Virus record (IMG/VR): IMGVR_UViG_3300037466_003065
Span: 96,001 to 160,000 of that record
Length of the DNA: 64,000 bases
Source of the DNA: a virus
Direction: 5' to 3' (one strand)
In this document: in pieces, positions 1 through 64,000 of the stretch
Layout of the letters: each line of letters starts with the position of its first letter
Numbering within the stretch: position 1 is the first letter of the stretch
Position numbers and translations under genes: made by a program
Notes under the pieces: generated by a model
What the model saw: the letters and a program-made list of their open reading frames with translations, nothing else
Database searches by the model: none
Told to the model about the DNA's origin: nothing

Positions 1-2051
1 ACGGGCGTGCCGACCTCGGCCGCCTTCGCGCTCTTCGACGTGGCCTTCGTGGCGTCCTTCTGGACGAGGTACGACAGCCCATTCGACACGCCGCTCTTCT
101 CCTCGCCGCCGAGCTGGGCGAGCCGCTTCGCCTGGTCGGGGTTCATCCGGCAGGTCGTGAAGCAGAACGTCTGGCCCTTCAGCTTGTCGCTGACGACCTC
201 GACGGCCTCCTCCGGCTTGATCTTGACGTAATCCAGCAGCTCCTCGATCAGCGGCCGGCGGGCGTCGATCGCCTTCTGGAACTTTTCGGCCGTGTTGGGG
301 ATGCTCAGCTCGTCGGCGTAGGCCATCAGGCTCGAGTAGCCCGCGTCATTGGTGAACCAGTTGGTCACGACGTTCAGCTCACCGGGCGTCGGCCCGCCCC
401 CGGGGAGGCCGTCATAGTCCTTGCCGGCATGAGTCGAGTCCCACGCCTGCCGGATCAGCTTCACGCGATCCTTGCCCAGACCGTGGATCGAGAGCGACCC
501 GAGGAACTGGTCGATAGTCAGCTCGCGGGTCTTATTGATCTCCGCAATGACCCTGGACGCGGTCGACTCGCCCAGCCGCTTCCCGCCCACCAGCATGCGG
601 CCGAGCGTGGTCGCGTTCGGGAGCGTGTAGAGGTCAGGGATCGTCTCGACCACCTTGCCGAGCTTCTTGTCCGGCTTGCCGGGGAGGTCGAACAGCGAAT
701 CGCAGTCGGTCTCCATCATGGCTTGGATGATCTCGTCGCCGAGCCACTTGATCTCCAGCGACTTCACCCACCGCATCACCATGCCCTTCTGCAGGCCGGC
801 ACAGTTGACGTTCTCGCAGGCGATGATGATGCCGGGCGTTCCGTCCGCGTTCTTCCGGTTGTCGACCGGCTGGAGGCAGGCCGGGCAACGCTCCGGCTTC
901 TCGATCACCTTCCGGAGGGCGGGCCGCGACTCGACCCGGTCAATGAACGGGATCACATCGCCCGAGCGGACGACGACGATCGTGTCACCGATCGCGATGT
1001 CTTTGTCCCGGATGTTCTGGAGGTTGTGCAGAGTCGGACTGGTCACCTCGGCGCCGCCCAGGATCACGGGGTCGATCTTGGCCACCGGCGTCAGGTTGCC
1101 GCCGTCGCCGAGCTGCCAGACGCACGCCCGCAGAACCGTCCGGGCCTCGGTCGAGGGGAACTTGAACGCCGTCGCGAACTTCGGCCGCTTACCCGACCAG
1201 CCCATCTTCTTCTGCTGGTCGAGGTCGTTCACGGTGAACACGATCCCGTCCAGCTCGACCGGGAACTCGGCGCGTCCCTTCTCGGTCATGCGGGCGTGGT
1301 ACCGCATCGCCTCACCCAGTGAGACGAAGAGGGTGGAGGGAACGACGGTCAGCCCAAGCCGCTCCATCTTGCGGAACTTGTCGGCCTCGTCCTTGATCGA
1401 GAGTTGGCCGCTCGCGTCGACGATCCCGTGGGCCAGGAACTCCAGCCGGTCGCAGAACTGGCCGTCCTTGCTGCCTAGGATCCCGGAGGCGGCGTTGCGG
1501 CTGGTCTTGTACCTCTCCTCCTCGGGGAGGCTCGCGTTGATCTGGTCGAACTCGTACTTCGACAGGTAGACCTCGCCCCGGATCTCTCCCCAGAAGGGCA
1601 GCTTCAGGAGCGTCGGGATGCCGCGCACCATGAAGGCGTTGGCCGTCACGTCGTCGCCGAACGTGCCGTTGCCGCGGGTCACACAGCGGACGACCTTACC
1701 CTCCTCGCAGGTGAGGACGAGGGTAAGGCCGTCGATCTTGGGGGAGCCGACCGAGGGGCCGGGCCACCACGAGGTGAACTCTTTGTCGTTCAAGCTGTTC
1801 GCGAGGGAGCCGATCAGGTTGGCGTGCTTGGTCTTCTTGCGGAAGCCCTCCTTGCCCTTGGGTGGGCCGACGCGGTCGAGCCGCACGCGGTCATCGGGCC
1901 GGAGCTGGGCGTACTCCCGCTTCATGGAATCGTACTCGGCGTCGGTGATGCCGGGGCACTTGCCGCCGAGGTTGTAGTAGACCTGGTCGGCACGGTCGAT
2001 CTGGGCCGCAAGGTAGTAGGCCCGATCGGTTTGTTCGCTCGTCAAAGCCAT
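1..2051 (-). CDS. ligA: NAD-dependent DNA ligase (C-terminus runs off window)
   Basis: Translated by hand; absent from the ORF track because it has no stop in the window. Contains YYNL..ITDAEYD, adenylation motif SPKIDG, TRGNGTFGDDVT, EIRGEVY, SRNAASG, LDGIV, ATAFKFP, RSGDVIP, Zn finger CPAC..C..C, HhH region and BRCT start. AGGAGA RBS precedes the ATG at 2049-2051. Confidence 0.95.
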   Translation of the reverse strand, partial: MALTSEQTDRAYYLAAQIDRADQVYYNLGGKCPGITDAEYDSMKREYAQLRPDDRVRLDRVGPPKGKEGFRKKTKHANLIGSLANSLNDKEFTSWWPGPSVGSPKIDGLTLVLTCEEGKVVRCVTRGNGTFGDDVTANAFMVRGIPTLLKLPFWGEIRGEVYLSKYEFDQINASLPEEERYKTSRNAASGILGSKDGQFCDRLEFLAHGIVDASGQLSIKDEADKFRKMERLGLTVVPSTLFVSLGEAMRYHARMTEKGRAEFPVELDGIVFTVNDLDQQKKMGWSGKRPKFATAFKFPSTEARTVLRACVWQLGDGGNLTPVAKIDPVILGGAEVTSPTLHNLQNIRDKDIAIGDTIVVVRSGDVIPFIDRVESRPALRKVIEKPERCPACLQPVDNRKNADGTPGIIIACENVNCAGLQKGMVMRWVKSLEIKWLGDEIIQAMMETDCDSLFDLPGKPDKKLGKVVETIPDLYTLPNATTLGRMLVGGKRLGESTASRVIAEINKTRELTIDQFLGSLSIHGLGKDRVKLIRQAWDSTHAGKDYDGLPGGGPTPGELNVVTNWFTNDAGYSSLMAYADELSIPNTAEKFQKAIDARRPLIEELLDYVKIKPEEAVEVVSDKLKGQTFCFTTCRMNPDQAKRLAQLGGEEKSGVSNGLSYLVQKDATKATSKSAKAAEVGTP

Positions 2052-2264
2052 GGATGTCTCCTGTACTTGAAGGTGGGGATTTTCTTTCAGGCAACGGAAG
2101 CAGATCGGACAGTCCTCGTTGCTGAGCGTTCGACACGCGACACAGTAGGGCTTGGCGCAGATGCAGCACGGTTCGAGGTCGAGCTCGTCGATATTGCTGT
2201 GCTCCTCGTGGTCGTCCTCGACCTCGCCGCAGCCGTCGCACGCTTGATTGTATCGCATGGTCAT
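2052..2264 (-). CDS. Cys-rich Zn-finger-like segment in frame with, and upstream of, ligA
   Basis: The ATG at 2262-2264 overlaps the upstream TGA. 71 codons (MTMRYNQACDGC...CCICAKPYCVAC...CPICFRC) run without a stop into the ligase ATG. Confidence 0.5.
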
Positions 2265-2785
2265 TGCCTCGAACGAAAGGTCTCCTCGTCCGCGTTGAGC
2301 CGGTCGTTGAGCTGGGCCTCGGTCTCCGGGTTCATGTGGAACTTGTCGCACATGCGGTTGTAGAAGCCGAGCCAGACGTCTCGCACGAACGGGTCGGGGT
2401 GCTTGTACCCGACGATCTCGGCGGCATGGACGAAGTGGAGGATGTAGTGGTGGGGGAGGTGGTCGTGGTTCTTCGCGAACGCCTTCATGTGCTCGCGCAA
2501 CGACTCCAGCGTGTGGTGATCCATCGCACTGAACCGGCCGGTCGGGTCGGCGGGGCCGTAGGTGACCGGCATCATGAACGAACTGGGGTTCTCGTCGTGC
2601 GTGTAGAGGATCAGCGGCCGGTACATCCGGGCGAGGATCTTGGACGTCTCGTCCCGGTCGATGCCGTCGGCGCCGCGGACGGCCGCGAGCAGCACGCCCT
2701 GCATGCGGGCGCCGAGCGCGCAGACCCATTCTTTGACGATGCCCTTGCCGGGCGTTCCTTTGACCTGATGCGGATCGGGCTTCAT
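2261..2785 (-). CDS. conserved phage hypothetical protein
   Basis: ORF track 2261..2956; start reassigned to MKPDPHQ after an AGGAGACATC RBS. His-rich core HLPHHYILHFVHAAEIVGYKHP. Confidence 0.8.
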   Translation of the reverse strand: MKPDPHQVKGTPGKGIVKEWVCALGARMQGVLLAAVRGADGIDRDETSKILARMYRPLILYTHDENPSSFMMPVTYGPADPTGRFSAMDHHTLESLREHMKAFAKNHDHLPHHYILHFVHAAEIVGYKHPDPFVRDVWLGFYNRMCDKFHMNPETEAQLNDRLNADEETFRSRQ

Positions 2786-2807
2786 GTGATGTCTCCTGTG
2801 TGAAGGG

Positions 2808-3518
2808 TTACTTGCTTGTGAGGGCAGCGGCGATGCTTGCACGGATCTTCTCGTCGACCTCCGGATTGTCGAGAACGCCTGTGTACGAATACTCCGTCGA
2901 GTCGTCGACCCAGCGGCGACGTGCGGTGAGGTTCCAGTGTTCGCCATTGCTCGCACTTAGGATCCTCGACTCCTGGTCGAAGATGTTGTAGCCGTTCATG
3001 CCCTCCGGCCGCTCGCGGCGGATGCCGAGCTTCGCCAGCTCCTCCCACGTCGGCGCGGGCGGGATGAACCGCTCGAACATGACGTCGCACCAGTGGCCCT
3101 TGACCCCGCCGACAATGTCGGCCTTGCGGTAGCTGTGGTGGTGCCACGCGTCGAGCGGATCGATCGGGTACCAGCCGTCCGCAGCGGCCTTGGCGCTCAG
3201 CTCGGCCCCTAAGACTGCGGCGATCTTGGCGTTCTTGTACTCCTCCTGGGTCAGGCTGTTGGTGTCGGTGGGGACGGTCACCTCGGGTACGAAGATACGG
3301 AACTCCTTGGTCTGCCGCAGGTGTCCGATCCGGGTGTCCTGTGTGAGCTCCACGTCCGCCTCTTTGCCGCCCTGGTGGCCACCCGCGAAGGCGTCCGCGA
3401 TCGCGTCGCTGGGGATGTCGACCGTGCCGACGCGCCGGCCGCTCGCCTTGTCGTCGAGCAGTACGGTGACTCCCTTCACGCTTCGGATCAACTTAATTGA
3501 GCACTTCAAGTTCAACAC
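2808..3518 (-). CDS. hypothetical protein
   Basis: 236-aa ORF, GTG start after AGGAG, protein-like composition. Confidence 0.7.
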   Translation of the reverse strand: MLNLKCSIKLIRSVKGVTVLLDDKASGRRVGTVDIPSDAIADAFAGGHQGGKEADVELTQDTRIGHLRQTKEFRIFVPEVTVPTDTNSLTQEEYKNAKIAAVLGAELSAKAAADGWYPIDPLDAWHHHSYRKADIVGGVKGHWCDVMFERFIPPAPTWEELAKLGIRRERPEGMNGYNIFDQESRILSASNGEHWNLTARRRWVDDSTEYSYTGVLDNPEVDEKIRASIAAALTSK

Positions 3519-4608
3519 GCTTGCTCCTGTACTTGTTCTGGGCCTTCTTCGTAGCCATCAACTCTTCGTACCGCTCGACGATCGAGCGGGCCGTAGTGTA
3601 CTTGATCTGTAATCCAATGCCATCGGCGACCTGTTTCCGCACGGTGGCCAGCAGATCGGCGTCTTCCAGCGAGGGGACGGCCGTTGGCCAGCCCTTTTGG
3701 TAGAGCATGGACTTCGGCAGCCTGTCCTCCAACACCGCCCTGATCCGGGCTGTCTCTTTGGCCGGCCCGACCCGCCGCCGCTGCTCGACGGTCAGGTCAC
3801 TGGGTGACACGTCGCACAGCCACTTGCCGCTCTGGAACGCGAACGTCGACCGCAGCTCGAGGTCACACATCTCCCGGTAGAGGTCGAGGTTGTCTGGGCA
3901 AGACACGGCCGCCCGGAGGTCGGCGGCGGCCGACATGATGCAGAACGCACAGCTCACCCGAGACGCGCCGTACTTGGTGTACGCCTCGTGCTGGGCGAAG
4001 TGGTTCTCCTTGGCGATCACTAGGACGTCCTCCAGCTTCCAGTCGATGATGGGGTGCCAGTCGAAGCCGTAGGTCTTGTGCGTGACGCTGGACAGCTTCG
4101 GCTGCTGCTTGACCACCGGGGCCTTCGCGCGGTTGGCCGACTCTTCCCTGCGGATGCCGCTGACGCTGAGGATCTGCTGGCCGGGGAACCGCCGGATCAG
4201 CTCACGGCAGATCACGGCCGTCTTTAGCTCCGACGTGCAGAACCGCATCGACGGCGTCGACCAGGGTAGGATGAGTTGGACGCATTCGAGGTTGGCGTAC
4301 CGCTCGCAGTTGTTCGACCACCGGGTCAGCCAACGATCCATCATGTCGCCGGCCGTGCGACGCACCGTCACCAGCTCCAGACCGAGCCGCTGAGACAGCC
4401 GCTCGCAGGTGGGTGCGGAATCTTGCCATTCCACTCTGCCTAAGTCTGCGTGCACTAAGATCCTGGGGCCGCTGTGACCGATTCGCCGCAGGTACTGGAC
4501 GGTGGCCCACGCGGCGGCGACCGAGTCCTTGCCGCCGGACACACCAATGGCGACCGGGGAGCCCGCGGCCAGAGCACGATCGACGACGGGGTCAGTTGCG
4601 ATGTTCAT
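3493..4608 (-). CDS. phosphoadenosine phosphosulfate (PAPS) reductase family protein (PP-loop)
   Basis: Motifs VAIGVSGGKDS, HADLGRVEW, RFCTSELK, GIRREESANRA, WHPIIDW, RVSCAFC. Start MNIATD after GGAGG. Confidence 0.9.
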   Translation of the reverse strand: MNIATDPVVDRALAAGSPVAIGVSGGKDSVAAAWATVQYLRRIGHSGPRILVHADLGRVEWQDSAPTCERLSQRLGLELVTVRRTAGDMMDRWLTRWSNNCERYANLECVQLILPWSTPSMRFCTSELKTAVICRELIRRFPGQQILSVSGIRREESANRAKAPVVKQQPKLSSVTHKTYGFDWHPIIDWKLEDVLVIAKENHFAQHEAYTKYGASRVSCAFCIMSAAADLRAAVSCPDNLDLYREMCDLELRSTFAFQSGKWLCDVSPSDLTVEQRRRVGPAKETARIRAVLEDRLPKSMLYQKGWPTAVPSLEDADLLATVRKQVADGIGLQIKYTTARSIVERYEELMATKKAQNKYRSKRVELEVLN

Positions 4609-4961
4609 CGTGGCACCTCCGTGGCTTCGTAGTATTCGGGGGGCGGGAACTTCTCGGGGTGCTCGCCGTCGTAGCTCTTGGGCGGCTCCCGGAACTGGAT
4701 CGGCACCTGCTTCAGGGCTAGTAACGATTCGCGGACGGCCTCGATCTCCTTCTTGGAGAAGCGGTCGAAGTCCGTCCACTCGTCGCACGCCTTCAGGCTG
4801 AAGTCGATGTCGTCGTCGTCGAAGTTCTCGTCCTCCCATACGATGTGGGACGGGCCCCAGCGCAGGGCATCGGAGGAGTCGTTCAGCTTCTCGACGGCCG
4901 CCTTGTAGATGTCGACGACGCGACGTGCCCATCCCCAGTGACAGAACCAACAGATGCTCAT
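4605..4961 (-). CDS. conserved phage hypothetical protein
   Basis: MSICWFCHWGW...GPSHIVWEDENF; GGGAGGCATC RBS. Confidence 0.75.
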   Translation of the reverse strand: MSICWFCHWGWARRVVDIYKAAVEKLNDSSDALRWGPSHIVWEDENFDDDDIDFSLKACDEWTDFDRFSKKEIEAVRESLLALKQVPIQFREPPKSYDGEHPEKFPPPEYYEATEVPR

Positions 4962-4978
4962 GATGCCTCCCAAAAGAA

Positions 4979-5002
4979 GGGCCCGCCCCGAAGGGCGGGC
5001 CC
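4979..5002 (-). terminator. intrinsic terminator
   Basis: 10-bp GC stem GGGCCCGCCC with UUCG loop, followed by UUCUUUU on the minus strand. Confidence 0.85.
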
Positions 5003-5027
5003 ATTTGTTGCGGGTTGACGGACGGGC

Positions 5028-5801
5028 TTAGGCGCCCTTCGGGGCGTCCAGCTTGGTGTCCGTGGAGATGACCCCGCGGCTCTTCATCAGCTCCTCCACC
5101 TTCCGGCGGGCGTCCGCGTTGGCGATCTCGCGATCCTCGGCCACCCGATTCCGGCGAGCTGCGGCAGCCGTATCGACGACGGCAGGGGCGCGGCGGGTGT
5201 CGGTGCGCTGACGTAGACGCTCCATCGCCTCGGCGAGCTGGCTGCTCTCGGAGGACAGGTCGAGGCTGGTGCTCACCGCATTGTTGGCCTCGTCGGCCTT
5301 GGCGAGCTCGTCGTTGCTGACCAGCTCCTTGAGCTGCTCGCGCTGCAGCTCGTAGTCCTGCTGGGCTTGGGTGGCCTCGGCCTGCGATGCCTCGAACTGC
5401 TTGTTGGCGTTGGCCAGCGACTCCTCGGCCTGGTGCAGGGCCTCGGTCTTCATGTCGAGCTGACGCTGGGCCTCGGTGGCACCGTCAACGTCGTTCTTGC
5501 CCATGCGGTGGTTGCGGCGACTCTCCCACTCCTTCACGTCGGCGAGAAGGTCGTTGACCTTCCGCTGGCGGCTCTCGAGGGTAGCCCAGTACGTCTGCCG
5601 ACGCTTGGCCGCGTCGTCCATCTTGTCCTTGATCTGGGACAGGATGCCCTGAGCTTGCGTGGCCGGGTCGACCTTGTCCAGCTTGGTGCCGTAGCCGTGG
5701 GCGAGGTTGCGGAGGGACTGGGCGGCGCCGCCGGGGCCCCGCACCTTGGTGTAGAGGATGATGCCGACGATGACGAGAACGATAAAGATGATGAGATACA
5801 T
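5028..5801 (-). CDS. PspA/IM30-like coiled-coil protein with N-terminal transmembrane anchor
   Basis: Hydrophobic N-terminus MYLIIFIVLVIVGIILY followed by ~200 aa of heptad coiled coil resembling PspA; AAGGAG RBS. Confidence 0.65.
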   Translation of the reverse strand: MYLIIFIVLVIVGIILYTKVRGPGGAAQSLRNLAHGYGTKLDKVDPATQAQGILSQIKDKMDDAAKRRQTYWATLESRQRKVNDLLADVKEWESRRNHRMGKNDVDGATEAQRQLDMKTEALHQAEESLANANKQFEASQAEATQAQQDYELQREQLKELVSNDELAKADEANNAVSTSLDLSSESSQLAEAMERLRQRTDTRRAPAVVDTAAAARRNRVAEDREIANADARRKVEELMKSRGVISTDTKLDAPKGA

Positions 5802-5821
5802 TGTGCGTTGCTCCTTGGGGG

Positions 5822-6583
5822 TTAGTAACTGATGCGTTCCGGGTTGATCTCGATCCCCTTGTAGATCTCGACGTAGCTGGTCTTGGCGTCCTGTTCGACG
5901 AACACGAACTCGTTGACCTTGTTGCCTCCTTCGGTGGTTGTTTCGCGGGAGAAGTCCCACAGCTTGAGCCGGTGCCGGCGGGCCGCCGCCAGGCCCTTGC
6001 CGTGCGGCCGGAACGAGACCGACTTGCAGCCGTGCGGGGCGTGGACGCCCTTGGCCCGCCAGTACGTGGCGGTAATGTCCTTGCTCTCGTCGTCAAACTC
6101 CACGAACTTGCCGGTGTTGTCGTCCTCGCGCTCGAGGAGGGCCGCCATCAGGTCGCGGAAGTCCTTGTGGTCGGCGCCCAGTTCGTCGTGCAGGCGGCAG
6201 ATCACGTAGTCGAACTCCATCTCCCCGCCACCCAGATCCTTCGGGAAGATCCGCAGCACGAGCCGGTTGGCGCTGAAGACTTGGGTCAGCATGTAGTCGG
6301 TGAACGGGTATACATCCTCGTGGATCTGCTCGACCGACCGCACCTGGCTGACCACGTAGTCGCCGCCATAAAGGGGGTGGTCGATCGTGATCTTCGCCTG
6401 CATACCCTTCGTCATCTTCCCGATCGCGTGCACCGGATCCTCGAACCGGTATTCGTTGTCGCCGCTGGTCTTCACGGTGACATTGTGGGCGTCCGCGGGC
6501 GTCGCGGCTGGCTTGCCCTTGAACAGCTCCTTCACGTTGGCGCCGATCCATCCGGCGAATGTGCGTCCTTTGAGCGATGCCAC
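5822..6583 (-). CDS. beta-rich protein, tentatively DUF4178/YjfK-like PspA partner
   Basis: 253-aa ORF next to the PspA-like gene. The family call rests mostly on context. Confidence 0.55.
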   Translation of the reverse strand: MASLKGRTFAGWIGANVKELFKGKPAATPADAHNVTVKTSGDNEYRFEDPVHAIGKMTKGMQAKITIDHPLYGGDYVVSQVRSVEQIHEDVYPFTDYMLTQVFSANRLVLRIFPKDLGGGEMEFDYVICRLHDELGADHKDFRDLMAALLEREDDNTGKFVEFDDESKDITATYWRAKGVHAPHGCKSVSFRPHGKGLAAARRHRLKLWDFSRETTTEGGNKVNEFVFVEQDAKTSYVEIYKGIEINPERISY

Positions 6584-6584
6584 G

Positions 6585-7103
6585 TTAGTACCTCCGGAAG
6601 AATATGAAGTAGACGGCGGCCCCGATCAGGCCGGCCCAGAACAGGAACTTGATGACGCCCCAGCACGGGTCGAAGCTGTAGTGGTGGGCGACCGGGCTGC
6701 CGTTCACGTACACCGTGTCGTGGCCGCTCGACCGGCCCATCATCCAGCCCCAGAAGAAGCCGTCGTTGCTGCTCCCGCCGCCGTAGTTGTGAATGTGGGT
6801 GTCGCCGCTGCGCGGGGTCGAAGACGAGCTGCCGGACGAGTCGCCCTTCTTCGACGAGCTCCCCCACCAAGACGACCCGGAACCGGAGGAGCCGCTCGAC
6901 GACGAGCTGCTGGACGGCTTAGAATACGACTCGCTCTGCGAGCGGCGGGCGGCCGAGCTGGCCCCACTGTTCACGCTGGACGAGCTGCGAGAGCTGCCCG
7001 AGCTGCTACTGCTCGACCGGCCCGACGACCCGCTCGACCCGTAGCCCGCCCACGCCGCGGTGGACATGCAGAGAGCGAGCAGGATTACCAATACCTTTTT
7101 CAC
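6585..7103 (-). CDS. secreted/membrane Ser-Gly-rich protein
   Basis: Signal peptide MKKVLVILLALCMSTAAWA, poly-Ser/Gly tract, FFWGWMMG motif and a C-terminal TM helix. Confidence 0.8.
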   Translation of the reverse strand: MKKVLVILLALCMSTAAWAGYGSSGSSGRSSSSSSGSSRSSSSVNSGASSAARRSQSESYSKPSSSSSSSGSSGSGSSWWGSSSKKGDSSGSSSSTPRSGDTHIHNYGGGSSNDGFFWGWMMGRSSGHDTVYVNGSPVAHHYSFDPCWGVIKFLFWAGLIGAAVYFIFFRRY

Positions 7104-7184
7104 GATCGTGTTCTCCTTGAAGACGCCCCCATTAGTTTCGGTTGTGTGGGTGAGGTGCCCCGATTATAGATCCGGCCCGATTCT

Positions 7185-7517
7185 CTACGCCTTTCCTGCC
7201 ACATCCCCCTTTCCACAGACCAGGACGGTCACCTCGCCTCGATGCGCTGCACAAAGGAACTCTTGCAACGGGCGACGGTTGGCGTCGTCCCAAGGCCCGT
7301 CGTCGAACTTGAGCTCATACCGGTATGGGACGGTCGGCACGTGCCTCATATCGTCCTGGTTCGTGAAGTAGACATTAACGCGGGAGTCGTCGGCAACGAC
7401 CGGGTAGTAGGTGGGTCTAAACGAGTGCACGCGGAACCCTTCACCCTCGGGGGTCTGGCCATCGGGCACGAAGCGGATCCGCACTTGGTGCGGCAAGTAC
7501 ATCGGCGTGTCCTTCAT
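7185..7517 (-). CDS. hypothetical protein
   Basis: Start MKDTPMY overlaps the upstream stop. Confidence 0.6.
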   Translation of the reverse strand: MKDTPMYLPHQVRIRFVPDGQTPEGEGFRVHSFRPTYYPVVADDSRVNVYFTNQDDMRHVPTVPYRYELKFDDGPWDDANRRPLQEFLCAAHRGEVTVLVCGKGDVAGKA

Positions 7518-8023
7518 AGCTCGACCACCCCCAGTCCCACGTTGTAGCTGGGGATCGGCGGGTGCATGAGCTTCTGGATCCGCTCGACGCTGGTCACCCG
7601 GTACAACTTGCCGGTGTACGGGTTGCTGGTCGGGCGAGCGTTGCGGCCCCACTGGAACACGACCGTCTTCCCGACGATGTCAACCATGTCCAGGTCGGCG
7701 TCCTGCTCCCGCATGTCGACGATCCAGATGGTGCCGCGACCCTGCGTCACGAAGACGTCGTCCACCCGAAGTAGGAGCACGCCGCAGATCTGTCGCTCGG
7801 CCGGCGTGAGGTAGGGCAGGGCCGAGCGGCGGATCTCCTCCAGCATCGCGGCGGTCATGCCGCCGCCGCCCAGCTTGGGGGTGAGCATGCGGTAGAGGCG
7901 GGCTGACCAGCGACCCAGGCCGATGGGGTCGTCATTGATCAGAGAGCACGGATTTGACCCACCGCTCGGCGTCTCGGCCGTCCACCCAGTATTTTGAGAG
8001 GTCGGTTCTGTCTTCGATTCCAT
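7514..8023 (-). CDS. hypothetical protein (start uncertain)
   Basis: ORF track; the C-terminal two-thirds look protein-like. Confidence 0.5.
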   Translation of the reverse strand: MESKTEPTSQNTGWTAETPSGGSNPCSLINDDPIGLGRWSARLYRMLTPKLGGGGMTAAMLEEIRRSALPYLTPAERQICGVLLLRVDDVFVTQGRGTIWIVDMREQDADLDMVDIVGKTVVFQWGRNARPTSNPYTGKLYRVTSVERIQKLMHPPIPSYNVGLGVVEL

Positions 8024-8121
8024 CGATCGTTTTCTCCAGTAAGTGTAGTGACCGGTGCGTGAAGTTGATCGTCCGCTCGATGCGGTCGGTGCCGACCTCG
8101 CGGACGTGGATCTTCCCGCAG

Positions 8122-9270
8122 CTATTCTTCTTCCTCTGCTTCCTCGTCGGTGTCGTCGTCCCCATCGTCGTCCTCGTCTTCCAGTGATTCTTCCTGGTCG
8201 TCTTCCTCATCGAAGTCCTCCTCCTCGTCTTCGAAGCCGATCTCCTCGCGACGGTCTTGCTCCTCGTCCGGGTCGAGGCCAAGGCTTTCGTCGAGCAGCT
8301 CGACATCCGGCTCGTCCTTGACGTAGTTGTCTGCCAAGAACCTGATGACCTCGTTCCAGTTCTCGGCGACGCCGGCCAGGAGCTGCTTCTCGCGAGCCTC
8401 CTTCGTGAGGAGCTTGTTGAACTTCTCGTTGCTCCGCAGCGGCTCGACGGCCTCCCGGATCAGGCGGTCGAGGATCGTGGGCTCGAGCGCGTCCAACTCC
8501 CAGCTCTCCTCGCCGTGGAGGCGGATGTACTCCTTCGCCCGCGGATCCTTGATCTTGGCCGGGTTCGGCGGGGGGTTGTAGACGTCGACCTGGTCGCGGT
8601 TCAACGCGATCCGCTTGACCTCCAGCCTTCGACCCTGCCGTCCCATGAACTGCCGCGTACGCTCGATGATGTCGCGGGTCATGTCGATGCCGCTGGGGTC
8701 GTGGTCGCCGAGGTGGACGATCACGGGGATGTGTCCCTCGTCCACCAGATTCTTCAGCCGCTGTGCGTTGTTCCACATGGCGGTCTGTGAGACGTACCCG
8801 CGGCACGAGAAGAACGGGATGTCGAGCTCGCGGCAGGGGCGGCCGATCACGCCCTCGAGCGCGTCCTTCTCGACATAGACCTCGGGGCGGTAGAGCTGAT
8901 CCTCCCACTTGTTGATCAGGTACTGCTGGGCGACCGCGTTCACGATCGACTGCGGGCTCGACCAGTGGCTGTTGCCGTCCATCTCGCGGGTGCGATCCTC
9001 GATGGCGTTCCAGTCGATCAGGCCGGCCATGCGGCCGTAGTTCACAATGTCCCCGAGCTTCTTGTACGTCTTCGGGTTGTTCGTGCTGCCGTACTTCGGA
9101 TCGAAGTAGCGTTCGTCGAACCAGTCCCGAGCAACAAACTGATAGTAAACCTGCCGGAGCGTCAGGTTGTAGCCCTGCCGCTTGTAGCTGTTCACCACCT
9201 GGTTGACCTTCTGGATCATGTCCAGGTGATGCTTCGAGAACTTCTTGTTGATGTACTTGATCTTGGGCAT
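8122..9270 (-). CDS. Topoisomerase VI-A/Spo11-like TOPRIM protein with acidic tail
   Basis: wHTH motif TLRQVYYQ, EVYVEKDA, CRGYVS, HLGDHDPSG (TOPRIM DxD), KRIALN, WELDALEP; about 50-aa D/E tail. Confidence 0.8.
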   Translation of the reverse strand: MPKIKYINKKFSKHHLDMIQKVNQVVNSYKRQGYNLTLRQVYYQFVARDWFDERYFDPKYGSTNNPKTYKKLGDIVNYGRMAGLIDWNAIEDRTREMDGNSHWSSPQSIVNAVAQQYLINKWEDQLYRPEVYVEKDALEGVIGRPCRELDIPFFSCRGYVSQTAMWNNAQRLKNLVDEGHIPVIVHLGDHDPSGIDMTRDIIERTRQFMGRQGRRLEVKRIALNRDQVDVYNPPPNPAKIKDPRAKEYIRLHGEESWELDALEPTILDRLIREAVEPLRSNEKFNKLLTKEAREKQLLAGVAENWNEVIRFLADNYVKDEPDVELLDESLGLDPDEEQDRREEIGFEDEEEDFDEEDDQEESLEDEDDDGDDDTDEEAEEEE

Positions 9271-9650
9271 TACTTGTCCTCCTTGAAGTGATCCGCGATC
9301 GCCTTGTGCACCGCGGTTCCCAGTTCGGTGGCGGCCGGACTGACGTTGTATCCGACGATCCGGTCGGACTCCTCGATCATCTTGAGGGCCACATCCATCT
9401 CGGCCGGGTCGATGTCGATCGCCTCGGCCAGCTTCACCCCGTACGACTCAGCGATCTTCGGGTCGAGATCCATCTCCGTGGCGACGTAGATGATGGGGAT
9501 GCCGCGGTCTTTCGCGGCCTGTATCGCCATCATCTGGTAGTGCATGTTGCCGCGAGGCTCAAGAAGTCTTGGCAGGGCGCCGGCGTCGCACATCACCTCC
9601 TTGGGGATGCCGCTGGGGAACAGCCGCTTTAGGTCTTCTGCTGTGGTCAT
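9270..9650 (-). CDS. hypothetical protein
   Basis: 126-aa ORF with AGGAGG RBS. Confidence 0.65.
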   Translation of the reverse strand: MTTAEDLKRLFPSGIPKEVMCDAGALPRLLEPRGNMHYQMMAIQAAKDRGIPIIYVATEMDLDPKIAESYGVKLAEAIDIDPAEMDVALKMIEESDRIVGYNVSPAATELGTAVHKAIADHFKEDK

Positions 9651-9697
9651 CTGATACCTCCTGAAGGGTTATGTCCGCGAGGCGTGTATTGCGTGCG

Positions 9698-10678
9698 TCA
9701 ATCGCGTTGGATTCTTCGTTTCATTCGGGCCGGCCCGTCGTCGATGGGTGGGGGTGCGGGTGGGGCCGAGGGTGTGGGGGTAGCAGCCCGCGACCGGGGC
9801 GGGCTCACAGCCACCCCCACCCCCGTCGCGTCGGTGCCTGTCACTGAATGCCTTGCTGGGTTTTGGGGTAACCGATCGGCCCACACCATCGGCGTCATCA
9901 GCGACACGTTGCCCTGCTGAGTGTGCACCTCCATCGTCCCCTGACACGCACGACAGACCGTGTCGAAGCGGAACGCCTGCCCCTGCTGCATCCGGTAGCG
10001 GTGCGCGATGGCGAGCTGTGGCTCGCGGCAGTGGGGGCAAATGTGGTGCTGGCCGTTGTTGCCGCTTGGGAACGGGCAACCCATCCGGATCTCGCCCGGC
10101 CGCAGGGTCAGCTCACGGTGCTCTCGCTCCAGCCGTCGCCGCGACTCGTCCGGGTCGACGCGGAGCTGCTGCTCGACCTGGGCACGCATCCGCTCCATGA
10201 ACGCCCCGCCCCGCGAGACCGTGTCTTGGGCGTAGAACTGGGTCTGGCGGTCGCCGAGGGATTGGCTGACCGGGGGCAGGTGGCCCTCGATCAGGGTGCG
10301 AGCCCAAGCCGAGACGATCTCGTAGTTGCCGTAACTGCCGGCGCCGAACGTTACCCTGTACTCTTGCCTGCAACGATCGCACGCACCCCAGCATTCCACC
10401 TGCAGCCCGGGCTCGAACTGGAGTTGGCCCTGCCGGCACGCCGGGCACATACCGCGGGTGTTGTTGGCGTACTGTCGGTCTTCTTCGGTGACCGGGATCA
10501 TGGGATTGTCGACCGTCTCGGCCATCGTGTTCCTGTCGCTTATTCCGTAGGCGTCGTACGCCATCAGGGCACCTCTGAGTGCGTCGTCTGCGTGCTGGTC
10601 GGCGATCGGCATCGGGTATGCGTATCGCGACGACGGCTCGTTCGCGATGTTCGCCCGGTGCGTGCTCAAGGGTGGCAT
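9698..10678 (-). CDS. Zn-ribbon-containing hypothetical protein (start uncertain)
   Basis: Pairs CPAC/CDRC and CPHC/CRAC; Pro-rich linker; ends ARMKRRIQRD. Confidence 0.6.
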   Translation of the reverse strand: MPPLSTHRANIANEPSSRYAYPMPIADQHADDALRGALMAYDAYGISDRNTMAETVDNPMIPVTEEDRQYANNTRGMCPACRQGQLQFEPGLQVECWGACDRCRQEYRVTFGAGSYGNYEIVSAWARTLIEGHLPPVSQSLGDRQTQFYAQDTVSRGGAFMERMRAQVEQQLRVDPDESRRRLEREHRELTLRPGEIRMGCPFPSGNNGQHHICPHCREPQLAIAHRYRMQQGQAFRFDTVCRACQGTMEVHTQQGNVSLMTPMVWADRLPQNPARHSVTGTDATGVGVAVSPPRSRAATPTPSAPPAPPPIDDGPARMKRRIQRD

Positions 10679-10737
10679 GAAAGCCCGATACTCCCGCAGG
10701 TGCTCCCGCCACTTGGCCAGCGTTTCGGCGGGCGGGA

Positions 10738-11736
10738 TCAGGCGGCCTCGGGCAGCGGCCGACCCTCCACGATCCGGTTCTTCTGCTTGGCGAGGAGCAC
10801 CCGCAGCATCGGGCCCAGGTCGAAGTTCGCCCAGACGCACTCGACCTTCTTGACCTTGGTCTTGGTCTGGCCCACCTTGCTGTCGATCTCGAACCTGATC
10901 TTCTCGAAGCCCCTGAACCAGGTGTCGTACTCCTCCGAGTTGTAGCCGCTCACCGCGATCAGCGACTGCGGGTTCCGCCGTGCGTCCTCCATGATCAGGT
11001 GGGCCATCTCCTCGTGCTCCTCCCGCGTCATCTCTCGGCGGTACGCCTTTGGCGTGACGCGCTTTGAGGGCAGATAGGGCGGATCGTAATACTTGTAGAG
11101 CCTTTTGCCACGCAGTACGCCGTGGTTCATGATGCGGGGGATCGCCGTCCGGAAGTGGCTGTGCCACAGGTATACTCCTTTCCAGAAGGCAGCCGTTTCG
11201 GTGATTGCGGCCACCACGTTCTCGTACGCGTTGATGTCGCCCGGCTTGCCGCCGCGGGTGCGGGTGCCGATCCCGAAGTCTTCGCCCAGGCCGGCCCGGC
11301 TCATCCTCGACTGGACGAACCAGACCACGGCCAGCTCCATCCGCTTCCGCTTGTCGAACGAGTCGACCACGTCGGGGTCACGGGTGATGCTGGCGTCGGC
11401 CTGTCGGTAGATCTCCTTGGCCGTCCTGAACTGGGACTCCTCGTACGGGATCGCCTCGAGCGCAGACTGCAGGCCCGCCGCGTCCTCCTGAACGCACTGG
11501 AAGAAGTTGTACTTGAACCAGTCGTCGTCGTTATAGATGCGACATGGGACGAAGCTGGCGTTCTGGGTGAGGACGCCGCCCCCGCCGAACGCGTCGAAGA
11601 ACCCGTCGACCGGCGTGCCGGCCAAGGCGGCCTCGACGATGGGGGCGAGCAGGATCTTCCGCTGGTACCACTTGCCCCCCCAAATTTTCGTAAAAGGCCA
11701 TACATTGAGCAGCTTGGCCATCTGTGACTTCTTCAC
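10738..11736 (-). CDS. dam: DNA adenine methyltransferase, Dam/D12 class
   Basis: WGGKW, FDAFGGGGV (motif I), IYNDDD, YYDPPY (motif IV), VSGY. Confidence 0.92.
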   Translation of the reverse strand: MKKSQMAKLLNVWPFTKIWGGKWYQRKILLAPIVEAALAGTPVDGFFDAFGGGGVLTQNASFVPCRIYNDDDWFKYNFFQCVQEDAAGLQSALEAIPYEESQFRTAKEIYRQADASITRDPDVVDSFDKRKRMELAVVWFVQSRMSRAGLGEDFGIGTRTRGGKPGDINAYENVVAAITETAAFWKGVYLWHSHFRTAIPRIMNHGVLRGKRLYKYYDPPYLPSKRVTPKAYRREMTREEHEEMAHLIMEDARRNPQSLIAVSGYNSEEYDTWFRGFEKIRFEIDSKVGQTKTKVKKVECVWANFDLGPMLRVLLAKQKNRIVEGRPLPEAA

Positions 11737-11978
11737 GCCAACACCTCCGGGTGTGCCTTGATCTTCATCTGGAGCGTACGGACGCCGATGCCGAGCGACT
11801 GGGCCGTCTTCGCGCGACGACCGCCGAACACCTGCAGACGCTCGCGGATCGTGTCCAGTTCGAGCTGGGCCAGCGTCGGCCTGTCATCGGCCGGCGGCAG
11901 GGCCACGGACGCCCCGTTCGTCGCGCGACAAGCGACGAGGCGAGGAGTCCGTGGCGAGATGCGGATCACGTTGCTCAT
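11733..11978 (-). CDS. Fis-family helix-turn-helix protein
   Basis: TLAQLELDTIRERLQVFGGRRAKTAQSLGIGVRTLQMKIK matches the Fis/NtrC C-terminal HTH pattern. Confidence 0.75.
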   Translation of the reverse strand: MSNVIRISPRTPRLVACRATNGASVALPPADDRPTLAQLELDTIRERLQVFGGRRAKTAQSLGIGVRTLQMKIKAHPEVLA

Positions 11979-12043
11979 TCCTGTAATCCTTTGATGGTTA
12001 CTTTTGCCAGTCGGCGTGGTGCTGACCGGCTAATGTCGCTGGG

Positions 12044-12071
12044 ATTATAACGGGCGCGTAATTGGATGCAA
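12044..12071 (-). promoter_or_regulatory. sigma70-type promoter
   Basis: Minus strand TTGCAT-N16-TATAAT in an AT-richer intergenic gap upstream of the Fis-like/dam genes. Confidence 0.55.
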
Positions 12072-12088
12072 GCAGTTAATGCGCGGGG

Positions 12089-12454
12089 TTATTTCAAATA
12101 CCGCGCGTCGCACGGCAACCCCTGCACCACGGCGATCTTGGCCGCCATGGCAGCCTTGGCACCCTCCCTGTCCATGCGGAGCAGCTCCTGTGCCTGCTCC
12201 GGGGAGATGGGCCACGCCTCGCAGGCGTAGTCGATCCGGTTGTCGCCGCTCTCGTCGCGGCGGTCACGCTCGATGAGGAGACGGGCCGACACGTACCGCA
12301 GCCCGTCTGCGTTGACGACGACCTTCCGATCATCGTGGTCGAGCTTGCAGAAGAGCTGAGCCTGGTACTCGGGCCAGTCGAGACGCCACAGGTTCTCGCC
12401 GTCCTCGACTCCGTCTTCGTACCAATCACGATGCACGTTGGTAATCTGGAACAT
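12089..12454 (-). CDS. hypothetical protein
   Basis: Start MFQITNV after AAAGGAG. Confidence 0.7.
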   Translation of the reverse strand: MFQITNVHRDWYEDGVEDGENLWRLDWPEYQAQLFCKLDHDDRKVVVNADGLRYVSARLLIERDRRDESGDNRIDYACEAWPISPEQAQELLRMDREGAKAAMAAKIAVVQGLPCDARYLK

Positions 12455-12467
12455 GGGACTCCTTTCG

Positions 12468-13265
12468 TTAGTGGGCGGGGTATACGATGGACACGTCGGG
12501 CATCGCACATGCAGTGCACGCGCCGCATTTGGCCTTGGGCGAGCCGGCCACATTCTTGTAGCGACCGGTCTCCTCCAGGTTCTTGATGGTGGCGTAATAG
12601 CGGCTCGCAACCGCTGGACATACGATCACTTTCTGGCCCGTCTTCTCCGTCCTCAAGCGGGCCACCCGCTTCGCCTCGACCAGCCGTTCCTTGATGCTCA
12701 TGGTGCGGTCGCCCGCCACGTAGCTGACGGCGCCGGCGGCGTACAGGAACCGCCGCAGGGTCTGGGCCGACTCCCGCACGACGACCCGCCACTTCAGGAC
12801 GCGGCGGTAGAAGCGGGCCTTGCTCGGCGACTCGACCGGGAAGTGGACGGGCACGCCCTTCTCGTCGAGGAGCTCGGTCAGCTCCCGGAGGTTGTCGACG
12901 AACTCGGGCGTCGCGTCCTGGGGCTTGGGCAGGCTGCCGTTGGTGCTGAACCGGAACCAGGGGATCGGCTTTCGCCGGCGACGCACCTCGTCGGTCGCCT
13001 TGGCCACGACGGCTGCAGGATCCGACCGCTCGTGCCGGGCCAGCTTTTGCCTCAGTTCGACCCGGTCGAACCGCTGCTCGGTGTTGTAGGCGTAGCACCG
13101 GACGTCCTTGTCGCCGTCGACGTTCTGCGGGTGGTAGCGGCAGGACATGTCGCAGTTCTTGCCGCCGGACTCTCCGAAGTTGAGCGAGGCCGACCCCTCG
13201 ACCCCCTTGTCGAACGACCCGAGGACGGGCGCAGTGCTCTCGATGACGGTCAGTGCGATCTTCAT
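12468..13265 (-). CDS. GP88-like Cys-rich phage protein (possible Fe-S/radical-SAM-like)
   Basis: NCDMSC...CYA, WFRFSTNGS, CPA, CGACTAC, ending IVYPAH. Confidence 0.6.
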   Translation of the reverse strand: MKIALTVIESTAPVLGSFDKGVEGSASLNFGESGGKNCDMSCRYHPQNVDGDKDVRCYAYNTEQRFDRVELRQKLARHERSDPAAVVAKATDEVRRRRKPIPWFRFSTNGSLPKPQDATPEFVDNLRELTELLDEKGVPVHFPVESPSKARFYRRVLKWRVVVRESAQTLRRFLYAAGAVSYVAGDRTMSIKERLVEAKRVARLRTEKTGQKVIVCPAVASRYYATIKNLEETGRYKNVAGSPKAKCGACTACAMPDVSIVYPAH

Positions 13266-13283
13266 GATGTCTCCTTGAAAGAA

Positions 13284-13310
13284 GAGGCCCCGCCGAACGG
13301 GCGGGGCCTC
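13284..13310 (-). terminator. intrinsic terminator
   Basis: 11-bp stem GAGGCCCCGCC / GGCGGGGCCTC followed by UUCUUU on minus. Confidence 0.8.
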
Positions 13311-13340
13311 GTGAACCTCTGCGACGTAGTAGGGCTACGT

Positions 13341-13541
13341 TTACTTCAGATGAGCGTACGGGTGTCGGGGGCAGTCGTCCTTGTGGATCTGGGGCGGCTT
13401 ACCGTCGAGGCGGAACGCCCCGCAGTGCGGACACTTGTTGGGCATGCCCTGCAGGGACACGACCTCGACGGCATTCTTGAGGTCTACTGTGGATCGCTCA
13501 ATCAGATCCAGATCTTCAGAAGGAATCGGGCTCGAACTCAT
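13341..13541 (-). CDS. small Zn-finger hypothetical protein
   Basis: CPHCG...H..DC motif. Confidence 0.45.
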   Translation of the reverse strand: MSSSPIPSEDLDLIERSTVDLKNAVEVVSLQGMPNKCPHCGAFRLDGKPPQIHKDDCPRHPYAHLK

Positions 13542-13728
13542 CTCGTTTCACCTCGATCGTGTCGCCAGCCTCCAGGCAGGCCGTGTCCTCCAGCAATTCT
13601 ACCTCCAGCGTGTCGTCGTAGGGTTGGGAGTCGCTCACCAACCTCGCCTTCGCACTGGTGATGTTGCCGGAGGACACGGTGCCCTCGAGGCCCGCAGACC
13701 ACGTGTCCATGGGGCCGCGTCCGATCAT
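13516..13728 (-). CDS. small acidic hypothetical protein
   Basis: The ATG overlaps the upstream stop. Confidence 0.5.
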   Translation of the reverse strand: MIGRGPMDTWSAGLEGTVSSGNITSAKARLVSDSQPYDDTLEVELLEDTACLEAGDTIEVKRDEFEPDSF

Positions 13729-15113
13729 GCCGGGTTACCTCCGAGGGATTTGACGACCACCCCGAGGGCGCCGATCGCATTGTTGATCACGGCATCCTTG
13801 GCGGTCACCAACTGCTGGTAGCCGGCGATTGTCTTGGCCTGCTCGGTGAGCTGGGTCGCCAAGCCGTCGATCTGTTGCCGGGCTTTCGTGATCGCTGCGG
13901 TCGCCTCGTCGATCGCACCTTTCTGGCTGGCAATCGTGGCCTGAGACGCCGTGAGCTGGGCGGTCAGGTCGGCGATCTTCTGCAGGTTCGGATCGACGGG
14001 GGCCGGCGCCGCCTCGACGTACGGGTGCGACCCGGCGTACGTGATCGCCGGCGCCGTCGCTCCGCTCAGGTCGAGGCTGACGACCAGCGTCTCGTCGCCG
14101 AGCGTCCACGTGTGCACCTCGGTGGTCGGGAAGACCATCGTCCCCTTGTTCGTGTCGTTCTGGAATTTGGGGGTCTGCACCATCGTGTGCGACCCGGTGG
14201 CGATCAGTTTCTGGTGCCAGAGGATGAAGGCGTTGTCCTTCTTCATCTGGGCCTCGTTCTCCGGCGACACGTTCTCATACTTGAACGTGCGGTCGTTGCC
14301 GCCACCGATCCGCTGCGGGAAGTAGATGATCTGCCGCCCGCCGTGGCCGAGCACCATCCACACGAGCGTGCTCTGCTCGTTCGGGGTGGGCCCACGGTAG
14401 GGGCCGCCGTTCTCGACGCCGTCGAGCACCTGGTCGGAGCACTCGACGTAGGCGCCGACCGCGTTGGCCTTGTCCCACGCGTTGAGGCGGTCGAAGGCCA
14501 CCATCAAGTAGTACAGGGGCCACGCGGTGCCGCGGGCGTTGCGGGCGTACAGGTCGGCCGTCGACACGTCGGACGCGTCGAGGTACGCCTGGTGCTGGGC
14601 GCCGTTGCCGTAGTACGCGTTGATCAGGTTCTGGCCGTTCAGGTTGATGCTGATCGGCACGTTGGGGGCGAGGGCCTTCCACCGCTGGTAGCGATCCGCC
14701 GCGACGCTGGCGAGCGTCCAGCCGACCATGCTCGGGTGCGGGGCGGCCACGGCGCCTGGCACGCTGGGGGCGACGGCCGCCGGGAAGTAGATCTGCTTGG
14801 CCAAGTCGGCGTCGGACACCTTGCCCCGCTGGCCGTCGAGGCGGTTCAGGTCGGGCTCGTCGGGCTGCCCGACCGAGATCAGGTAGGGGTCGGTCGCGAG
14901 ATCGGCGGGCCAACCTTGGGCGTCCAGTGCGTCGCCCTGAATCACGTAGAAGAGGCCGGCGGCCTGGGCGGCGGCACGCCACGCCGCAACCGTCACCGAC
15001 TTCTGGGGGCCGCTGTCGTACCGGTGCAATGCGTTGCAGCCCATCGACTTGATCCAGTCGAACGTGCCGGGATGCTGGGCGTCCATCCCGATGAGGATCA
15101 GAGGCTTGTCCAT
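13725..15113 (-). CDS. putative glycoside-hydrolase-like (TIM-barrel) protein with C-terminal coiled coil
   Basis: 462 aa; QPDEPD, ADLY, AYVEC, VLGHGGRQIIYF pattern resembling GH-like barrels; heptad-rich C-terminus; AAGGAGAG RBS. Confidence 0.55.
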   Translation of the reverse strand: MDKPLILIGMDAQHPGTFDWIKSMGCNALHRYDSGPQKSVTVAAWRAAAQAAGLFYVIQGDALDAQGWPADLATDPYLISVGQPDEPDLNRLDGQRGKVSDADLAKQIYFPAAVAPSVPGAVAAPHPSMVGWTLASVAADRYQRWKALAPNVPISINLNGQNLINAYYGNGAQHQAYLDASDVSTADLYARNARGTAWPLYYLMVAFDRLNAWDKANAVGAYVECSDQVLDGVENGGPYRGPTPNEQSTLVWMVLGHGGRQIIYFPQRIGGGNDRTFKYENVSPENEAQMKKDNAFILWHQKLIATGSHTMVQTPKFQNDTNKGTMVFPTTEVHTWTLGDETLVVSLDLSGATAPAITYAGSHPYVEAAPAPVDPNLQKIADLTAQLTASQATIASQKGAIDEATAAITKARQQIDGLATQLTEQAKTIAGYQQLVTAKDAVINNAIGALGVVVKSLGGNPA

Positions 15114-15181
15114 TCGATGCTCTCCTTGAAAGGGTGTAATTGTACCTATCGGCCTTCAGGCGGCGGGGTCTTTCGTGATGG

Positions 15182-15403
15182 TCATGATACCTCTTGAAGT
15201 TCTGATCGTTGGAACCACCACCCGCCGTACAAATGGTCGTCCCTGGGGAAGCAGTCGACGGTGACGAAGTACAAAACAAGGGGAGGTGCCCCGGCGAGGG
15301 GCACCTCCCTGACTTGCTCGATCGTCCCCGTCTCGTCCTGGTAGCACCCGGCGGTGTAGCTGGCGCCATCGTGGACGATGCGGACGCGATCGTTGGGCTT
15401 CAC
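15182..15403 (-). CDS. small SH3/KOW-like hypothetical protein
   Basis: GTG start MKPNDRVRIV...GTIEQV overlaps the upstream stop. Confidence 0.55.
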   Translation of the reverse strand: MKPNDRVRIVHDGASYTAGCYQDETGTIEQVREVPLAGAPPLVLYFVTVDCFPRDDHLYGGWWFQRSELQEVS

Positions 15404-15735
15404 GGCTTGATCTCGATCTTCTCGCCGTTCCGCATCCGCTCCATGTCCTCCGTCGAGATCTGGATGAGGCCATGGTCGTCCATCCACCGCTCGGCGCGGT
15501 CGCGGCTGCCGAAGCGGATGTGCGAGTTGTCCTTGTCCCGCGTGTCGAAGAACTCGACCTTGAAGATCAGGCCCCGGGCGAACGCCTCGGCGTCCTGATC
15601 CTTGTCCGTCGCGTCCAGCTCGAGCATGACGCACGGGTAATACTTCTTGTGCGACGCGGGGTCGGTGTAAACCTCCGGGTTGTTGTACGGGTACGGGGGC
15701 GGCGTGTTGTCCTTCGGGTTCTTACTGCCTGCCAT
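15400..15735 (-). CDS. hypothetical protein
   Basis: 111 aa; AGGAGG RBS. Confidence 0.7.
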   Translation of the reverse strand: MAGSKNPKDNTPPPYPYNNPEVYTDPASHKKYYPCVMLELDATDKDQDAEAFARGLIFKVEFFDTRDKDNSHIRFGSRDRAERWMDDHGLIQISTEDMERMRNGEKIEIKP

Positions 15736-16210
15736 GTTGCCTCCTGCTGAAGAGTTTGAGGTTGCCGAACGTATTGCGGGCGTTGGAAGCCAGGTGGGTC
15801 ATCTGCATCGCGGCCCCACTGCCCGTGCCCAGTTGGCCGGCGGCGGACTCGATCGCGGCTACTACGCCTTCCGCGTTCAAGGATCCGTCCGCCCTGAGCA
15901 AGTCGCCTTCTCGACAGGTCTCCTGGTAACGTTCGTGGACGGTGAGCTGCTTGGACAGGCCGTCGACCGTCGCCGCGACGATCGAATCCATTTGCCGCTC
16001 ACTATAATGCTCGCTGATTAACGATTCCAGCACTTCTTTTAGCACCGGGGTTAGGGCCTCGGTGATGGTTCCGATTAGTCTTTGATCTCGGCTGGGTTCC
16101 ATACTCCTTTCTTCGGCGAGTCTTGCCAGTGATGTCACCGACAAAAGACTGGCCCCCGGAGTCCCGAGGGCCAGTCCTTGTCGATAAGTTGTTCCGGTTA
16201 CATTACGCAC
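15722..16210 (-). CDS. hypothetical protein (start uncertain)
   Basis: Fills the gap between neighbours; lower GC. Confidence 0.4.
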   Translation of the reverse strand: MRNVTGTTYRQGLALGTPGASLLSVTSLARLAEERSMEPSRDQRLIGTITEALTPVLKEVLESLISEHYSERQMDSIVAATVDGLSKQLTVHERYQETCREGDLLRADGSLNAEGVVAAIESAAGQLGTGSGAAMQMTHLASNARNTFGNLKLFSRRQHGRQ

Positions 16211-16580
16211 CCATGCGACGCTCGGCGGCGTACTCGAGCTGGGTGAGGTGCTCCTGTCTCAGGTGCTCGCACCACTTCTCGTAGTGCTCCCGCTGCTCCG
16301 GGGTCATGGCGGCCTCCACGATCTCCAGCTCGACCCGCTGGCCGTCGCAGGTACGGCAGGGCACGTCGTAGTTGCCCCGCAGGAGGTCTTCCTTGAAGTC
16401 AGGATCCTCGTTCAGCTCGTCCGACGTGAAGCCATTGCTGAACGCGGCGGGCCACTGCACGCCAGAGCCGTGACACGTGCCGCAGACCTTGTACTCGGCC
16501 GGCAGCGACGCCGTCACTTCGAGGATCATGTCCTCGTTGTCCGGGTCGCTGGTGACGTAGGTAATTTCCTTCATGGGCAT
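16203..16580 (-). CDS. DnaJ-type Zn-finger phage protein
   Basis: CGTCHGSG...CRTCDG; ends AERRMGA; GGAGG RBS. Confidence 0.75.
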   Translation of the reverse strand: MPMKEITYVTSDPDNEDMILEVTASLPAEYKVCGTCHGSGVQWPAAFSNGFTSDELNEDPDFKEDLLRGNYDVPCRTCDGQRVELEIVEAAMTPEQREHYEKWCEHLRQEHLTQLEYAAERRMGA

Positions 16581-16866
16581 GGCGACCTCCCAGAACGTTG
16601 GTGTTGATCCAGTCCTCTTCGGCCTGCAGGGCCTCGGCGCGGCTCAGGAAGCCCGTCAGCTTCGGCCCACCGCTCGGGGCCATGTCGGCGTACCACCGGA
16701 CGCCGTCCGGCGTACTGTAGGGCTCCACGTGGCTCGCCCGCTCGACCTTGGCGTCCGGACTGAGGATCTTGGCGGCGAGCGCGTCGTCGTGGAGGAAGGT
16801 CATCTCCCCGCTACGACTGACGGAGATGATTTTGATTCGCTTCGGCGACGGGCTGGTTGTATTCAT
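16399..16866 (-). CDS. conserved hypothetical protein of the DUF2997/DUF1257 neighbourhood
   Basis: ASHVEP...WYADMAPSGGPKL.GF..R.EAL.AE..W motif. The frame continues ~60 codons into the next gene. Confidence 0.6.
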   Translation of the reverse strand: MNTTSPSPKRIKIISVSRSGEMTFLHDDALAAKILSPDAKVERASHVEPYSTPDGVRWYADMAPSGGPKLTGFLSRAEALQAEEDWINTNVLGGRHAHEGNYLRHQRPGQRGHDPRSDGVAAGRVQGLRHVSRLWRAVARRVQQWLHVGRAERGS

Positions 16867-17014
16867 CGGTGAGCTCCTCGGTGATGACGGCGCCGCCCAT
16901 GGCGACGGTAAGGGGTTCGGTCAGCGCGGTGCAGCTCGGGCCGGCGACGCCCTCGACCTCGGTCAGGACGGGCTGGGTGCGGTCGCGGGCAACACTAACA
17001 CGGATCTCTGCCAT
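16811..17014 (-). CDS. DUF2997-like protein
   Basis: EVEGVAGPSCTALTEPL..AMG...EELTDEY; start MAEIRV after AGGAG. Confidence 0.75.
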   Translation of the reverse strand: MAEIRVSVARDRTQPVLTEVEGVAGPSCTALTEPLTVAMGGAVITEELTDEYNQPVAEANQNHLRQS

Positions 17015-17052
17015 CGGAATCTCCTGTTGGGGGTGTTGGTTGTGGGGAATGG

Positions 17053-17427
17053 TTACTGGACGGCGACTACCTGCATCACGCCGTTTTCGGCGGCGCGACG
17101 CTCGACCCGCCAGCCCTGCGGGCCGTACAGTTCCGTCATGGCCGCCTCGGCGAGCTGGAGGCGGTACTCCTGGACGAACGCGTCGAGCTCGTCCTCGGCA
17201 CCCCACTTCCCCTCGTAGTTGTCGTACTGGACGTTGCCGGTCGCGAAGTTGATCGCGACCGGGTAGCTCCAGTCCTTGAGGTAGAGGGCGGCGTCGGCAC
17301 TGACGGTTTCGCTGTACAGCTCGACCTTCTGCGGCTTGATGTCGATCCGCACGCCGCGGGCCTTGGCCGTGCTTTCGAGCAGCGTGACGTTGTTCATGCC
17401 GGGTGTCTGCGTGACCTTGTGGGACAT
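17053..17427 (-). CDS. DUF1257/Ycf35-like protein
   Basis: MSH start, W.YPVAIN..TG.VQYDNYEGKWG, QEY. Confidence 0.75.
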   Translation of the reverse strand: MSHKVTQTPGMNNVTLLESTAKARGVRIDIKPQKVELYSETVSADAALYLKDWSYPVAINFATGNVQYDNYEGKWGAEDELDAFVQEYRLQLAEAAMTELYGPQGWRVERRAAENGVMQVVAVQ

Positions 17428-17455
17428 TGACTGCCTCCTTGAAGGCTATGGGGTG

Positions 17456-17893
17456 TTACTGGGCGGTCGCCTTGCGCGACGACCGCAACGTGTACCGGCC
17501 GTTCCGCTTGTGCTTCGGGTCGGCACGGCGGAACAGGTCGGAGTGCTCCTTGATCGCCTGCCCTACCACCTTGCCGAACGCGTTCGACTTCGTGGGGTAG
17601 CCGGCGTTGATCGCGGCGTTGGCCATCTCGTCGATCGTCATCGGCCGCTTGGCCGTTTGCTGGATCCGGACGAGCAGGTTGTGCAGCCGTTCGCCGTCCG
17701 CAGCCCTGACCAGGGTGACCTGTTCGGGGAGCGGGTCGCCGAGCGGCGATTTGGTGATCGCCGCGATCTGGTTATCAATGACGTGCATTTCCTGGGTGAG
17801 TGCCTCCCTCCTCTCGGCGAGCGCGGTGACCTGGTTGACCTTGTCGGCCGCGATCTTCACGAGGGCCATTGGGTTCTCTACGACAGCTTCCAT
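17456..17893 (-). CDS. coiled-coil plus winged-HTH protein
   Basis: N-terminal coiled coil, then PMTIDEMANAAINAGY...VGQAI...FRR...GRYTL. Confidence 0.6.
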   Translation of the reverse strand: MEAVVENPMALVKIAADKVNQVTALAERREALTQEMHVIDNQIAAITKSPLGDPLPEQVTLVRAADGERLHNLLVRIQQTAKRPMTIDEMANAAINAGYPTKSNAFGKVVGQAIKEHSDLFRRADPKHKRNGRYTLRSSRKATAQ

Positions 17894-17984
17894 TGTGATT
17901 CTCCGAATCCGGCCCGCGAATGTGGTAGCCGCCCCGGGCCGTTGGGTAGGCCGGAGGGCAGTATACCAGATCCGGGGCCCGCGA

Positions 17985-18353
17985 CTACGCCTGTGTGGCC
18001 GATGGCTTCTTCGTGTAGAGCTGCTCGAACATCTCGTCGCCCCCGCCGTGCTGGTGGTGCCAGCATGACCAGCGGAACTGCCGACGCTCGTTCAGGTCGA
18101 CGAACTTGTCCATGGCGTCGTAGAAGGCGCCGACGTTGCCCCTCTTGGCGGCCTTGATGTCGGTGTAAATCTTCTTCTCACTGGCGTTGCACAGAGACGG
18201 GTCGCCCAGCTCGGACTCCATGAACTCGATGCCGTCCGCGACCAACTCCTCCATGGTGGCGTGCGTCGTGATGCGGATGCCGCTGTGGTAGGCGACCTTG
18301 TCGTCGGTGACAATGACGAGGACGAAGTCTCGCTGCCTATTCTGCTCGCTCAT
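17985..18353 (-). CDS. hypothetical protein
   Basis: 122 aa; AGGAG RBS. Confidence 0.7.
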   Translation of the reverse strand: MSEQNRQRDFVLVIVTDDKVAYHSGIRITTHATMEELVADGIEFMESELGDPSLCNASEKKIYTDIKAAKRGNVGAFYDAMDKFVDLNERRQFRWSCWHHQHGGGDEMFEQLYTKKPSATQA

Positions 18354-18373
18354 GCTGGCTCCTGAAAAGTGAT

Positions 18374-18402
18374 GGGCCCGGCTGGGGTTGCCAGCCGGGC
18401 CC
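18374..18402 (-). terminator. intrinsic terminator-like hairpin
   Basis: 12-bp perfect stem GGGCCCGGCTGG / CCAGCCGGGCCC followed by AUCACUUUU on minus. Confidence 0.7.
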
Positions 18403-18426
18403 GGGTCGAAAGAGTAGATGTGGGGG

Positions 18427-18993
18427 TTAGGCGCCGGCCGGGGCGAGCTCCTCCTTGGTCATGGGTTCCCCGGCGGTCGCCGGCGCGTCCGGCTTGCGGC
18501 CAAGAAACTCGTTGAGGATGGCCCGCAGGTCGGCCTCCTCGGGCTCCTTGCCCTCCATGAACTTGATGCCGAGCGTCGCGACCTCCTTGACCTCGGAGAT
18601 CTGGGAGATGGCCCGGCCGGTCATGAAGACCTCGCACGCCGCCTTGTTGACCGTGATCGCGGAGAGGAAGTCCTTCTCGCTGATCGCGCCCTTCTTCATC
18701 AGGGCGTACAGCTTGCCCGGGTCGGGCACCTCCTTCCGCTGCTTGCCGAGGGTGGCCTCGCAGATCTCGCCGACCACCTTGCCGGCGCCCTTCTCGAACA
18801 TCGTGTCCTTGACCTCGGATTTCATTTCGTCGCCGAAGTACGCGACCATCTGGGCGGCGACCTTGATCAGGTCGATGCGGCGGTCGGAGATCTGCTTCTC
18901 CATGTCGACCGCGTCCAGGATCGAGACGTCCTTCTTGGCCGCCTTCGCCTTGGGGGTGCTCGCCTTGCCGTTGTTGCTGGTGTTCTTAGCCAC
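18427..18993 (-). CDS. hypothetical protein
   Basis: 188 aa, Lys/Ala-rich N-terminus, AAGGAGCATC RBS. Confidence 0.75.
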   Translation of the reverse strand: MAKNTSNNGKASTPKAKAAKKDVSILDAVDMEKQISDRRIDLIKVAAQMVAYFGDEMKSEVKDTMFEKGAGKVVGEICEATLGKQRKEVPDPGKLYALMKKGAISEKDFLSAITVNKAACEVFMTGRAISQISEVKEVATLGIKFMEGKEPEEADLRAILNEFLGRKPDAPATAGEPMTKEELAPAGA

Positions 18994-19014
18994 TGTGTGA
19001 TGCTCCTTCTGAAG

Positions 19015-19497
19015 TTAGTCCCGGCGGATCACCCGGCGCACGCGGCCGGATTGATCTGCCTCTTCCGCCGGCTGTCGTCCCCGCCGCCGGCCCGCGGGTG
19101 CCACAGACGCCTGTGGCGTAGGGTGCCTTGCGGTTACGCTCGGCTGTGCCGCAGCGTAACCTACAAGGTTTGAGAGGTCAAGGATTTTGTCGAGGATGTG
19201 GGCCAGCGTTAGTCCGCCGGTATACCCCGCCTCCTCGACGTCCTCGTACCCCTCACGGATCTTCTTGTGAAGCTGCTTGGTGACCTCCAGGAGGGCGTCG
19301 GCCTCCGTGACGTGCGGCACGTGCTTCTTCTCGTTCAGCACCTTCATGCCGGTCGGGCCCCATGCGAACACGGGGTAGTAGAGGTCGCCGATCTTCTCGA
19401 CGCGTCCCACGTACACCTTGTTGGCTCCGTGGTAGTTGTGGAGGGCGGTAACCAACCAGTTACGGCGATCCCTCCAGTTCATGGTGTGATTGGGCAT
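19015..19497 (-). CDS. WGR-domain protein
   Basis: NKVYVGRV...FAWGPTG...KQLHKKIREGY; ends GRVRRVIRRD. Confidence 0.7.
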   Translation of the reverse strand: MPNHTMNWRDRRNWLVTALHNYHGANKVYVGRVEKIGDLYYPVFAWGPTGMKVLNEKKHVPHVTEADALLEVTKQLHKKIREGYEDVEEAGYTGGLTLAHILDKILDLSNLVGYAAAQPSVTARHPTPQASVAPAGRRRGRQPAEEADQSGRVRRVIRRD

Positions 19498-19540
19498 TGG
19501 GCTCCTCGGTATTCAGTTGTAAAGATCGTCGCGACGGGCG

Positions 19541-20566
19541 TCAGTCCATGATGATTCGGCGCCGCACCCGGCCGCTGGACGCATCCTCCTGAAGTTGCCT
19601 GACCGCCTCACCCAGTGGGGCGAACGCCGCCTTCACTGCCTGCTGGATGGACGAGTTCTTGTTCAAGTCGCTGATGCTCACGCCGGCCACCGCGGAGCGG
19701 GCCTCGGCGACGCGCCGCAACACCTCCTCGTCGGCGAACTGGGCGAAGTTCTGCACGCGGTCGAGGACGTTCAGCAGGTTCGTGATCGCCTCGGGCCGCC
19801 GCGTGCCCGACTCCAGCGAGCCCAGGTTGATCTGCTCGCAGACGTCGGCGACCTCGCCGAAGACGTTCGACATGACTGCGTCGAGCTGCTCGCGGGCCTT
19901 GTCCTCACACATCTTCTTGATCGACCGGCGAACCTCCTCGGCGTCGGTGGGCGAGAGCTGGGAGACGTCGACCTCGGCGTCGCTCATCGGGGCAAGCCGC
20001 CGGAGCGTCCACCGCACCGCGAACTTGTCGACGAACGTGTCGGGCGACGGGAGCAGGGGCCTGATCTGGAAGAAGTGTTCGGGGTTCTCCGTCTGGAGCT
20101 GCGGGATCGCCTCGGACTCCCACTTGTCGGCCAGCTCCTGGGCGAGACGGTCGCGTTCCTGCTTCTTGGCCTCGAGCTGCTGGAGCAACTCACCCATCTT
20201 GTACATCGAGACCATGTAGCTGCCGGCGACCTTGTCGTCTCCGCTCTTGTCGTTGACCGCGTAGAACTTCATCAGTTCGCCGATCTCGCGGGCGTTCGCG
20301 TCGAGCCTGCCCCAGAGGTGGTGGGTGTCGTAGATCCAGGACGGCCGCGTCATCCGCTTGGCGCCGACCTCGGTCGTGCCGCCGTACTGGGCCTGGGCCT
20401 CGACCTTCACCTTGTCCTTGTCGCTCTTCGCCCGGCCGCTGGGCCGCTTGATCGTCAGCTCGAGCAGGACGAGGTTGGCCTTGAGGGTGGGCCGCTCCAT
20501 CTCGGCGATGACTTGGTCACTGACTTGGGGACTGCGGCTACGACGGGGGTTCGTTGCAGTTGCCAT
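19541..20566 (-). CDS. DUF3150-like helical protein
   Basis: Start MATATN after AAGGAGCATC. The pattern Y.V.....EL..QLE..K.E...LA...W.....LP....F..KF.V.W resembles DUF3150. Ends GRVRRRIIMD. Confidence 0.55.
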   Translation of the reverse strand: MATATNPRRSRSPQVSDQVIAEMERPTLKANLVLLELTIKRPSGRAKSDKDKVKVEAQAQYGGTTEVGAKRMTRPSWIYDTHHLWGRLDANAREIGELMKFYAVNDKSGDDKVAGSYMVSMYKMGELLQQLEAKKQERDRLAQELADKWESEAIPQLQTENPEHFFQIRPLLPSPDTFVDKFAVRWTLRRLAPMSDAEVDVSQLSPTDAEEVRRSIKKMCEDKAREQLDAVMSNVFGEVADVCEQINLGSLESGTRRPEAITNLLNVLDRVQNFAQFADEEVLRRVAEARSAVAGVSISDLNKNSSIQQAVKAAFAPLGEAVRQLQEDASSGRVRRRIIMD

Positions 20567-20622
20567 TGCGATGCTCCTTGAAGAGTTTATTTTTGGACGA
20601 ACGAAAGATATGTTAGTGGGTA

Positions 20623-21081
20623 CTAGACGTTCAGGTGGGCGTACGCCTCCCGGACGGATTGGGCGAAGGTGCGACAGGTGACCTTGTAGCCCTCGTCGTC
20701 CTTGGGGTCGTCGACGGTGCACGCCGACCCGTTCTTGGTGATGCGGTATCCCTGCCCGTGCAGCCACTTCAGGCGGGACGCGAGGTGGCACCCGTCGAGG
20801 TCACCGCACTGCGAGCACGGCGCGTTGTTCATCGAGTGCCCCTCGTCCATGCCCATGCGCCGCAACTGCTGGTACTGCAGCGTGGACTCGTCGGGGGCCT
20901 TGGGCTTCCGCGCCCGGATCAGCCACCTCGCCACGAGGGTGCCGATCTCGTAGTCGATGTTGTCGATCGGCCGGAGCGTGATGTCTCGCTTCGCCGCCAG
21001 TTTCTCGATCGCGTCGGTCGCCTCGTCGACCACGCACTTCTCGTCGTGAGTGAGCTGGTCGTAGATGTCACTTGCGGGCAT
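20623..21081 (-). CDS. hypothetical protein with CxxC
   Basis: 152 aa; AGGAGG RBS. Confidence 0.7.
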   Translation of the reverse strand: MPASDIYDQLTHDEKCVVDEATDAIEKLAAKRDITLRPIDNIDYEIGTLVARWLIRARKPKAPDESTLQYQQLRRMGMDEGHSMNNAPCSQCGDLDGCHLASRLKWLHGQGYRITKNGSACTVDDPKDDEGYKVTCRTFAQSVREAYAHLNV

Positions 21082-21101
21082 TAAGCCTCCTTGTTGAAGG
21101 G

Positions 21102-21452
21102 TTAGCGGAGATTGGCGTCGTCGTTGCGTTGCTCCTGTTCACAGCCCGGACACAGCTCGCCGAACTGGTTGGGCTTCTCGCATTCGGGGCAGGCGTTCAC
21201 GCTGTCGTCGACGTCGGGCTCCTCCGGCGGGCCGTAATCTTCGTCAACGTGTTCGCAGGTGGTCAGGTCGCCGTTGAAGTCGACGCGGTCGCGGGGGCGG
21301 TGCTTCTTGTAGATGATGACGCGGTTTGGTTGCTCGTCGACCTCGTCAAGGTCGAACTCCTCGGCCATGGACGAAGTGTCATCGGCCGTGAGCGGCTTAT
21401 CGAGGTCGCTAACCTTCGACAGCTTCTCGATGGCCTGTCGGACTGTGATCAT
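21102..21452 (-). CDS. acidic hypothetical protein with Zn ribbon
   Basis: CPEC...CPGC; GGAGGCATC RBS. Confidence 0.7.
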   Translation of the reverse strand: MITVRQAIEKLSKVSDLDKPLTADDTSSMAEEFDLDEVDEQPNRVIIYKKHRPRDRVDFNGDLTTCEHVDEDYGPPEEPDVDDSVNACPECEKPNQFGELCPGCEQEQRNDDANLR

Positions 21453-21658
21453 GATGCCTCCTGGGGCCAGTCGGTAAGGGTTTCAGACAGCTCGCGACGC
21501 ACGTCGTCGAGCCGGGAAGGTGGAACGCGCCGCAGCAGCGTCTCGACGGCCTGCTGAAGGTCGCCCACCTCGTGATCCGGTTCGTCGTTCTCGCCGTGCC
21601 GCCGGGCCGCATCGATGATCGTGTCGTACAGCTCCTGATGCGATTTGGGCAGACTCAT
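21449..21658 (-). CDS. small hypothetical protein
   Basis: 69 aa; AGGAGGCATC RBS; HEVGDLQ motif. Confidence 0.7.
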   Translation of the reverse strand: MSLPKSHQELYDTIIDAARRHGENDEPDHEVGDLQQAVETLLRRVPPSRLDDVRRELSETLTDWPQEAS

Positions 21659-21683
21659 GATGCCTCCTGTTGGGAGTGAAGGG

Positions 21684-22049
21684 TTAAGTGTGACGTGGTG
21701 GAGGGGCAGGGATAGTCGTCCTCAGCCATGCCTCCATCTCTTCGAAGTCTTGGCGTCGAATCTCGGGAACCGCATGGTGCTCGAGCTGACAGATTTGATC
21801 TACCTCCTCCTGGTTGAGGTCGAACCACTCACCGATGACGCGACGATGTTGGAACTCCTGATGAATCAGCACTTCCAGGAGTGTGTAGTCCCAACTGAAC
21901 CAGAATCCGATGAGTTCGTGCCGGATACCTGTACCCCGGTCGTAGTCACGCATGCGATTGGCGATCCTGAAGGCGCGTCCGACCTTGTACCAACCGGTCA
22001 CTGGTGAACGAATGAGGTAGACGAAGCCTCCGCACGGCGTCAGCCGCAT
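21684..22049 (-). CDS. T5orf172/GIY-YIG-superfamily protein
   Basis: GFVYLI...YKVG...R...LE..IH......R..GEWFDL. Confidence 0.8.
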   Translation of the reverse strand: MRLTPCGGFVYLIRSPVTGWYKVGRAFRIANRMRDYDRGTGIRHELIGFWFSWDYTLLEVLIHQEFQHRRVIGEWFDLNQEEVDQICQLEHHAVPEIRRQDFEEMEAWLRTTIPAPPPRHT

Positions 22050-22759
22050 TAGCGAGCGGCGTGGAATGCGCCGTATGCGATCGCGGCTAGGATCGGGCTC
22101 GTCTTGATGCTTGACTTCGCCAGCAGGCTCTGCTGTACGGGAGTGAGTCGCTCCCAGACGATCTCTCGCAGGGCTGCGGCTTCGTCGTCGGTGAGGGCTT
22201 TGGCCCATTCTTTTACCTCCTGTGATGGCGCCGCTGTCGTAGATCTACTCTCTAATGCTCTATCTCCGGATTTAGATCTATCTCCTTCTAGTAGTGAGGT
22301 TTCGCGTAGGCGGGAATTTCCCATTGATGACTTCTTCTCATCAGCGGGAATTTCCTGTTGGCGGGAAATTCCTTTTGGGTGAGACCGAGGGTACTTCTGA
22401 GCTTCCTGCACAACCCAAGAAGGGTGCCTCTTACCCTTGTAGCCACGAGAGACCTTCTTTAGGATGGTTGACTCCTCCAGCTCGACGAGTGCCCGGTAAA
22501 CTGACGATTGATCAAGCCCGCTGAAACGCATGATGGTTTCTACGCCGGGCCATGCCTGACCTCCTTCTGCCTCATTGGCGAACTTTGCCATTACACCTAA
22601 AACGCCCCGGGCGGCCGGGGTTAAGACTGCCCACCAGCCGGTTTCAAACCAGCTATGGTACATCTTGAACCACCAGCCATCCCGGGGCTTTGCTCGGAAC
22701 TCAAGCTCCTGATCGGTTACGATCGCGTACCGATGGAGTCGCTCTGGATCTTGGGCCAC
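22049..22759 (-). CDS. helix-turn-helix replication-initiator-like protein
   Basis: LTPAARGVLGVM..FAN....AWPGVETIMRFSGLDQSSVYRALVELE, typical of phage initiator N-termini; low-complexity linker; lower GC. Confidence 0.65.
   Translation of the reverse strand: MAQDPERLHRYAIVTDQELEFRAKPRDGWWFKMYHSWFETGWWAVLTPAARGVLGVMAKFANEAEGGQAWPGVETIMRFSGLDQSSVYRALVELEESTILKKVSRGYKGKRHPSWVVQEAQKYPRSHPKGISRQQEIPADEKKSSMGNSRLRETSLLEGDRSKSGDRALESRSTTAAPSQEVKEWAKALTDDEAAALREIVWERLTPVQQSLLAKSSIKTSPILAAIAYGAFHAAR
22310..22372. repeat. three 12-bp repeats GCGGGAA(T/A)TTCC inside the initiator-like gene
   Basis: Copies at 22310-22321, 22344-22355 and 22361-22372, next to an AT-rich stretch at ~22250-22300. Confidence 0.7.
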
Positions 22760-22774
22760 ACTGATGCCTCCGTG

Positions 22775-24484
22775 CTAGTCGTCCCGGCGAGACCTCCTCT
22801 GCACGCGGCTGGGCTCCGAGCCGCTGGAGGTACAGGAGGTCTGCGACCTGCCCAGCAGCATAAACGTCTTGCAGGCTTCACGCATCTTCTGAAGATCCCC
22901 CGCCCACTCCGGCGTCTTCGAGAGGGGGGTGAAGGTCTTGGCCTTCTCGATCATCCAGTCGATGTCCAGTCGCTTCGACTTGGTCACCCCGGCCCGCCGC
23001 ACCGCGTCCTCGACGAAGCTGGTCAGCTCGGCGCCGCTGCAGCCATCGGTGATGTTGTCCTCGGCGAGCAGGGCCAGCTTGCTCTCGTCAGACGACGTCA
23101 GGTCGAACCGCTTCTGCCGCACTTTGGTGACCAGGATTTGGTGGCGGATCTCGAAGTCCGGGAGGTCGACGAAGCACACCTCGTTCACGCGGCCCTTGCG
23201 GAGCAGCTCGGGCGGGAAGCCGCCCAGCCGGTTGCCGGTGAACCCGACGATCATCTTGTTGTCGGGCAGGGCGAGCTCGGTCAGCACCATCTGCAGCACC
23301 GACCCGGTGACCTCGTTCCCGGAGTTGCCCTGGGCCGCGTTGTTCAGGCCGGCCTTGTCCAAGTCGTCGAGGATCAGGACGGCGCCCACGGCCTGTGCGA
23401 CCTGCAGGATGCGGCGGGCGTTGTGCTGCGATTCGCCCACCCACTTGCTCTGTGACTCTCCCAGGTTCCAGATCAGGGCCGGCCGCTTCGCCCGCTTACC
23501 CAGCGCGAGGGCGAACTGGGATTTGCCGGTGCCCGGCATGCCCAGCACGGCCAGGCCGGTGACGCCGCTGATCGCGTGCTCCGCGAGCCACGCCTCGTCG
23601 ACGTCGAGGTTCTCGTCGAGGTACTGGTTGAGCGGCTCGTAGCCCGGGAAATCCGACGCGTTCTGGATTTTCTCGGGCGGGATGTAGAGCACGCCGGGGA
23701 GGTCGTTGAACACCCGGCTCTTCTCCGACTGGACGACCTCGAGGAACTCCTCGAGCTTGTCCAGTCGGTACTGGGCGCTGGCGAGGCCGACCGCGTCCTC
23801 GAAGCCTTGGTAAGTGAACCCGCGGCCCATCCGGACGATCGCCCGCCGCTGCTCGGCGTTGGGCTTGGGCTCGACGTCGACGTTGTCCAGGGCTTCGCCC
23901 AGCGTCTCGTCGTCCGGGAGGGGAACGAGCTCGGGCTTGAGCTCGGGCAGCTCCTTCGGCTTCTCGTCGGTCGGCGTGATCAGGACGATCATCCGCTGGC
24001 CCCGCTGGCCGTCCCGGTAGTACCCCGGCTGGTGCATGTTGGAGTGGACGATGTTCTTGATGAACTGCTGGACGATCACGTCGTCCTTCAGCACGCCGTT
24101 CCAGTCCTTGAGCACGAACACGATGTCGCGCTCGAGGTTCATGCCCTGCGGGATCTCGAACCGGCCGGCCGGCGTGACCGCACGCCCGTTGATGTCGTCC
24201 AGCTCCTTCTGCGAACCCAGCATGATCTGCAGGGCCCGCAGCGGCGACGTAGTGCCGGCGTTCAGGGGCTGGATGGACGGCTTGCCCTTGTAGAAGCCGC
24301 ACATCTTGTCGTGGATCCAGAAGTCGACCTTCTCGGCCTGCTTCGAGATCCGCTCGTTCTGCCGGTCGACGGCCGCCCGCACCGCCTCCTGGCACCGGTA
24401 GGGCTCCTCGGTGACCAGCCAGATGATGCTGTGGCCGGCCTTCCAACGGTTGCGGATCCACTCGGGGAGTTGCTTGACGTTCAT
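22775..24484 (-). CDS. Ycf46-like AAA+ ATPase
   Basis: N-terminal degenerate AAA (VTEEP.R, VLKDW), Walker A GMPGTGKS, SKWVGES, Walker B LILDDLDK, TGNR...PPELLRKGR, SGAEL; start MNVKQL after AGGAGACATC. Confidence 0.88.
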   Translation of the reverse strand: MNVKQLPEWIRNRWKAGHSIIWLVTEEPYRCQEAVRAAVDRQNERISKQAEKVDFWIHDKMCGFYKGKPSIQPLNAGTTSPLRALQIMLGSQKELDDINGRAVTPAGRFEIPQGMNLERDIVFVLKDWNGVLKDDVIVQQFIKNIVHSNMHQPGYYRDGQRGQRMIVLITPTDEKPKELPELKPELVPLPDDETLGEALDNVDVEPKPNAEQRRAIVRMGRGFTYQGFEDAVGLASAQYRLDKLEEFLEVVQSEKSRVFNDLPGVLYIPPEKIQNASDFPGYEPLNQYLDENLDVDEAWLAEHAISGVTGLAVLGMPGTGKSQFALALGKRAKRPALIWNLGESQSKWVGESQHNARRILQVAQAVGAVLILDDLDKAGLNNAAQGNSGNEVTGSVLQMVLTELALPDNKMIVGFTGNRLGGFPPELLRKGRVNEVCFVDLPDFEIRHQILVTKVRQKRFDLTSSDESKLALLAEDNITDGCSGAELTSFVEDAVRRAGVTKSKRLDIDWMIEKAKTFTPLSKTPEWAGDLQKMREACKTFMLLGRSQTSCTSSGSEPSRVQRRSRRDD

Positions 24485-24509
24485 TGTGATGTCTCCTGAA
24501 GGTTTGGGG

Positions 24510-25565
24510 TCAGTCGATGCGGGAGCTGAGGATCGGGTTGCCACGGCCCAGGTGCTCCATGCCCTGCTCCGTGATCTGGCGGCCGCCGCCGCTGATGGTC
24601 ACGAACCCCTGCCGGATCAGGAAGGGTTCGACGTCGACCGTCAGCGACTCCTTGTCCATGTTCAGCCTCGCGGCGAGCGAGTCCACGCCCATCTTGCCGC
24701 TGTCGCTGTCCGCGAGCGTCTGGAGGTACTCCCGCATCGGGGCGGTCAGGCCCATGCGGTCGATGTCCAGCAGGCCGAGCACGCTCTCGACCATGCCCGC
24801 GTCGATCGATGACTTGTTCGTGCTGACCATCCGGGCCCGCACCCGCTTCAGCAGCGCGATCGCCGTCCGCGGGGTGCCCATCGACCGCTCGGCTATCAGT
24901 CGGATGGCCCGCAGGTCGACCGTCGTGCCCAGCCGCTGGGCGTGCTGCTGGAGGATGAACATCAGGTCGTCGACCGAGTACGGCTGGAACGTGTACTGGA
25001 TCGAGCAGCGGTTGACCGCGGCCTCCGCGACCTTGCGGAGCCTCCCGATGTAGTTGGTCAGCAGGATGATGGTGCACTCGGGCACCCAGATCTTGACCGG
25101 CTTCGACACGCCCGGAAGTTTGGCCTCCATGGTCGGGATGTCGCCGCCGTCCGGCTGCATCACGGTATGGAGAGACTCCCACAACTTCCGGGGGACGGCC
25201 TCGCACTCGTCGAACGCGATGATCGCACGCTGGGCCGCGCGTCGGTCGAGCAGTCGCCCGGTCTTCTTCTCGTAGCCCTCGCGGGGCAGGTACCCGAATA
25301 CCTCGGACAACCGGAGGTCGGTCACCCGCGGGCCCATGAGGACGCGGGCGGGCGGGCCGCCCATCACGCTGGCCAGCACGTGCACGAGTGCCGTCTTACC
25401 CAATCCCGGGGGCCCGTTCAGGATCATGTGGGGAAGGGGTCGCAGCTCCTTGACCGCCGCCACGACCTCGTCCTTGAGCTGGGACACCAGCTTGGGTTGC
25501 CCCCGGTACTCCATCAGGGCCTTCGGCTGCCAGTCCCGTTCGTACTTCACAATCGTATCATTCAC
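24510..25565 (-). CDS. ruvB: Holliday junction branch-migration ATPase RuvB-like
   Basis: EYRGQPKL, PHMILNGPPGLGKT, IAFDECE, LRLIAERSMGTPRTAIALLKR-type region, DRMGL, GVDSLAARL, DVEPFLIRQGF..ISGGGRQIT. Confidence 0.9.
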   Translation of the reverse strand: MNDTIVKYERDWQPKALMEYRGQPKLVSQLKDEVVAAVKELRPLPHMILNGPPGLGKTALVHVLASVMGGPPARVLMGPRVTDLRLSEVFGYLPREGYEKKTGRLLDRRAAQRAIIAFDECEAVPRKLWESLHTVMQPDGGDIPTMEAKLPGVSKPVKIWVPECTIILLTNYIGRLRKVAEAAVNRCSIQYTFQPYSVDDLMFILQQHAQRLGTTVDLRAIRLIAERSMGTPRTAIALLKRVRARMVSTNKSSIDAGMVESVLGLLDIDRMGLTAPMREYLQTLADSDSGKMGVDSLAARLNMDKESLTVDVEPFLIRQGFVTISGGGRQITEQGMEHLGRGNPILSSRID

Positions 25566-26167
25566 GATGATGCCTCCTGCTGTTGAAGAAGAATGTCTAG
25601 GGTTCGGATGGCCGCACCGCTGTCCTTGCGGAACACGTACTCGGGCAGTTCGTGCAGCCACCGGATCGTCAGCTTGTTCACCTCCTCTTCGACCTCCTCA
25701 GTCGAGTGTAGTTTGTATGGCACGCCGGCCTTCTGGGAGAGGTGGTGGTGGGCCGTCTCGTGCACCACTGTTGACAGGACGGGCGACGGCCCGCCGAGCT
25801 TGTTCAGGTGCACGATGCTCCGATCCATGCCTCGCCAGTGTGTGCGGGTGCGTCGCCTCATTGAGCCGAAGCAGGCCCAGCCCCGGGCCGACTCCGTCTT
25901 GCGTAACGCCTCCTCGTGCGCGACTTCCGGGAACTGGTCGACGACCGCCTCGCGGTGGTCGGCGTACATTACGACGATCGGCCAGTAGTTCAGCAGTCGT
26001 TTCCGGAAACAAAAGAACCGCACCTCACGGCAGATCTCTTGCCAGTGACGTACGGTTTCTTCTGTGATCCCGAGCCGAAGCACGGAAGCCGAGACGAGGG
26101 AGGCGTGTTCCCGGTCACTTACGAGCGGCAACCTTGCGACCTGTCGTCTTATCATCGGTGTTCTCAA
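25562..26167 (-). CDS. putative zincin metallopeptidase-like protein (HExxH)
   Basis: STVVHETAHH followed by a downstream EE. Confidence 0.55.
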   Translation of the reverse strand: MRTPMIRRQVARLPLVSDREHASLVSASVLRLGITEETVRHWQEICREVRFFCFRKRLLNYWPIVVMYADHREAVVDQFPEVAHEEALRKTESARGWACFGSMRRRTRTHWRGMDRSIVHLNKLGGPSPVLSTVVHETAHHHLSQKAGVPYKLHSTEEVEEEVNKLTIRWLHELPEYVFRKDSGAAIRTLDILLQQQEASS

Positions 26168-26528
26168 ATTCGGGGTCGATCCTCGCGCGGACGATGTTCT
26201 TGGCGGCCTCCAACTCCTCCTCGGCCTCGCGAACGCTGCGGTCGAAGTCTTTGCGGGCTTCGACCTTCTTGGCGAGCTCTCGCTCGGCGTCGGCCAGCTT
26301 GGCCCTCAGCGTGTCGATGTGCACCTCGAGCTTGGGGATGCCGAGGTTGTTGACGTGACGCTCCTTCTTGGCCAGGCGAACCGCCTCCTGTGCGGCGAGC
26401 AGGCCCCGGTCGGTACGCATCAGCTCGGCCAGCCTGGTCTCCCGGGCCTTCGTTCGGGCCTGGTCGAGGGCGGCCTGGGCGGCGAGAACCGACTTGTCCT
26501 GGGTGATGCGAGTCGTGGTGGCGGGCAT
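26115..26528 (-). CDS. coiled-coil hypothetical protein
   Basis: Start MPATTT after AGAGGACATC. Confidence 0.7.
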   Translation of the reverse strand: MPATTTRITQDKSVLAAQAALDQARTKARETRLAELMRTDRGLLAAQEAVRLAKKERHVNNLGIPKLEVHIDTLRAKLADAERELAKKVEARKDFDRSVREAEEELEAAKNIVRARIDPEFENTDDKTTGRKVAARK

Positions 26529-26753
26529 TGATGTCCTCTGCTTTCGTGTCGGATCCCCGTGATGTCCGGGGACTATAAACAAGCGGGTTTCCCTTGACAA
26601 CATTAAATCCCAAAGATTACCGATCGTTTTGTGCCGTATCGCATACCGGTGATCCCCTTCAGATCACAATGGATCCCCTATTTTACTGGTTGCTTTCACC
26701 TATTTTGCGTCACCCTCACAGACCTCACCCCACAGATGAGAGAATGGTGAAGA

Positions 26754-27110
26754 TCAAAGCGACTCCAGCGACTCGGCGACGGTCACCAGGTCGTCGACGC
26801 TGAAGTGGTCGACGCTGGCGTCCGTCGAGCCGCCATCGGCGCACACGACGAAGAGCGTCAGGTGGCCTTGGTTGCTGCAGGTGATCATCTGCAGCTCCGC
26901 GATCGCCGTCGAGTTGTGCTCGTCTTCGTAGGGGTAAGAGGCGGCGATGCCCCTTTCGCAAAGGTCGATCGAGTGGACAGACCCGGCACCGCCGCCCGGC
27001 TGGGGCAGCGGGCCCACGCCCTTCTTGAGCACCAAGTCGCGAAGCAGCTTCACGACCTTTGCCCGTGTTCCCTCGAGCTGGTTTTTAATCTCTGTCAGTT
27101 TCATGCTCAT
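26754..27110 (-). CDS. hypothetical protein
   Basis: Start MSMKLTE after AGGA. Confidence 0.65.
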   Translation of the reverse strand: MSMKLTEIKNQLEGTRAKVVKLLRDLVLKKGVGPLPQPGGGAGSVHSIDLCERGIAASYPYEDEHNSTAIAELQMITCSNQGHLTLFVVCADGGSTDASVDHFSVDDLVTVAESLESL

Positions 27111-27136
27111 GGCGTTTCCTGTTCGTGTAAGAGAAG

Positions 27137-27168
27137 GGGGCCTCCGGGATGTCGTCCCCGGAGGCCCC
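27137..27168 (-). terminator. intrinsic terminator-like hairpin
   Basis: 12-bp stem GGGGCCTCCGGG / CCCGGAGGCCCC followed by CUUCUCUU on minus. Confidence 0.7.
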
Positions 27169-27207
27169 GATGCGTTGGCGGGCCCTTTCCGGCTCACCGT
27201 TGCCCGT

Positions 27208-27546
27208 TTAAGTGGCGCCCCTCTTGATCCGCCCGGTTCGCGGCCCGGTGTCCACGCCGGCCTGAACCGAAACCGCCTTTTGGAAGGCGACCTCGTGGGG
27301 CAGGGTGTACTCGTCGGAGCGGCCCTTGAGGCGGTAGATGACCGCCAGTGGGGTCACCTTGGAGATCTCGATCTCCCGGGTACCCCTTTCGAAGGTGGTA
27401 CAGGCGGTCTGGAACGGGCCGATCGAGCCCTTGATCTTCTTGGCTCTTGCCCGCTTGGGCTTCTCAGCTCCGGCGCCGCACTCGGGGCAAGGCGTGATGA
27501 GTCCCGGGTTGTTGTGCCACGGATGAGGACACGGTTCTTTTGCCAC
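27208..27546 (-). CDS. Zn-finger hypothetical protein
   Basis: CPHPWH...CPECG; GGAGGCATC RBS. Confidence 0.7.
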   Translation of the reverse strand: MAKEPCPHPWHNNPGLITPCPECGAGAEKPKRARAKKIKGSIGPFQTACTTFERGTREIEISKVTPLAVIYRLKGRSDEYTLPHEVAFQKAVSVQAGVDTGPRTGRIKRGAT

Positions 27547-27754
27547 GATGCCTCCGGTTGAAGGGTAGGGACAACTGGTTCGGGTCGGGCTTGGGCGCCC
27601 GCGAGGGGCCGGCCGACCCGTGATTACTGCGAACGATGGTCTCGGTTGCGATGTCCCCCAAAACGATTGCGGCCAGCGGCACCTCGAAGAGTGCCTGCTG
27701 GCCGGGAACGTCGGAGCGGGGTCGCTCGACGGTCACAATCTGTAGCTTCATCAC
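27464..27754 (-). CDS. hypothetical protein
   Basis: AAGGAGGCATC RBS before the GTG; 3' part overlaps the next gene. Confidence 0.5.
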   Translation of the reverse strand: MMKLQIVTVERPRSDVPGQQALFEVPLAAIVLGDIATETIVRSNHGSAGPSRAPKPDPNQLSLPFNRRHRGKRTVSSSVAQQPGTHHALPRVRRRS

Positions 27755-28254
27755 GATGCCTCCTTGGTACGAACCTTGGCCTTGCCGGTCAGAATCAGTG
27801 TCTGCTTGGTTTCAAGGAGCAGTGCCTCCTTTCTTGTCATCTTGGGCCACTTGACGCCTCGCCACCTGGCGTACACGTTGAGCCAGCGGTACTGGTGGTA
27901 GGCGAACTTGTGCCACGGCGTACGCATCAGGTCGAACATTTGCGAGTCGACCGCGTCGGCCGCGTGCTCCGAAAGTCGACTGCCGACGTTCAGGCACTTG
28001 GCCACCTGGGCGGCCTTGTGGGTAATGGCGCCACGCTGGAGCATCGACAGAATATTGGCGAGGTGGGTGTCACTAAGATCCTTGAAGCGGATCCGCTGCT
28101 TATCCTTCGTCACCCAGACCATGTCCTCGACAAAGAACCTGCCGTTACCGGCAAGGCTTCCGTCGCAGGCGCCGCACGGGCCGGCGCCGGGGTCGTGGAT
28201 GTCCATGGCCCCGCTGCCACCGCAGAGCGAGCAGGGATACGTCGGCTTCTTCAT
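27751..28254 (-). CDS. phage protein with DnaJ-like Zn finger
   Basis: CSLCGGSG...CGACDG, then WVTKD..I...DLSDTHLANI. Confidence 0.75.
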   Translation of the reverse strand: MKKPTYPCSLCGGSGAMDIHDPGAGPCGACDGSLAGNGRFFVEDMVWVTKDKQRIRFKDLSDTHLANILSMLQRGAITHKAAQVAKCLNVGSRLSEHAADAVDSQMFDLMRTPWHKFAYHQYRWLNVYARWRGVKWPKMTRKEALLLETKQTLILTGKAKVRTKEAS

Positions 28255-28330
28255 GTGATGCCTCCCAAAAGGAGTGGGGCCGGGAACGTGGTTGGGTTCA
28301 CGTTCCCGGCCCCGGGCTAAGAAACACTCG

Positions 28331-28903
28331 CTACTGGTGCATGTTCATGAGCCGGAACCGGCTCTCGAACCCGTGCACCCGCATGATAACCGCGGGGAGC
28401 TGGGTGTCCAACTCCCATTCGAAGCCCGCCGTGTTCGTCTCCTGGCCGAGCACGAACTGGGTCGAGTGGTGGATCCACCGGTAAATCGAGTGCCACCCGG
28501 TCGGGCACAGGATTTTCAGGTGCCGCATCTCCCCATGCCAGTGGTCGCGGAGCTGGGCGACGCAGTCGTCGAGGCTGACGACCTCCTTGGGGATGTACTC
28601 GTCGCCCGCGTCGGTCAGCGTGTCGATCGCGGTCAGGGCCTCCAGACCCGAGTCGAGCGGCACGGCACGGCCGAGGAACAGGGGCATGAACTGCACCGGG
28701 AAGCCGCCGCCCGACTTGAAGAGCTCGTCGACCTGGTCGGGGGTGATCTTGTCCGGGTTCTTGGGGATGTACTGGATCAGGCCCCGCGGCACCAGCTTGG
28801 CCGGCGAGATCTGGAGGCCGTTCATCCGCTCGTACGCCCATAGGTGGCCGGGCAGGGCGGCCTGCACGACCCGGTACTTCTCGATCAGTTGGTCATTCGT
28901 CAT
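28331..28903 (-). CDS. hypothetical protein
   Basis: Start reassigned to MTNDQL, overlapping the upstream stop. Confidence 0.65.
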   Translation of the reverse strand: MTNDQLIEKYRVVQAALPGHLWAYERMNGLQISPAKLVPRGLIQYIPKNPDKITPDQVDELFKSGGGFPVQFMPLFLGRAVPLDSGLEALTAIDTLTDAGDEYIPKEVVSLDDCVAQLRDHWHGEMRHLKILCPTGWHSIYRWIHHSTQFVLGQETNTAGFEWELDTQLPAVIMRVHGFESRFRLMNMHQ

Positions 28904-29846
28904 CGTCGTCATCCTCGAAGTCAAAGTCATCATCGTCGTCCCAAGAGTCGTCGGACTCGGAGTCGGGCAGGGCCCCAGCTTCCTCGTCGAACTCTTCGAG
29001 GCTGTCGCCGAACGACCACTCCTTGGGCTCGGGCCCCTTGGTAAAGCCCTTCTCGGCGACGAGCCATGCGGCGAACTTGCACGCGCGGTCGACGCGACTG
29101 GTGAACATCGCGCTGCCCGGCCCCCTGAGCCACTCGAGATTGAGCTCGCGGAGGTCGACGTTCTCCGGGCCGTACAGCAGGTCGACCTGGACGCGGTCGC
29201 CATCCTCGCCGTCGTCGATCGCGTAAAGCGTGGAGTTGGCCGGCGGCTTTGGCGGCGTGTACCGGAGCAGTTTCCAGTGCGGCCCCGGCTGCTCCTGCAG
29301 CTTCCACGGCTTGGCGGGGCGGCCGGCGGCGAGCCACGCGTTGACCTCGATCTGGACGGCGTTCAGGATCGTGCACGCGTCATCGAGGCCGACCCACTCG
29401 ATCAGTTTCTCGGCGCCACCGAGCACGTTGGCGTCCACAAAGTCGTGGAGCTGGGAGAACGAGGCGACGTGCGGCGGCACGACCTGCTTCTCGATCAGGG
29501 CGAGAATCTCGTACTTGGTGTCGATGACCAACCGCGACTTTCGGAAGCAGAAGATCGCCTCGGCCACGTCGTCGGTCGCCAGGATGTTGCCCTCCTGGGA
29601 CTTGTACCCGGTGAAGCTGACGTGGTACCGGGGCGTCGGCGACATCTCACGGAGCTCGGGGTTCGGATGGTCGCTCCAGAGGCGGAGGCAGACGTCCTCG
29701 CCGAGGTGGGTGCAGCCCACGCCGAAGCTGGGGCAGACGTCGTTGTGCCAGCTCATGTCGTCGACGCCGTCCAGCTTCGGGTCAGTCAGTTTGAGGATCT
29801 CGGGCGGCGGGGCCCACTCCCCGCTGAACTCGCTCGCGTAACTCAT
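28893..29846 (-). CDS. multi-domain hypothetical protein with acidic tail
   Basis: SWHNDVCPSF motif, SFSQLHDFVDAN motif, D/E tail; AGGAGACATC RBS. Confidence 0.75.
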   Translation of the reverse strand: MSYASEFSGEWAPPPEILKLTDPKLDGVDDMSWHNDVCPSFGVGCTHLGEDVCLRLWSDHPNPELREMSPTPRYHVSFTGYKSQEGNILATDDVAEAIFCFRKSRLVIDTKYEILALIEKQVVPPHVASFSQLHDFVDANVLGGAEKLIEWVGLDDACTILNAVQIEVNAWLAAGRPAKPWKLQEQPGPHWKLLRYTPPKPPANSTLYAIDDGEDGDRVQVDLLYGPENVDLRELNLEWLRGPGSAMFTSRVDRACKFAAWLVAEKGFTKGPEPKEWSFGDSLEEFDEEAGALPDSESDDSWDDDDDFDFEDDDDDE

Positions 29847-30182
29847 GATGTCTCCTGAAAGGGAAGATGGCCTCGTGGTGGGGTCACCACAAGGCCATCG
29901 TGATTAGAACCGTCAACCAGAAAATCCGCCAGCCGTCGCTCAGACTCCCTCGGGGATTACGCCCCACACGGGCACCCTCCTCTCATGGTGAGCCTCCACA
30001 CATTCCAGGAACTCGCCGATCACCTTTCCGTTCCGGCTGATCGTGCAACAGACCCATGCCGCGTTCATCTGCTCGCGATGCAGTTGGTACATGATGCCTC
30101 CTGAAGGGGTGAGGGGATTGAACCATTCTTCGGCTTGAAGTCAATGGGATTACATGGGGAATTTCCGGAACATGACCCGGTG

Positions 30183-32549
30183 TTATGCCTCCGACGTTGT
30201 GATGGCCTCCGCGGGCTGCCGAGGCCGCTGTTTGTCCATCAACTGGATGTATTCGAAAATCGCCTTGAGGGGCTCCTCCTGGATGTGGGAGCTCCCGACG
30301 AAGTGCTTGATCATCGGGTACGCCCGGTTGAACGCCGCGATCGCGTTCGTGATTCGCTTCTCGACCCTCGAAAGGTCGGGCAGCGGCACGCCGAGCAGGC
30401 TGCAGGCGTAGTCGCACGCACCGGCCGTCACGTTGTTGTACTTGCCGTGCACCTCGTCCTGGGCCTCGTACAGCAAGCGGGCCGGCGACTTGGCCCGGAG
30501 CGACGGGATCGCCTCGAGGTAACCCTGCACACGCTGCACGAGGTTGGTCTCCAGGCAGTCCAGACTCCGGTCAAGCCGCCGGCGCATCGCGGCGTCGCGG
30601 GCTGCCGCGTCGGCCTCCAGTTTCTCCTTCAGCCAGACGTCCAGCCGCTTCCAGTTCTTCAGCTTCTCGATCTTCGGGAGCATCGCCGACCGGACGCCGA
30701 CCACGTCACGCCAGTACATCAGGCCCGTGTAGTCGTCCATTCGCTCGAGCCGCGACTTGAGGGACGCGGGAGGGGCGAACCCGCCCGTGCTCCAACTGTA
30801 GCGGTCTTCGGTCTCCGGGTCGGACACCTTGCCGGCCCTCCACTCGAAGCCCTTGACCTCGACGTAGACGACCTCTTCCTCGGTGTCGTCGAGGTCGACG
30901 TCGGCGTCCCGCCACGCGTAGACCGGCGAGTCGAAGCTGTGCTGCAGCCGCACGATCTTGGCCGTCTTCCGGCTCTCGCGTTCGGCCCGCGGCGGCTCGG
31001 GGAGCGACGACACCGGCTTGACCAGGTGGTCGAACTCCTCGTCCCGCATCCACTTCACGAAGGCCCCGTCGTCCTCGGTCGCCGGCTCGATCAGGTAGAC
31101 CGTGAGGTGTGTCCGGTTGCGGCGGGCCTGCTCCATGAGCAAGCGGATGCGGGTGTGGAAGCCGGTGTCCACGTCCTTGCGGAAGACGAGCACGTCCTCC
31201 TTGGCCGAGATGTACTCGACGCGATCACGGGCGATGCGCATCGGGTCGTTCGTCCGCCGGCCCGCCACCCACTCGTACCTCGTGCCGTAGGCCACCCGCT
31301 TGTCGCCGTCGCCGAAGTGAATGCCGGTCGAGACCTCCTTGCCTCGCCACCGCAGGCCACTGCTGTCGATCAGGCCGCGGAGGTAGTAGCGGCTCGTGAA
31401 CCGCCAGAGTTGGACGCGGGCGTCCCACATCGTCTCGACGGCCGAGAGGTCTCGCTCGGTCTCCGCGATCAGGTCGGCCGCCAGCTTGCGCAGCCGCTCC
31501 TTCAGCGTCGCGTAGGTGGGCCCGCTGTCGTACTTCAGGGCCTCGCGGCTGGCCGCCATGTTGACCTCGCCGATACCGACCCGGAGCACCGGGCCGACCT
31601 CCTGGGCGAGGAACGTCTCGGCCTTCGTGAGTGAGTTGCGGAACTCCTCGTCCAGGTCTTGCCACCGACCGACCGGGTAGTGGACGTTGCCCATCAGCAC
31701 GCCGAACGAGTCGACGTGCTGGCCCCGGTAATGGTGCCGCTGGCCTTGGTCGTGGGCGAAGATCATCCAGTCGCCGCTCTCCTTGGCGATGGCCGGGATC
31801 TTGAGCTGGTCGGCCGAGACGCCGGTGACCAGCGGCTTGGTCTCGAACCACTTGTAGACCTCGATCGCCTTCGTGCGGAACAGGTTGAAGTCCTTGGCCT
31901 GCACGGGCACGGTCACCTTCAGGCCGCTGGGCTCGTCGGTCGGCTCGTAGGACAGTCGCACCACGCCGGGCATCTCCTCGCCCTTGAACATGGTGTAGAT
32001 GCCCTTCATGCCGTCGCACACCGACGTGACGGTGTACGAGTCGGTGTACGCGAACGGCGACTTCGACCCCAGCCCGAGGCACCCCGTATAGTCGTTGGAG
32101 TGATTCTTGTCGGAGTCGAAGTAGACCGTGTAGTTGCCCTGGCGGAACGTCATGCCGGGCTCGCCGCACTTCGGGCAGGTGTAGATGTCCTGCCGGTTCG
32201 GCACGGGCGCCGGCTCGGCGTCGGAGTCCTCGGTGTGGCCGCACAGGCACTCGAAGTACCCGCGGATGCGGTAGTCGCTCAGGCCGGTGCCGAAGTCCTG
32301 GATCGTCAGGTTCGGGTCGGTCAGCGACGGGATGATCACGACGAACGGCACGTGCCGCTTGCCGGCCGCGACGTGGGCGTCGGCGGCGTTCGTCCCCAGC
32401 TCGCGGATGATGGCCCGAATCGCGTCGGAGTAGAGGCCGCCGGACAGGATCTCGGCGGCCTTCATGGACATCTTCATACCGAAGCCGCGGGGCCGGCCGA
32501 CGTTGGAGCTGCGTTGAGCGGGCGCGGACGAGGTTGCGAGTTTCATCAA
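30183..32549 (-). CDS. rIIA: rIIA-like protein (GHKL ATPase N-terminal domain)
   Basis: ILSGGLYSD..AIIRELGTNAADAH, IQDFGTGLS, SDKNHSNDYTGCLGLGSKSPFAYTDSYTV, SREALKY. Confidence 0.9.
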   Translation of the reverse strand: MMKLATSSAPAQRSSNVGRPRGFGMKMSMKAAEILSGGLYSDAIRAIIRELGTNAADAHVAAGKRHVPFVVIIPSLTDPNLTIQDFGTGLSDYRIRGYFECLCGHTEDSDAEPAPVPNRQDIYTCPKCGEPGMTFRQGNYTVYFDSDKNHSNDYTGCLGLGSKSPFAYTDSYTVTSVCDGMKGIYTMFKGEEMPGVVRLSYEPTDEPSGLKVTVPVQAKDFNLFRTKAIEVYKWFETKPLVTGVSADQLKIPAIAKESGDWMIFAHDQGQRHHYRGQHVDSFGVLMGNVHYPVGRWQDLDEEFRNSLTKAETFLAQEVGPVLRVGIGEVNMAASREALKYDSGPTYATLKERLRKLAADLIAETERDLSAVETMWDARVQLWRFTSRYYLRGLIDSSGLRWRGKEVSTGIHFGDGDKRVAYGTRYEWVAGRRTNDPMRIARDRVEYISAKEDVLVFRKDVDTGFHTRIRLLMEQARRNRTHLTVYLIEPATEDDGAFVKWMRDEEFDHLVKPVSSLPEPPRAERESRKTAKIVRLQHSFDSPVYAWRDADVDLDDTEEEVVYVEVKGFEWRAGKVSDPETEDRYSWSTGGFAPPASLKSRLERMDDYTGLMYWRDVVGVRSAMLPKIEKLKNWKRLDVWLKEKLEADAAARDAAMRRRLDRSLDCLETNLVQRVQGYLEAIPSLRAKSPARLLYEAQDEVHGKYNNVTAGACDYACSLLGVPLPDLSRVEKRITNAIAAFNRAYPMIKHFVGSSHIQEEPLKAIFEYIQLMDKQRPRQPAEAITTSEA

Positions 32550-32607
32550 TGTCTCCTGAAGAAGAGTAGGGAATCAACTGCCTTGAATGAACCCCCTTCG
32601 GGGCGGG

Positions 32608-34140
32608 TCAGGCCGGCGTGGTCGCCGGCACGCGGTGGTCGATGCGGTTGCGGACGTTGAACAGCGGGTACACGGAGCGGGCGACGTCGAGGATCTGTTG
32701 CTCCTCGACCTCAGTGCGGACGTTGTAGGAGCCGACCGGCATCTCGCCGTCGTAGACGTCGAAGTGGATCGGGAACAGGTCGGACACCTCGGGCCGGTAG
32801 TCGGGATCGACGAACTTCTTGCGGTCACCCTCCGGCAGTAGGTCGGCCTGCTGCAGGCGGGTCATGCTCTCGACGACCATCTCGGCCTGCTGGCGGCTCC
32901 GGCCCTCGCCCTGCATGATGTTCTCGATCGCCCGCTGCCGCAGCTCGTACCGCTGCTGCGTCGTCAGGTGGTCGAGGTCGTGCGGGTTGACGAAGGTGGT
33001 GCCCTCGTCGACGATCTCGCGGCCGTGCTCGTCCCGCTTGTGGATGTGCGTGCCGACGATGTACCGCGGGTAGTCGCCGGCGCCGCCCTTGAGGTTGCCG
33101 ATGAACTCCATGGCGAGCTCGCCCTTGGCGAACCCGCGACAGGTGATCACGTCGTACGCCTCGTGCTCGACCACCTGCCGGTCGATGGTCTCGTGCGACT
33201 CGTACGGCAGTTGGGCGTCGACGCCGTCCCGGATGCTCTCGGTGATCTTGCCCCGCAGGAACACGTCGACGTCGAAGCTCATCGGCTGCGGCCGATCCTC
33301 ACGATCGATCTTGGCGTCGAGGCCGTGGGTCGGCACGGACACCTTGGGCTTCGGGGTGTCGCGGACGATCCCGGGCACCGGCAGGATCGGCTTGCCCGGG
33401 CCGAGGGCCTCGTAGACCGGCCAGGTCATCTCGGTCTTCTGATCCCACTCGGCGATCACGGTGTACCGGTCGACCCGGCACTTCGTGGTCTCCTCGCGGG
33501 GCACACTGACGACGTCGCGGGGGTTGACCTTGACGATCACGTACTTGTCGCTGCCGTCGCCGAACCACCGGGCGTAGCTCGAGGAGCCGACGTGGAAGCC
33601 CTGCGAGCAGTCGGTGCCCCAGTCGTCGTCGACCATGCTGCGGGGCATCACGGGCGTCTCGCCGATCCGGTTGCTGACCGTGCCGGTTCGCTTGTCCGTC
33701 CAGTCCTCCTTGACGGCCTTGTACCCGAGCCAGTGGCCGTCCGTCGTGATCGGAATGTCCTGGTTCTCCAGCCAGGAGTAGAGCTCGTCGAGGGCCCGCC
33801 GGCTGGGGTTCTGGACGAGGTTGTCGAGGAACGCGACGAAGGGCTGGAACGGCATGCCCTTGGCCTTGGCGTCGAGGATGCGCCGGGTCAGCGAGTTGTT
33901 GAGGACGTGGGAGCCGTAGTACACCTGGTTCCCGACGATCTTGATGGCGCCCTGCGAGTATTCGTGTACCGCGGTGGGGACGTCGATGGCGGCGGCGAAC
34001 TTCTGGCCGTTGTCCTCGTCGATCGCTTCACGGGCCTCGCTGTACCCGGGATGGTCGGGCGTCACGTTGTGGGCCTTGCCGGCGAAGCTGGCCGCGATGT
34101 TCTTGCTGCCCGTGATGATCCAGTTAAACAACTTGCTCAT
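32608..34140 (-). CDS. rIIB: rIIB-like protein with C-terminal extension
   Basis: FLDNLVQNPSRRA..ELYSWL....PIT.DGH.LGYKAV...MPRSMVDDD....CSQGFHVG....VKVNPRDVVSVP; follows rIIA; start MSKLFN. Confidence 0.9.
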   Translation of the reverse strand: MSKLFNWIITGSKNIAASFAGKAHNVTPDHPGYSEAREAIDEDNGQKFAAAIDVPTAVHEYSQGAIKIVGNQVYYGSHVLNNSLTRRILDAKAKGMPFQPFVAFLDNLVQNPSRRALDELYSWLENQDIPITTDGHWLGYKAVKEDWTDKRTGTVSNRIGETPVMPRSMVDDDWGTDCSQGFHVGSSSYARWFGDGSDKYVIVKVNPRDVVSVPREETTKCRVDRYTVIAEWDQKTEMTWPVYEALGPGKPILPVPGIVRDTPKPKVSVPTHGLDAKIDREDRPQPMSFDVDVFLRGKITESIRDGVDAQLPYESHETIDRQVVEHEAYDVITCRGFAKGELAMEFIGNLKGGAGDYPRYIVGTHIHKRDEHGREIVDEGTTFVNPHDLDHLTTQQRYELRQRAIENIMQGEGRSRQQAEMVVESMTRLQQADLLPEGDRKKFVDPDYRPEVSDLFPIHFDVYDGEMPVGSYNVRTEVEEQQILDVARSVYPLFNVRNRIDHRVPATTPA

Positions 34141-34151
34141 TTGTGATGCTC

Positions 34152-35135
34152 CTACTTGAAGAAATGGTCGTACGTGAGCGGAGTGTAATCGAATCCGTTG
34201 GTCTTGTTGTTGTAGAACCTCGCCCACGCGTGCCCGCACGCCGTGCAGCAGCGGTAGAACGCGTCGTGGGACTCGTCCAGTACGTCGTACGATCCGCACT
34301 CCGGGCAGATGCACGAGGTCTTGAACAGCTCCTGGTACAACTCCTCTCTCCACGCCTGTGCGCCACAGATGCAGTTGCGGCAGTCGGCGTGGGTGCAACT
34401 GCCCAGTTTCTTGTTGTTCTTGCGGACGTGCTCCGACCAGGCCATCGAGTCGGAGGAGGCGAAGTACCGCCAGATCTGGAGGAGGCCGGTCTTCTTGAAG
34501 CCGAAGCCGTGCATCCGCAGGCCGTAACGGTGGAGCTCGGCGATCGTGGGCTCCATCACGCCGGTACCCTGCCGCCGGCACACGCTGCCGACGCCGACGA
34601 CGCCGCACTCGCGGAGATCCACGCCGTAGTTGGCGTACATCTCGACGTGCCGCCAGTAGTCGTCGGGCTCCCAGCCCTGCAGGACGGGGGCCCACCAGAT
34701 CTCGGGGGCCATGTCCCGCAGGCCGAGGTAGCTCAGGATGGTTCGTCGCTGGTGCTCGGCGACGGAGAGGCCGGTTCCCTTGAAGGTCACACCCTTGAAC
34801 GTGCCGCCGTTGATGACCATCGGCTCGCACATCCAGTCCTGGCACGCGACCCAGTCGAGGTTCCCGATCATGTTTCGCCACCGCCGCACCTCGTCGACGA
34901 ACTGACGGGGCCCGATCGTCCACTGGCCGTGCTGCTGCAGCTCCGAGAAGCCGCCGCTGTCCATCGCCCAGCTCGCGATTGCGGGCTTGACCTTCTTCTG
35001 GCGGATCAATCGGTTCCTGCTGACGAAGAGGGGGAAGCCGGCCCGGCTGAGCCACGCCGGCTCGGGGGCGCCGACGTAGAGTCGGAACTCCAGCTTGGCG
35101 GCGGTGTCCATCCCGGTCGTCAGCACCCCGGTCAC
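34152..35135 (-). CDS. dpdA: DpdA-like (tRNA-guanine transglycosylase fold) deazaguanine DNA-insertion enzyme
   Basis: AMDSGGFSEL, ACQDWMCEP, HQRRT, PVLQGW, VGVGSVCRRQ, HGFGFK, SSDSMAWS, Cys-rich tail. Confidence 0.75.
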   Translation of the reverse strand: MTGVLTTGMDTAAKLEFRLYVGAPEPAWLSRAGFPLFVSRNRLIRQKKVKPAIASWAMDSGGFSELQQHGQWTIGPRQFVDEVRRWRNMIGNLDWVACQDWMCEPMVINGGTFKGVTFKGTGLSVAEHQRRTILSYLGLRDMAPEIWWAPVLQGWEPDDYWRHVEMYANYGVDLRECGVVGVGSVCRRQGTGVMEPTIAELHRYGLRMHGFGFKKTGLLQIWRYFASSDSMAWSEHVRKNNKKLGSCTHADCRNCICGAQAWREELYQELFKTSCICPECGSYDVLDESHDAFYRCCTACGHAWARFYNNKTNGFDYTPLTYDHFFK

Positions 35136-35503
35136 GTGGGCCTCCCCTCGGTGCCGGCCAGCACGTACTCGTTTCCCTCGTCCTCGACGGCGTCGCCGAG
35201 GGCCAGGAGGACGCCGAACTCGACGGCCACCGTGTAGCTGATCTTGCGGTGCGGAATCCGGTTGCCGGCGCAGAGGATGTCGAACGTCTTCTCGGTCATC
35301 TTGCGGGTGACCCGGACGATCGAGCCGGTCTCGTACCGCATCAGGGTGAGGCCCTTATCGTCGACCTCCTTCACGACGTAAGTGCCCTCCTTGACCCGCT
35401 TGCCGATCAGCTTCTGGAGTCGCTTCTGGGCGTCCTCCCATTTGAAGTCGGGTTCCTTCATTTCTGCTCCCGGGCGAACCTTGTCGCCAGTTCGAGCTTC
35501 CAC
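35132..35503 (-). CDS. hypothetical protein (start may be MKEPDF)
   Basis: ORF track; contiguous with neighbours. Confidence 0.65.
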   Translation of the reverse strand: MEARTGDKVRPGAEMKEPDFKWEDAQKRLQKLIGKRVKEGTYVVKEVDDKGLTLMRYETGSIVRVTRKMTEKTFDILCAGNRIPHRKISYTVAVEFGVLLALGDAVEDEGNEYVLAGTEGRPT

Positions 35504-35664
35504 GTCTTGTCGTTGGGGTCGTCGACCCTGAAGCGGAACTGCTTCAGGATCTGGCCGCCCTTGCGTACCTGCACGCTGCCGGTCTTATTGTGTCCCTTTC
35601 CGGCCTTGCCCCCGCTGGTGGGGATGTGCAGCTCGCAGCCGTTCACGGTCGTGAAGAGCATCAT
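35458..35664 (-). CDS. small basic hypothetical protein
   Basis: Start MMLFTT after AAGGAGG. Confidence 0.7.
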   Translation of the reverse strand: MMLFTTVNGCELHIPTSGGKAGKGHNKTGSVQVRKGGQILKQFRFRVDDPNDKTWKLELATRFAREQK

Positions 35665-35897
35665 TCCTCCTTTCGGAGGTCGGGTGCGTACAGGGCCAGG
35701 TCGACGCCCTGCTGCATGCCGACGTAGTTGATGAACATGGTCACGATGGCGTCGACCTGGTTGTCGGCCATCGCGTCGATAGCGGCCTGGCCCAGCTCGT
35801 GCATGTGCCGGCCGTCCCGCAGGTGCTGCTCCCACCGCTTCACGAAGTGCTGGCCGTTCTTGACCAGCATCTGCATCAGCTCACCCTTGCTCAGCAT
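35661..35897 (-). CDS. small hypothetical protein
   Basis: Start MLSKGE after AAGGAGG. Confidence 0.7.
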   Translation of the reverse strand: MLSKGELMQMLVKNGQHFVKRWEQHLRDGRHMHELGQAAIDAMADNQVDAIVTMFINYVGMQQGVDLALYAPDLRKEE

Positions 35898-36387
35898 GGC
35901 GTTCCTCCTTGCGGAGCCTCTTGATGTCGGCGGCCGGCGTGTAGCGGCGGGGAGTCCCGCCGGCCTTGAGGTGCTCCCACTCGGCCTCGGCGCGTTCGAG
36001 CAGCTCATCGACCTTGGCCGGCGGCAAATCCATCGACTCGCAAATCGAGTCGAAGTCCTCGGACTGGATGCCGCGAGCCCGGATCTCGGCGAGCAGTCGC
36101 GGAAACTGGACGAAGTTGTCGTCGAAGGCCGCACGCTCGGGCTCTTTCGGTCGCTCGATAGGCGTCAGCTCGAACGGCTTGTCCGGGTCGACGCCGGCCA
36201 CCTTGAGGTTCTTCCGGCAGTTCTTGTCGATGACCTCCTTGATAAGGAAGGAGTATTCGAACGCCCCGCCCGTGGTGTAGTAGAAGCACGATTGGTTGCG
36301 GTGTCGCAGGAAGCCGAGGATCGTGTATTCGGCCCCGGACGTCAGCCGCACCTTGTACCCACGACGCAGTCGCATCTTGTCGGCCAT
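35881..36387 (-). CDS. hypothetical protein
   Basis: QF.RLLAEI...CESMDL....VDELLERA..EWE motif; AGGAGG RBS. Confidence 0.75.
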   Translation of the reverse strand: MADKMRLRRGYKVRLTSGAEYTILGFLRHRNQSCFYYTTGGAFEYSFLIKEVIDKNCRKNLKVAGVDPDKPFELTPIERPKEPERAAFDDNFVQFPRLLAEIRARGIQSEDFDSICESMDLPPAKVDELLERAEAEWEHLKAGGTPRRYTPAADIKRLRKEERHAEQG

Positions 36388-36395
36388 GACGCCTC

Positions 36396-36716
36396 CTACT
36401 CCTGGTAAGGGGTGATGAACAGAATGTACTTGCGGCCGGGCAGCTCCTTGAACTCGACGCAGCGGCCGGCGCCGCCCACGATCTCGAGGGCCTGGTCGAA
36501 GTAGTCGTCCTTGTCCCGGCGGTTGGCCCTCACCTGCTCCCCGGTTCGTTCGTCGCGTTCGGCCTCGACGGCCTCGACGTGGTGGTCGACGCCCAAGATC
36601 GTGGCCGCCCCGAGGAGGCGGTGGGCCTTGTCCCGCCCCCGCCCGACCGCACGCATGGGCGTGGTCAGGTTGAGGCCGTCGATCTCGTGCACGATTTCTT
36701 CGCGGTCTTTAGGCAT
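36396..36716 (-). CDS. hypothetical protein
   Basis: 106 aa; AAGGAGA RBS. Confidence 0.7.
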   Translation of the reverse strand: MPKDREEIVHEIDGLNLTTPMRAVGRGRDKAHRLLGAATILGVDHHVEAVEAERDERTGEQVRANRRDKDDYFDQALEIVGGAGRCVEFKELPGRKYILFITPYQE

Positions 36717-37122
36717 AACGGATCTCCTTGAAGAGTGTCCACTGGATCAGATTGTCGATGTCGCCGTAGTCGACGCCGGGCGGCGTGTCCCGCCAGTCGA
36801 CGCCCCACTTCCGGCAGCCGATCACGAAGGCGTCCTCGGCAAACGCCTGGTTGAGCACCCAGTAGTGCTCGGGCACCGACAGGCCGGCCTTGAACCGCTC
36901 GGTGGCCGCCGAGTGATCCATCGCCACGTAGTCGATGCTCTCGTCGTGGCCGAACTCGTACGCGAGCCAGCCGACGTCGTCGCGGTACTCGACGCCGTAG
37001 AGCCAATAGCCGGCGCAGCCGGGCCGCTCGAAGATGAAGGTGTCCTTCGCGATCAGGTCGCGGACGAACTCCAGCTTTGCCTGCTGAACCTCCTCGTCGG
37101 TGGGGAGCCATTTGTCAGACAT
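36709..37122 (-). CDS. hypothetical protein
   Basis: 137 aa; ends D.DNLIQWTLFKEIRYA. Confidence 0.75.
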   Translation of the reverse strand: MSDKWLPTDEEVQQAKLEFVRDLIAKDTFIFERPGCAGYWLYGVEYRDDVGWLAYEFGHDESIDYVAMDHSAATERFKAGLSVPEHYWVLNQAFAEDAFVIGCRKWGVDWRDTPPGVDYGDIDNLIQWTLFKEIRYA

Positions 37123-37504
37123 CGAGACCTCCGATCTTGTCTTGCCACGCGTCGACCAGGTCGACGACGGTCTTGTCGTCGGTCACGTGGTCGTTGGCGT
37201 AAACGGTGTCGTACTTAGAGATGAACTCGATAATCTTCTTGGCGTCGCGCAGGGCCTCCTCACGGGCGACCTCGCCTGTGCAGACGCAGTACCAGCCGTC
37301 CGACACCTGATCGATCGCGTCGCCCACCTTGCATGTCTGGGCCCAACGGGCGATCCGGGCCTCGACCTCCTTGGTGATCACCTTGGACATCGTGGGGATG
37401 CCCATGTTGAGCATGTGGTCGCCGAACTGGATCGTGATCAGGCCCAGGTTCTCGCCGTCGCAGCCGGCGATCACGAGGGTGAACGTCTTCTTAGCCATTG
37501 GCAT
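37115..37504 (-). CDS. hypothetical protein
   Basis: 129 aa; overlaps neighbours by a few bases. Confidence 0.7.
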   Translation of the reverse strand: MPMAKKTFTLVIAGCDGENLGLITIQFGDHMLNMGIPTMSKVITKEVEARIARWAQTCKVGDAIDQVSDGWYCVCTGEVAREEALRDAKKIIEFISKYDTVYANDHVTDDKTVVDLVDAWQDKIGGLDV

Positions 37505-37709
37505 TGTTCTTCTCCGCTTCGAGGACGGCGTCGCGGAGCTTGAGGGACTCGTCCGCGAAGCCTTTCATCCCCTTGTCTGAGGTAGGTGGGAATCCGCCGC
37601 ACGCCGCGAGCCGGCCGGCCACGACCTGACCGAGCAGGTACTGGCTCCAGCTCATGCCGGGGGCCGAAAGTAGTTCGCTGGGGAACGCACATTCGTTTGG
37701 TTGTGTCAT
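37491..37709 (-). CDS. small conserved phage protein (AFP...GM..L type)
   Basis: CAFP....GMSWSQYLLGQVVAG...A......DAVL pattern. Confidence 0.7.
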   Translation of the reverse strand: MTQPNECAFPSELLSAPGMSWSQYLLGQVVAGRLAACGGFPPTSDKGMKGFADESLKLRDAVLEAEKNNANG

Positions 37710-37716
37710 GGTGCTC

Positions 37717-38073
37717 CTACCAGTTGAAGGTGGGTAATTCCTTGTACGTGGGCCCGTCGCGGTCGAGGGCCACGAACTTGCAGTCGTTCTCCTGGGCGAT
37801 CGTTAAGAGCTGGATGAACGCCGCGCTGTACCCCCGCCGCTTCGCCTTCTGAAGGATGTCGGCACGCATGTCCTTGTCGCTGGGGGCGGCGTAGACGAAG
37901 AAGCCCTCACGGAACTCGTACACGGTGAGGTCGTCACCCTGGGCGGAGGTGGGGCCCGCGTCGTCGGGCCAATGGGCGACCGCGTCGTGCTGCAGCTTCT
38001 CCATGTCGCCCATGGTTATGTGGCCGGTGCCGCAGTCGAACAGCTTCTCGGTGTGGATCTTGAGATTGGACAC
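37717..38073 (-). CDS. DUF5983-like protein
   Basis: DCGTGHIT...FIQLLTIAQENDCKFVALDRDGP...LPTFNW; GTG start after AAGGAG. Confidence 0.65.
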   Translation of the reverse strand: MSNLKIHTEKLFDCGTGHITMGDMEKLQHDAVAHWPDDAGPTSAQGDDLTVYEFREGFFVYAAPSDKDMRADILQKAKRRGYSAAFIQLLTIAQENDCKFVALDRDGPTYKELPTFNW

Positions 38074-38417
38074 AGCGACTCCTTGATGTGTTGGATGTAC
38101 CGGTCTTTGCGGCGAATAGTGCCGCGGGCCGCAGGATGAACGATGGGGATGAAGTCGATCCGTCGCTTGGCAAGGGCATCCTGCACCCTCTTGCCCATGG
38201 CGACGACCGGCACGCGTGAGCCTCGGATCGACTTCAGGATCGTGTGGTTGACCCGGTCGCCCACGAAAAGGTTGGCGAAGATCTGGAGCTGGGGGTCGAG
38301 GCCGCAGGCCGTCAGGGCGTCGAAGAGCTGCTTCGCCGCCAGCCTGCCGTCCTGCCACCTGACCCGCATCCGCACCGCCTTCGCCGACCGCTTTTCACCG
38401 ACGAAGAGGTAGATCAT
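38016..38417 (-). CDS. hypothetical protein, possible uracil-DNA-glycosylase-like fold
   Basis: FVGE, VVAMG..V..AL, IVHPAAR; weak motif-based call. Confidence 0.45.
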   Translation of the reverse strand: MIYLFVGEKRSAKAVRMRVRWQDGRLAAKQLFDALTACGLDPQLQIFANLFVGDRVNHTILKSIRGSRVPVVAMGKRVQDALAKRRIDFIPIVHPAARGTIRRKDRYIQHIKESLCPISRSTPRSCSTAAPAT

Positions 38418-38746
38418 CCCTTGTTCTCCGGGGCGTCGGGGTCGGGGTCGATCGCGTTGTGCCGCCGCAGGTCTTCGTGGTCGGCGGCCTCCTCGTCATC
38501 CCTGCTCTCGCCCTCGGCCTCCGCCTCGCCGTCGACCAATGACACCGTGACGAAGATCGCCTTGTCGACCCGATCGTGGATGTTGCCCGGCGTCGTGGGT
38601 CGCTTGAGGGCGACGTCGTCCAGGCGGACGAACACGTTGTTGATCACGTCGTCGCCGTACGCGATGCTGATGGGGATCTCCTGATCCGGCTTCATCCCCT
38701 TGATCATCTTCCGGATCTCGCTGACCTTGATAGTTCCGCGTCCCAT
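38414..38746 (-). CDS. hypothetical protein
   Basis: 110 aa; AAGGAG RBS. Confidence 0.7.
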   Translation of the reverse strand: MGRGTIKVSEIRKMIKGMKPDQEIPISIAYGDDVINNVFVRLDDVALKRPTTPGNIHDRVDKAIFVTVSLVDGEAEAEGESRDDEEAADHEDLRRHNAIDPDPDAPENKG

Positions 38747-38764
38747 GACATCTCCTTCTGAGGG

Positions 38765-39337
38765 TTATCCGAGTGTGAGGTAGCCGCGATTTTCGTGCAC
38801 CCGCCGCATCAACGTGTAGAGCCGGCGGCACTTCGTGTCCCACGCCGCCTTATACGACTCGAGCGACTCGACGGCCCGCAGGGTGGCGGTGATCAGGTCG
38901 GACGTGACCATGATCTGGGCACAGGTCTCGTAGAGCGTGTGGGTGACGTGCCAGAGCTGGAGGAGGGCCTTCAGCTCCTTGTTCTTGACGCGATCCAGGT
39001 GGACGCGGCCGATCGTGGGGACGCCCCCGAACAGGTAGGATCCCTTCACCCACGAGCGGTCGTCCGTCGTGTCCTGCAGGGCTTCGATCATCCACTTCTT
39101 GTTCTGCAGGCTCGAGAGTCTCAGGTCTCGCTTCTCGCCGAAGTAGCTGAACCAGCTACGGGCCTTCTTGGCCTCCTTGACGTCGACGCCCTTGGCGACC
39201 GACCAGCCGGCGATGAGCTGCTCGACGAAGAACACGGCCGACCCGTTGGTGCCGACGTCCTCCCAGCCCAAGTCGACGTAGTTTCGCACCGATGCACTCT
39301 TGTGCTCAATGCGGTGTCCCGACATTGTGTTTCCCAC
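38765..39337 (-). CDS. hypothetical protein
   Basis: GTG start after AGGAGGCATC. Confidence 0.7.
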   Translation of the reverse strand: MGNTMSGHRIEHKSASVRNYVDLGWEDVGTNGSAVFFVEQLIAGWSVAKGVDVKEAKKARSWFSYFGEKRDLRLSSLQNKKWMIEALQDTTDDRSWVKGSYLFGGVPTIGRVHLDRVKNKELKALLQLWHVTHTLYETCAQIMVTSDLITATLRAVESLESYKAAWDTKCRRLYTLMRRVHENRGYLTLG

Positions 39338-39356
39338 GATGCCTCCTGTTGAAGGT

Positions 39357-39596
39357 TTACCACTCGATCTCGCACCAGACGCAGTACCGCTTATTGACGG
39401 TGAACTGCACCTTGGTCTCGCCGGCGGCGTCCGTCGTCTCCAGCAGGACGAAGTCGTCGCCCCAGCGGATGGCGGCGCCGCGATGCACGCTGCCGTCGAC
39501 CATGTGGCAGGCCAGGTGGTATCCCGGCTTGCCTTCACGTGTGTTGGCGTACTCGATGAGGATGGTGAACACGTTGCCTCCTAGATGAGGTTCCAC
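39357..39596 (-). CDS. small hypothetical protein
   Basis: 79 aa; likely start near the AGGAGG at ~39580. Confidence 0.6.
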   Translation of the reverse strand: MEPHLGGNVFTILIEYANTREGKPGYHLACHMVDGSVHRGAAIRWGDDFVLLETTDAAGETKVQFTVNKRYCVWCEIEW

Positions 39597-40573
39597 TTCT
39601 GAACGTCCCGACTGTCGACGGCGACCAAGAACTCGATCGCCTTCTTCGCGAGCGGGTCGCCCTTGAGGGCCTGCTCCCGCACGAACGCGGCCGCCTCCTT
39701 GTCGCCGGGGAACTTGGGCTCGTCGTAGTCGAGGTGTGGGTGGTCGGACGGGGCGGCGATCGCCTGCAACTGCCAGCGGCCGTCCGCGGAGCCCTCGCAG
39801 TCGAAGATGTCCCAGCCCTGTCGCTGGGCCGCGAGCTGATCTTCCGGCGTCCAGAGGCCGGGGTCTGGGTCATCGCCATCCTCGTCAAGCTCGTAGTTGA
39901 TGAACGGCCTTATCTCCGGCGTGCCGTCCTTCGTGATGTCCAGCCGGAAGAGGCCGTCGCGGTCGCCCCGCGTCCTCTTGTGCTGGCGGGCCGCCTCGAG
40001 CCGTTCGTCGTCGTTGTCGTACGGGCCGGACAGCGACGGCTCCGTGTCCCCTTCGACGACCTGAAGGTACAGTTTGTCGGGGGTCGCCTCCTTTCGGTGG
40101 ACTAACACGTCCACCTTGACGGGCGGCGGGCCCTGGTCGTCTCGGTACGCGTCCACGATGTCGATGCCGACGATGTGCTTCATCCACTCGGGCATCGGCT
40201 CGTGTTCCTTGCCAACCTCCAGCCGATCGATCATGTTGTCGATCAGGGCCAGGGCGAGCTGTTGGCCCTTCAGGTGCTCGCCCTTGTCGAGACCGATGTC
40301 GAAGAGGGCCTCCAGTTTGACGTTGACGACGATGGTAGCGCCGGCGGCGTCGGGGGCCTTGAAGCCGTGCTCCAAGTGCGTGGCGACCTCCTCCTTGGCC
40401 GACAGGGCGACGATGAGGGTGTCGGCCAGGGCCTCGGTCTCGGTCACCGCGATGAACTGCTCGACGTCGTCGGGGTCGTTCGGGTCGGGCATCTGGTAGA
40501 TCGCCCAGCCATCGGAGAACTCGCTCCGCTGCGAGAGGCCGGCCACGGCCTTGTGGTGTTCCTTGCGGTACAT
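39581..40573 (-). CDS. mosaic hypothetical protein
   Basis: Start MYRKEH after AGGAGACATC; C-terminal module A..QGW.IF.C.G.....LQ. Confidence 0.75.
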   Translation of the reverse strand: MYRKEHHKAVAGLSQRSEFSDGWAIYQMPDPNDPDDVEQFIAVTETEALADTLIVALSAKEEVATHLEHGFKAPDAAGATIVVNVKLEALFDIGLDKGEHLKGQQLALALIDNMIDRLEVGKEHEPMPEWMKHIVGIDIVDAYRDDQGPPPVKVDVLVHRKEATPDKLYLQVVEGDTEPSLSGPYDNDDERLEAARQHKRTRGDRDGLFRLDITKDGTPEIRPFINYELDEDGDDPDPGLWTPEDQLAAQRQGWDIFDCEGSADGRWQLQAIAAPSDHPHLDYDEPKFPGDKEAAAFVREQALKGDPLAKKAIEFLVAVDSRDVQKWNLI

Positions 40574-40594
40574 GATGTCTCCTGCAAAGGGAAA

Positions 40595-40621
40595 GGGCCC
40601 GGGAGAACGCCTCCCGGGCCC
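40595..40621 (-). terminator. intrinsic terminator
   Basis: 11-bp stem GGGCCCGGGAG / CTCCCGGGCCC followed by UUUCCCUUU on minus. Confidence 0.75.
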
Positions 40622-40643
40622 GATCGTAACGTCGCTGTCGTTG

Positions 40644-41957
40644 CTAGGCCGCCGCGGCCTGTTTCCGCCGGCAGCCCGTGATCGCTGAGAGCACGTGCCG
40701 GAACATCTGGATGTCGATGCCCTGCCCAAGCACCTCGCCGGCGTTCGTCTTCGTCGGGCCGAGGTCGTAGTCGTCGGGCAGGCCCATCAACCGCCGGCCC
40801 TCGGTCAGCGTGAGCCACCGCCAGGTGTTGGCCTGCGTCGGGTGGGCGACCACGAAGTTGTCACCCTGCCCGGCGTAGTACCGCTTCTTGAGCGTCGGGA
40901 TCTGCGTGTCGGCGGCCGTGATCGCCGGCGCCGCGAACCCGTTGCCCTTGGCCGACTGCCTCGCCCAGTGCTGTGGTGCCCAGTGGTCGAGGCCGAACCA
41001 GAGCGGGCTGTCGTCGGGGATGCGCTCGAGGATTGACGCGGCCGTCAGCTTCTGGGTCACGGTCTCGGGCCACCGCACCTCGTCGAACGTGGTGGCGATG
41101 ATGATCGCACGCCGGCGGGCCTGCAGGGAGCCGTAGTCGAGGGCGTTGAGGACGCGACTGTCCACCGTGTACCCCATCGCCCGGAGCACGCCCTGCACCA
41201 TGTACCCGCTGCCCGCGTCGAGGTATCCGGGGACGTTCTCGATCACGACGGTGTGCGGGTTCAGGACGTCGACGGCCTGCAGTACGTAGAAGTCCAGGTG
41301 GCCCAGCTCGTGGGCCTCCGGGGGGAGGCTCTTGTCCCGCTTCTGCTGGCCGCCGCGGTCGAGTCGCCGGATGTTGCTGTACGGCTCGCAGGGGCGGCCG
41401 GCGGTCAGGAGGCCCACGGGCTGGTCGATGCGGGCGGCCATCTTCTGGAAGTCGACCTCCTCGATCGGCTGCTCGTGCATGTTCCCCGCGTGGTTCCGCT
41501 CCCAGATCTCGGCGTACGCCGGCTCGACCTCGACGGCCGCCACGGTCTGGAAGCCCTCGGCGTGGGCCGCCTCGTCCAGCAGGCCGCCGCCGGCGAACAG
41601 GCTGACGGCGATCGCGGTGAGCACGCGGGCCGCCTTCTTGACCAGCGTCTTGGCCTTGGTGATGACGATCTCGCCCTTCCTGGCCTCGCAGAGCAGGGGC
41701 GTGCCCAGCTTCTCGCCGAAGACGGCGCCGAGCTTGTCGCCGGTGATGTCGATTACGGCGGCCTCGCCCTTGCCGCTGATCTTGCGGTCGCCCTCGGTGT
41801 TCGCGCGGATGATGATCTTGTCCTTCTCGAAGATGACGGTGATCTTGCCGGCCGGGGAGAACCCGGCTTCGACGAGCCAGCGGCCCTGCAGGTAGACCCG
41901 GGGCTTCTCCTTGTTCAGGCCCAGCTTGATGTTCGCGCTACGGAGTTTCTCGCTCAT
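40644..41957 (-). CDS. dcm: DNA (cytosine-5)-methyltransferase with N-terminal SymE/AbrB-like domain
   Basis: SLFAGGG (motif I), AGRPCEPYS (IV), IENVPG (VI), LQARRR (VIII), RWLTLTEGRRLMGLP (IX), VLGQGI (X). N-terminus has VYLQGRWLVEAGF. Confidence 0.92.
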   Translation of the reverse strand: MSEKLRSANIKLGLNKEKPRVYLQGRWLVEAGFSPAGKITVIFEKDKIIIRANTEGDRKISGKGEAAVIDITGDKLGAVFGEKLGTPLLCEARKGEIVITKAKTLVKKAARVLTAIAVSLFAGGGLLDEAAHAEGFQTVAAVEVEPAYAEIWERNHAGNMHEQPIEEVDFQKMAARIDQPVGLLTAGRPCEPYSNIRRLDRGGQQKRDKSLPPEAHELGHLDFYVLQAVDVLNPHTVVIENVPGYLDAGSGYMVQGVLRAMGYTVDSRVLNALDYGSLQARRRAIIIATTFDEVRWPETVTQKLTAASILERIPDDSPLWFGLDHWAPQHWARQSAKGNGFAAPAITAADTQIPTLKKRYYAGQGDNFVVAHPTQANTWRWLTLTEGRRLMGLPDDYDLGPTKTNAGEVLGQGIDIQMFRHVLSAITGCRRKQAAAA

Positions 41958-41991
41958 GTGATGCCTTGCTCCTTGAAGACTGGAAAAGAAA

Positions 41992-42019
41992 TCCCCCGTG
42001 GTATATATACCACGGGGGA
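41992..42019 (-). terminator. perfect 28-bp palindrome, terminator-like
   Basis: TCCCCCGTGGTATATATACCACGGGGGA followed by UUUCUUUU on minus. Confidence 0.7.
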
Positions 42020-42051
42020 CAATGGGCTCAACGATGCCCCCTCCACGTCGG

Positions 42052-42309
42052 TTATCTGCCGGGGTATAGATGGTCGGACACGTAATCGACCGTCTTCTGG
42101 TCTCGCTGCTTGTACCGCGAGATCATCTCCTGGGCAGACTGTGGATCGGGCCGCTTGGTCTCGCTCGCCTTGGCGAGCATCCCGAGACCCCAGAGGGCAC
42201 CCAGGATCCCGATCGTGACGCCGACCGCCGTGTCCGGCTTCGGCTCCTTCTTGCGTCGGCAGCTATCGAGGTAGCTGCCTCGCTCCGCGTAGTGGTGGGG
42301 GCGTTGCAT
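42052..42309 (-). CDS. small membrane protein
   Basis: Central TM segment AVGVTIGILGALWGLGML; AAGGAGGTG RBS. Confidence 0.6.
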   Translation of the reverse strand: MQRPHHYAERGSYLDSCRRKKEPKPDTAVGVTIGILGALWGLGMLAKASETKRPDPQSAQEMISRYKQRDQKTVDYVSDHLYPGR

Positions 42310-42318
42310 GGTGGTTAT

Positions 42319-42684
42319 TCACCTCCTTTCCGTTTTCAGCTTAGCGGCCGGCCCGCCAACCGGCACGAGAAAAGCCTGAATTTTGAGGTTGTAGATCTGG
42401 CCGTCTGGGCCGTAGACGGTGCTGAGCCGCGAATTGTCCAGCTCGTCAGTACAGAAACCGGACACGCTCGTGAGTAGCTCTCGCTCGTAGCCATGCCCCT
42501 CCTCGCCCCAGGTATATACGCCTGCCGGGGCGGTGAGGTATGGCATGACCCACTGCTCGCATCGAGGGCACCGTGACCGTGTTTCCTTGTTCGCCTGAGA
42601 GGCCCACATGACGAAGTCGGACACACCCCTCTTCCCGGGGCAGTCACGGTGCTCGTAGAAGTTGTTGACCTTCGCTTTAGCCAT
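42319..42684 (-). CDS. Zn-ribbon hypothetical protein
   Basis: Start MAKAKV; CPRC motif. Confidence 0.6.
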   Translation of the reverse strand: MAKAKVNNFYEHRDCPGKRGVSDFVMWASQANKETRSRCPRCEQWVMPYLTAPAGVYTWGEEGHGYERELLTSVSGFCTDELDNSRLSTVYGPDGQIYNLKIQAFLVPVGGPAAKLKTERR

Positions 42685-43135
42685 TGGGCCGTTCCCCTTT
42701 CCGTTCGGGGATCTTGCCGGTCTCCAGGGCCCGCATGACGCACTCGGCCGCCCCACGCTGGTACTCGCTCATCTGGTAAAACGGCGGGGCGGCCTTGCTC
42801 ATGTCGTGCAGGTACTTGACGGTCTGAGCGCCGCTCGTGCAGGTCTCGAGCGCGTGCTGGCTGTCGTTCCAGCCGGCCTCGTACTGGGTGACGGCACGTT
42901 TCGGGGGCTGCTGGGCGTACAGCCTGTCCAGCTCCCCGAAGCCGATCTCCAGCACGTGCCCGCGGCGCCGGCGGTGCCAGGAGTGGGTGGCCGTGACGAC
43001 CGGGCCGAACGGCTTCCACTCGCTGTCGATCCACGCCTCGAACTGGTAGCTGTAGCTGTCCGGGTTGGCGTCGTTGGGCGTGTGAACCCGCTCGATGTTG
43101 CGGATCTTCTCCTTGCTCTCGGTGGTGAACTCCAT
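42677..43135 (-). CDS. hypothetical protein
   Basis: 152 aa; GAGGAGG RBS. Confidence 0.7.
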   Translation of the reverse strand: MEFTTESKEKIRNIERVHTPNDANPDSYSYQFEAWIDSEWKPFGPVVTATHSWHRRRRGHVLEIGFGELDRLYAQQPPKRAVTQYEAGWNDSQHALETCTSGAQTVKYLHDMSKAAPPFYQMSEYQRGAAECVMRALETGKIPERKGERPNG

Positions 43136-43139
43136 CGGC

Positions 43140-43754
43140 CTACCTCCTCGGGGTGTACTTGAACTGGTCGCCGGTGCGGAGCACGAACTTACCGTCGACG
43201 AGCCGCTCCACGTACTCGTCGATGGGGACGACCCAGACCGCCTTCATGAGCCGGGCCTTGTTGTACGTCCCCGGCTCGGAGATCCAGTAGCTGCGGGGCG
43301 GCAGGGCGTTGAACTTGTTCCGGCTCTGCATGGCCAGGTTGCCGTCGCGCCGCATCGGCACCACCTCGCCCGGCTCGGCCACGACGATCAGCACCTCCTT
43401 GGGGTCGGAGATGACGCGAATCGGCTTGTCGCCGTACTGCCAGTGGGGTTTGGGCGTCAGCGTGCCGTCCGCGAGCTTGTACGACGTCTCCTGCGTGCGG
43501 CCCATCGACTCTACGGCCTGGCTCTGCCATACCGCGATGCCGCCACGCTGCAGGAACCCCCACACCTTGGAAGCGTTCTCTTCGGTGTACGTGATGGGCT
43601 CCCACTTGATAGTGGCATTGCGGGCCGCGTCGATCTCGACCGGATAGATGCCGCTCTGCCGAACCACCTCTGGGTTCGTGAGGGTGTACACCGGGCCGCC
43701 GAATCGCTGGGTGAAGACCAATTCCCCTGGGCTGAGATGCTGAAGTTCTAACAT
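43140..43754 (-). CDS. hypothetical protein
   Basis: 204 aa; AGGAGACATC RBS. Confidence 0.75.
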   Translation of the reverse strand: MLELQHLSPGELVFTQRFGGPVYTLTNPEVVRQSGIYPVEIDAARNATIKWEPITYTEENASKVWGFLQRGGIAVWQSQAVESMGRTQETSYKLADGTLTPKPHWQYGDKPIRVISDPKEVLIVVAEPGEVVPMRRDGNLAMQSRNKFNALPPRSYWISEPGTYNKARLMKAVWVVPIDEYVERLVDGKFVLRTGDQFKYTPRR

Positions 43755-43791
43755 GATGTCTCCTGTTGAAGGTTAAGTTGTCGTCGAACGA

Positions 43792-44610
43792 TTAGGTGTG
43801 GGCCGTCGCCTCCTTTCTGTCCGGGATCAACTTCTCGCCCTTGCAGATCCAGGCCCCGTCGCCCGTGACCTCCTCGATCTCGTCGTCGGGATCGATCTGC
43901 TCACGGATCGCTTCGAGGAGCGAGTCCTCGCCGATGTAGCCGCCGCACTCGTCGATGACGTGCCCGGTGTCGTCCTCGATCTTGTACCAGTGGCAGTTGC
44001 CGTTGGCCCAGTCGTTGTACGTCTCCAGGAACGACTCGGCGTCCTTCTGGCGGGCCTCGTAGGTCTTGGCGCCCATGTGGCTGGCCGGCTCCTCCCAGAC
44101 CAGCAGGCCGGCGACCTCGACACCGTCCCACTGCTTATCGGGGCACCGTTGCCACTGCTCGCCGCCCTTGATCATCCACGCGCTCTGGCCGTGCTCGAAG
44201 TAGGACAGGATGAACGCGAGCCCGTCCGTCAGCTTCTTCTTGAGCTTGGCGTCGGGCGGCAGTAACTCGGTCGGTTCCTTGAAGTTGGTGTGCCGATGGT
44301 TAAACGAGTAGAGCTTCCACGCCCCATCCTCGTCGCACGGGCACTCGATGTCGGTGTCGGCCTCGATCGTAATGGTCAGCTTGCGGCCGATCCGCTTGAC
44401 CAGGCTGCCCGGCTCGGGCAGTAGCTTGCCGGCCTTGGCGAACTCGTTCACGTCCTCGGTGGTGGCCAGCGACAGGGTGATGCCGTACTCGCTCGACGGT
44501 TGTACGGCCTCGCGGAACGCGTCCAGCTTCTGCTGGATCTGCTCCCTCGCTGTCTCCTCGTCGTCGACCTCGACCTCCATCACCAGCAGGGTCTTCGTGG
44601 TGGCTCGCAT
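43792..44610 (-). CDS. conserved phage hypothetical protein
   Basis: YFEHG...WDG...GLLVW...Y..W.NG..H.Y.IED.......ECGGYIG pattern. Confidence 0.75.
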   Translation of the reverse strand: MRATTKTLLVMEVEVDDEETAREQIQQKLDAFREAVQPSSEYGITLSLATTEDVNEFAKAGKLLPEPGSLVKRIGRKLTITIEADTDIECPCDEDGAWKLYSFNHRHTNFKEPTELLPPDAKLKKKLTDGLAFILSYFEHGQSAWMIKGGEQWQRCPDKQWDGVEVAGLLVWEEPASHMGAKTYEARQKDAESFLETYNDWANGNCHWYKIEDDTGHVIDECGGYIGEDSLLEAIREQIDPDDEIEEVTGDGAWICKGEKLIPDRKEATAHT

Positions 44611-44622
44611 ACTTGCTCCTTG

Positions 44623-44889
44623 TTAGTTGTCCTCGGGGCCCAGGATTGCCGCGCAGCTTTCGCACGAGTAGTCGCCTTCCTCGTAGGGCGGGTGGACGAC
44701 GTCGACGCTGCCGATCGTGGCGTCCTGCAACACGACAGGCGCCTCGTCGAAGTCTTCGGGATCGATCGCCTCACCCTCGACGAACAGTGACTTGCAGTTG
44801 CTGCACACGTCGATCGTTGGCGTGCCGTTGCCAGCCGCCTTCTCCTCACTCTGATCCCAGTCGTTGGGGATCACCTCGATGCGGGGCAT
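44623..44889 (-). CDS. acidic Zn-ribbon hypothetical protein
   Basis: Start MPRIEV after AAGGAG; CSNC...CESC. Confidence 0.7.
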   Translation of the reverse strand: MPRIEVIPNDWDQSEEKAAGNGTPTIDVCSNCKSLFVEGEAIDPEDFDEAPVVLQDATIGSVDVVHPPYEEGDYSCESCAAILGPEDN

Positions 44890-45200
44890 GCTTGCTCCTT
44901 CTGTGGCTCGATGCGCCACTCGTAAAGTTTTTTGGCACTGGTCAGAGAGTACACGATGAACCGGTAGCTGGGGCCGCCGATCGGGTCGGCGAAGATGCGG
45001 AACCGCGGGCTGGCGACATCAGGGTACTGGATCATCGAGATCCCGTTCTGCCCGTGGCCTGACACCAGTGGGCCACTGTGCGGGGCGAAGCCCCCTTTCT
45101 GTAGCCACACGGCGAGGCTGGCCAGGTGCTCGGCCAGTTCGCGCAGTTGCTTCCGCTTCCACGCGTCGACGATCCGTTCGAGGCATGCTTGGGGATCCAT
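44871..45200 (-). CDS. conserved small phage protein (MDPxACL...WL..GGF type)
   Basis: MDPQACLERI...LAVWLQKGGFAP; GGAGG RBS. Confidence 0.75.
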   Translation of the reverse strand: MDPQACLERIVDAWKRKQLRELAEHLASLAVWLQKGGFAPHSGPLVSGHGQNGISMIQYPDVASPRFRIFADPIGGPSYRFIVYSLTSAKKLYEWRIEPQKEQACPASR

Positions 45201-45445
45201 CAGTCCTCCGGTTTGACCCAGTAAGGCGAGTGCTCGTCGTAGTAGCCCTCGCCGGTGAAGGGGAACGGGCTCTTGTGCTGTGGCGGGAACGACTCGTCGT
45301 AGTTGTAGAAGTGGATTCGCCGTTGCTTGGGCAGTCGGATCATGAGGCCCTTTGGGCCCCACGAAAGGCGGCCGCCAAAGCGAGCATAGTGGGCCATCGC
45401 CTCGGTGAGCGAGTCGATGAACGGCAGGTGTGGTACGTCGGCCAT
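45200..45445 (-). CDS. small hypothetical protein
   Basis: Start MADVPH after AAGGAGGAG. Confidence 0.7.
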   Translation of the reverse strand: MADVPHLPFIDSLTEAMAHYARFGGRLSWGPKGLMIRLPKQRRIHFYNYDESFPPQHKSPFPFTGEGYYDEHSPYWVKPED

Positions 45446-46128
45446 CACTCCTCCTTCTTGAGGTGGGTGACTCGCTGGACGCCGGCCCGGTGCATCTCGA
45501 ACTTCATCAGGAGCTCCGGCGGGGCCTTGTCCAGGAAGCCTTGGGCTTGCTCGATCGAACAGTTGTAGTGGTGGGCGAGGAACTCGGCGTAGGTCGCGAA
45601 GACCGCCTCCTTGTCCGGGGGCAGGTGCAGGAGCTGGGCGGGGAGCCGCTGGTCGTCGCCGGTATTCGCCCGCATAATAGCGGCGCCCGCACACTCGCGG
45701 TTCTGCGGGTTCCGCTTCATCTCCTCCTCGTTCTGGATCTTGCCGTCGTAGGTCATGTGGCACGGGATCCAGAACGGGCCGTGACACTGGCCGACGTAGA
45801 CGTGCGGCGCCGAGCCGCCCAGCGTGCCGGGCACGAGCCGGTCGCTCGGGCTGTCGCGGCGGAACGCGCAGGTCGAACACGGACTCTTGTGTTGGGCCTT
45901 CGGCTCATACTCTTCGACATGCTCGGCGTCGATGTATATGTACCGGTACGTAGCGTCGTGCCGGAACAAGCTGTTCTTGTCGGCCCGCACGCGGCCGGGC
46001 TCGGCGTAGTAGCACGTCTTGCCCTGGCCGTCCTTGATCGTGCTCAGCGGCGTGTGGGCCGGGATCACGATCTCGTGGATGCGTTCGAAGGTCATCTTGA
46101 CCTCGTGCTTGGTGCGGTAGTGGGCCAT
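45445..46128 (-). CDS. two-domain protein with DUF6283-like Cys-rich C-terminal domain
   Basis: PCSTCAFRRD...PCH...CAGA. Confidence 0.6.
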   Translation of the reverse strand: MAHYRTKHEVKMTFERIHEIVIPAHTPLSTIKDGQGKTCYYAEPGRVRADKNSLFRHDATYRYIYIDAEHVEEYEPKAQHKSPCSTCAFRRDSPSDRLVPGTLGGSAPHVYVGQCHGPFWIPCHMTYDGKIQNEEEMKRNPQNRECAGAAIMRANTGDDQRLPAQLLHLPPDKEAVFATYAEFLAHHYNCSIEQAQGFLDKAPPELLMKFEMHRAGVQRVTHLKKEE

Positions 46129-46141
46129 GTGGCCTCCTGTG

Positions 46142-46462
46142 TTAGCGACTGACAAAGACGCTGGCCTCGGGGTACTTACGGCATGCCGTCAGGTACGCCT
46201 CGATCCAGGTGATGAAGTCGTCGTAGTTGCCCCAGCCGTTCGGTGGGTTCAGGGCTTTGAACTTGGCCGGGTTGAACTTCATCTTGGCCAGTCCGTCCTC
46301 CAGCAGCGGGATGAGCTGGCCGGCTGTGTTGAGGTTGTTCTCGTCGGGGCGCCACAGGGCCTCGTAGATGCCCGCGGCCATGGCCATCTTGTTGAGGTTG
46401 TGGGTGATGTTGGCGTCGAACACCTCGCCGTCGAGGGTCGACAGGGAAACGTCGAGACTCAT
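46142..46462 (-). CDS. conserved phage hypothetical protein
   Basis: MSLDVSL...ANITHNLNKMA..AGIYEALW...NPPNGWGNY...L.AC..YP.A.V.VSR. Confidence 0.85.
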   Translation of the reverse strand: MSLDVSLSTLDGEVFDANITHNLNKMAMAAGIYEALWRPDENNLNTAGQLIPLLEDGLAKMKFNPAKFKALNPPNGWGNYDDFITWIEAYLTACRKYPEASVFVSR

Positions 46463-46501
46463 AAAGCCTCCTGCGGTATGGGGGAATTGTATCCAAACGA
46501 A

Positions 46502-46533
46502 GGCCCCCGCCCAGAGTTACCCAGGCGGGGGCC
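46502..46533 (-). terminator. terminator-like hairpin
   Basis: 10-bp stem GGCCCCCGCC / GGCGGGGGCC followed by UUCGUUU on minus. Confidence 0.65.
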
Positions 46534-46567
46534 GGTCACATCAGCGAAACTCTTGCGGCGCCGAAGG

Positions 46568-47257
46568 TCAGTCGGTGATCACGTCGACCTCGACCCACGT
46601 CTGGTCTTCGAACGCGGCGTGGTCGGGCTCCGACCCGTCCATCGTGAGGCGGTACGCCACGTCCACGGCGAAGTATTTGCTGGTGTCGGGGTTGTGAATG
46701 GTGATGATGTCGTACCCCGGCTCTAGGCCGTTCAGCTCGCCGTACACGTCGATGTCGCGGGGGGACGACCAGACGGTCTTCGTGCCGTCCCGGGCGAACC
46801 AGATCACGTCGATGGCGTAGACGCGCACGTGCGTCGACATGTCGCCGTTGTCGCCGTAGTCGGCCCCGGCCTGGATCTCCACGCGGTCGACCGTGCTGCG
46901 GTGCTGGGCGGCGTCCGCACGGAACCCGTCCCAGTCGTCGCCGGTGGCGACGGCCCGGTCGTTGTCCACGTCGACGCGCATGCCTCCGAGCAGGTACTTG
47001 CCGCCCCACATGCTGTCGTAGGGGTCGACGTCCCAGTCGAAGTTCATGTCGACGGACGTGCTGTCGAAGCACCACGTGGTGTCGTCCGTCCAGTACGTCC
47101 CCTCGAACATGCTGCTGTCCGAGGGGTCGGAGTCGCCGGCGTGGTAGTAGATGCCGATCCGGTGCTCGGCCTGCGCGGAGTGCGGGACGAGGAACAGGGC
47201 TGCGAGGAACAGGGCCGAGAAGATCGTGGAAAGGGTGGTCTTGATTCGCTTGGTCAT
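46568..47257 (-). CDS. exported acidic beta-rich protein
   Basis: Signal peptide ending A-Q-A; D/W/Y-rich mature part. Confidence 0.75.
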   Translation of the reverse strand: MTKRIKTTLSTIFSALFLAALFLVPHSAQAEHRIGIYYHAGDSDPSDSSMFEGTYWTDDTTWCFDSTSVDMNFDWDVDPYDSMWGGKYLLGGMRVDVDNDRAVATGDDWDGFRADAAQHRSTVDRVEIQAGADYGDNGDMSTHVRVYAIDVIWFARDGTKTVWSSPRDIDVYGELNGLEPGYDIITIHNPDTSKYFAVDVAYRLTMDGSEPDHAAFEDQTWVEVDVITD

Positions 47258-47437
47258 ACGGATTCCTTGAAGTCGAGAGACTGAACGAACGGTCAGTTGG
47301 TCTGGTACACGCGGAGACGGTGCATCTCGGCCGACTTGATGGTGGCGTCACCATCCTCCATGTCGATGAGATTCCATGCAGCCACCCCGAAGGTGACCAG
47401 ACCGATGAGTGCCAGGTACATGATGGCTCCTTAAAGG

Positions 47438-47477
47438 AGCGGGCGGCGAGGTGAATGGCCACTGCTCGCCGCCCGCT
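47438..47477 (-). terminator. 13-bp perfect hairpin, terminator-like
   Basis: AGCGGGCGGCGAG (47438-47450) / CTCGCCGCCCGCT (47465-47477); short U-run on minus. Confidence 0.55.
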
Positions 47478-47738
47478 TGTCGTAGAAGGTGGGGGTTCGC
47501 TATCCGGGACGTAGCCGGATCGCCGGTTTACGCCGCCTCCCTCGTGCGTTCACACGGGGCTACGGCGCGGCGACGCGTCATGGGAGATCCTCCAGATTCG
47601 GGCTGCCCGCTCGGTGGCACACGGGTCATTCCTACCCACCGATCCATTTCAACAATGGAGTTGTTGTGTCGCGGAGATTAGAGCTTCATACTGCACCTCC
47701 GTTTCGTTCGCGCTGTGGCGTGGATTATGTGAGCCGAA

Positions 47739-47766
47739 AGCGTATCGTGCCCACTCCTAATGTCAA
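47739..47766 (-). promoter_or_regulatory. sigma70-type promoter
   Basis: Minus strand TTGACA-N16-TACGCT directly after the stop of the upstream gene. Confidence 0.55.
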
Positions 47767-47771
47767 GCGGA

Positions 47772-47999
47772 TTACGAGTGGCGTTCGTGCAGGCGGGCCT
47801 CGCCCCGGCTGATCGCGAACTCGGCGTCGTCCTTGGCCCGCTGCCACCGCGACCAGGAGTCGGGGTAGCCCTTCTGCTCGAAGATCGCGAGGGCCTCCTC
47901 GGCCGTCTTCTTTATCTTCTGGCAGTCGCGGGAGTTGAGGGCCCGCGTCAGCTTGGACTTGAGCTGGGAGAGCTCGGACTGGGTGAGCGTGTAGGGCAT
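47772..47999 (-). CDS. small conserved phage protein
   Basis: GYPDSWSRWQRAKDDA motif; AGGAGG RBS. Confidence 0.75.
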   Translation of the reverse strand: MPYTLTQSELSQLKSKLTRALNSRDCQKIKKTAEEALAIFEQKGYPDSWSRWQRAKDDAEFAISRGEARLHERHS

Positions 48000-48010
48000 C
48001 GGCCTCCTGG

Positions 48011-48325
48011 TCAGGTGTGGATGAAGTAGGCGGTCGGGTTGTGGTTCTCCCGGTCGATCTCGAGCCGGCGTTCGTGCTCCTCCCACCGTCGCCGGCCCTC
48101 GGCGACCGCGGGAACGCCCGACAGCGTCTTCTCGATCCCGTCGCGAGTGATGCCGAGCACCATAACCGGGCGCAGGTGATCCTCGGCCTTGACTCGCCAC
48201 TCCTCCCTGACCTCCTCGCTGGCACACATCCATGCCGGCGGGTGTTGGTTTGCCCGCCTCGCATCGTCGAGGTAAAGGGTGAAGGCGACGTAGTCGAGGA
48301 ACGTGAACTTGAACTCTTTGGGCAT
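48011..48325 (-). CDS. hypothetical protein
   Basis: 104 aa; AGGAGA RBS. Confidence 0.65.
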   Translation of the reverse strand: MPKEFKFTFLDYVAFTLYLDDARRANQHPPAWMCASEEVREEWRVKAEDHLRPVMVLGITRDGIEKTLSGVPAVAEGRRRWEEHERRLEIDRENHNPTAYFIHT

Positions 48326-49383
48326 CAGTGGTCTCCTAACGTGTGAATGAGGGCCGCCATGTGTTCCCGAGCATCGTCGACGCTATACGCGGGTGGGTGG
48401 TCGCGGCCCATGTGGGGGCGGTACCAGTTTGGGCACCGTTCCTTGTGCATGATGGTGACGTGGTTCCGAGAGGTCGTGTACAACAGGAAGGGCTGCCCCT
48501 TCACGACTCCGCTGGCGAGCCAATCGTTCACCATGTTCTTGCCTCGCATCCGCTTGGTCGGGTCGACCTTGCGGTACTTGAGGTAGATGGTGCGTTCGTG
48601 GTGGCCCCAGCTTTCGTGGCTGCGGTTGGATCCGCCGTAGTTGGACAGCGAGCGGCACACACCCACGTACTCCATCTCGGGCCGGCGCCGCACGTTGTCG
48701 AGCGCGTGCTTTGCATCGATCACGGAGTCGCAGGGGAACAGTACCCAGGCAGCCTTGGGGTTGGTGCGGCCGTTCCATTCCTCGTGAACGGCCTGACCCC
48801 AGCCCGACATGAACGTGTCCTTGGCGAATACGTAAAACCTCGCCCTGGGCACGTTCCACCACCCGCCGGCCACAGTGTCCAGTGGCTCGGGCGGGTAGAG
48901 TAGCGGCCGGGCCGACACCACGCTGCACTCCCTGATGGGAAGGTAGTGCACCCTCCGTTTCGGGGCGTGGTGCTGATCCCATGTGTAGTATTCGAGGATC
49001 AACTCGTCGAGCGTGATGGGCGTCTTGCGTAGGGGTGTGCGGTCGTAAAAGGCCCGGCAATACCCCACCACCTTGAAGCAGATGCCCTCGTCCCAGTACG
49101 GGCGAGGGAGGTAGTCGCCGTTCATGGTGGTCTCGCGGCCCGGGTTGGTTCGCATCACGTACTGGCCGATGCGGGGAACCGTGGCCTCGATCCGTTTGAA
49201 CCACCGCACCACCTCGCCGGGCTTGATACGAATGGCCGGCGACGTGGCACGCTCGAAGTCATCCTTGGGCAGAATCTGGGCGAGCCCGTCGTGCCGCTTA
49301 AACCAGATCTCCCTGCTGCCGCCACGCAAGAACCGCGAGTTGTTCGACGGCACGTACTTGAACTTGACGCGGATAGGCTTCAT
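48325..49383 (-). CDS. hypothetical protein
   Basis: Start MKPIRV coupled to the upstream TGA; contains YVFAKDTFMSGWG. Confidence 0.7.
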   Translation of the reverse strand: MKPIRVKFKYVPSNNSRFLRGGSREIWFKRHDGLAQILPKDDFERATSPAIRIKPGEVVRWFKRIEATVPRIGQYVMRTNPGRETTMNGDYLPRPYWDEGICFKVVGYCRAFYDRTPLRKTPITLDELILEYYTWDQHHAPKRRVHYLPIRECSVVSARPLLYPPEPLDTVAGGWWNVPRARFYVFAKDTFMSGWGQAVHEEWNGRTNPKAAWVLFPCDSVIDAKHALDNVRRRPEMEYVGVCRSLSNYGGSNRSHESWGHHERTIYLKYRKVDPTKRMRGKNMVNDWLASGVVKGQPFLLYTTSRNHVTIMHKERCPNWYRPHMGRDHPPAYSVDDAREHMAALIHTLGDH

Positions 49384-49739
49384 CACGCCTCCACGGTTGA
49401 GGGCTTGATCTTGTCGAGGGCCACCTGCAGGAGCCGCCGGTTCCACGGCCTGCTCTGGTCATCAAAGACGTACGTCCGCTCCAAATGTCGCATGATGCAC
49501 CACATCGGCCGGCCCAGGTTGGCCTCGACCATCATGGGTGCCTTCTGCTTCCAGCTCTTGGCCCAGCCCTCGCGGCTGTACGTCTCCCACTGTTCCGTCC
49601 GGCGGTTGAACACCTTGAAGGTGTCCGGGCCGGTCTGGGCCACGAGGGCGCCGACGTACTTGCCCTCGCCGACCCTCCAGTCGCCGGTGTGGTGGATGAT
49701 CTCGGACGGCTTGGCCTCACGCAGCAGTGACTCTTTCAT
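49383..49739 (-). CDS. hypothetical protein
   Basis: 118 aa; GAGGCATC RBS. Confidence 0.7.
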   Translation of the reverse strand: MKESLLREAKPSEIIHHTGDWRVGEGKYVGALVAQTGPDTFKVFNRRTEQWETYSREGWAKSWKQKAPMMVEANLGRPMWCIMRHLERTYVFDDQSRPWNRRLLQVALDKIKPSTVEA

Positions 49740-49834
49740 TGATGCCTCACATTATTCGGTTGTGCACAAAAGAAGGAGGCCGGCGACACGCCGGCCTCGG
49801 TAGGGCTCACGATCTGTCACGATGCTTGTCGGGC

Positions 49835-50155
49835 TTATCCTCCCGTCTTGGTTGGGTGGTAAAGGTTGAACCGTTCGCGATTCGCCAGCAGGAAGGCGTT
49901 GACCCATTCGCGGGCCGGGGCGCCGGCGTGTTTATCGGTGATGCCGTTCAGGGAGTTGATCTCGGTCTCCAGCGTGTAGTTGACGTCGATGACGGGGATG
50001 TCGCCCGCGTCCTTGTGGTACGCTTCCTCGTCGTCCATGTCACAGATGAATCCGTCGCCGGTCGAGAGTAGGAGCGTCAGCGAGTGCAGCTCCACGTCAC
50101 CATCCCACCCGACTACGAACAGTTGCAGGTCTTTTATCGATGCGATCTCTGGCAT
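49835..50155 (-). CDS. acidic hypothetical protein
   Basis: Start MPEIAS after AGGAGGCATC. Confidence 0.7.
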   Translation of the reverse strand: MPEIASIKDLQLFVVGWDGDVELHSLTLLLSTGDGFICDMDDEEAYHKDAGDIPVIDVNYTLETEINSLNGITDKHAGAPAREWVNAFLLANRERFNLYHPTKTGG

Positions 50156-50163
50156 GATGCCTC

Positions 50164-50490
50164 CTAGTTGCGGACGAGGTAGTCGCCCAAGAACCTGTAC
50201 GGCGAGAAGCAGGGCACGCCGTTGAAGTTGAACAGCCGCACGAATGTGCCCTTCATGCGGTAGGTCTGGGTGCCCACGGTCTGATAGATGATCTCGTCGC
50301 CTCGCCGCGTGCACCCGAGGTACCTCACGCAGTCGCCGGCCCGGAGGCGGATCACGCCGTTCTCGGTGTACAGATCCAGCACCTTGCCCGGCCTGACCGT
50401 GTAGTACCCGGCCTTCCACTTGTTGGCGTTGCGCTCGAGCAGGTGCTCCACTTGGGCCCGGCTCAAGGTCTCCTGTTGTTCGTTGCTCAC
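50164..50490 (-). CDS. hypothetical protein
   Basis: GTG start after AAGGAGAG. Confidence 0.7.
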   Translation of the reverse strand: MSNEQQETLSRAQVEHLLERNANKWKAGYYTVRPGKVLDLYTENGVIRLRAGDCVRYLGCTRRGDEIIYQTVGTQTYRMKGTFVRLFNFNGVPCFSPYRFLGDYLVRN

Positions 50491-50530
50491 GTGCTCTCCT
50501 TCAAAGCGTCCTGCTAAAAGGCCCCGGGGG

Positions 50531-50779
50531 TTAGCCCGGGGCCACGACCTTCTCGTACTCCGGCATCGATGCGAAGGCGCCGGTGTGCATCATGTACGCA
50601 CGCCACCCCGGATAACTCACCCAGTGCAGCTCGTACCTGCTGTACAGGCCCTGCTTCTGCTCCCAAGTGCTAGTAGCCTCGAGACCGACGATACGACAGT
50701 CCGCCTCGGTCGCGCCGGTCAGTCGGAGGTTGTCGGCGTGCAGCCGGGGGATCTCCTCCGGCTTTGCGCGGGAGATCAT
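50531..50779 (-). CDS. hypothetical protein (start uncertain)
   Basis: Protein-like C-terminal part; overlaps the tail of the upstream ORF. Confidence 0.5.
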   Translation of the reverse strand: MISRAKPEEIPRLHADNLRLTGATEADCRIVGLEATSTWEQKQGLYSRYELHWVSYPGWRAYMMHTGAFASMPEYEKVVAPG

Positions 50780-50954
50780 TCGCTGGAACCCGGGCGGGAA
50801 AGGGGGCGGGGCCGCTGGGGACGCGTTTGACCTTGCCGTCGTTGTGTCCACGGATGAAGAGCTCCCTGAGTTTGGCGTTGCGGTAAGGATTGAGTCCGCG
50901 GCCGGTCATGCCGGCCTTGAACCCACGGCTATACGCCTTCTTGCGGCGTGTCAT
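50670..50954 (-). CDS. ribosome modulation factor (RMF)-like protein
   Basis: AYSRGFKAGMTGRGLNPY...LFIRGHNDG parallels the RMF pattern A..RGYQAG..GRS...CPY......W..GW; no strong RBS seen. Confidence 0.55.
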   Translation of the reverse strand: MTRRKKAYSRGFKAGMTGRGLNPYRNAKLRELFIRGHNDGKVKRVPSGPAPFPARVPANDLPRKAGGDPPAARRQPPTDRRDRGGLSYRRSRGY

Positions 50955-51037
50955 GCTGACTTGATTCCAACCTGCCACTGAACCTCCTCGAAGAGGGTGA
51001 TTGGTACCCCTATTGTGCGGCACTTTACTGCCCCCCA

Positions 51038-51448
51038 TTAGTAACCGCCAGTGCCCGCACTCTGATCCTTCTGGTCTGCGAGCTCGGCGGAAGATTGCAT
51101 GGCCCGGTTGCTGCGAAGCGCGACCCATTCGGCCTCGACCTTGTTGGCGGCCTCGATGTCGATCAGGCGACGGATCTCTCGCTCGATCGCCTCGCGTGCC
51201 TCCCCCTCAGTGCGGGCGTGGCCTTGGGCGGTGGCCTTGGGCAGCTTGTAGATCTTCGTGCCGACGTGGGTGACCGGGATCAGCCACCACTGCCAGCGGC
51301 CGCCACGCTTCTTGTACGCCGCTACGTGGCCGGTCAGGGTGTGCCCGGCCGGGTAGTAGAGGCTGAGTGTGCCGTTGCCCCAGCGGAACAGGCAGGGGCC
51401 GACGACGAAGTCCACCTTGCGGGGTGGGGGTAATGATGTGCTCATCAA
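51038..51448 (-). CDS. hypothetical protein
   Basis: 136 aa; GAGGAGG RBS. Confidence 0.65.
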   Translation of the reverse strand: MMSTSLPPPRKVDFVVGPCLFRWGNGTLSLYYPAGHTLTGHVAAYKKRGGRWQWWLIPVTHVGTKIYKLPKATAQGHARTEGEAREAIEREIRRLIDIEAANKVEAEWVALRSNRAMQSSAELADQKDQSAGTGGY

Positions 51449-52137
51449 TCATCCTCCTCGTTGTGCCCGAACCGGCGGCGCCGCTGGTCGGGATCGTTGG
51501 GGCATCCGGTCTCGTGGATCGCCACACCGTTGACGCACATCGCCTGGCACTGGCTGCAGCCCACGCGGTAGCCGTGCCCGCGGCCGTTGGAACGGATCTT
51601 GTCGAACCCGCGGCTCCGCAGACTGCTGCCGAGTTGCTCGTGCTCGTGCTGTGTCGCTGCTCGTGCCATGGTCAGGACACTGTCGACGTGGTACGTCTCG
51701 ATGAAGCCGACACCTGCGGCCGCAGGGTCTTCGACGAACACGTAGTCGTTCTCGACCTTGGCCAAGAGGCTGCGGTGGTTCTCGGCCAGCTTTGCGAACT
51801 CGTCCCGGTTCTTGAAGTCGAGCAGCTCCTTGCCGGCCTCGTTGCGCCACGTGATGTGGTGGTCGACGGGGGCGGGGCAGGTGCAGTCGCCACACACCCT
51901 GACCGTGTCGCGACCGGCGGGATCGGCGTACAGCTCCTGGGCGGCGGCCAGCGGCATCCTGCCCTCCACGACCCAGTAGTACCAGGCCCTGCGGAACTTG
52001 AAAGGCCCCAGCTCGCCGACGAGGGAGTAGGGAACCTCGCCGGTGTTCTGGGATACCTCCACGATCGGGATGCGGGCGTGCTCCAGCTCTTTCCGGATCG
52101 CCCGGTCACACTCCCTGTTGCCTGCTAAGTTTTCCAT
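51445..52137 (-). CDS. two-module phage hypothetical protein
   Basis: GEVPYSLVG...FRRAWYYWVV module plus a C-terminal CSQC...NG...HETGCP module. Confidence 0.75.
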   Translation of the reverse strand: MENLAGNRECDRAIRKELEHARIPIVEVSQNTGEVPYSLVGELGPFKFRRAWYYWVVEGRMPLAAAQELYADPAGRDTVRVCGDCTCPAPVDHHITWRNEAGKELLDFKNRDEFAKLAENHRSLLAKVENDYVFVEDPAAAGVGFIETYHVDSVLTMARAATQHEHEQLGSSLRSRGFDKIRSNGRGHGYRVGCSQCQAMCVNGVAIHETGCPNDPDQRRRRFGHNEEDD

Positions 52138-52155
52138 GATGTCCTTTTGATGGTG

Positions 52156-52494
52156 TTAGGTCGGGGTCAGCCCCAACGCCTGCAGCCACTCCAGCTTGAG
52201 CTCGTAGAACAAGCCGTCGATTGATCGATGCTTCGCCCTCGCAAAGCTGTGCAGCACCGTGAACCCGTGCTGTGCGGCGAGCTTGGCGTGGTAGTCCATT
52301 CGCACATCCACCGGCTGGTTATCCTCGGGGCCGAATAGGGCGTCGAGGCCGTGGTAGTAATGTGCGAACACGTGGGCCAGGATACACCCACATGGCCTGC
52401 GCATCTCGAGCCGGTCGGGCACGATGCTTTGACGCCATCCGGGCTTCTTTTGGTCGAGCAGGGCCATGCCTGCCTTGATCTGATCCTCGAACAC
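52156..52494 (-). CDS. conserved phage hypothetical protein (paralog of 53015..53329)
   Basis: GMALLD.K.P.W......L.M...C.L; GGAGGCATC RBS. Confidence 0.75.
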   Translation of the reverse strand: MFEDQIKAGMALLDQKKPGWRQSIVPDRLEMRRPCGCILAHVFAHYYHGLDALFGPEDNQPVDVRMDYHAKLAAQHGFTVLHSFARAKHRSIDGLFYELKLEWLQALGLTPT

Positions 52495-52506
52495 GATGCC
52501 TCCGGG

Positions 52507-52782
52507 TTAGATCTCGATGTCGCGGTACGTGACGATCCGCTCCTTGAGCAGCAGCCCCCCGAGCGAAAACGTGGTGCTGCACGCCTCGCGGGCCGCTCGG
52601 TCATCCTCGGCCCTGAACTCGAACACGGGGTCGAGCTGGTCGGGGGCCAGCAGTACGTACGTCTTCCAGCTCCTGACCTCCTGGCTCAGGGCGAACCAGC
52701 CGTCCGGGCCCATGGCGTCGCTGAGGCCGTACCACCGCTTCTTGCGGATCTCTTCGACTTTGTTGCGGGTGTCGCTGTTCAC
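52507..52782 (-). CDS. hypothetical protein
   Basis: GTG start MNSDTR after AAGGA. Confidence 0.6.
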   Translation of the reverse strand: MNSDTRNKVEEIRKKRWYGLSDAMGPDGWFALSQEVRSWKTYVLLAPDQLDPVFEFRAEDDRAAREACSTTFSLGGLLLKERIVTYRDIEI

Positions 52783-53018
52783 GATGCATTCCTTTCGGGT
52801 TGTCCCACGTCCCAACCCGTCGCGGTGCGGGTGAAGACATAGGTGAACGTGCCGTCCACGTCGTACTGGGCCAGCTTAACCTTCTGGCTGTCCAGCCGGT
52901 TCAGGCTCAGGGTGGCGCCGAGCTGCTGATACGCCTCGTCGATGTCGCGGGCGGGGGTCAGGTTCGACGCCACGACCCTCGTGCGGTCGTTCATGACGAC
53001 GGTGAAAACTGCATTCAC
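52779..53018 (-). CDS. hypothetical protein
   Basis: GTG start after AAGGAGG. Confidence 0.65.
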   Translation of the reverse strand: MNAVFTVVMNDRTRVVASNLTPARDIDEAYQQLGATLSLNRLDSQKVKLAQYDVDGTFTYVFTRTATGWDVGQPERNAS

Positions 53019-53329
53019 GGTGCCTCCTTGGCCAACTGCCGTCGCCACTCCTCCTCGAGCCACGCGAACTGCGTCTCCATGCTGGCGATCCGATCGAACG
53101 TCACCGTGAACCCGTGCTGCTTGGCGATCAGGGTGTGGCCCTCAAACGTTTTGGGCTCGGGGCCGAACAGCACCTCCAGCCCACCCAAGTAGGTGCCGTA
53201 CAACTGGCCCAGGACGCAGCACAGGCCGTTGCTCATGTTGAGGCGCTCGAGGTAGACCTTCTCGCGCCAGTTCGCGGGGCCCTTCGAATTGAGCAGGGCC
53301 ATTCCGTTCTTCACGTAGGACTCGATCAT
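53015..53329 (-). CDS. conserved phage hypothetical protein (paralog of 52156..52494)
   Basis: Start MIESYV after AAGGAGACATC. Confidence 0.75.
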   Translation of the reverse strand: MIESYVKNGMALLNSKGPANWREKVYLERLNMSNGLCCVLGQLYGTYLGGLEVLFGPEPKTFEGHTLIAKQHGFTVTFDRIASMETQFAWLEEEWRRQLAKEAP

Positions 53330-53345
53330 GATGTCTCCTTTCGAT

Positions 53346-53555
53346 TCAGCGGCTGCTACGCCGCACACTGACCACGTCGTAGCGAATGGCCATGTTGGGC
53401 ACCGGCTCGAACCCACAGGTCTCGGCGGGGGCGACGATCGCCTCTTGGCCAGTCCCACACAGCTTGACCCGAAGGTTACCACCCACGGGCCCGATCAACT
53501 CGGCACGCTGGTCGCAGGGCATTCCTACGGCCTCGGCCTTGACCCAGATGACCAC
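53346..53555 (-). CDS. small hypothetical protein
   Basis: GTG start with its own AAGGAG RBS. Confidence 0.55.
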   Translation of the reverse strand: MVIWVKAEAVGMPCDQRAELIGPVGGNLRVKLCGTGQEAIVAPAETCGFEPVPNMAIRYDVVSVRRSSR

Positions 53556-53558
53556 GGC

Positions 53559-53831
53559 CTACTCCTTGGTGTACATGACGCAGATCTGGATGCCCGGCAG
53601 GACTTGGAAGTCCGAGGCCACGGTCTTGCCCTCGAGCAGGGTCTGCTGGATTTGCGGCGCGGGGGCCCGGTACGTGTCGAGGCGATCCATGCCCAAGGTG
53701 AGCGGGCGGCCGATGGTTCTGGTCTCCAACAGCTCGCGAATCGCCTCCTGCAAGGGCAAATGCCACTCCTCGGTATGGATCGTGGCACCCGACCCCTTCT
53801 CCTCGATCTTCAGCGTCTTTCGGATCTTCAC
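53559..53831 (-). CDS. small hypothetical protein
   Basis: GTG start after AAAGGAGCATC. Confidence 0.65.
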   Translation of the reverse strand: MKIRKTLKIEEKGSGATIHTEEWHLPLQEAIRELLETRTIGRPLTLGMDRLDTYRAPAPQIQQTLLEGKTVASDFQVLPGIQICVMYTKE

Positions 53832-53848
53832 GGTGATGCTCCTTTCGA

Positions 53849-54151
53849 TTATGCCCCCGCGGCAGTGTTGAGGATCTTCTCGAAGACGTGACGCAGGTGT
53901 GCGGGGGCTCCGAGCATGACCTTCGCGGCCTCCTCATGCTCGCCAACGCACAGGTCTTCGAGCTCTTGTTTGCCGAGCGTGGCTAGCCACCCGTCCAAGG
54001 ATAAGGCAACGTCGAACGACATGTCGCCCAGATCGATGCGCAGGCGATCCAGTTCTTTCTTTTCGGTGGTGAGGCGGTTGATGGCCCCTTGGTCGCACAT
54101 GATCAGCAGCACGGCCTTGGCCAGGCTGGGGAGGCGTTTGAACTCGATCAC
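53849..54151 (-). CDS. hypothetical protein
   Basis: WL..L...EL..LC.GE motif; AAAGGAG RBS. Confidence 0.7.
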   Translation of the reverse strand: MIEFKRLPSLAKAVLLIMCDQGAINRLTTEKKELDRLRIDLGDMSFDVALSLDGWLATLGKQELEDLCVGEHEEAAKVMLGAPAHLRHVFEKILNTAAGA

Positions 54152-54169
54152 CGATTCATCTCCTTTCGT

Positions 54170-54478
54170 TTACTTGACGACGTTGGTGGATATGAACCCG
54201 CGGGTGCCCAGGATGCGGTTGGCGTACATCAGGTTGTTGTGGTCGCCCTTGCGGATCGCCTCGTCGGCCTTGGCGGCCCACTCGAGGTAGAGCAGGGACA
54301 TCGCTACGTTGCCCTCCCGCTCGAGTGATTCGGCGTACGCCAGCATGCCCGCGGCCGCGTTGGTGAGGTTGGCGTACAGGCGGGTGTGTGGGGCGTGCTC
54401 GTGCAGCGGCCGGGGCCGGGCCTGCTGTTCCATGGCTTCTCGCAATGATCCTCGCAGGTGGTATGGAAGCTCAGCCAC
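54170..54478 (-). CDS. hypothetical protein
   Basis: GTG start after AAGGAGG. Confidence 0.65.
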   Translation of the reverse strand: MAELPYHLRGSLREAMEQQARPRPLHEHAPHTRLYANLTNAAAGMLAYAESLEREGNVAMSLLYLEWAAKADEAIRKGDHNNLMYANRILGTRGFISTNVVK

Positions 54479-54761
54479 GTTGGGCCTCCTTTCGAATCAA
54501 CAACCACGGTGCGTTCACGCTCGTCCAGATCCTCACGATGATCTGGCCGCCCGTGTGCATCATGATGGACTTCTCGTGCTCGGTCTCCTCGAGCACGGAC
54601 TCGTAGCCTGGCCGGGGCACGCGGGGCAGGCCGTGGGCCTTGGCGATCTTGCCCGCCCGCTGTGGCAACTCCATCAGGGCGCCGCCGGTGGTGATGTAAT
54701 TGAACGCCTTCTCCAGCTCGGCCGGGGACAGCATGGCTTCGACCTTGAGCGGTGTACGCAT
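54471..54761 (-). CDS. hypothetical protein
   Basis: 96 aa; AAAGGAGA RBS. Confidence 0.7.
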   Translation of the reverse strand: MRTPLKVEAMLSPAELEKAFNYITTGGALMELPQRAGKIAKAHGLPRVPRPGYESVLEETEHEKSIMMHTGGQIIVRIWTSVNAPWLLIRKEAQRG

Positions 54762-54824
54762 AGGTCTCCTTTCGATTGTGCTTGCGCGGGGGCCCGCGGA
54801 GCGTTCCCCACCTCAGACAGGACA

Positions 54825-55148
54825 TCACTCCTCCTCAATGGGAGCCAGCACCATAGTAATCCTGGCCCACCTCCCGTAACGCTCCCTCATCTGCTGGGCG
54901 ATGCTCTCCAACTCGCCGAGGTCTCTGATCTCTTTGTCCTCGGTGTGGACTTCGCGGTCGTCGGATAAGGCGGGGATGACGACGGTGACGGTGAGCTTCT
55001 GCATGGGGCTCTCCTTGCTGGCATGATCGAGCAGGTAAGTGATCAGGTCGGCGTTGGAGTCGAGGTGGTGCTTGGTACGGATGGCCTCGACCCGATCCCG
55101 GATCGCGTTGCCTGGGTCGCTGATCTCGATGGTGTAGCGGTTCAGCAT
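54825..55148 (-). CDS. possible ribbon-helix-helix DNA-binding protein
   Basis: N-terminal beta-helix-helix pattern YTIEIS...IRDRVEAIRTKHHLDSNADLITYLLD; no obvious SD. Confidence 0.5.
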   Translation of the reverse strand: MLNRYTIEISDPGNAIRDRVEAIRTKHHLDSNADLITYLLDHASKESPMQKLTVTVVIPALSDDREVHTEDKEIRDLGELESIAQQMRERYGRWARITMVLAPIEEE

Positions 55149-55480
55149 AACTGTACTCGTAACAGTAATATCTCAGACCGACTGTACTGGTAATCTGTAC
55201 TGGTTTGTCGTAACTCCTTTGGTGATATGGACTTGTGTAGGATGCCCCGGTACATCGCCTGTGCTGTAACCCCTTGTGGTTCCTCCAGTTATGAGTGGTG
55301 TGTGCAAGTCGTGGTGGTGGCGGTGGTTACGTGAGGTTGCGAAGAGTTGTGATCGTTGGTTGACATGGACTTAGGTACAGATGGGTGTGGCCGGGGCATA
55401 CAGGGCACGCTACCCCACCAATACCCGAACCCGCCACCTGACCCCGCGTCGGCATCCCATGCTACCATACCGCTACGCAC

Positions 55481-55848
55481 TGTCCCAATTCTGCGACATG
55501 ATCCTCTGCACATTACTGCTGGACGTGTCCCAATTCTGCGACAGCAACCGTGGCATGGTTACCAACTGTGCTGTCCCAATTCTGCGACACCTACCAAACT
55601 GTACTGTCGCAGTTCTGCGACACCTACCACGGTGCGTGCACGCGGGCACTGTCCCAATTCTGCGACACTCATCACGACGTGTGTGCAAAGGTGGTGTCGC
55701 AAAACTGGGACACTGTCCCCGCACTATTACATGAGGGGGTGTCCCAATTCTGCGACAGTGAACCACACACCGTTACACATCATGGTGTCCCAATTCTGCG
55801 ACAGTGTTCATCATGTGATTACGCAGCAGGTGTCCCAATTCTGCGACA
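55481..55848. repeat. array of nine 18-bp quasi-palindromic repeats (consensus TGTCCCAATTCTGCGACA) with 27-28-bp spacers
   Basis: Copies start at 55481, 55526, 55572, 55605, 55650, 55695 (inverted), 55740, 55786 and 55831. Period is 45-46 bp except one of 33 bp. Confidence 0.95.
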
Positions 55849-55864
55849 CGTAATCCCTACCCCA

Positions 55865-56065
55865 TTAGTCCGGCAGTGTGAACCGGTGGGCGTGCTTCAT
55901 GCTGTGCCACCACACCGGTCGGCTCTTGTTGGTGCGGAGGATGAGGATCGTGATGTTGAGGCTCTGGCCCCCGCCGTCCTCCATCGCGACGCCCTGGATC
56001 AGCACCTCCTCGTTCAGATCCAGTCGGAGTAGAGCAGGCGAGTACGCCACCGCATCGCGTTGCAC
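55865..56065 (-). CDS. small hypothetical protein (possibly frameshifted from an ATG at 56091)
   Basis: IQGVAMEDGGGQSLNI resembles a phage motif. The strong RBS precedes an out-of-frame ATG. Confidence 0.4.
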   Translation of the reverse strand: MQRDAVAYSPALLRLDLNEEVLIQGVAMEDGGGQSLNITILILRTNKSRPVWWHSMKHAHRFTLPD

Positions 56066-56140
56066 AGATCCATGAAGTCTGCGTTCTGCATGAGATGCTC
56101 CTCGAAGTGAAAGTGTGTTGCCCCCGCCGGCCTGTTTCGA

Positions 56141-56359
56141 TTAGGGCTTGACCTTGAACGTCTGCACCGCCACCCAGTCCCCGCCGGCCTCCTCCACCCA
56201 GTGCAGCGTGCCTTCCTTACGCTTCCAGGTGCCGGCCCGGCTCTCGCTGGCCATGAACTGCTCGGCCGCCGTCCGGGCGCCCTTCAGGGACGCGTGAACG
56301 CTGACCGGGCTCCCGCCCCCGCCCAGCTCGCCGCTGACCACGATATGCACGCTCGTCAT
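56141..56359 (-). CDS. small hypothetical protein
   Basis: 72 aa; AAAGGAGCATC RBS. Confidence 0.75.
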   Translation of the reverse strand: MTSVHIVVSGELGGGGSPVSVHASLKGARTAAEQFMASESRAGTWKRKEGTLHWVEEAGGDWVAVQTFKVKP

Positions 56360-56451
56360 CTGATGCTCCTTTCGGATAGAGGGTCTGTACAGGGAGGCGC
56401 CCAGGGCCGTTCACCCAGGTGCTCCCCAGTGCGGGCCCTCCGGCCTGCACG

Positions 56452-57006
56452 TTATGCCGCCTCGTACTGCCCCCGGTTCATGTGGTAGCGGAACATCTGT
56501 TTGTCGTGGCGACGGATGCGACGCACCTTACGCTGCTCGGCGCGGCGGGCCGCCTTCTTGCCGTCGATGTTCCAGCCCCCGCCGATGAACTCGGACGAGA
56601 TCTTGCGACGCAGCTCGAAGTCCCGCGGGGCCGTGTTGCTGCGGTAGGTCACCGAGGTCACGATCTCCTCGTCGCCGCTGTCCATCTCGTGCACCTGGTC
56701 GTCGTACTGCTTCTGGTCGATGCCGCCGGGGTACGAGAAGCCGGTGATCATCTCGGCCTCCCGGACGTAGAAGCCCGACCGGATCGCCCAGCAGAACACG
56801 ACGGCGTAGCTGCCCCCGCGGTCGTCGATCTCGATGGGCGCCTTGGGCTCGTCCTCCAGGCCCCACGTGCAGTGCCGCTGCCCCACCTCGCGGAGGTACA
56901 TGAGCTTCAACTGCTGCTCGGCGTAGGCGATGGCCTGCTCCTTGGACACCGCGATCTTGACGCCGCCGCAGACCTCGTACCCGTCGTACATTTGCACGCT
57001 GAACAT
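56452..57006 (-). CDS. hypothetical protein
   Basis: Start MFSVQM after AAGGAG; basic C-terminus. Confidence 0.7.
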   Translation of the reverse strand: MFSVQMYDGYEVCGGVKIAVSKEQAIAYAEQQLKLMYLREVGQRHCTWGLEDEPKAPIEIDDRGGSYAVVFCWAIRSGFYVREAEMITGFSYPGGIDQKQYDDQVHEMDSGDEEIVTSVTYRSNTAPRDFELRRKISSEFIGGGWNIDGKKAARRAEQRKVRRIRRHDKQMFRYHMNRGQYEAA

Positions 57007-57092
57007 TGGCAGACTCCTTGTAGCAGGAACTTGTATCAGGACTTGTACACGAACTTGTACAGATTCCCCCGACCCCTTCATGAGATGGGATG

Positions 57093-57395
57093 CTACGCCG
57101 CGAAGACGAGGCAGCCGCTGTGGGGCTGGGTCTCGACCCGCCGGCCGTAGCAGGTGAGGTAGTCGTAGACGCTGCGGTGGGTGATGTGGGGCTCCTTGCA
57201 CATGCCGACCAGCCCCGGCACGTTCCACACCGACAGCTCGAACTCGTGGAACTCGGAGCTGGGCCGATGGTAGGCCACGACGATGCAGGTGGTGGCCCAC
57301 TTGCCCAGGTCGCAGAACGTGGCGTGCTGGTGGGCTTGGACGTGCTGCTCTTCTTCGACGCTCATGACTGAGCGGAGTAGGGACGTGTGACGCAT
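57093..57395 (-). CDS. hypothetical protein
   Basis: 100 aa; AAGGAGCATC RBS. Confidence 0.65.
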   Translation of the reverse strand: MRHTSLLRSVMSVEEEQHVQAHQHATFCDLGKWATTCIVVAYHRPSSEFHEFELSVWNVPGLVGMCKEPHITHRSVYDYLTCYGRRVETQPHSGCLVFAA

Positions 57396-57419
57396 GTGAT
57401 GCTCCTTGAAGAGGAGGGT

Positions 57420-57953
57420 TTACCTGACGGGCTTGACGACGCGGCTGTTGTGCTGTTCGAACTCCCGAACCTTGTAGGCCGAGTTGGGGTAGAGCCGCAG
57501 GAAGTTGCGACGCTTGGCCTCGTAGCTTTCCTCGACGTTCACGCCCACCCTGTTCTGGAGGATCAGGATGTGGATGCGGTTCAGCTCACGGAGCTTCATC
57601 GCCTCGTGCTGGAAGTCTCTGGCCCGCCCCTTGGCGATCGGTTTGTAGAAGCAGGGATTCTGCTTCGGAGGCTTGGGGCTGCGAGGGCCCTTGCAGCCCG
57701 GCGTCCGCGGCCCGTGGTGCCACGGCGTGGCCTTCAACATCCGCGGCGTGATGCTGACGGTGGACTTGATGCCCAGGCCCACCGGCCCGCCGGCCATGTG
57801 GGGCTTGAGCACGCCGATGTACTCGACCCGGCGCCGGGCACTGGCCTGGGACATGCTCAGGCCGTGCACCTTCGGAGACGGGACGGGGAGCACGCGGCAC
57901 TTCGGGTGGGGCGTGCGGGAGTCGTACACTTTCTCTTTCATGGCATCACCCAA
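57420..57953 (-). CDS. basic hypothetical protein
   Basis: 177 aa, Arg/Lys/Pro-rich. Confidence 0.55.
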   Translation of the reverse strand: MGDAMKEKVYDSRTPHPKCRVLPVPSPKVHGLSMSQASARRRVEYIGVLKPHMAGGPVGLGIKSTVSITPRMLKATPWHHGPRTPGCKGPRSPKPPKQNPCFYKPIAKGRARDFQHEAMKLRELNRIHILILQNRVGVNVEESYEAKRRNFLRLYPNSAYKVREFEQHNSRVVKPVR

Positions 57954-58347
57954 TGCGGTTGAACCGGAACTCGAAGCCGAGGAAGTTGTCGCGGAGCACG
58001 CTGATGCGGGCCTTCGCCTCGTCGAGGGTGTAGCCGGCTTCGACCATCGTCCAGGTGCCGGCGCCGGGGCAGCACTCGGGGATCTGCTGTTCGATCTTGT
58101 AGCGGATCGGCTCGTGCTTCAGCTCCTCCCGCTTGATCTGTTCGGCGAGCTGGGCGCAGTCCCTGCTGCTGAACCCGGCGATCAGGCAGCAGCCGTGCAG
58201 CCGCCGCATCTGCTCGATGGTGCGGCAGGGGACGTACAGCACCTCGTCGACGAGCGTCCAGGTCAGCTCGTTGCGCTCGAGGTGTTCCGACAGACGACAG
58301 GTCTCCTCCTCACCGAGCTTGGAGATGTCGATCGTGAACGTGGTCAT
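57946..58347 (-). CDS. hypothetical protein
   Basis: 133 aa; AGGAGG RBS. Confidence 0.7.
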   Translation of the reverse strand: MTTFTIDISKLGEEETCRLSEHLERNELTWTLVDEVLYVPCRTIEQMRRLHGCCLIAGFSSRDCAQLAEQIKREELKHEPIRYKIEQQIPECCPGAGTWTMVEAGYTLDEAKARISVLRDNFLGFEFRFNRIG

Positions 58348-58375
58348 AAGACCTCCTGTGTTGGAGACGAAAGAA

Positions 58376-58400
58376 GCCGGCGGGTTTGCGGCCCGCCGGC
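58376..58400 (-). terminator. intrinsic terminator
   Basis: 9-bp stem GCCGGCGGG / CCCGCCGGC followed by UUCUUU on minus. Confidence 0.75.
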
Positions 58401-59694
58401 CCCGGTGTACACGATGCTGTCCCGTAGGTCGCTCCAGTTCCCTGTTGCCAGGAGGATTGCGTTATCACCTCATCGTGTCGCTCCCCGGGCATTGCCGGGG
58501 CTGTTGCCTCAGACCCTCCGCGGTCTCCAGTGCGGAGGTGGTCTGTGTCGTCCTACCGTCTCACCCATTGGGCAACGAGAGCTGGGGGCAGGATCGTGGA
58601 CAATGCCACGTCCAACCCAGCCCGCCCCTGCTCCACGGTGTGTTGTGGGCCTGGGCATCTCTGGGAGTACGGCGAAGCGAGCCACCACTGCACGCCGGTC
58701 GGCGTTCTCGACGGGATCTGTGCCTCTGCTACGATCGATCAGTCACGCCCCCATGCGATGGGTCTTTAGCCCTTGCGGCTGGGCATCGGTCACGATCGTG
58801 GCAGGCAAACAGCACGCCCGTCACCCACGCGGCTTGCTAGGCCGAACGGGCGAACGGAGACGACTGCATGCAGCTCATGCTCGCTTCTGTGCTTTCGCTA
58901 GTGCGGCTTTACGCCCGCGTTGCTCCCTTCGGACTCCGCGATACCTTCCGCTGTCGTCCCAGCTCGGGGCTGGTTCTGCGACAGACCACGATCCTTCAAC
59001 GTGCTCGCCTAGCGGGGCCAGGGGCCTGGCCACAAGCCAGACCGCCGCAAGTGGCGTTCCTGCTTTAAATCACGCATCGGCACAAGACCGAAGGTAGGGA
59101 ACGCCCCAAGGCATCAACTCACACTGGGGATCGTGGTCAACGGTACGTCACGCGGCGTCCTCTGGACGCGTCAGAACCGCGGGCGTCGTCACGACGTGCC
59201 GCGGGCCGTTTCAAACCACACTACTACTCACCAAGGTATTCAGAGTCATGTCCCATTCGGGCAGTCCCAACCACACAGTCGGAACATCCGTTTGGGGCTC
59301 GTTTATCACCTTGCCCTTTTGCACCGCGTTACCGGTGCGTTTTAAGGTCGTTTCTTGAGGGTAACGACCCTGAGCAACTTTACACCACCGGAACTATCCC
59401 GCATCCACCGGCCATGAACCCCCGAAGGGGCGGATGGGCGGCTTCCGCTGATAGCCCGCTATGGGCCACCGACCCGGCTCGCCTTGCGAGCTTTGCGAGG
59501 TTGGCTTCCGCCATTCAAGAACCCACCTAGTGGGCGTGCTGTCCGATTCTCAGCACCCGCTGAACGTGGTTCCCGACGAATCGGGGCGACGTTGAGCAGT
59601 CGACCATTGGGGCCGACGCTTGCACCGCAGTCTCTACCGCGTGCAAGGCATCACCTTTGGCCAGTGGCTACCACCGGCCGCAGGGTTTGATTAG
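58401..59694 (-). ncRNA. candidate large structured non-coding RNA (3' portion), unassigned class
   Basis: No credible ORF over ~1.3 kb. More than 15 hairpins, UUCG loops on minus at ~59420 and ~59575, GAAA/GCAA/GUAA loops, and an 11-bp long-range stem (58984-58994 with 59128-59138). Ends at a terminator. Confidence 0.55.
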
Positions 59695-60559
59695 GACAAG
59701 CGAATAGGCACTGTGAGACCCCCGAGCTGGACACTACAAACGACCCCCTTCACTCACGACTACTCCCGAACCACGACCCGGCAGAACTGCGCGGCCGTTT
59801 CCGACCGGTTCAGCAGAACCTGCTCGAAGGCCAAGTCGACGGGCTTGGTTGCCCCGTCGATGGTCTTGACCGACCCGCCGGACAGCGCCCGCACCGCGTT
59901 CATCGCGGCCGGCACGCGGCCCCACGCCCGGTTGACCCACTCCTGCGCCTTCATGAAGTGCTTCGCCACCTCCTCTTTCTTTGCGGCGACCCACTTCTCC
60001 ACCAGCGCCGCATCCTGCGGCTTGACCTCGACGGTGCCGATCTTGCCACCGTCCTTACGGGCGAGCGCCTCGGCGTCAATCGCCTTGAGGCGAGCGTCGC
60101 GGTGCGCCTCAAGTGCGGCCAAGACCTCCACGGTGGGGATCTTGGCGAGGAACCCTTGCGTCACGGTGCGAGCCTTCATGGGCTTGCCACCGTTGCGAGC
60201 CTTGCAGCACGCCTTCACGGCCGACCCGAGCATCGGGCCGGCGCCCGTCCCCTTGTCGAAGATCCCGAAGATCAGGGCATACGCCGCGGCGCTGGTGCGC
60301 TTGCGGAGTTCGCCCATGTCGGCCTTGCGGAGGTCTTGGAGGTTCTGGGCCGTCGCATCGAGAACGAGAACATCCTCGTGCGAGAAGCCCAGCGCCTCAT
60401 CAATCGCCGCTGCCGCCTTCGAGACCGAACGAGAAGAAACTTTCGTGTCCTTAGCCATTGTCAACTCCCGCCGGAACCTGTCCGGCATGTTAGAGACCAA
60501 CAAACAGAACGATAGAACCAGAACCAGCTAAGGGGTCTCACAGTACCTATTCACTTGTC
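59695..60559. repeat. 28-bp inverted repeat pair flanking the ORF at 59760..60458
   Basis: 59695-59722 GACAAGCGAATAGGCACTGTGAGACCCC vs the reverse complement of 60532-60559, GACAAGTGAATAGGTACTGTGAGACCCC; 26/28 identical. Confidence 0.95.
59760..60458 (-). CDS. Ala/Lys-rich helical hypothetical protein nested in the inverted repeat
   Basis: Start MAKDTK after GGGAG; typical codon usage; no recognised family motif. Confidence 0.8.
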   Translation of the reverse strand: MAKDTKVSSRSVSKAAAAIDEALGFSHEDVLVLDATAQNLQDLRKADMGELRKRTSAAAYALIFGIFDKGTGAGPMLGSAVKACCKARNGGKPMKARTVTQGFLAKIPTVEVLAALEAHRDARLKAIDAEALARKDGGKIGTVEVKPQDAALVEKWVAAKKEEVAKHFMKAQEWVNRAWGRVPAAMNAVRALSGGSVKTIDGATKPVDLAFEQVLLNRSETAAQFCRVVVRE

Positions 60560-60830
60560 AAAGAACATGCCTGCGCACGCTCTAGTCGACGGTCGCTCTT
60601 TGCGTAGGGTATGGGCTTATCCCAATGGGGCACCTAGGCACGTACATCGCCTAGGGGTTCTACCCACGTTGACCGCTTGACGTCTCACGACGTAGGCGGG
60701 GTTCGGTGCGGCTGCCGCACCGTCAACGGGCATCGCGTTTTGTCCACCTAGACCCACGACACGCGGCGAACCGCGTAACGTGAGCGGGGGTTTCTCCCAC
60801 GCGACCCACACGAACACGACCGAAGATTTC
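60560..60830 (-). ncRNA. hairpin-rich non-coding segment (candidate 5' portion of the structured RNA)
   Basis: Stems CCTAGGC/GCCTAGG, GGTGCGGC/GCCGCACC and ACGCGG-UUCG-CCGCGT (minus), plus a GAAA-type loop near 60790. Confidence 0.45.
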
Positions 60831-61213
60831 AAAGAGCAACATCACGAGGCACCAGTTAGACGACTGCGGCGAATCCGGCAGAGGTGCGCGGGGTGGGGGG
60901 CTTTGGGATCGGGCGACCTGGTCGGCCTGGCCGACCTATATGGGCAGGCTTTCACATAAGGGTCAGGCCAAACTCAAAATGGGCGGGGGCCTCTCCCAAT
61001 CACATCTGCGAACATGGATCAGATCGAAGGGCGGGCTCGAAAATTAGGCGGGGGCCAGAGTCACATGACCATGACACAGGGGGCGGGGGTGGTCTGAGCT
61101 GGATCGAAAGGGGCGGGGGCGAGATGGGGTCGGTTCAAAATTTTACGGGGGAAGGGTCGAAATAATCAGGGGCATGTTCGGGTTTCTGTTGTTCCACTCA
61201 CAATTAGTTCTAC

Positions 61214-61606
61214 GTGGAACACGAGCTCATCCTTATGTTCCACAGGGGAACATCCGATGTCGGGGGCATGGATTTCAACACGGGCTACATCATGGGGCTG
61301 GTCGTTGGCGGGGGCTGCTTCACGATCCACCAGAACAAGAAGAGTGGGCAGGTCACACCGACGTTCAGCCTGAAGCTGCACGAGCGGGACTACCAGCCAC
61401 TACTCGACCTGCAGAAGCTGTTGGGAGGGACGATCTACGGGCCCTACAACCACCAGAAGCGGAAGTATCGGGCGCTCTTCGTGCGAGGGGCTGATCTGGC
61501 GAAGGCGATCCCTGTGTTCGACAACTACCTGCCGAAGAGCCACAAGAGGGATCAGTTCTCGGCTTGGTTGGAGCACGAACGGGTCAGGGTGCTGTGGCAG
61601 AAATGA
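61214..61606 (+). CDS. single-motif LAGLIDADG-fold protein, catalytic acidic residue missing
   Basis: GYIMGLVVGGGCF, then F.L.L...D...L..L...LGG.IY...R.....L...I.P.FD.YL..S.K..QF..W. Likely start is the ATG at 61268. Confidence 0.8.
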   Translation: MEHELILMFHRGTSDVGGMDFNTGYIMGLVVGGGCFTIHQNKKSGQVTPTFSLKLHERDYQPLLDLQKLLGGTIYGPYNHQKRKYRALFVRGADLAKAIPVFDNYLPKSHKRDQFSAWLEHERVRVLWQK

Positions 61607-61607
61607 A

Positions 61608-61688
61608 GGCCCAGAGGAGGGAGTCGAACCCTCGGTGCGTGTCAAGCACTAGCCGCTGCGTCCGTGCCGTTGGTAGACTTCACTGGGC
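61608..61688 (-). tRNA. tRNA-like element with degenerate anticodon arm (loop centred on CUA)
   Basis: Acceptor GCCCAGTG/CTCTGGGC (one mismatch), D-arm GTCT/GGAC with GG, canonical T-arm GAGGG-TTCGACT-CCCTC. The anticodon stem is bulged, U33 is absent and CCA is not encoded. Confidence 0.5.
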
Positions 61689-61841
61689 AGAAGAAACATC
61701 GGGCGGCCAAGGTCTTCTTCATGAACTGAGAGCTGCCTCACCGATAACTCTCCTGTCTCGCAGATCACCCACCTTCGAGACAAAGCCCGAACCCTGCGGC
61801 TACTCCCATGGTCGCATGGTTTTTCTTTGCGCATAAAAGAA

Positions 61842-61867
61842 CCCCGCTGTGTGGGTGATCAGCGGGG
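61842..61867 (-). terminator. intrinsic terminator
   Basis: CCCCGCTG / CAGCGGGG stem followed by UUCUUUU on minus. Confidence 0.7.
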
Positions 61868-61931
61868 CGCTTTCCCTACCCGACCGGGCCTGATAGCAAC
61901 ACACCACCAGGTGGGGATCCATGTCGGGCAG

Positions 61932-62177
61932 CTAATTCTGTGCTGCGTGCAGTGACGCGAGTAGCTCGTCGACGACGGCGGTTGTAATCGAGTTCCGGGC
62001 CTGACGCAACGCCTCGATCGCCTGGTCGATCTGGTCTACGTCAAGGGTGCCGTCGAACCCGAGCAGGGTGACCGTGAAGTGGGCGGCACTGGTGCCACTG
62101 GTCAGGGGGGACTGCTGGACGTGGGCCTCGAAGCCTCCGTGCATGATGAGCATGGCACTCCTTTGCTGAAGTGGCAC
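61932..62177 (-). CDS. small hypothetical protein (start uncertain)
   Basis: Amphipathic C-terminal helix; followed by a terminator. Confidence 0.5.
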   Translation of the reverse strand: MPLQQRSAMLIMHGGFEAHVQQSPLTSGTSAAHFTVTLLGFDGTLDVDQIDQAIEALRQARNSITTAVVDELLASLHAAQN

Positions 62178-62227
62178 GCATCATACCGGGGGCAACTATC
62201 ATGTCTATCAGAAATTTGTAGGGAGTT

Positions 62228-62809
62228 TTACCCGAGGCCAGTCTCGTGCGAGTCGAGACTCTCGTTCTCGCCACCGATCGAGAGCCGCAGGAAGTCGTGG
62301 GCACAAGGGCCGTCATGACCCTTGGTGCGGGTGCAGGCGGCATAGCCGGGCGTGGGAGGGATGGAGCCGCAACGGGGGAGGGGATGGGGCAGCTTGTGCG
62401 GAGCCGATAAAGCGGCGGGGTGGATACCCTCGACGTGGTTCGGGTCGAGGGTCGGCACCTCGACTCGCGGGGCCTCATACACTGCGGGAGCCAAGAAGCT
62501 GAACCCACGCCTGACCGTGACGGCCATGTTCTCCTGCTGCTCCTGCAGACCGGGAGGGAGCTCGATCTTCGCGCCGGGCAAGAACTTCTCCTTGAAGTAG
62601 GTATCCAGCCCCGCGAAATTTTCGATAGTCGCCGGAATCGTGACCCGCAGGCCGCACCGGTCGCAGAACAGCGCCTTCGCCGTCGCCGTCGTCTGGTGGC
62701 ACGAGACCAGGCCGCCGCAGGTGGTGTGGATCCCCGCGCCGAACGCGTTGATCTTCTCGTGGGGCATGCCGAACACCGACAACCGATCGCCGTCCGTGGA
62801 GATAATCAT
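62228..62809 (-). CDS. Cys/His-containing hypothetical protein
   Basis: H.TCGG...CDRCG and RC.......C....GHDGPC motifs; start MIISTD. Confidence 0.6.
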   Translation of the reverse strand: MIISTDGDRLSVFGMPHEKINAFGAGIHTTCGGLVSCHQTTATAKALFCDRCGLRVTIPATIENFAGLDTYFKEKFLPGAKIELPPGLQEQQENMAVTVRRGFSFLAPAVYEAPRVEVPTLDPNHVEGIHPAALSAPHKLPHPLPRCGSIPPTPGYAACTRTKGHDGPCAHDFLRLSIGGENESLDSHETGLG

Positions 62810-62854
62810 GGGGGCATTAGACCCGTAGGGAGAATTGCCTGCAAGGGGGTGATG

Positions 62855-62940
62855 TGTCCCATTTCTGCGACAGTCCCAGAACTGCGACAGTCCCAGTTTT
62901 GCGACAGGGTAGAAATCCCTGGTGTCGCAGAATTGGGACA
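62855..62940. repeat. second cluster of the 18-bp repeat: three abutting copies on a 17-bp period plus one inverted copy
   Basis: TGTCCCATTTCTGCGACA-GTCCCAGAACTGCGACA-GTCCCAGTTTTGCGACA (62855-62906) and TGTCGCAGAATTGGGACA (62923-62940). Confidence 0.9.
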
Positions 62941-63338
62941 CCGTTTCCTGCTCCGGCCAATAGCCCCCTCTTTATCCCTGACCCTGGCAGAGCGTGCCGG
63001 GCCAGTCGATATCTCCCCCTCTGGGGGATGGGGCATCTACCGGATGAGGGGTAGAGGGTGGTCTCGTTCGTCACCAGGAAAGGAGTCCGGGGCTTGGGTC
63101 AGGTCGTGGTTCGTCAGGGGGGAGACGTTGGCCACACTGGATTTAGTTGCCCGGGAAATCTGGTGCTTCGTGCTGACCCTGTAAAGGCACGGTTTCTGCC
63201 GTCCTAAGTATCTGCGCTTTCAGCCTGCGCTACGAGCGGACGGTCTCGACATGCTCGTCTTGACCACAATGGATTGTCTCGGGAGAGTCGGCTGGATGAT
63301 CCCCTCCACTTCAAAATTTTGAATTGCCCGGAAAGCTC

Positions 63339-63366
63339 TTGATAATCCCAAGGGGATTACTACGAT
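63339..63366 (+). promoter_or_regulatory. sigma70-type promoter for the plus-strand genes
   Basis: TTGATA-N16-TACGAT, ~70 bp upstream of the ATG at 63435. Confidence 0.5.
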
Positions 63367-63434
63367 GGCCTCGCCGCGTATGTGGCCCCGCCGACCTTTT
63401 GGTCGATGAAGATTTCGAAAGCCGGATTTAACGC

Positions 63435-63584
63435 ATGGAACTGACCCTGACCATCATTGGGCTCGTCGTCGCGATCTGTGTCGCCGCGTACCTCGGCGGC
63501 TGGTTCGGGCTGGAGGTCGCCTCCGACCTCTTCGAGGCCCTGTTCGAGATCATCGTGGCCATCTCGTGCGGAGACACCGAATGA
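63435..63584 (+). CDS. small membrane protein
   Basis: Translated by hand: MELTLTIIGLVVAICVAAYLGGWFGLEV..., 49 aa; its stop overlaps the next ATG. Confidence 0.6.
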   Translation: MELTLTIIGLVVAICVAAYLGGWFGLEVASDLFEALFEIIVAISCGDTE

Positions 63585-63793
63585 CCCAGGAACGTTTCGA
63601 CCGCCACGCCGAACGCCTCGACCGCGTCTTCCTCTGGGCCCTGGTCGTGGGCTTCACGTCGTTCATGGCCGCGTACCGGTGGCCCCGCCTGATCTGGGTC
63701 ACCGTCACCGCCGGCGGCGTCGTCTTCGGCGTCGTGCTGGCCGCCCTCGCACTCACGCTGGTGGCGACGCGAAGGGGGCTCCGCACGTGGTGA
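63581..63793 (+). CDS. small two-TM membrane protein
   Basis: MTQERF...two hydrophobic segments. Confidence 0.65.
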   Translation: MTQERFDRHAERLDRVFLWALVVGFTSFMAAYRWPRLIWVTVTAGGVVFGVVLAALALTLVATRRGLRTW

Positions 63794-64000
63794 AGCAATA
63801 CTCCCCCATCCGCTGGAACAAGGGTGCCGCCGGGGCCCACCTCCCGCTCTGGGGTGAAGACCTCGAGACCCTCCGGAGGCAATACCCGGTCGGCGCCACG
63901 GTCAGGTTTGCGATCAACGGCGTCCTGTACGAGGGGAAGATCTTGCAGGTCGCCGAGTGCTTCCCGTGCCGGGTCTGGGATCGCAGCGGCGAGGAGGAGA
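63790..64000 (+). CDS. hypothetical protein (partial, runs off window)
   Basis: The GTG overlaps the upstream TGA; open to the window end (..YPVGATVRFAING..). Confidence 0.5.
   Translation, partial: MKQYSPIRWNKGAAGAHLPLWGEDLETLRRQYPVGATVRFAINGVLYEGKILQVAECFPCRVWDRSGEEE

Follow-up and report, generated by a model that had tools for sequence, protein, structure and literature searches.

Why should four otherwise unrelated proteins of one phage end in the same short basic peptide? The question is raised by the window, a 64,000-nucleotide stretch of a 184,787-bp viral genome, in which the pattern R-[VM]-x-R-x-[IS]-x-x-D terminates four minus-strand genes encoding a p97-like AAA+ ATPase, a DUF3150 protein, a WGR-like protein, and a zinc-ribbon protein. 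The common motif had been reported in an earlier note on this DNA, and all four tails were read in the sequence: ...GPARMKRRIQRD in the zinc-ribbon protein (stop at 9698), ...SGRVRRVIRRD in the WGR-like protein (19015), ...SGRVRRRIIMD in the DUF3150 protein (19541), and ...PSRVQRRSRRDD in the ATPase (22775). The tagged genes, all in high-GC3 frames, belong to the replication and early region and lie on the strand opposite to the structural genes (Table 1).

Table 1. Tagged genes, their terminal peptides, and untagged companions (window coordinates)
Feature	Position	Strand	Remarks
p97/Cdc48-like AAA+ ATPase, 569 aa	22775..24484	-	degenerate D1-like domain, D2 predicted active
ATPase tag R-V-Q-R-R-S-R-R-D-D	22778..22807	-	after disordered linker
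DUF3150 partner protein, 319 aa	19541..20500	-	end GRVRRRIIMD; Pfam PF11348
DUF3150 tag G-R-V-R-R-R-I-I-M-D	19544..19573	-	
WGR-like protein, 155-160 aa	19015..19497	-	end GRVRRVIRRD after Pro/Ala/Ser-rich linker
WGR-like tag G-R-V-R-R-V-I-R-R-D	19018..19047	-	
Zn-ribbon protein, ~326 aa	9698..10678	-	two CxxC...CxxC zinc ribbons; end ARMKRRIQRD after Pro-rich linker
Zn-ribbon tag A-R-M-K-R-R-I-Q-R-D	9701..9730	-	
DUF1257-like companion, untagged	17053..17427	-	clusters with DUF1257-type neighbors of Type B loci
DUF2997 companion, untagged	16811..17020	-	Pfam PF11211, E 8.1e-7; custom HMM match
"Cluster 13" conserved companion, untagged	16399..16866	-	phmmer against Type B ORFs

The ATPase matches the Pfam AAA family (PF00004, E 7.5e-17) and phrog_8638 (3.4e-46) and has one Walker A motif (GMPGTGKS at residue 315). 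The DUF3150 protein passes the gathering cut-off of its family (29.3 vs. 24.9 bits); the family profile matches it with E 4.6e-72, and an Atlas search returns DUF3150 clusters. The WGR assignment (PF05406) is sub-threshold (E 0.021, 15.4 bits vs. a cut-off of 22), the match spanning profile positions 15-77 of 79, and a search for word-sharing homologs of this protein returned none. For the zinc-ribbon protein, only weak zinc-finger matches were found in Pfam; candidate starts of its gene are 10678 and 10612, and a start at 11167 was rejected in favor of ~10678, since GC3 falls from 0.82 below the methyltransferase stop to 0.40 above it. Both the WGR-like and the zinc-ribbon proteins are probably nucleic-acid binders. 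With DUF1257-like and DUF2997 genes near the tagged ones, the window fits the layout that we call Type B. The DUF1257-type cluster includes a member, from locus L002, that matches PF06868, and it is also matched by a custom HMM, while the cluster-13 protein matches the corresponding ORFs of Type B loci with phmmer E-values from 4e-15 to 8e-10.

A six-frame scan of the whole genome (2,980 ORFs of at least 30 aa) revealed the terminal motif, or a looser form of it, in precisely these four ORFs and in none of the Arg-rich off-frame ones. When the last 30 residues of each of the 197 proteins were shuffled, the mean number of matching proteins per genome was 0.004, compared with four observed; chance and Arg-rich codon bias are therefore rejected. 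In a motif-free test the four tails form a clique, every pair scoring at least 20 (BLOSUM62) across the last nine residues, and among 2,000 shuffles no 4-clique and 29 3-cliques were obtained at this threshold. A broadened pattern, allowed at any position of the six-frame ORFs, gave nine matches, of which only the four are terminal; the remaining five lie 41-102 residues away from the ORF ends. At the DNA level, the G-R-V-R-R stretch common to the WGR-like and DUF3150 tails differs synonymously in three of five codons, the zinc-ribbon tail uses different codons (CGA, AAA, and AGA), and the DNA downstream is unrelated.

The tag of the window is under selection at the protein level. The earlier note had proposed this from the differing DNA sequences, and the synonymous codons, the unrelated downstream DNA, and the comparison with relatives given below all agree with it; its reservation that Arg-rich codon bias might account for the motif was removed by the off-frame, shuffling, and clique results. 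A related explanation, that the peptide lacks a specific reader and is either a generic basic nucleic-acid-binding tail or a side effect of coding that is rich in Arg and GC, could appeal to the unusually Arg-rich spelling in the window and to the two probable nucleic-acid binders among the carriers. It is nonetheless very improbable, given that the off-frames without a match are more Arg-rich, that the spacing is fixed, the terminal Asp conserved, and the position exclusively terminal, and that orthologous tails elsewhere have a single Arg together with acidic and hydrophobic residues.

Homologs of the ATPase are widespread, with more than 200 loci in mycobacteriophages, Pseudomonas and Rhizobium phages, large soil phages, and verrucomicrobial chromosomes; a literature search returned no published description of the function or the tail of this family. 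About 60% of the non-redundant homologous ATPases (132/205), and 56 of the 80 from viral loci, end in R-x-h-[DE]-h, preceded by a linker and, before it, a conserved GRARPAS segment. The window ATPase follows the same order: its end, ...LLGRSQTS-(13 aa)-RVQRRSRRDD, corresponds to WAxGRARPAS-(12-18 aa)-RxLDL in the family, the tag being placed at the extreme C-terminus after a disordered linker in both. Gp96 of Mycobacteriophage Corndog ends in KVRVLDL, and the ATPase of locus L028 in RVRRVLDI.

The tail is carried by operon partners as well. The strict terminal pattern was found in 21 of 65 partners, compared with 17 of 8,258 other ORFs (Fisher P 4e-36), and the ATPase tail recurs on a partner in three gene contexts that are unrelated to one another. 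Partners of the phrog_11021 type bear the motif in two copies, and DUF3150-type partners end in RGLDL or RTLSLD. In Verrucomicrobiota, the partner is a rhomboid pseudoprotease, for which the tail is the most conserved part: S-x-R-h-x-R-L-E-[LI] terminates all 25 of these rhomboid-like proteins, and RRME[LF] terminates 23 of the ATPases found with them. Among the module types, the ATPase is the sole common component.

The tails of the window do not follow the consensus [RK]-x-[LIVM]-[DE]-[LIVMF]-COOH but read R-[VM]-x-R-x-[IS]-x-x-D(D), and are therefore a variant spelling, altered on all four proteins alike. One link to the family is the DUF3150 protein, whose GRVRRRIIMD end aligns in register with GRFRRGLSL and GQFMRGLDL, two tails of its orthologs, with an invariant Gly; as aligned, it is positionally homologous to them. 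Absence of the tail from orthologs had been named as an observation that would speak against the docking idea, and DUF3150 orthologs in fact carry a tail at this position. Asp-ending tails (KFRRILND, NFRRIRLD, and FNRRILRD) recur among 150 representatives of the DUF3150 family. The searches found no close relatives of this phage that would allow its particular spelling to be replicated. Compared at the sequence level, the four tails represent the local form, in this phage, of a more widely conserved tail of the ATPase and its partners. Within Type A loci, the ATPase tail is not significantly closer to the tail of its own partner than to those of others (P 0.23), so fine-scale co-variation of the two is not demonstrated there.

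The distribution of the tail bears on two further explanations. A degron, by which a host protease would destroy the four proteins at a set time, or by which they would be unfolded in the role of substrates and not of partners, would suit an exposed basic peptide that ends a flexible linker at the C-terminus; basic C-terminal ClpX signals of the MuA type exist, and the C-terminus of ClpA itself bears an auto-degradation tag. The family consensus R-x-L-D-L, however, is not basic and has, to our knowledge, no likeness to any known bacterial degron class. Moreover, the tag is kept on the ATPase and its constant operon partner, the latter often with two copies, at hundreds of loci from Mycobacterium to Verrucomicrobiota, and since it is retained across such distant hosts, assembly fits better than turnover; we regard a degron as improbable. 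Hardly any weight can be given to a signal for capsid packaging or for import into a phage compartment, which would account for a tag common to unrelated proteins of a large phage. The four genes belong to the replication and early region and face the structural genes from the other strand, as described above, and the same tail system is found in Verrucomicrobiota on chromosomal, non-viral modules that lie beside a sigma factor, the rhomboid-like protein, and a radical SAM enzyme and contain no virion genes; it is this occurrence that disfavors import.

We propose, with a probability of roughly 55%, that the peptide is a shared C-terminal docking tag of one p97/Cdc48-like AAA+ machine. Here the module would comprise the ATPase, DUF3150, DUF1257, and DUF2997 proteins, with the peptide, held on its flexible linker, marking the ATPase and its partners and bringing each carrier to a single shared binding site. 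DUF3150 would be the constant tagged partner; the WGR-like and zinc-ribbon proteins would have been recruited in particular lineages, probably as adaptors or clients that bind nucleic acid. We infer both the docking role and the location of the dock. The earlier note had likewise suggested a shared docking tag that links these proteins into one phage machine; the comparison strongly supports the part concerning a selected tag that ties them to one machine, and the variant of capsid or compartment import is disfavored.

An AlphaFold2 model of the window ATPase (pLDDT 89.4) superimposes on the D1-D2 portion of p97, residues 2-545 aligning to p97 residues 208-766 (Z 24.6); a p97-type N domain is thus absent, and the tail sits where the cofactor-binding C-terminal tail of p97 sits. 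Residues 555-569 have pLDDT below 50, and the tail is unplaced in the monomer model, with no docking on the ATPase; it is also unplaced in the monomer model of a Type A ATPase with a canonical tail (block means 59 and 47). The p97-type N domain, missing here, is the site that reads cofactor motifs in p97, which counts against the ATPase as a reader. The presence of the tag on the ATPase itself suits a third-party receptor at least equally well, a situation known from Mpa and Bpa, whose receptor is the 20S proteasome.

Since no component other than the ATPase occurs in all contexts, the ATPase ring is a candidate reader of the tag, to which we assign somewhat less than even odds. Its own tail would then be a self-ligand displaced by partners, and a two-copy partner could bridge two protomers. 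A small untagged companion in the module (in this phage the DUF1257, DUF2997, or cluster-13 protein) is a more tentative candidate, a conserved host protein an unlikely one, and any other reader less likely still. The companion and host candidates correspond to an alternative arrangement, possible if doubtful, in which the ATPase and the other tagged proteins dock, alternately or together, on one separate receptor, with precedents in the HbYX and GQYL tails that bind the 20S proteasome and in the p97 tail that binds PUB and PUL domains; for Type A loci, a His-rich 113-aa protein would be a further tentative candidate. This arrangement is consistent with the tag on the ATPase at the position of the p97 cofactor-binding tail, with the undocked tails of both AlphaFold monomers, and with the conserved untagged small companions in every module type. 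Against it, no third family common to the module types was found at the sequence or profile level. DUF2997 and DUF1257, which the earlier note had listed for screening against the peptide, do not track the tail across module types: Type A loci lack them, and they also occur beside ATPases whose tails are of another class (NPF type). No proteasome-family (PF00227) or ClpP-family (PF00574) ring, as a cognate peptidase, was detected in the phage genome, with positive controls.

Should the p97-like ring prove to read the tag, recruitment of cofactors by linear motifs would be shown not to have been invented by eukaryotes; this mode of recruitment, rhomboid-fold recruiters included, is regarded as a hallmark of their p97. 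A broader and more speculative reading, which we hold only tentatively, is that the eukaryotic p97-cofactor network has a prokaryotic counterpart in phages and some bacteria, where a terminal peptide code with lineage-specific spelling would direct adaptors and clients to a p97-like unfoldase. Those directed in this phage would include the WGR-like and zinc-ribbon proteins, as DNA binders through which the ATPase might extract or remodel DNA-bound proteins; in Verrucomicrobiota, the code might couple the ATPase to a derlin-like rhomboid pseudoprotease, and membrane proteins would then be extracted in a bacterial analogue of ERAD. The shared peptide is a direct experimental handle that picks out, genome by genome, the proteins belonging to the machine, can serve as bait for the receptor, and can be deleted or swapped; it also offers a small portable peptide to direct proteins to a phage unfoldase.

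Among known systems, hub-binding C-terminal tails include the DDIPF end of SSB and the clamp-binding tails of T4 gp43, gp55, and gp33, where, as proposed here, unrelated proteins are brought to a hub by the peptide that ends a flexible linker; the SSB of this phage itself ends in DDIPF. The tags described here belong to another sequence class and have no connection with SSB or a clamp, and the beta-clamp motif QL[SD]LF is missing from the window tails. Some relatives end in RQLDL, which only resembles the latter motif.

Tails docking on the 20S proteasome include HbYX (PAN, Rpt, and Cdc48) and GQYL, the latter common to mycobacterial Mpa and Bpa, an ATPase and a non-ATPase that have the tail in common because both dock on one receptor. 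Like these tails and the p97 tail bound by PUB and PUL domains, the tail described here is a disordered extension directly after the last ATPase domain with a short conserved end, although neither the four tails nor the family consensus has a penultimate or near-terminal Tyr. As with GQYL, one tail is found on the ATPase and on non-ATPase proteins, but the sharers here are the ATPase's own operon partners.

The cyanobacterial and plastid set of Ycf46 (AAA), Ycf35 (DUF1257), and DUF2997 proteins similarly brings together an AAA protein of the Ycf46/SpoVK type, DUF1257, and DUF2997; the phage module differs in also having DUF3150 and the shared tag. A duf2997-ycf35-fed7 cluster has been listed (PMC4284462), and our literature search found no described function or tail for the set.

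Finally, the p97 cofactor motifs VIM, VBM, and SHP are short linear motifs on unrelated cofactors, Arg-rich in VIM and VBM (VBM consensus EhRRRRLxhh), and are read by a cleft of the p97 N domain, while the p97 C-terminal tail binds PUB and PUL domains; cofactors may bind simultaneously through two modules, and rhomboid-fold recruiters include RHBDL4 (VBM) and Derlin-1 (SHP) (PMC5389986). The phage and bacterial ATPases differ in lacking the motif-reading N domain, and the tag differs in being strictly C-terminal and present on the ATPase too; we claim no sequence homology between the motifs. The likeness is that of an Arg-rich short motif on unrelated proteins, associated here too with a double-ring AAA+ protein, and of a tagged partner that, in Verrucomicrobiota, is a rhomboid-fold pseudoprotease.

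The virus record is 184,787 bp long (64.8% G+C, rated complete), and the window covers bases 96,001-160,000 of it. The C-termini quoted in the earlier note for four minus-strand genes are present in the sequence as written (see table). In a six-frame search of the whole genome, the terminal motif R-[VM]-x-R-x-[IS]-x-x-D or a looser form of it was found in 4/2,980 ORFs, namely the four carriers, and no Arg-rich off-frame ORF matched. The search against shuffled tails that the same note had proposed yielded a comparable contrast, with 0.004 matching proteins expected by chance (last 30 residues of 197 proteins shuffled) vs. 4 observed. In a motif-free test, the four tails form a clique, each pair having a BLOSUM62 score of at least 20 over the last nine residues, and no 4-clique at this pairwise threshold appeared in 2,000 shuffles. 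When the pattern was broadened and sought at any ORF position, only the four carriers had it at the C-terminus. The codons beneath the tails show synonymous differences, and the flanking DNA is unrelated; the likeness is thus maintained at the protein level and is not a DNA repeat, in agreement with the original suggestion of protein-level selection. On these statistics and the non-basic tails of the orthologs, chance and codon bias are rejected as explanations, as is a generic basic tail.

Features of the tail-bearing proteins, their neighbors, and related modules (window positions unless another locus is indicated)
Feature	Location	Strand	Remarks
Two-zinc-ribbon protein	9698-10678	minus	C-terminus ...GPARMKRRIQRD
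WGR-like protein	19015-19497	minus	C-terminus ...SGRVRRVIRRD
DUF3150 protein	19541-20500	minus	C-terminus ...SGRVRRRIIMD
AAA+ ATPase	22775-24484	minus	C-terminus ...PSRVQRRSRRDD
Walker B of the ATPase	23363-23368		Residues 373-374, D-D
T5orf172/MUG113-type (GIY-YIG-like) and HTH_36 proteins	21684-22759		Between the ATPase and DUF3150 genes
Cluster 13 ORF	16399-16866		Conserved small companion
Small protein	16203-16580		DnaJ-type CxxCxGxG zinc finger
Polyacidic-tail protein	8122-9270		382 aa, no Pfam match
Single-stranded DNA-binding protein (SSB)	G000:C1:65458-66333 (whole-genome coordinates, outside the window)		C-terminus ...FRQDDIPF
Type A module	57 loci, including Corndog gp96, gp95, and gp93		Partner phrog_11021, then 113-aa His-rich protein
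phrog_11021 partner	L063:4374-5165; Corndog gp95		Motif copies GRALDL...SRALDL
113-aa neighbor of phrog_11021	L063:5178-5522; Corndog gp93		Invariant His-rich end HSHDGGxTWHxH
Type B module	L002, L004, L009, L056, L059, window		Partner DUF3150, then DUF1257, DUF2997, and a further small protein
Type C module	Verrucomicrobiota chromosomes		Rhomboid-family membrane protein two genes upstream of the ATPase
Rhomboid-like protein	L095:8259-8915, orthologs in L162-L237		Adjoins p97-like ATPase; invariant cytoplasmic tail S-x-R-h-x-R-L-E-L matches RRMEL

The DUF3150 identity of one carrier is secure from sequence comparison, with a Pfam match above cut-off, an E-value of 4.6e-72 to a 136-sequence family profile, and an agreeing Atlas assignment. 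The WGR match of another carrier is sub-threshold (E = 0.021) and covers nearly the whole profile. The zinc-ribbon gene is shorter than its ORF, the start being at ~10678 and the coding signal beginning below the stop of an adenine methyltransferase gene; it is judged to be a real gene, and no entry for its product was found in the Atlas. The AlphaFold2 model of the ATPase (pLDDT 89.4, pTM 0.87) superimposes by residues 2-545 on residues 208-766 of human p97, i.e., domains D1 and D2 (Z 24.6, 473 aligned residues), and the single Walker A is located in the second domain; the protein is thus p97-like, with two ATPase domains of which the first is degenerate, and lacks the N domain of p97. In the model, the final 15 residues are disordered and sit where p97 has its C-terminal tail. 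The Walker B motif reads D-E in 75/77 aligned homologs, and the only exception besides the window ATPase is its closest homolog (P0001), the tail of which is also non-canonical (RARRQTVGAE); this substitution could slow ATP hydrolysis in the window lineage.

Two genes downstream of the tagged zinc-ribbon gene, a protein whose homologs in L012 and L061 lie close to the ATPase module carries a polyacidic (Asp/Glu-rich) C-terminal tail of ~70 residues, which might bear some relation to the tags, these being unusually basic in this phage. The cluster 13 ORF extends ~60 codons beyond the end of its homologs with an Arg-rich stretch that overlaps the next gene, which may reflect a frameshift, an assembly error, or genuine overlap of the two genes.

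The majority of phage ATPases in the family end with [RK]-x-[LI]-[DE]-[LIVF], ~12-18 residues past the conserved GRARPAS segment. This tail was observed in 56/80 ATPases from viral loci and in 132/205 non-redundant sequences overall; the C-terminus of mycobacteriophage Corndog gp96, for example, is KVRVLDL. In some ATPases, R-x-L-D-L is replaced by another conserved C-terminal peptide of the (Q)E..NPF[IV]P class or the ...LLTRPELELERSFDL... class (L029, L031, L092, L102, L103, L127, L128, and L153; L084, L101, L111, and L117), and these peptides suggest alternative tail codes.

Clustering of all locus ORFs demonstrated that the tail is common to the ATPase and an operon partner in three gene contexts (Types A, B, and C) whose other members are unrelated. 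In the gene calls for the collected loci, which are crude, the strict terminal pattern was found in 21/65 partners vs. 17/8,258 other ORFs (P = 4e-36). The Type A partner contains two motif copies, an internal one of the GRALDL type and a terminal one of the RALEL type, separated by ~20-25 residues; the end of its 113-aa neighbor looks like a metal site. The DUF3150 partners of Type B end with RGLDL or RTLSLD. In the window, the DUF1257-like gene occupies 17053-17427 and the DUF2997 gene 16811-17020, with neighbors encoding 188 aa (18427-18993) and 122 aa (17985-18353). By hhalign, the companions of Type A showed no homology to those of Type B, the phrog_11021 partners were unmatched by the 136-sequence DUF3150 profile, and fine-scale co-variation of ATPase and partner tails within Type A was not significant (P = 0.23). 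The ATPase and DUF3150 genes are adjacent in Type B relatives and separated in the window phage, so the module is dispersed in the latter.

The Type B partners are homologs of the window DUF3150 protein (phmmer E-values from 2e-8 to 7e-4), whose GRVRRRIIMD aligns in register with GRFRRGLSL and GQFMRGLDL, the Gly being invariant. An exhaustive profile search retrieved 365 members of the DUF3150 family; in the best 150 representatives, the C-terminus is nearly always [FY]-G-basic-x-x-R-x-h-x-h in many spellings, including a recurring Asp-ending class (KFRRILND, NFRRIRLD, FNRRILRD, and RSRRRVTFD) that fits the window R-R-x-I-x-x-D. In addition, the L028 ATPase ends with RVRRVLDI, the first five residues being those of the window WGR-like tail and the sixth being Leu for Ile. 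Hence, conservation in orthologs, the lack of which the earlier note had named as a refutation, favors the finding, since the orthologs retain the tail at the same position while its wording varies. As judged from these sequences, the spelling is lineage-specific, and one unusual spelling is carried by all four proteins of the window phage. The proposal that the tail is a degron is improbable, as it fits poorly with a tag that both the ATPase and its constant partner retain in widely differing hosts.

Close relatives of the phage are absent from the searched collections, its best ATPase homolog being 29-36% identical. When viral contigs were scanned with the window ATPase or DUF3150 protein singly, no match was obtained; word-based searches identified the nearest ATPase homolog at 29% identity and, for the DUF3150 and WGR-like proteins, only self-matches. 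In alignment-based scans of contigs from viruses and metagenomes, identity did not exceed 36%. Of the Asp-ending DUF3150 proteins P0062, P0075, P0095, P0110, and P0139, P0095 and P0110 were used in scans, which returned no matches. A scan of viral contigs for back-translated GRVRRxIxxD-stop produced seven matches, which were treated as chance: six were in ORFs shorter than 40 aa, and the seventh (L246) ran antisense to a gene of 255 aa, its record having no ATPase homolog. Since neither the WGR-like nor the zinc-ribbon protein has relatives among the collected loci, both are read as lineage-specific recruits.

The rhomboid-like protein of the Type C modules ends with S-x-R-[IMV]-x-R-L-E-[LI] in 25/25 Verrucomicrobiota species, and 23 ATPases of these species end with RRME[LF]. 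The tail is the most conserved segment of this protein, which is considered derlin-like because it lacks a conserved catalytic Ser or His; derlin-p97 coupling may have a bacterial analogue in this rhomboid/ATPase pair. The operon also carries an ECF sigma factor, a radical SAM enzyme, a thioredoxin-like protein, DUF2997, and a TPR protein. Among verrucomicrobial ATPases, the tail is kept in 47-50 and lost in 21-24, depending on the pattern used; gene families tracking this loss were discarded as a pointer to the reader of the tail, the comparison being confounded by clade. Since the Verrucomicrobiota modules are chromosomal and carry the same tail system, a capsid or compartment import signal, one of the options initially listed, is disfavored.

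The tail would act as a docking tag by which all its carriers gather at a single site on a remodeling machine driven by ATP. By parsimony, the ATPase ring itself is favored as the reader, with a probability of about 0.4, because it is the only shared component and there is neither a universal companion nor a peptidase ring: profile comparisons of locus flanks (6-10 kb) found nothing but the ATPase common to the module types, and the phage genome encodes no proteasome-family or ClpP-family ring. Reading by a small untagged companion is a more doubtful alternative, and reading by a host protein is unlikely. Such a third-party receptor would agree with the tag on the ATPase itself, a pattern expected if several proteins share one receptor, and with the unplaced tail in AlphaFold2 monomers of both the window ATPase and a Type A ATPase with the canonical tail, a weak negative for self-docking that counts against the ATPase ring. 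DUF1257 and DUF2997 were rejected as universal readers, as neither occurs in Type A loci, one intermediate locus aside, and both are also found beside ATPases with NPF-type tails. The [ST]-x-E-E motif of the degenerate D1 domain is uninformative as a tail-reading site, being conserved in ATPases with and without the tail. The phage SSB ends with a classic hub-binding tail, DDIPF; the phage therefore has at least two terminal-peptide docking codes.

PADLOC detected only a generic AAA (IetA) similarity. No paper on the ATPase module or its tail was found in the literature, nor any functional study of DUF1257, DUF2997, DUF3150, Ycf46/Ycf35, or phage Cdc48-like ATPases. The HbYX/GQYL tails provide a second analogue, although their defining Tyr and peptidase ring are missing in the phage system. 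The closest described principle is the p97 cofactor system, in which unrelated proteins, among them the rhomboid protease RHBDL4 and the rhomboid pseudoprotease Derlin-1, bind p97, the binding motifs being Arg-rich linear motifs (VIM and VBM) or the SHP motif, and PUB and PUL domains bind the p97 C-terminal tail (PMC5389986). The phage and bacterial ATPases differ from p97 in lacking the N domain, and their tag is strictly terminal and also present on the ATPase, whereas the ATPase fold, the tail position, and, in Verrucomicrobiota, the rhomboid partner are alike.

Follow-up and report, generated by a model that had tools for sequence, protein, structure and literature searches.

A phased row of nine 18-bp pseudo-palindromes, situated in a non-coding gap of a large phage genome, most likely provides nine docking sites for one protein, which would assemble there into a regulatory or architectural complex at a transcription boundary; we put the probability of this reading at about 0.5. 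It ranks highest among three readings that survive; its main rival is a replication origin or iteron locus, and the third reading is a decoy that titrates a regulator. The genome is a metagenomic IMG/VR virus record of 184,787 bp (64.8% GC), rated complete by CheckV and taken as a circularized assembly because its ends overlap by ~190 bp. The window, meaning the whole 64,000-bp stretch of DNA that was analyzed, comprises bases 96001-160000 of the record, and coordinates refer to the window unless given as genome positions. Six-frame family searches of the whole genome returned no tyrosine or serine integrase, resolvase, ParB, ParA or Xre-type helix-turn-helix protein (HTH_3 and HTH_31 gave zero matches), so the phage looks virulent. 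Several sigma-like proteins are encoded, as would fit transcription in stages, and no recognizable repressor was found in the genome. The array and its immediate surroundings are as follows.

55481..55848, no strand assigned: array B, nine 18-bp pseudo-palindromes with the consensus TGTCCCAATTCTGCGACA, site 6 inverted
55149..55864, no strand assigned: the 716-bp non-coding gap holding array B, inside a leftward (minus-strand) gene block
55865..56065, minus strand: last gene upstream of the array, 66 aa, no known family
54825..55148, minus strand: first gene downstream of the array, 107 aa, without the Shine-Dalgarno sequence that its neighbors have
55141..55240, no strand assigned: AT-rich 100-bp window at the left end of the gap, 41% GC, rank 2 in the whole genome

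The original prediction described nine copies of the 18-mer, and all nine were found again (starts at 55481, 55526, 55572, 55605, 55650, 55695, 55740, 55786 and 55831), with start-to-start distances of 45/46/33/45/45/45/46/45 bp; the spacer lengths given for them (27, 28, 15, 27, 27, 27, 28 and 27 bp) were reproduced exactly on remeasurement. The consensus is matched exactly by seven of the nine copies. Copy 4 is the perfect palindrome that had been noted (TGTCGCAGTTCTGCGACA, 8+2+8), and copy 6 is indeed inverted, matching on the minus strand with two mismatches. With up to three mismatches allowed, the window holds 12 matches to the 18-mer against 0.04 expected (100 shuffles, none of which reached 12). 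The array stretch is judged non-coding because the open reading frames that cross it have low GC3 (~0.55) and negative codon log-odds, compared with a GC3 of 0.85-0.93 and positive scores in the neighboring genes. The gap has the same length in four strain contigs. Its AT-rich window lies 240-340 bp from the array and overlaps a gene start, and its GC content is still 41%.

Array B is not readable in isolation, because the 18-mer is also clustered at two other places in the genome; the whole set amounts to 17 sites in three places, nine in array B and four in each of the following.

62855..62940, no strand assigned: cluster C, sites starting at 62855, 62872, 62889 and 62923 (the last inverted), at spacings of 17, 17 and 34 bp
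Genome 58032-58128, no strand assigned: cluster A, four sites at spacings of 17, 18 and 44 bp

In both clusters three sites abut at 17-18 bp, free of spacers. Perfect GTCSCA-N4-TGSGAC cores occur 15 times in the 184.8-kb genome, every one of them (15/15) inside the three clusters, and the most over-represented 12-mers of the genome come from the 18-mer, with a GC-rich simple word as the only one to equal them. When the 17 sites are combined into a logo, the arms (positions 1-7 and 12-18) are invariant or nearly so, with positions 2-4, 6, 7, 12-14, 16 and 18 fully invariant, and the 4-bp center (positions 8-11) is its most variable part. The dyad is consistently imperfect, the left arm reading GTCCCA in 14/17 sites and the right arm being of the GTCGCA type (on the other strand) in all of them; one orientation is common to 15/17 sites, a figure in which copies within a cluster are duplicates and hence not independent. 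The symmetric logo, the occurrence of both orientations, the abutting spacer-free copies and the diverged spacers led us to regard the 18-mers as DNA-level sites for a protein with two-fold symmetry. Judged from the sequence, conserved arms around a loose center, in both orientations and in abutting copies, point to the pattern of a dimeric DNA-binding protein and not to an RNA guide array. The proposal of a phased array for such a protein is strengthened by the confinement of the sites to three clusters, as well as by their symmetry, orientations and abutment; its centromere variant is weakened by the lack of ParB_N, ParA, integrase and resolvase matches.

The positions of the two smaller clusters give the array its genomic context. 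Four large gene blocks were drawn from a GC3-based gene map, and clusters A and C are placed exactly at the genome's two divergent junctions between blocks.

Genome 159.4 kb, over the record end, to 41.4 kb, plus strand: rightward block with sigma-like genes, RNase HII, putative terminase and portal, and giant structural ORFs
Genome 57.8 to 42.0 kb, minus strand: leftward block of the GC3-based map
Genome 58.3-90.6 kb, plus strand: rightward replication/recombination block, opening with the gene P0003, then RecA
Genome 158.8 to 95.2 kb, minus strand: leftward block of 63 kb, small genes without known relatives
62228..62809, minus strand: P0001, first gene of the 63-kb leftward block, 193 aa, Cys/His-rich, with the conserved motif CG..PPTPGYAACTRTKGHDGPCAH
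62816..62844, minus strand: candidate P0001 promoter, TTGCAG-N17-TCTAAT, the nearest 18-mer 10 bp upstream of its -35
55459..55488, minus strand: candidate leftward promoter, TTGGGA-N18-TAGCAT, its -35 inside site 1 of the array, a pattern match by eye only
55307..55384, minus strand: C-rich, G-poor stretch of the leftward transcript, 42% C, 10% G, C/G 4.1

Cluster A lies 45 bp from a sigma-70-like promoter (TTGCAC-17-TACACT), and at cluster C 6 nt separate the end of the -10 of the P0001 promoter from the ATG, so that the P0001 mRNA may be leaderless. The promoters next to both clusters are candidates, identified purely as pattern matches. The candidate overlapping site 1 of the array was missed by a consensus promoter scan. 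The 716-bp gap contains no intrinsic terminator, and its C-rich stretch, which falls in the top 0.01% of the genome's 78-nt windows, resembles a Rho-utilization site as a pattern match only. Two other interpretations of the array were dropped: a row of sigma-70 or ECF promoters would have a consistent -10 at one set distance from each repeat, which the units lack, and the half-site differs in spacing and key bases from a DnaA box or a DosR box.

The spacers of array B carry a second signal. TTAC had been reported in five of the long spacers; it was found again in spacers 1, 2, 6, 7 and 8, in a register that is sharper when counted from the next repeat.

55513..55822, plus strand: (A/G)TTAC sub-motifs, one in each of spacers 1, 2, 6, 7 and 8, with 9 nt (once 8) from their end to the next 18-mer
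55851..55867, no strand assigned: second-operator copy at the array, TAATCCCTACCCCATTA, one mismatch, 2 bp from the last 18-mer
62803..62819, no strand assigned: second-operator copy at cluster C, one mismatch, overlapping the P0001 -10 and start codon
63343..63359, no strand assigned: perfect TAATC-N7-GATTA, on rightward promoter-like sites near cluster C

The plus strand holds 166 TTAC in 184,787 bp, so that five in 206 bp of spacer is ~25x the expectation. When anchored on the following repeat, the spacers have a mean identity of 37% to one another versus 25% after shuffling (0/2000 shuffles reach the observed value). From this homology of the spacers to one another it follows that the array grew by tandem duplication and then drifted. 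Spacer length is 27-28 bp in 7/8 cases, and the exception is short by 12 bp, about one helical turn; the retention of length while sequence drifted to 37% identity argues for constraint on the 45-bp spacing, the uniformity of which may in part reflect recent tandem duplication. The sub-motif also recurs outside the array. GATTAC stands in front of the first site of cluster A, at N8, as the right half of a perfect TAATC-N7-GATTA operator, and the 8-mer ATTACTGC is common to spacer 1 and to this GATTAC stretch. Seven perfect copies of the second operator occur in the genome, five of them intergenic and two in the probable P0003 leader, with one perfect copy 9 bp from cluster A. A TAATC-type operator thus lies within 2 to 36 bp of each of the three clusters, and the two families are paired at all three loci.

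In the preferred reading, one sequence-specific protein with two-fold symmetry would dock at all 17 sites. At both divergent junctions it would fill four tightly packed sites beside the sigma-70-like promoters, and at array B nine copies held at 45-bp spacing would build a larger protein-DNA complex in the untranslated gap of the leftward early operon. Such a complex would mark and control the boundary between the operon's first 7 kb (P0001 to the 66-aa gene) and the rest of the block, either by blocking or releasing RNA polymerase upstream of the Rho-site-like C-rich stretch or, alternatively, by gating the promoter whose -35 lies in site 1. The half-site-like (A/G)TTAC in the spacers may recruit the reader of TAATC-N7-GATTA. 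Nine sites are more than an operator typically needs, and such numbers are more usual for centromeres, iteron control loci and origins.

The distribution of the array among relatives is narrow. It is carried only by near-identical strains (at least 99.4% identity). Four JGI strain contigs differ by one SNP in the array (window position 55517, in spacer 1), and no units have been gained or lost. A further contig, L282, is 99.4-99.96% identical save for a 93-bp replaced patch inside P0001. Because they are at least 99.4% identical, the strain contigs (L264-L267 and L282) are silent on co-variation. One moderately distant relative, contig L012, covers a cluster position, and its P0003 homologue is 49% identical (BLASTP). 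It retains both junction promoters and has TGATC-N7-GATCA in place of TAATC-N7-GATTA; an 18-mer-like cluster is absent from its junction, where the ~230-bp segment containing cluster A is missing. Between the two phages the operator changes, and so does the predicted recognition helix of P0003, in keeping with P0003 as a reader of the TAATC-type operator and not of the 18-mer.

Wider searches returned little. A public phage collection yielded no DNA match. The exact 18-mer had one chance match in viral contigs, in unrelated AT-rich DNA, and a degenerate 18-mer gave single, chance-level matches and no arrays among the matches listed for 185,579 species genomes and metagenome contigs. As queries against viral contigs, P0003, P0001 and a P0003 alignment found nothing; RecA found generic matches only (40-51% identity). 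The large terminase led to a 175-kb phage (44% identity, 44% GC) without the 18-mer motif or array.

The genes flanking the clusters show no DNA-binding family in Pfam or PHROG. The 107-aa protein encoded directly downstream of the array has no relative in Pfam, PHROG, PDB or Atlas and no homologue beyond 99%-identical strains, and an exhaustive HMMER search recovered its own cluster and one repeat protein only. A low-confidence single-sequence model (pLDDT 66) has a strand-helix-helix N-terminus. A ribbon-helix-helix reading of this protein, made by eye, was unsupported, since fold searches with the model gave no such match; RHH_1 has no match in the genome. P0003, whose N-terminus resembles a winged helix, gave a poor fold model (pLDDT 47; best fold-search Z 4.8), and no initiator fold was assigned. 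A MerR-type protein of 83 aa (genome 21484-21735) is encoded elsewhere in the genome, as are the sigma-like proteins. The only recognizable DNA-reading fold near the array belongs to the following gene.

61214..61606, plus strand: LAGLIDADG ORF, single motif, pI 9.8, between array B and cluster C

The Pfam match of this ORF scores 46 bits, and no second LAGLIDADG gene occurs in the genome; the encoded protein is unchanged in L264, L266 and L282, the strain contigs compared for it. Single-motif LAGLIDADG proteins act as homodimers on pseudo-palindromes of ~18-22 bp with conserved arms and a 4-bp center, the layout that the 18-mer logo displays. The motif GLVVGGGCF aligns to GLYEGDGYF of I-AniI and to GFTDAEGSF and GFVSGEGSF of other solved enzymes, and in this alignment Gly replaces the metal-binding Asp/Glu; with the catalytic acid replaced, the protein is predicted to be unable to cut DNA. 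WhiA is a domesticated LAGLIDADG relative that likewise lacks the catalytic acid (PMC3384342). The case for this protein as the binder is circumstantial, combining arms and a 4-bp center in the sites with a single LAGLIDADG gene, without its catalytic acid, between two of the clusters, and it stays a candidate, as a decaying selfish gene would look alike. That a catalysis-dead homing endonuclease has been domesticated as a homodimeric binder of the 17 sites, organizing early transcription or replication, is therefore a tentative proposal that we rate as rather unlikely. Were it true, the protein would correspond in a phage to WhiA, except that it would read DNA with the endonuclease's own surface, whereas WhiA, a monomer of two domains, has a helix-turn-helix domain added (PMC3384342). 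It would also exemplify clearly how a selfish nuclease becomes a regulator.

The strongest competitor to a transcription-boundary complex is a replication function, in which the 18-mers would be iterons of a phage initiator, the four-site clusters counterparts of the four iterons of the lambda origin, and the array a copy-control locus or second origin; we consider this possible and on balance unlikely. Many sites spread over several loci, with four-site clusters at points of divergent transcription, would suit it, as would the place of cluster A directly upstream of the P0003-RecA module, the presence in the gap of the genome's second most AT-rich 100-bp window, and the iteron-like consistency of the GTCCCA/GTCGCA asymmetry and of site orientation (15/17). 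The relative L012, however, has a P0003 homologue, both promoters and the second operator and no 18-mer cluster, an argument that bears on P0003 as initiator only. No initiator has been assigned, the P0003 model being poor, and array B lies ~60 kb from the replication genes, amid small genes without known relatives. Cumulative GC skew across the genome has no turning point specific to the 18-mer clusters and is uninformative; in local skew the array sits near a small maximum, a weak signal opposite to the minimum usual at bacterial origins.

A pure decoy, in which nine high-affinity sites soak up a phage or host regulator and so delay or sharpen a switch without any local function, is improbable. 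The array sites are mostly consensus copies (7/9), with more degenerate ones at promoter clusters A and C, and the array stands apart from the clearest promoters, as a sink for a regulator might. Yet fixed spacing and the TTAC sub-motif have been kept, neither of which would be required of a pure decoy, the 18-mer was not recognized as any known host motif, and the species genomes and metagenome contigs searched gave no 18-mer arrays among the matches listed.

Two further readings are very unlikely. In one, the array would be a plasmid-type partition centromere of the F sopC or R1 parC type, serving a plasmid-prophage state. Array B does consist of tandem units that each contain an inverted repeat, and sopC is its closest formal look-alike, but ParB_N (PF02195) and AAA_31 (PF13614) have no match in the genome, CbiA (PF01656) matches only the RecA P-loop and below the cut-off, and neither RHH_1 nor integrase, resolvase, HTH_3 or HTH_31 is matched, so that nothing points to a lysogenic or plasmid lifestyle. 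It is the lack of ParA, ParB and integrase genes that makes a centromere unlikely; a search with StbA_N for ParM, the actin-like partner that type II centromeres (parC) have along with a ribbon-helix-helix ParR encoded beside the repeats, gave no match in the genome, and its controls gave none either. In the other, modeled on the injection-stop region of T5 and the short repeat arrays beside the terminal repeats of T7, the array would be a genome-end, packaging or injection-stop signal, and a 7.4-kb segment that enters first or is terminally repeated would stretch between it and cluster C. The initial 7.4 kb of the leftward operon do lie between the two, and the public record was circularized over its terminal overlap (~190 bp), but the putative large terminase and portal are at least 18 kb away and the third cluster, at 58 kb, is far from any such segment.

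The idea of an RNA-level guide array, CRISPR- or TIGR-like, transcribed and cut into ~45-nt units, can be given almost no credence. The array had been recognized from the start as no canonical CRISPR, and rightly so, given an 18-nt repeat with site 6 inverted where CRISPR repeats are ~23-50 nt and in one orientation; nor is a cas gene visible, Cas1 (PF01867), the one family searched, being without a six-frame match at E<=1 in the whole genome. A TIGR array alternates two repeats of 8-12 nt, separated by spacers of 9-12 nt, in a unit of 36 nt, and a gene for a Nop-domain Tas protein lies beside it (PMC12045711). The present array shares with TIGR-Tas the regular repeat-spacer layout in a phage and a second conserved element between variable stretches, but its unit is 18 + 13-14 + 4 + 9 nt = 45 nt and the Nop domain (PF01798) has no match at E<=1 in the genome. 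The dual-repeat, TIGR-like alternative put forward in the original prediction fails on the missing Nop/Tas and Cas1 genes, the geometry, the mutually homologous spacers and the absence of unit turnover. Of the checks proposed for it, the search for spacer matches found none that convinced in the phage's own genome (best 17/18, E 0.009), and the strain contigs, keeping the same nine units, show no spacer turnover. In CRISPR arrays the spacers are acquired and unrelated to one another and match foreign DNA, and unit numbers change between strains. The region does fold more stably than shuffled sequence (z -4.7 and -6.4), as would any row of palindromes, but clusters A and C are free of spacers and no Rfam match rises above noise.

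Regularity resembling that of a CRISPR array can thus come from tandem duplication of a binding-site unit, and rows of protein-binding sites are familiar as operators, iterons and centromeres. At the sopC locus of F, SopB binds a 16-bp inverted repeat in each of twelve 43-bp units, and dispersed extra centromere sites are known in N15. Like sopC, array B is a DNA-level tandem row of about ten units of ~45 bp, each centered on an inverted repeat of the dimer-binding kind. In sopC, however, the whole unit is conserved, whereas here conservation extends to 18/45 bp plus TTAC; ParA/ParB (SopA/SopB) are lacking, the phage looks virulent and two more clusters lie at promoters.

Iteron replicons offer a second parallel. 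P1 has five iterons in oriR and nine in incA, P4 pairs ori with crr, and the lambda origin has four iterons. As in these replicons, one type of site makes up both a tight group close to the replication genes and, kilobases from it, a larger and looser array, and the tight clusters resemble those of iteron replicons and lambda in having four sites of 18-19 bp with dyad symmetry. The present genome differs in that no initiator is assigned, cluster A is absent from L012, skew gives no signal and the array lies among early genes without known relatives.

The multi-operator repressors of actinophages, with the 'stoperators' of L5 gp71 and the conserved inverted repeats of phiC31, provide a third. 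There too a short site recurs through a high-GC phage, also in transcribed regions, where a protein bound to it might halt elongation. The actinophage sites, in contrast, are single ones scattered over many intergenic regions, whereas the 17 sites here fall into three clusters, one of them strictly phased, and neither a repressor nor an integrase was found.

Knowledge of the binder would give a handle on early-gene timing or on the start of replication in an uncultured, large actinophage-like virus. We know of no system that combines 45-bp phasing, diverged spacers, a spacer sub-motif and spacer-free clusters at both divergent junctions, and the 185-kb phage in which they come together here looks virulent and has neither partition genes nor a recognizable repressor. 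By analogy, array B most resembles F sopC and P1 incA/oriR in its form, and in its genomic logic the multi-operator repressors of actinophages.

The phage genome carries a second palindromic operator, TAATC-N7-GATTA, present in seven perfect copies genome-wide, five of them intergenic and two within the probable leader of P0003, the first gene of the replication/recombination block. Nine further copies have one mismatch (8/9 intergenic), and several of the TAATC-N7-GATTA-type copies overlap sigma-70-like promoters. Positions of the perfect operator copies and of several other features are as follows.

Genome 20902, 48630, 58006, 58326, 58372, 159343 (window 63343) and 167703: perfect copies of TAATC-N7-GATTA
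Genome 21484-21735 (contig position L269:1429-1680): 83-aa MerR-family HTH protein, MerR match of 49 bits
Genome 58140-58189 (L009:6141-6190): GC palindrome and hairpin of the cluster A segment
Genome 160375-161517 (L010:4376-5518): sigma-factor-like gene 1, Sigma70_r2/r4 matches
Genome 162052-162747 (L010:6053-6748): sigma-factor-like gene 2, Sigma70_r2/r4 matches

The 83-aa MerR-family gene lies in the late region directly after a perfect operator, and its product is a candidate reader of TAATC-N7-GATTA. The two sigma-factor-like genes are located immediately to the right of cluster C (four 18-mer sites), and one of the encoded proteins has a C-terminal extension of ~190 aa; these genes suggest a phage-encoded sigma cascade. 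P0001 (window 62228-62809), the first gene of the 63-kb leftward block, contains CG..PPTPGYAACTRTKGHDGPCAH, a Cys/His motif shared without variation by seven otherwise unrelated proteins, including one NUDIX protein. In the near-identical strain L282, a 93-bp patch within P0001 was replaced (L282:10253-10345), with flanks still 99.4-99.96% identical.

The 716-bp gap containing the nine-site array holds 12 (A/G)TTAC motifs, against ~1.8 expected from intergenic density. Five minus-strand copies occupy its left part (window 55149-55330) and six plus-strand copies extend rightwards from window 55326, so that the two sets diverge in orientation from a center near window 55300. Within spacer 4, between the fourth and fifth 18-mers, window positions 55626-55643 are identical at 17 of 18 bases to positions 54503-54520 (E 0.009, a within-search value), in the interior of a 96-aa gene (window 54471-54761); this resemblance is probably due to chance. 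Elsewhere in the window, long stretches lacking a codon-biased ORF (58401-59694 and 60560-61213) surround a 247-aa ORF (59760-60503) and the LAGLIDADG gene, and a search of both stretches against Rfam gave no match at E<=1.

The ~230-bp segment with cluster A is not present in the moderately distant relative L012. It also includes the 18-bp sequence CGCGCGGGCGCCCGCGCG, a perfect GC palindrome, as well as the hairpin ATACCCCC-TTCG-GGGGGTAT, after which comes a T-rich run. At the positions corresponding to the TAATC-N7-GATTA sites, L012 has TGATC-N7-GATCA. Its P0003 homologue differs from P0003 in the predicted recognition helix. Taken together, the altered site and the differing predicted helix hint that the P0003 protein and the operator may have co-varied between the phage and L012.

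Follow-up and report, generated by a model that had tools for sequence, protein, structure and literature searches.

What does this phage genome, otherwise dense with genes, encode in the approximately 1.3 kb between positions 58401 and 59694 of the window (the whole 64,000-nt stretch of DNA that we analyzed, bases 96001-160000 of an IMG/VR record of 184,787 bp with 64% G+C)? An initial annotation found no credible ORF there and proposed an unclassified large structured RNA. On the first point we agree: codon signal is lacking over 58350-59750, where the GC-frame plot is flat (maximum minus minimum, 0.04-0.28), and the plot is flat again over 60460-61170; between the two flat stretches lies a single minus-strand gene (59760-60458). 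Flanking genes have GC3 values of 0.9-1.0 in the same plot, and a GC3 of about 0.9 is expected of real genes in a genome with such a G+C content. The plus-strand ORFs 57673-59097 and 58133-58840 (474 and 235 aa) were rejected as genes because they show no GC3 or codon signal.

We fetched relatives of the locus with the protein encoded by the embedded gene as search anchor and added one more, L057, by a search with a 177-aa protein encoded downstream. Four metagenomic lineages (L003, L004, L005, and L057; five including the window) have the window's layout: a noncoding leader, a stem arm, a gene of 216-262 aa, a second stem arm, about 1.4 kb of noncoding sequence, a terminator, and downstream genes; the L057 contig is limited to the last 830 nt at the RNA's 3′ end and the genes that follow. 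Identity of the embedded protein to that of the window is 65% in L003, 59% in L005, and 46% in L004, and the noncoding part is about 70% identical to the window across relatives, the same level as the gene. Independent assemblies of at least eight other JGI samples (L059-L066) contain the same phage, with 99.4-100% identity over the locus, which marks it as a recurrent environmental phage and rules out an assembly artifact. Two Logan runs also list the same phage (their DNA was not compared). The locus divides into the following predicted features:

58363-58403, minus strand: intrinsic-terminator-like hairpin of 12 bp, 10 of them G-C, at 58403-58373, with an interrupted U-rich tail, UUUCGUCUCC
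58404-58673, minus strand: subdomain at the 3′ end of the downstream RNA, in which several hairpins are conserved (for example, 58545-58532/58521-58510)
58674-58887, minus strand: rod domain, an irregular hairpin that extends over about 50 bp and has a single side branch
58888-59224, minus strand: central subdomain, variable in length and sequence, closed in the window by 59138-59128/58994-58984
59225-59694, minus strand: 5′ subdomain of the downstream RNA (alignment A6: window, L003, L004, and L005)
59695-59730, minus strand: 3′ arm of the ORF-looping stem, an inverted repeat with 60524-60559
59760-60458, minus strand: gene for a 232-aa all-helical protein (ATG at 60458, GGAG upstream; GC3 0.8-0.98)
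60524-60559, minus strand: 5′ arm of the ORF-looping stem, its outer 13 nt, GACAAGUGAAUAG, invariant in four lineages
60560-60935, minus strand: 5′ leader or 5′ domain, with conserved blocks CCAAAGCCCCCC and GUGCUCUUUGAAA and few covarying helices (alignment A3)
60937-61120, no strand assigned: conserved promoter-like block and three iteron-like repeats, TCRAAA..GGCGGGGG

GC3 is flat across the gap in the window, L003, and L004 alike. Substitutions between the window and L003 or L004 fall evenly over the three codon phases (P = 0.42 and 0.93, respectively), in contrast to the adjacent ORF, where they pile up on one phase (P < 0.001), and indels in the gap are mostly not multiples of three (9 of 31 and 8 of 39 are). 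The protein-like codon conservation among homologs that would have spoken against the initial proposal is therefore missing, and the region is noncoding. A second 1.4-kb gap (genome positions 18201-19599), which appeared with crude gene calling, was set aside; it has moderate codon signal and probably contains small genes.

The strongest single piece of evidence for what the region does encode is, as judged by comparing lineages, the predicted stem that closes around the ORF. This stem has 36 bp in the window and 35-38 bp across four lineages, all of those with both sides on the contig. Its inner 17-25 nt are rewritten in each lineage (6-7 of 17 positions identical), yet the two arms remain complementary: the four lineages together have 145 stem positions, comprising 127 Watson-Crick pairs, 14 G·U pairs (read in the minus sense), 1 A·C, and 3 other mismatches. 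The 14 G·U pairs would be mismatches on the opposite strand, which shows pairing at the RNA level and on the minus strand; by the same token, the leader and the downstream domain belong to one transcript. The possibility, raised initially, that the structured region continues into 60560-60830 is thus upheld, the two being joined by the 36-bp stem 59695-59730/60524-60559. Transposon ends were rejected as the source of the inverted repeat, since the four lineages are syntenic and the mismatches are one-strand G·U wobbles.

Strand is less certain away from this stem. The initial annotation had cautioned that a wobble in at least one stem (approximately 58721-58807) favors the plus strand. The minus strand prevails in the closing stem (14 to 1), but among the internal helices predicted on both strands its lead (18 wobbles versus 9) is not significant (P = 0.12), and at the 3′ end the count is 0 versus 3. 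Minimum free energy (MFE) was lower for the minus strand in all three full-length sequences, and the terminator also lies on that strand. The minus strand is well supported overall and not proven for every subdomain.

Could the hairpins instead form in DNA, as part of a replication origin or of a protein-bound or single-stranded element? The locus is the first unit in a minus-strand run of roughly 68 genes. Transcription diverges here, as might suit such an element. So might the repeats just upstream: three copies of TCRAAA..GGCGGGGG lie at 60974-61120 with a spacing of exactly 65 nt, with weaker copies nearby, and the motif in this form occurs nowhere else in the 185-kb genome. It is present in several copies in L003-L005, and the conserved control block was also detected upstream of the gene for a distant protein homolog in L011 (nhmmer, E = 4e-5). 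We regard the segment 60937-61120, which precedes the RNA, as a probable control region acting at the DNA level; its repeat array may be a binding site for a regulator or an origin protein. Within the stem, however, 14 G·U against 1 A·C on one strand is a mark of RNA pairing; cumulative GC skew does not turn here; and about 1.3 kb of nested helices with varied tetraloops is unmatched in origins of double-stranded DNA phages, for which we know of no counterpart. We regard a DNA-level element as very improbable.

The many stems listed initially are all found in the sequence, including GGTCGTT/AACGACC, as are the minus-strand UUCG hairpins (CCCC-UUCG-GGGG at 59420-59430 and CCCGA-UUCG-UCGGG at 59572-59586). 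RNAalifold pair counts are partly circular: two coding alignments still gave approximately 87% paired cells and 20-22% double-changed pairs. Because coding controls also score, such counts alone are no proof, and we added single-sequence and alignment-shuffle tests. When pairs from the MFE fold of one sequence were checked in another lineage, 393 of 722 (0.54) of those changed on both sides were still canonical overall and 0.62-0.66 between the window and L003, compared to 0.42 and 0.39 for two coding controls and 0.35 for a random null. For pairs in the window's MFE fold that changed on both sides, 80 of 130 were still canonical in L003 and 62 of 122 in L004 (null, 35%). Consensus folding energies in 200-column windows were scored against column-shuffled alignments; z ranged from -3.9 to -17 in the RNA, compared to +0.2 to -5.3 in genes. 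Folding energy of the single sequence does exceed that of dinucleotide-shuffled controls, as the initial proposal needed, but only modestly (z about -2; -2.2 and -2.3 for the two halves on the minus strand, -1.3 and -2.6 on the plus strand). With four or five lineages only, R-scape-type statistics are impossible. Within these limits, comparison of the lineages shows that the predicted base pairing is conserved with compensatory changes, in excess of coding controls. The general criterion for a conserved structured noncoding RNA, namely, no coding signal together with compensatory changes above controls, is met.

Support is not uniform along the locus. In the 5′ subdomain, 40 of 86 predicted pairs changed on both sides, compared to 18.2 ± 2.9 after shuffling (0 of 500 shuffles reach the observed count) and 5-14 with slid partners; the alignment-shuffle z is -3.9 to -17. 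Its covarying helices include 59655-59636/59631-59612 (18 bp, 9 of them compensatory), 59678-59671/59667-59660, 59371-59363/59352-59344, 59283-59277/59272-59266, and 59338-59334/59325-59321, the last of which carries a GUAACG loop. Some replacements are plain by eye: the hairpin GGUCGUU/AACGACC becomes GGUUCUU/AAGAACC and ACUCC/GGAGU in relatives, and CCCC-UUCG-GGGG becomes GCCA-GCAA-UGGC in L003. Conservation peaks in the rod domain, whose core spans 98 nt (58722-58819); in alignment A4, RNAalifold gave 54 pairs with 97% of cells paired, and 23 of the 54 changed on both sides (8.7 ± 2.2 after shuffling, reached in 0 of 500; 1-7 with slid partners). The 3′-terminal subdomain (alignment A7: window, L003, L004, and L057) has 50 pairs, 14 of them changed on both sides versus 3-6 with slid partners, and an alignment-shuffle z of -4.6 to -11.5.

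The perfect 11-bp long-range helix described initially (58984-58994 with 59128-59138) forms in the window's MFE fold, where it closes the central subdomain and is followed by a conserved hairpin, 58984-58951. Its L003 counterpart, at the same position, is GGUUGAUC/GAUCAACC, with four compensatory changes as judged by eye, and the hairpin changes from CCAGC/GCUGG in the window to CGUGA/UCACG in L003. Structural support for the leader is weaker than for the downstream RNA: we identified the helices 60928-60922/60872-60867 and 60655-60650/60638-60633, and 0.45 of pairs were kept in the single-sequence test, near the coding controls. At the other end, the intrinsic terminator seen initially is confirmed as a minus-strand hairpin with a U-rich tail at 58403-58373, and it has both hallmarks of such an element on the transcribed strand: a stem rich in G+C and, after it, a run of U. 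L003 and L057 retain both features with compensatory changes, and L004 has neither; since the tail is interrupted, termination is probably partial.

Does the RNA belong to a known family? A search of the whole window against Rfam 15 gave nothing at gathering score, and cmscan of 58200-61300 with permissive filters returned only four chance-level hits (E = 1.7-8.8). No Rfam family matched L003, L004, L005, L011, or L057 at E ≤ 1. The GOLLD covariance model matched neither the window's region (E ≤ 10) nor the relatives (E ≤ 1), and the same was true of the ROOL model. The only group II intron signal was a 17.8-bit match to a plastid domain V (gathering score, 61; E = 1.7) that lies inside coding sequence. 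There was no Intron_gpI match at E ≤ 10, and the flanks of the RNA are noncoding or separate genes; neither Rfam nor ARAGORN found a tmRNA, RNase P RNA, rRNA, or tRNA within 58350-61170. These results exclude GOLLD, ROOL, introns, tmRNA, and RNase P as matching families, and they bear out the failure, reported initially, to recognize RNase P, tmRNA, or a group I or II intron: Rfam is empty of these both at gathering score and at E ≤ 10.

The locus might instead hold a relative that has diverged or decayed beyond the reach of the Rfam models, whether a group I or II intron remnant tied to the adjacent LAGLIDADG gene or a GOLLD/ROOL-type RNA. Introns typically carry ORFs looped out on a stem, and a plus-strand gene for a 130-aa LAGLIDADG_1 homing endonuclease (61214-61606; Pfam E = 1e-11) lies approximately 650 nt upstream, just beyond the iterons and antisense to the RNA; GOLLD, for its part, can hold tRNAs in the linker between its 5′ and 3′ parts (PMC12286853). 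Even at E ≤ 10, however, none of the intron, GOLLD, and ROOL models scores; the endonuclease gene is encoded antisense, falls beyond the conserved RNA, and has no counterpart upstream in L003, L004, and L005; the flanks are not exons of any gene; and the embedded protein has no reverse transcriptase or endonuclease domain detectable with Pfam. From its sequence context, the LAGLIDADG gene looks like a free-standing insertion in this phage. We give a diverged member of a known family very little credence.

As an analogy, the comparison with GOLLD and ROOL that accompanied the initial proposal holds; as a claim of membership it does not, there being no match to either model. GOLLD and ROOL, whose functions are unknown, are large cage-forming RNAs of phages. 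Like them, the RNA predicted here is phage encoded, at least several hundred nucleotides long, dense with covarying helices, and without known function. In GOLLD, a 5′ part that is less conserved than the 3′ part is joined to it by a linker, in which tRNA genes are sometimes found (PMC12286853); the locus described here likewise has a conserved 3′ domain and a weaker 5′ part, which in this case flank the embedded gene. Unlike GOLLD and ROOL, it is about twice the size (approximately 1.3 kb plus a 0.37-kb leader), it carries as its insert a protein-coding mRNA that a 36-bp duplex closes off, it lacks an adjacent functional tRNA island, and it is known from five metagenomic lineages only.

The stem has parallels of its own. 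Processing stems of rRNA operons and phage RNase III sites are likewise long-range duplexes flanking a functional RNA, and 35-38 bp is long enough for RNase III, which cuts perfect duplexes of this length; a duplex of that size is kept in four lineages, with its G·U pairs on the RNA strand, although cleavage is inferred. Compared with the rRNA operon, the arrangement is reversed: the stem loops out an mRNA, and the structured RNA lies to either side. Group I and II introns with an ORF in a peripheral loop also extrude a gene from a stem within a large folded RNA, and here too a homing endonuclease gene is nearby; unlike in those introns, there is no intron core, there are no exons, and the 3′ portion exceeds group II intron domains V-VI about 10-fold in length.

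The embedded gene itself offers few clues. An AF2 model of the 232-aa protein has a pLDDT of 80. Homologs exist (P0002-P0008 and P0012-P0014), but we found no match in Pfam, PHROG, Foldseek PDB, or GenBank phages; VIA-align returned only generic helical hairpins (Z < 8), and ESM Atlas returned only viral hypothetical clusters. Distant homologs of 40-44% identity (L006, L008, and L143) have the next gene directly downstream and lack the downstream RNA; the flanking stem is absent from these three as well as from L011, L144, and L145. Homologs in L006, L008, and L143 without RNA or stem indicate that the protein does not need the RNA, and a partnership between the two is unproven.

The close association of RNA and gene nonetheless raises the question of whether the noncoding parts are merely oversized 5′ and 3′ untranslated regions of the 232-aa gene's mRNA, acting only in cis to protect it from nucleases or to gate translation or terminator read-through. 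RNA, ORF, and terminator are encoded on the same strand, without space for a promoter of the RNA's own; the stem arm lies only about 30 nt beyond the stop codon, and the RNA has been found only beside the 232-aa gene. Moreover, the terminator lies about 15 nt short of the next gene's ribosome-binding site (start codon, ATG at 58347), so that downstream expression needs read-through. Against this stands the scale of the structure: 1.3 kb of covarying helices far exceeds any known stabilizer, attenuator, or antiterminator, and we know of none that uses nearly so much. Distant homologs of the gene do without the RNA. Blocks of loop and junction sequence are, in addition, conserved as strongly as the helices, which points to possible tertiary contacts or ligand binding. 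A purely cis-acting untranslated region is thus unlikely in our judgment, though we do not dismiss it.

The initial idea of an unclassified large structured RNA is supported by its noncoding homologs, by their compensatory changes, and by the absence of an Rfam family. We think it probable that the locus specifies a new class of very large, two-part structured phage RNA, made from the minus strand and cotranscribed with an mRNA that it loops out; we have no transcript data, and function is inferred. The predicted architecture is shown by alignment to be conserved in five lineages. A single minus-strand transcript of about 2.5 kb or more would start near 60930, below the control region (the 5′ end is inferred), and would run through a leader of about 370 nt, the 232-aa mRNA, the approximately 1.3-kb folded RNA (59694-58404), and a leaky terminator at 58403-58373. 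By pairing the leader's 3′ end with the 5′ end of the 1.3-kb domain, the stem of 35-38 bp would place the ORF in a closed loop and hold the noncoding parts together. As a substrate for host RNase III, the duplex could then be cleaved, which would free the mRNA and leave a stable noncoding RNA; this, too, is inferred. The weak terminator would allow the RNA to be abundant while some transcription continued into the long leftward gene run. We further infer that the folded RNA may act in trans, in assembly or as a scaffold like other ornate phage RNAs, possibly with the embedded protein.

At about 1.7 kb, the noncoding RNA would be among the largest structured viral RNAs. More speculatively, and we hold this to be doubtful, the two parts clamped by the stem could form an RNA machine of about 1.7 kb: a self-assembling cage, a ribonucleoprotein with the 232-aa protein, or a new large ribozyme. 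If true, it would be the largest nonribosomal structured viral RNA known, made at the start of the leftward gene run, and the first of its kind whose fold encloses a protein gene of its own. Beyond ribosomes, introns, and RNase P, we know of very few large structured RNAs. OLE, GOLLD, ROOL, and raiA each opened new structural biology, the latest instance being RNA-only cages resolved by cryo-electron microscopy. The candidate is larger than any of these four, its domains can be mapped clearly, and its loops and junctions are conserved; a protein-coding message that a long duplex excludes from the fold is, to our knowledge, an arrangement undescribed for such RNAs. It can be transcribed in vitro as it is, so that folding, self-assembly, RNase III cleavage, and protein binding are testable without the host.

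How widespread is this RNA? Covariance model R1, built on the 98-nt rod core, scores 95-113 bits in the window, L003, L004, and L057. When it was applied to 121 loci pulled by DNA patterns from GTDB genomes and IMG/VR, it gave <20 bits or nothing; the 45 loci among GTDB contigs found with a DNA pattern all scored <20 bits, that is, at chance level. Searches of IMG/VR with protein patterns and three DNA patterns gave nothing or chance matches, GenBank phages held nothing similar at the DNA or protein level, and a JGI metagenome scan yielded only the distant L011. Profiles of the RNA run with nhmmer against L006, L008, L011, and L143-L145 found nothing significant except the promoter/iteron block in L011. 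The RNA class is rare in what could be searched.

Several distant homologs of the embedded gene adjoin gaps of their own. The P0014 lineage has about 1.2 kb of noncoding sequence downstream (contig positions 1112-2331), L143 has a gap of about 1.1-1.2 kb upstream of its homolog (354-1471), and another gap adjoins the homolog in L144 (2000-2795); none of the three contains called genes or codon signal. Similarity of the L143, P0014, and L144 gaps to this RNA is undetectable. L143 also encodes a phage integrase.

Directly past the terminator in the window is a minus-strand gene of 133 aa (57946-58347); L003 shows no DNA match to it and has a 64-aa gene in that position. The gene that follows encodes the 177-aa protein, conserved at 73-78%. 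On the other side of the locus, a tRNA-like element that is not found in the relatives adjoins the stop codon of the LAGLIDADG gene (61607-61890, minus strand; core, 61609-61688). Its T arm, GAGGGUUCGACUCCCUC, is canonical, and its acceptor stem has 7 bp. The score against Rfam tRNA-Sec is only 21 bits (E = 0.23), and ARAGORN, at relaxed thresholds only, reports either an unusual tRNA or a tmRNA-like RNA of 284 nt whose tag is atypical. The best σ70-like promoter match in the area (62207-62180, minus strand; TAGACA-16-TATGAT, 10 of 12 positions) sits upstream of a small minus-strand gene at approximately 61932-62153, which precedes the tRNA-like element.
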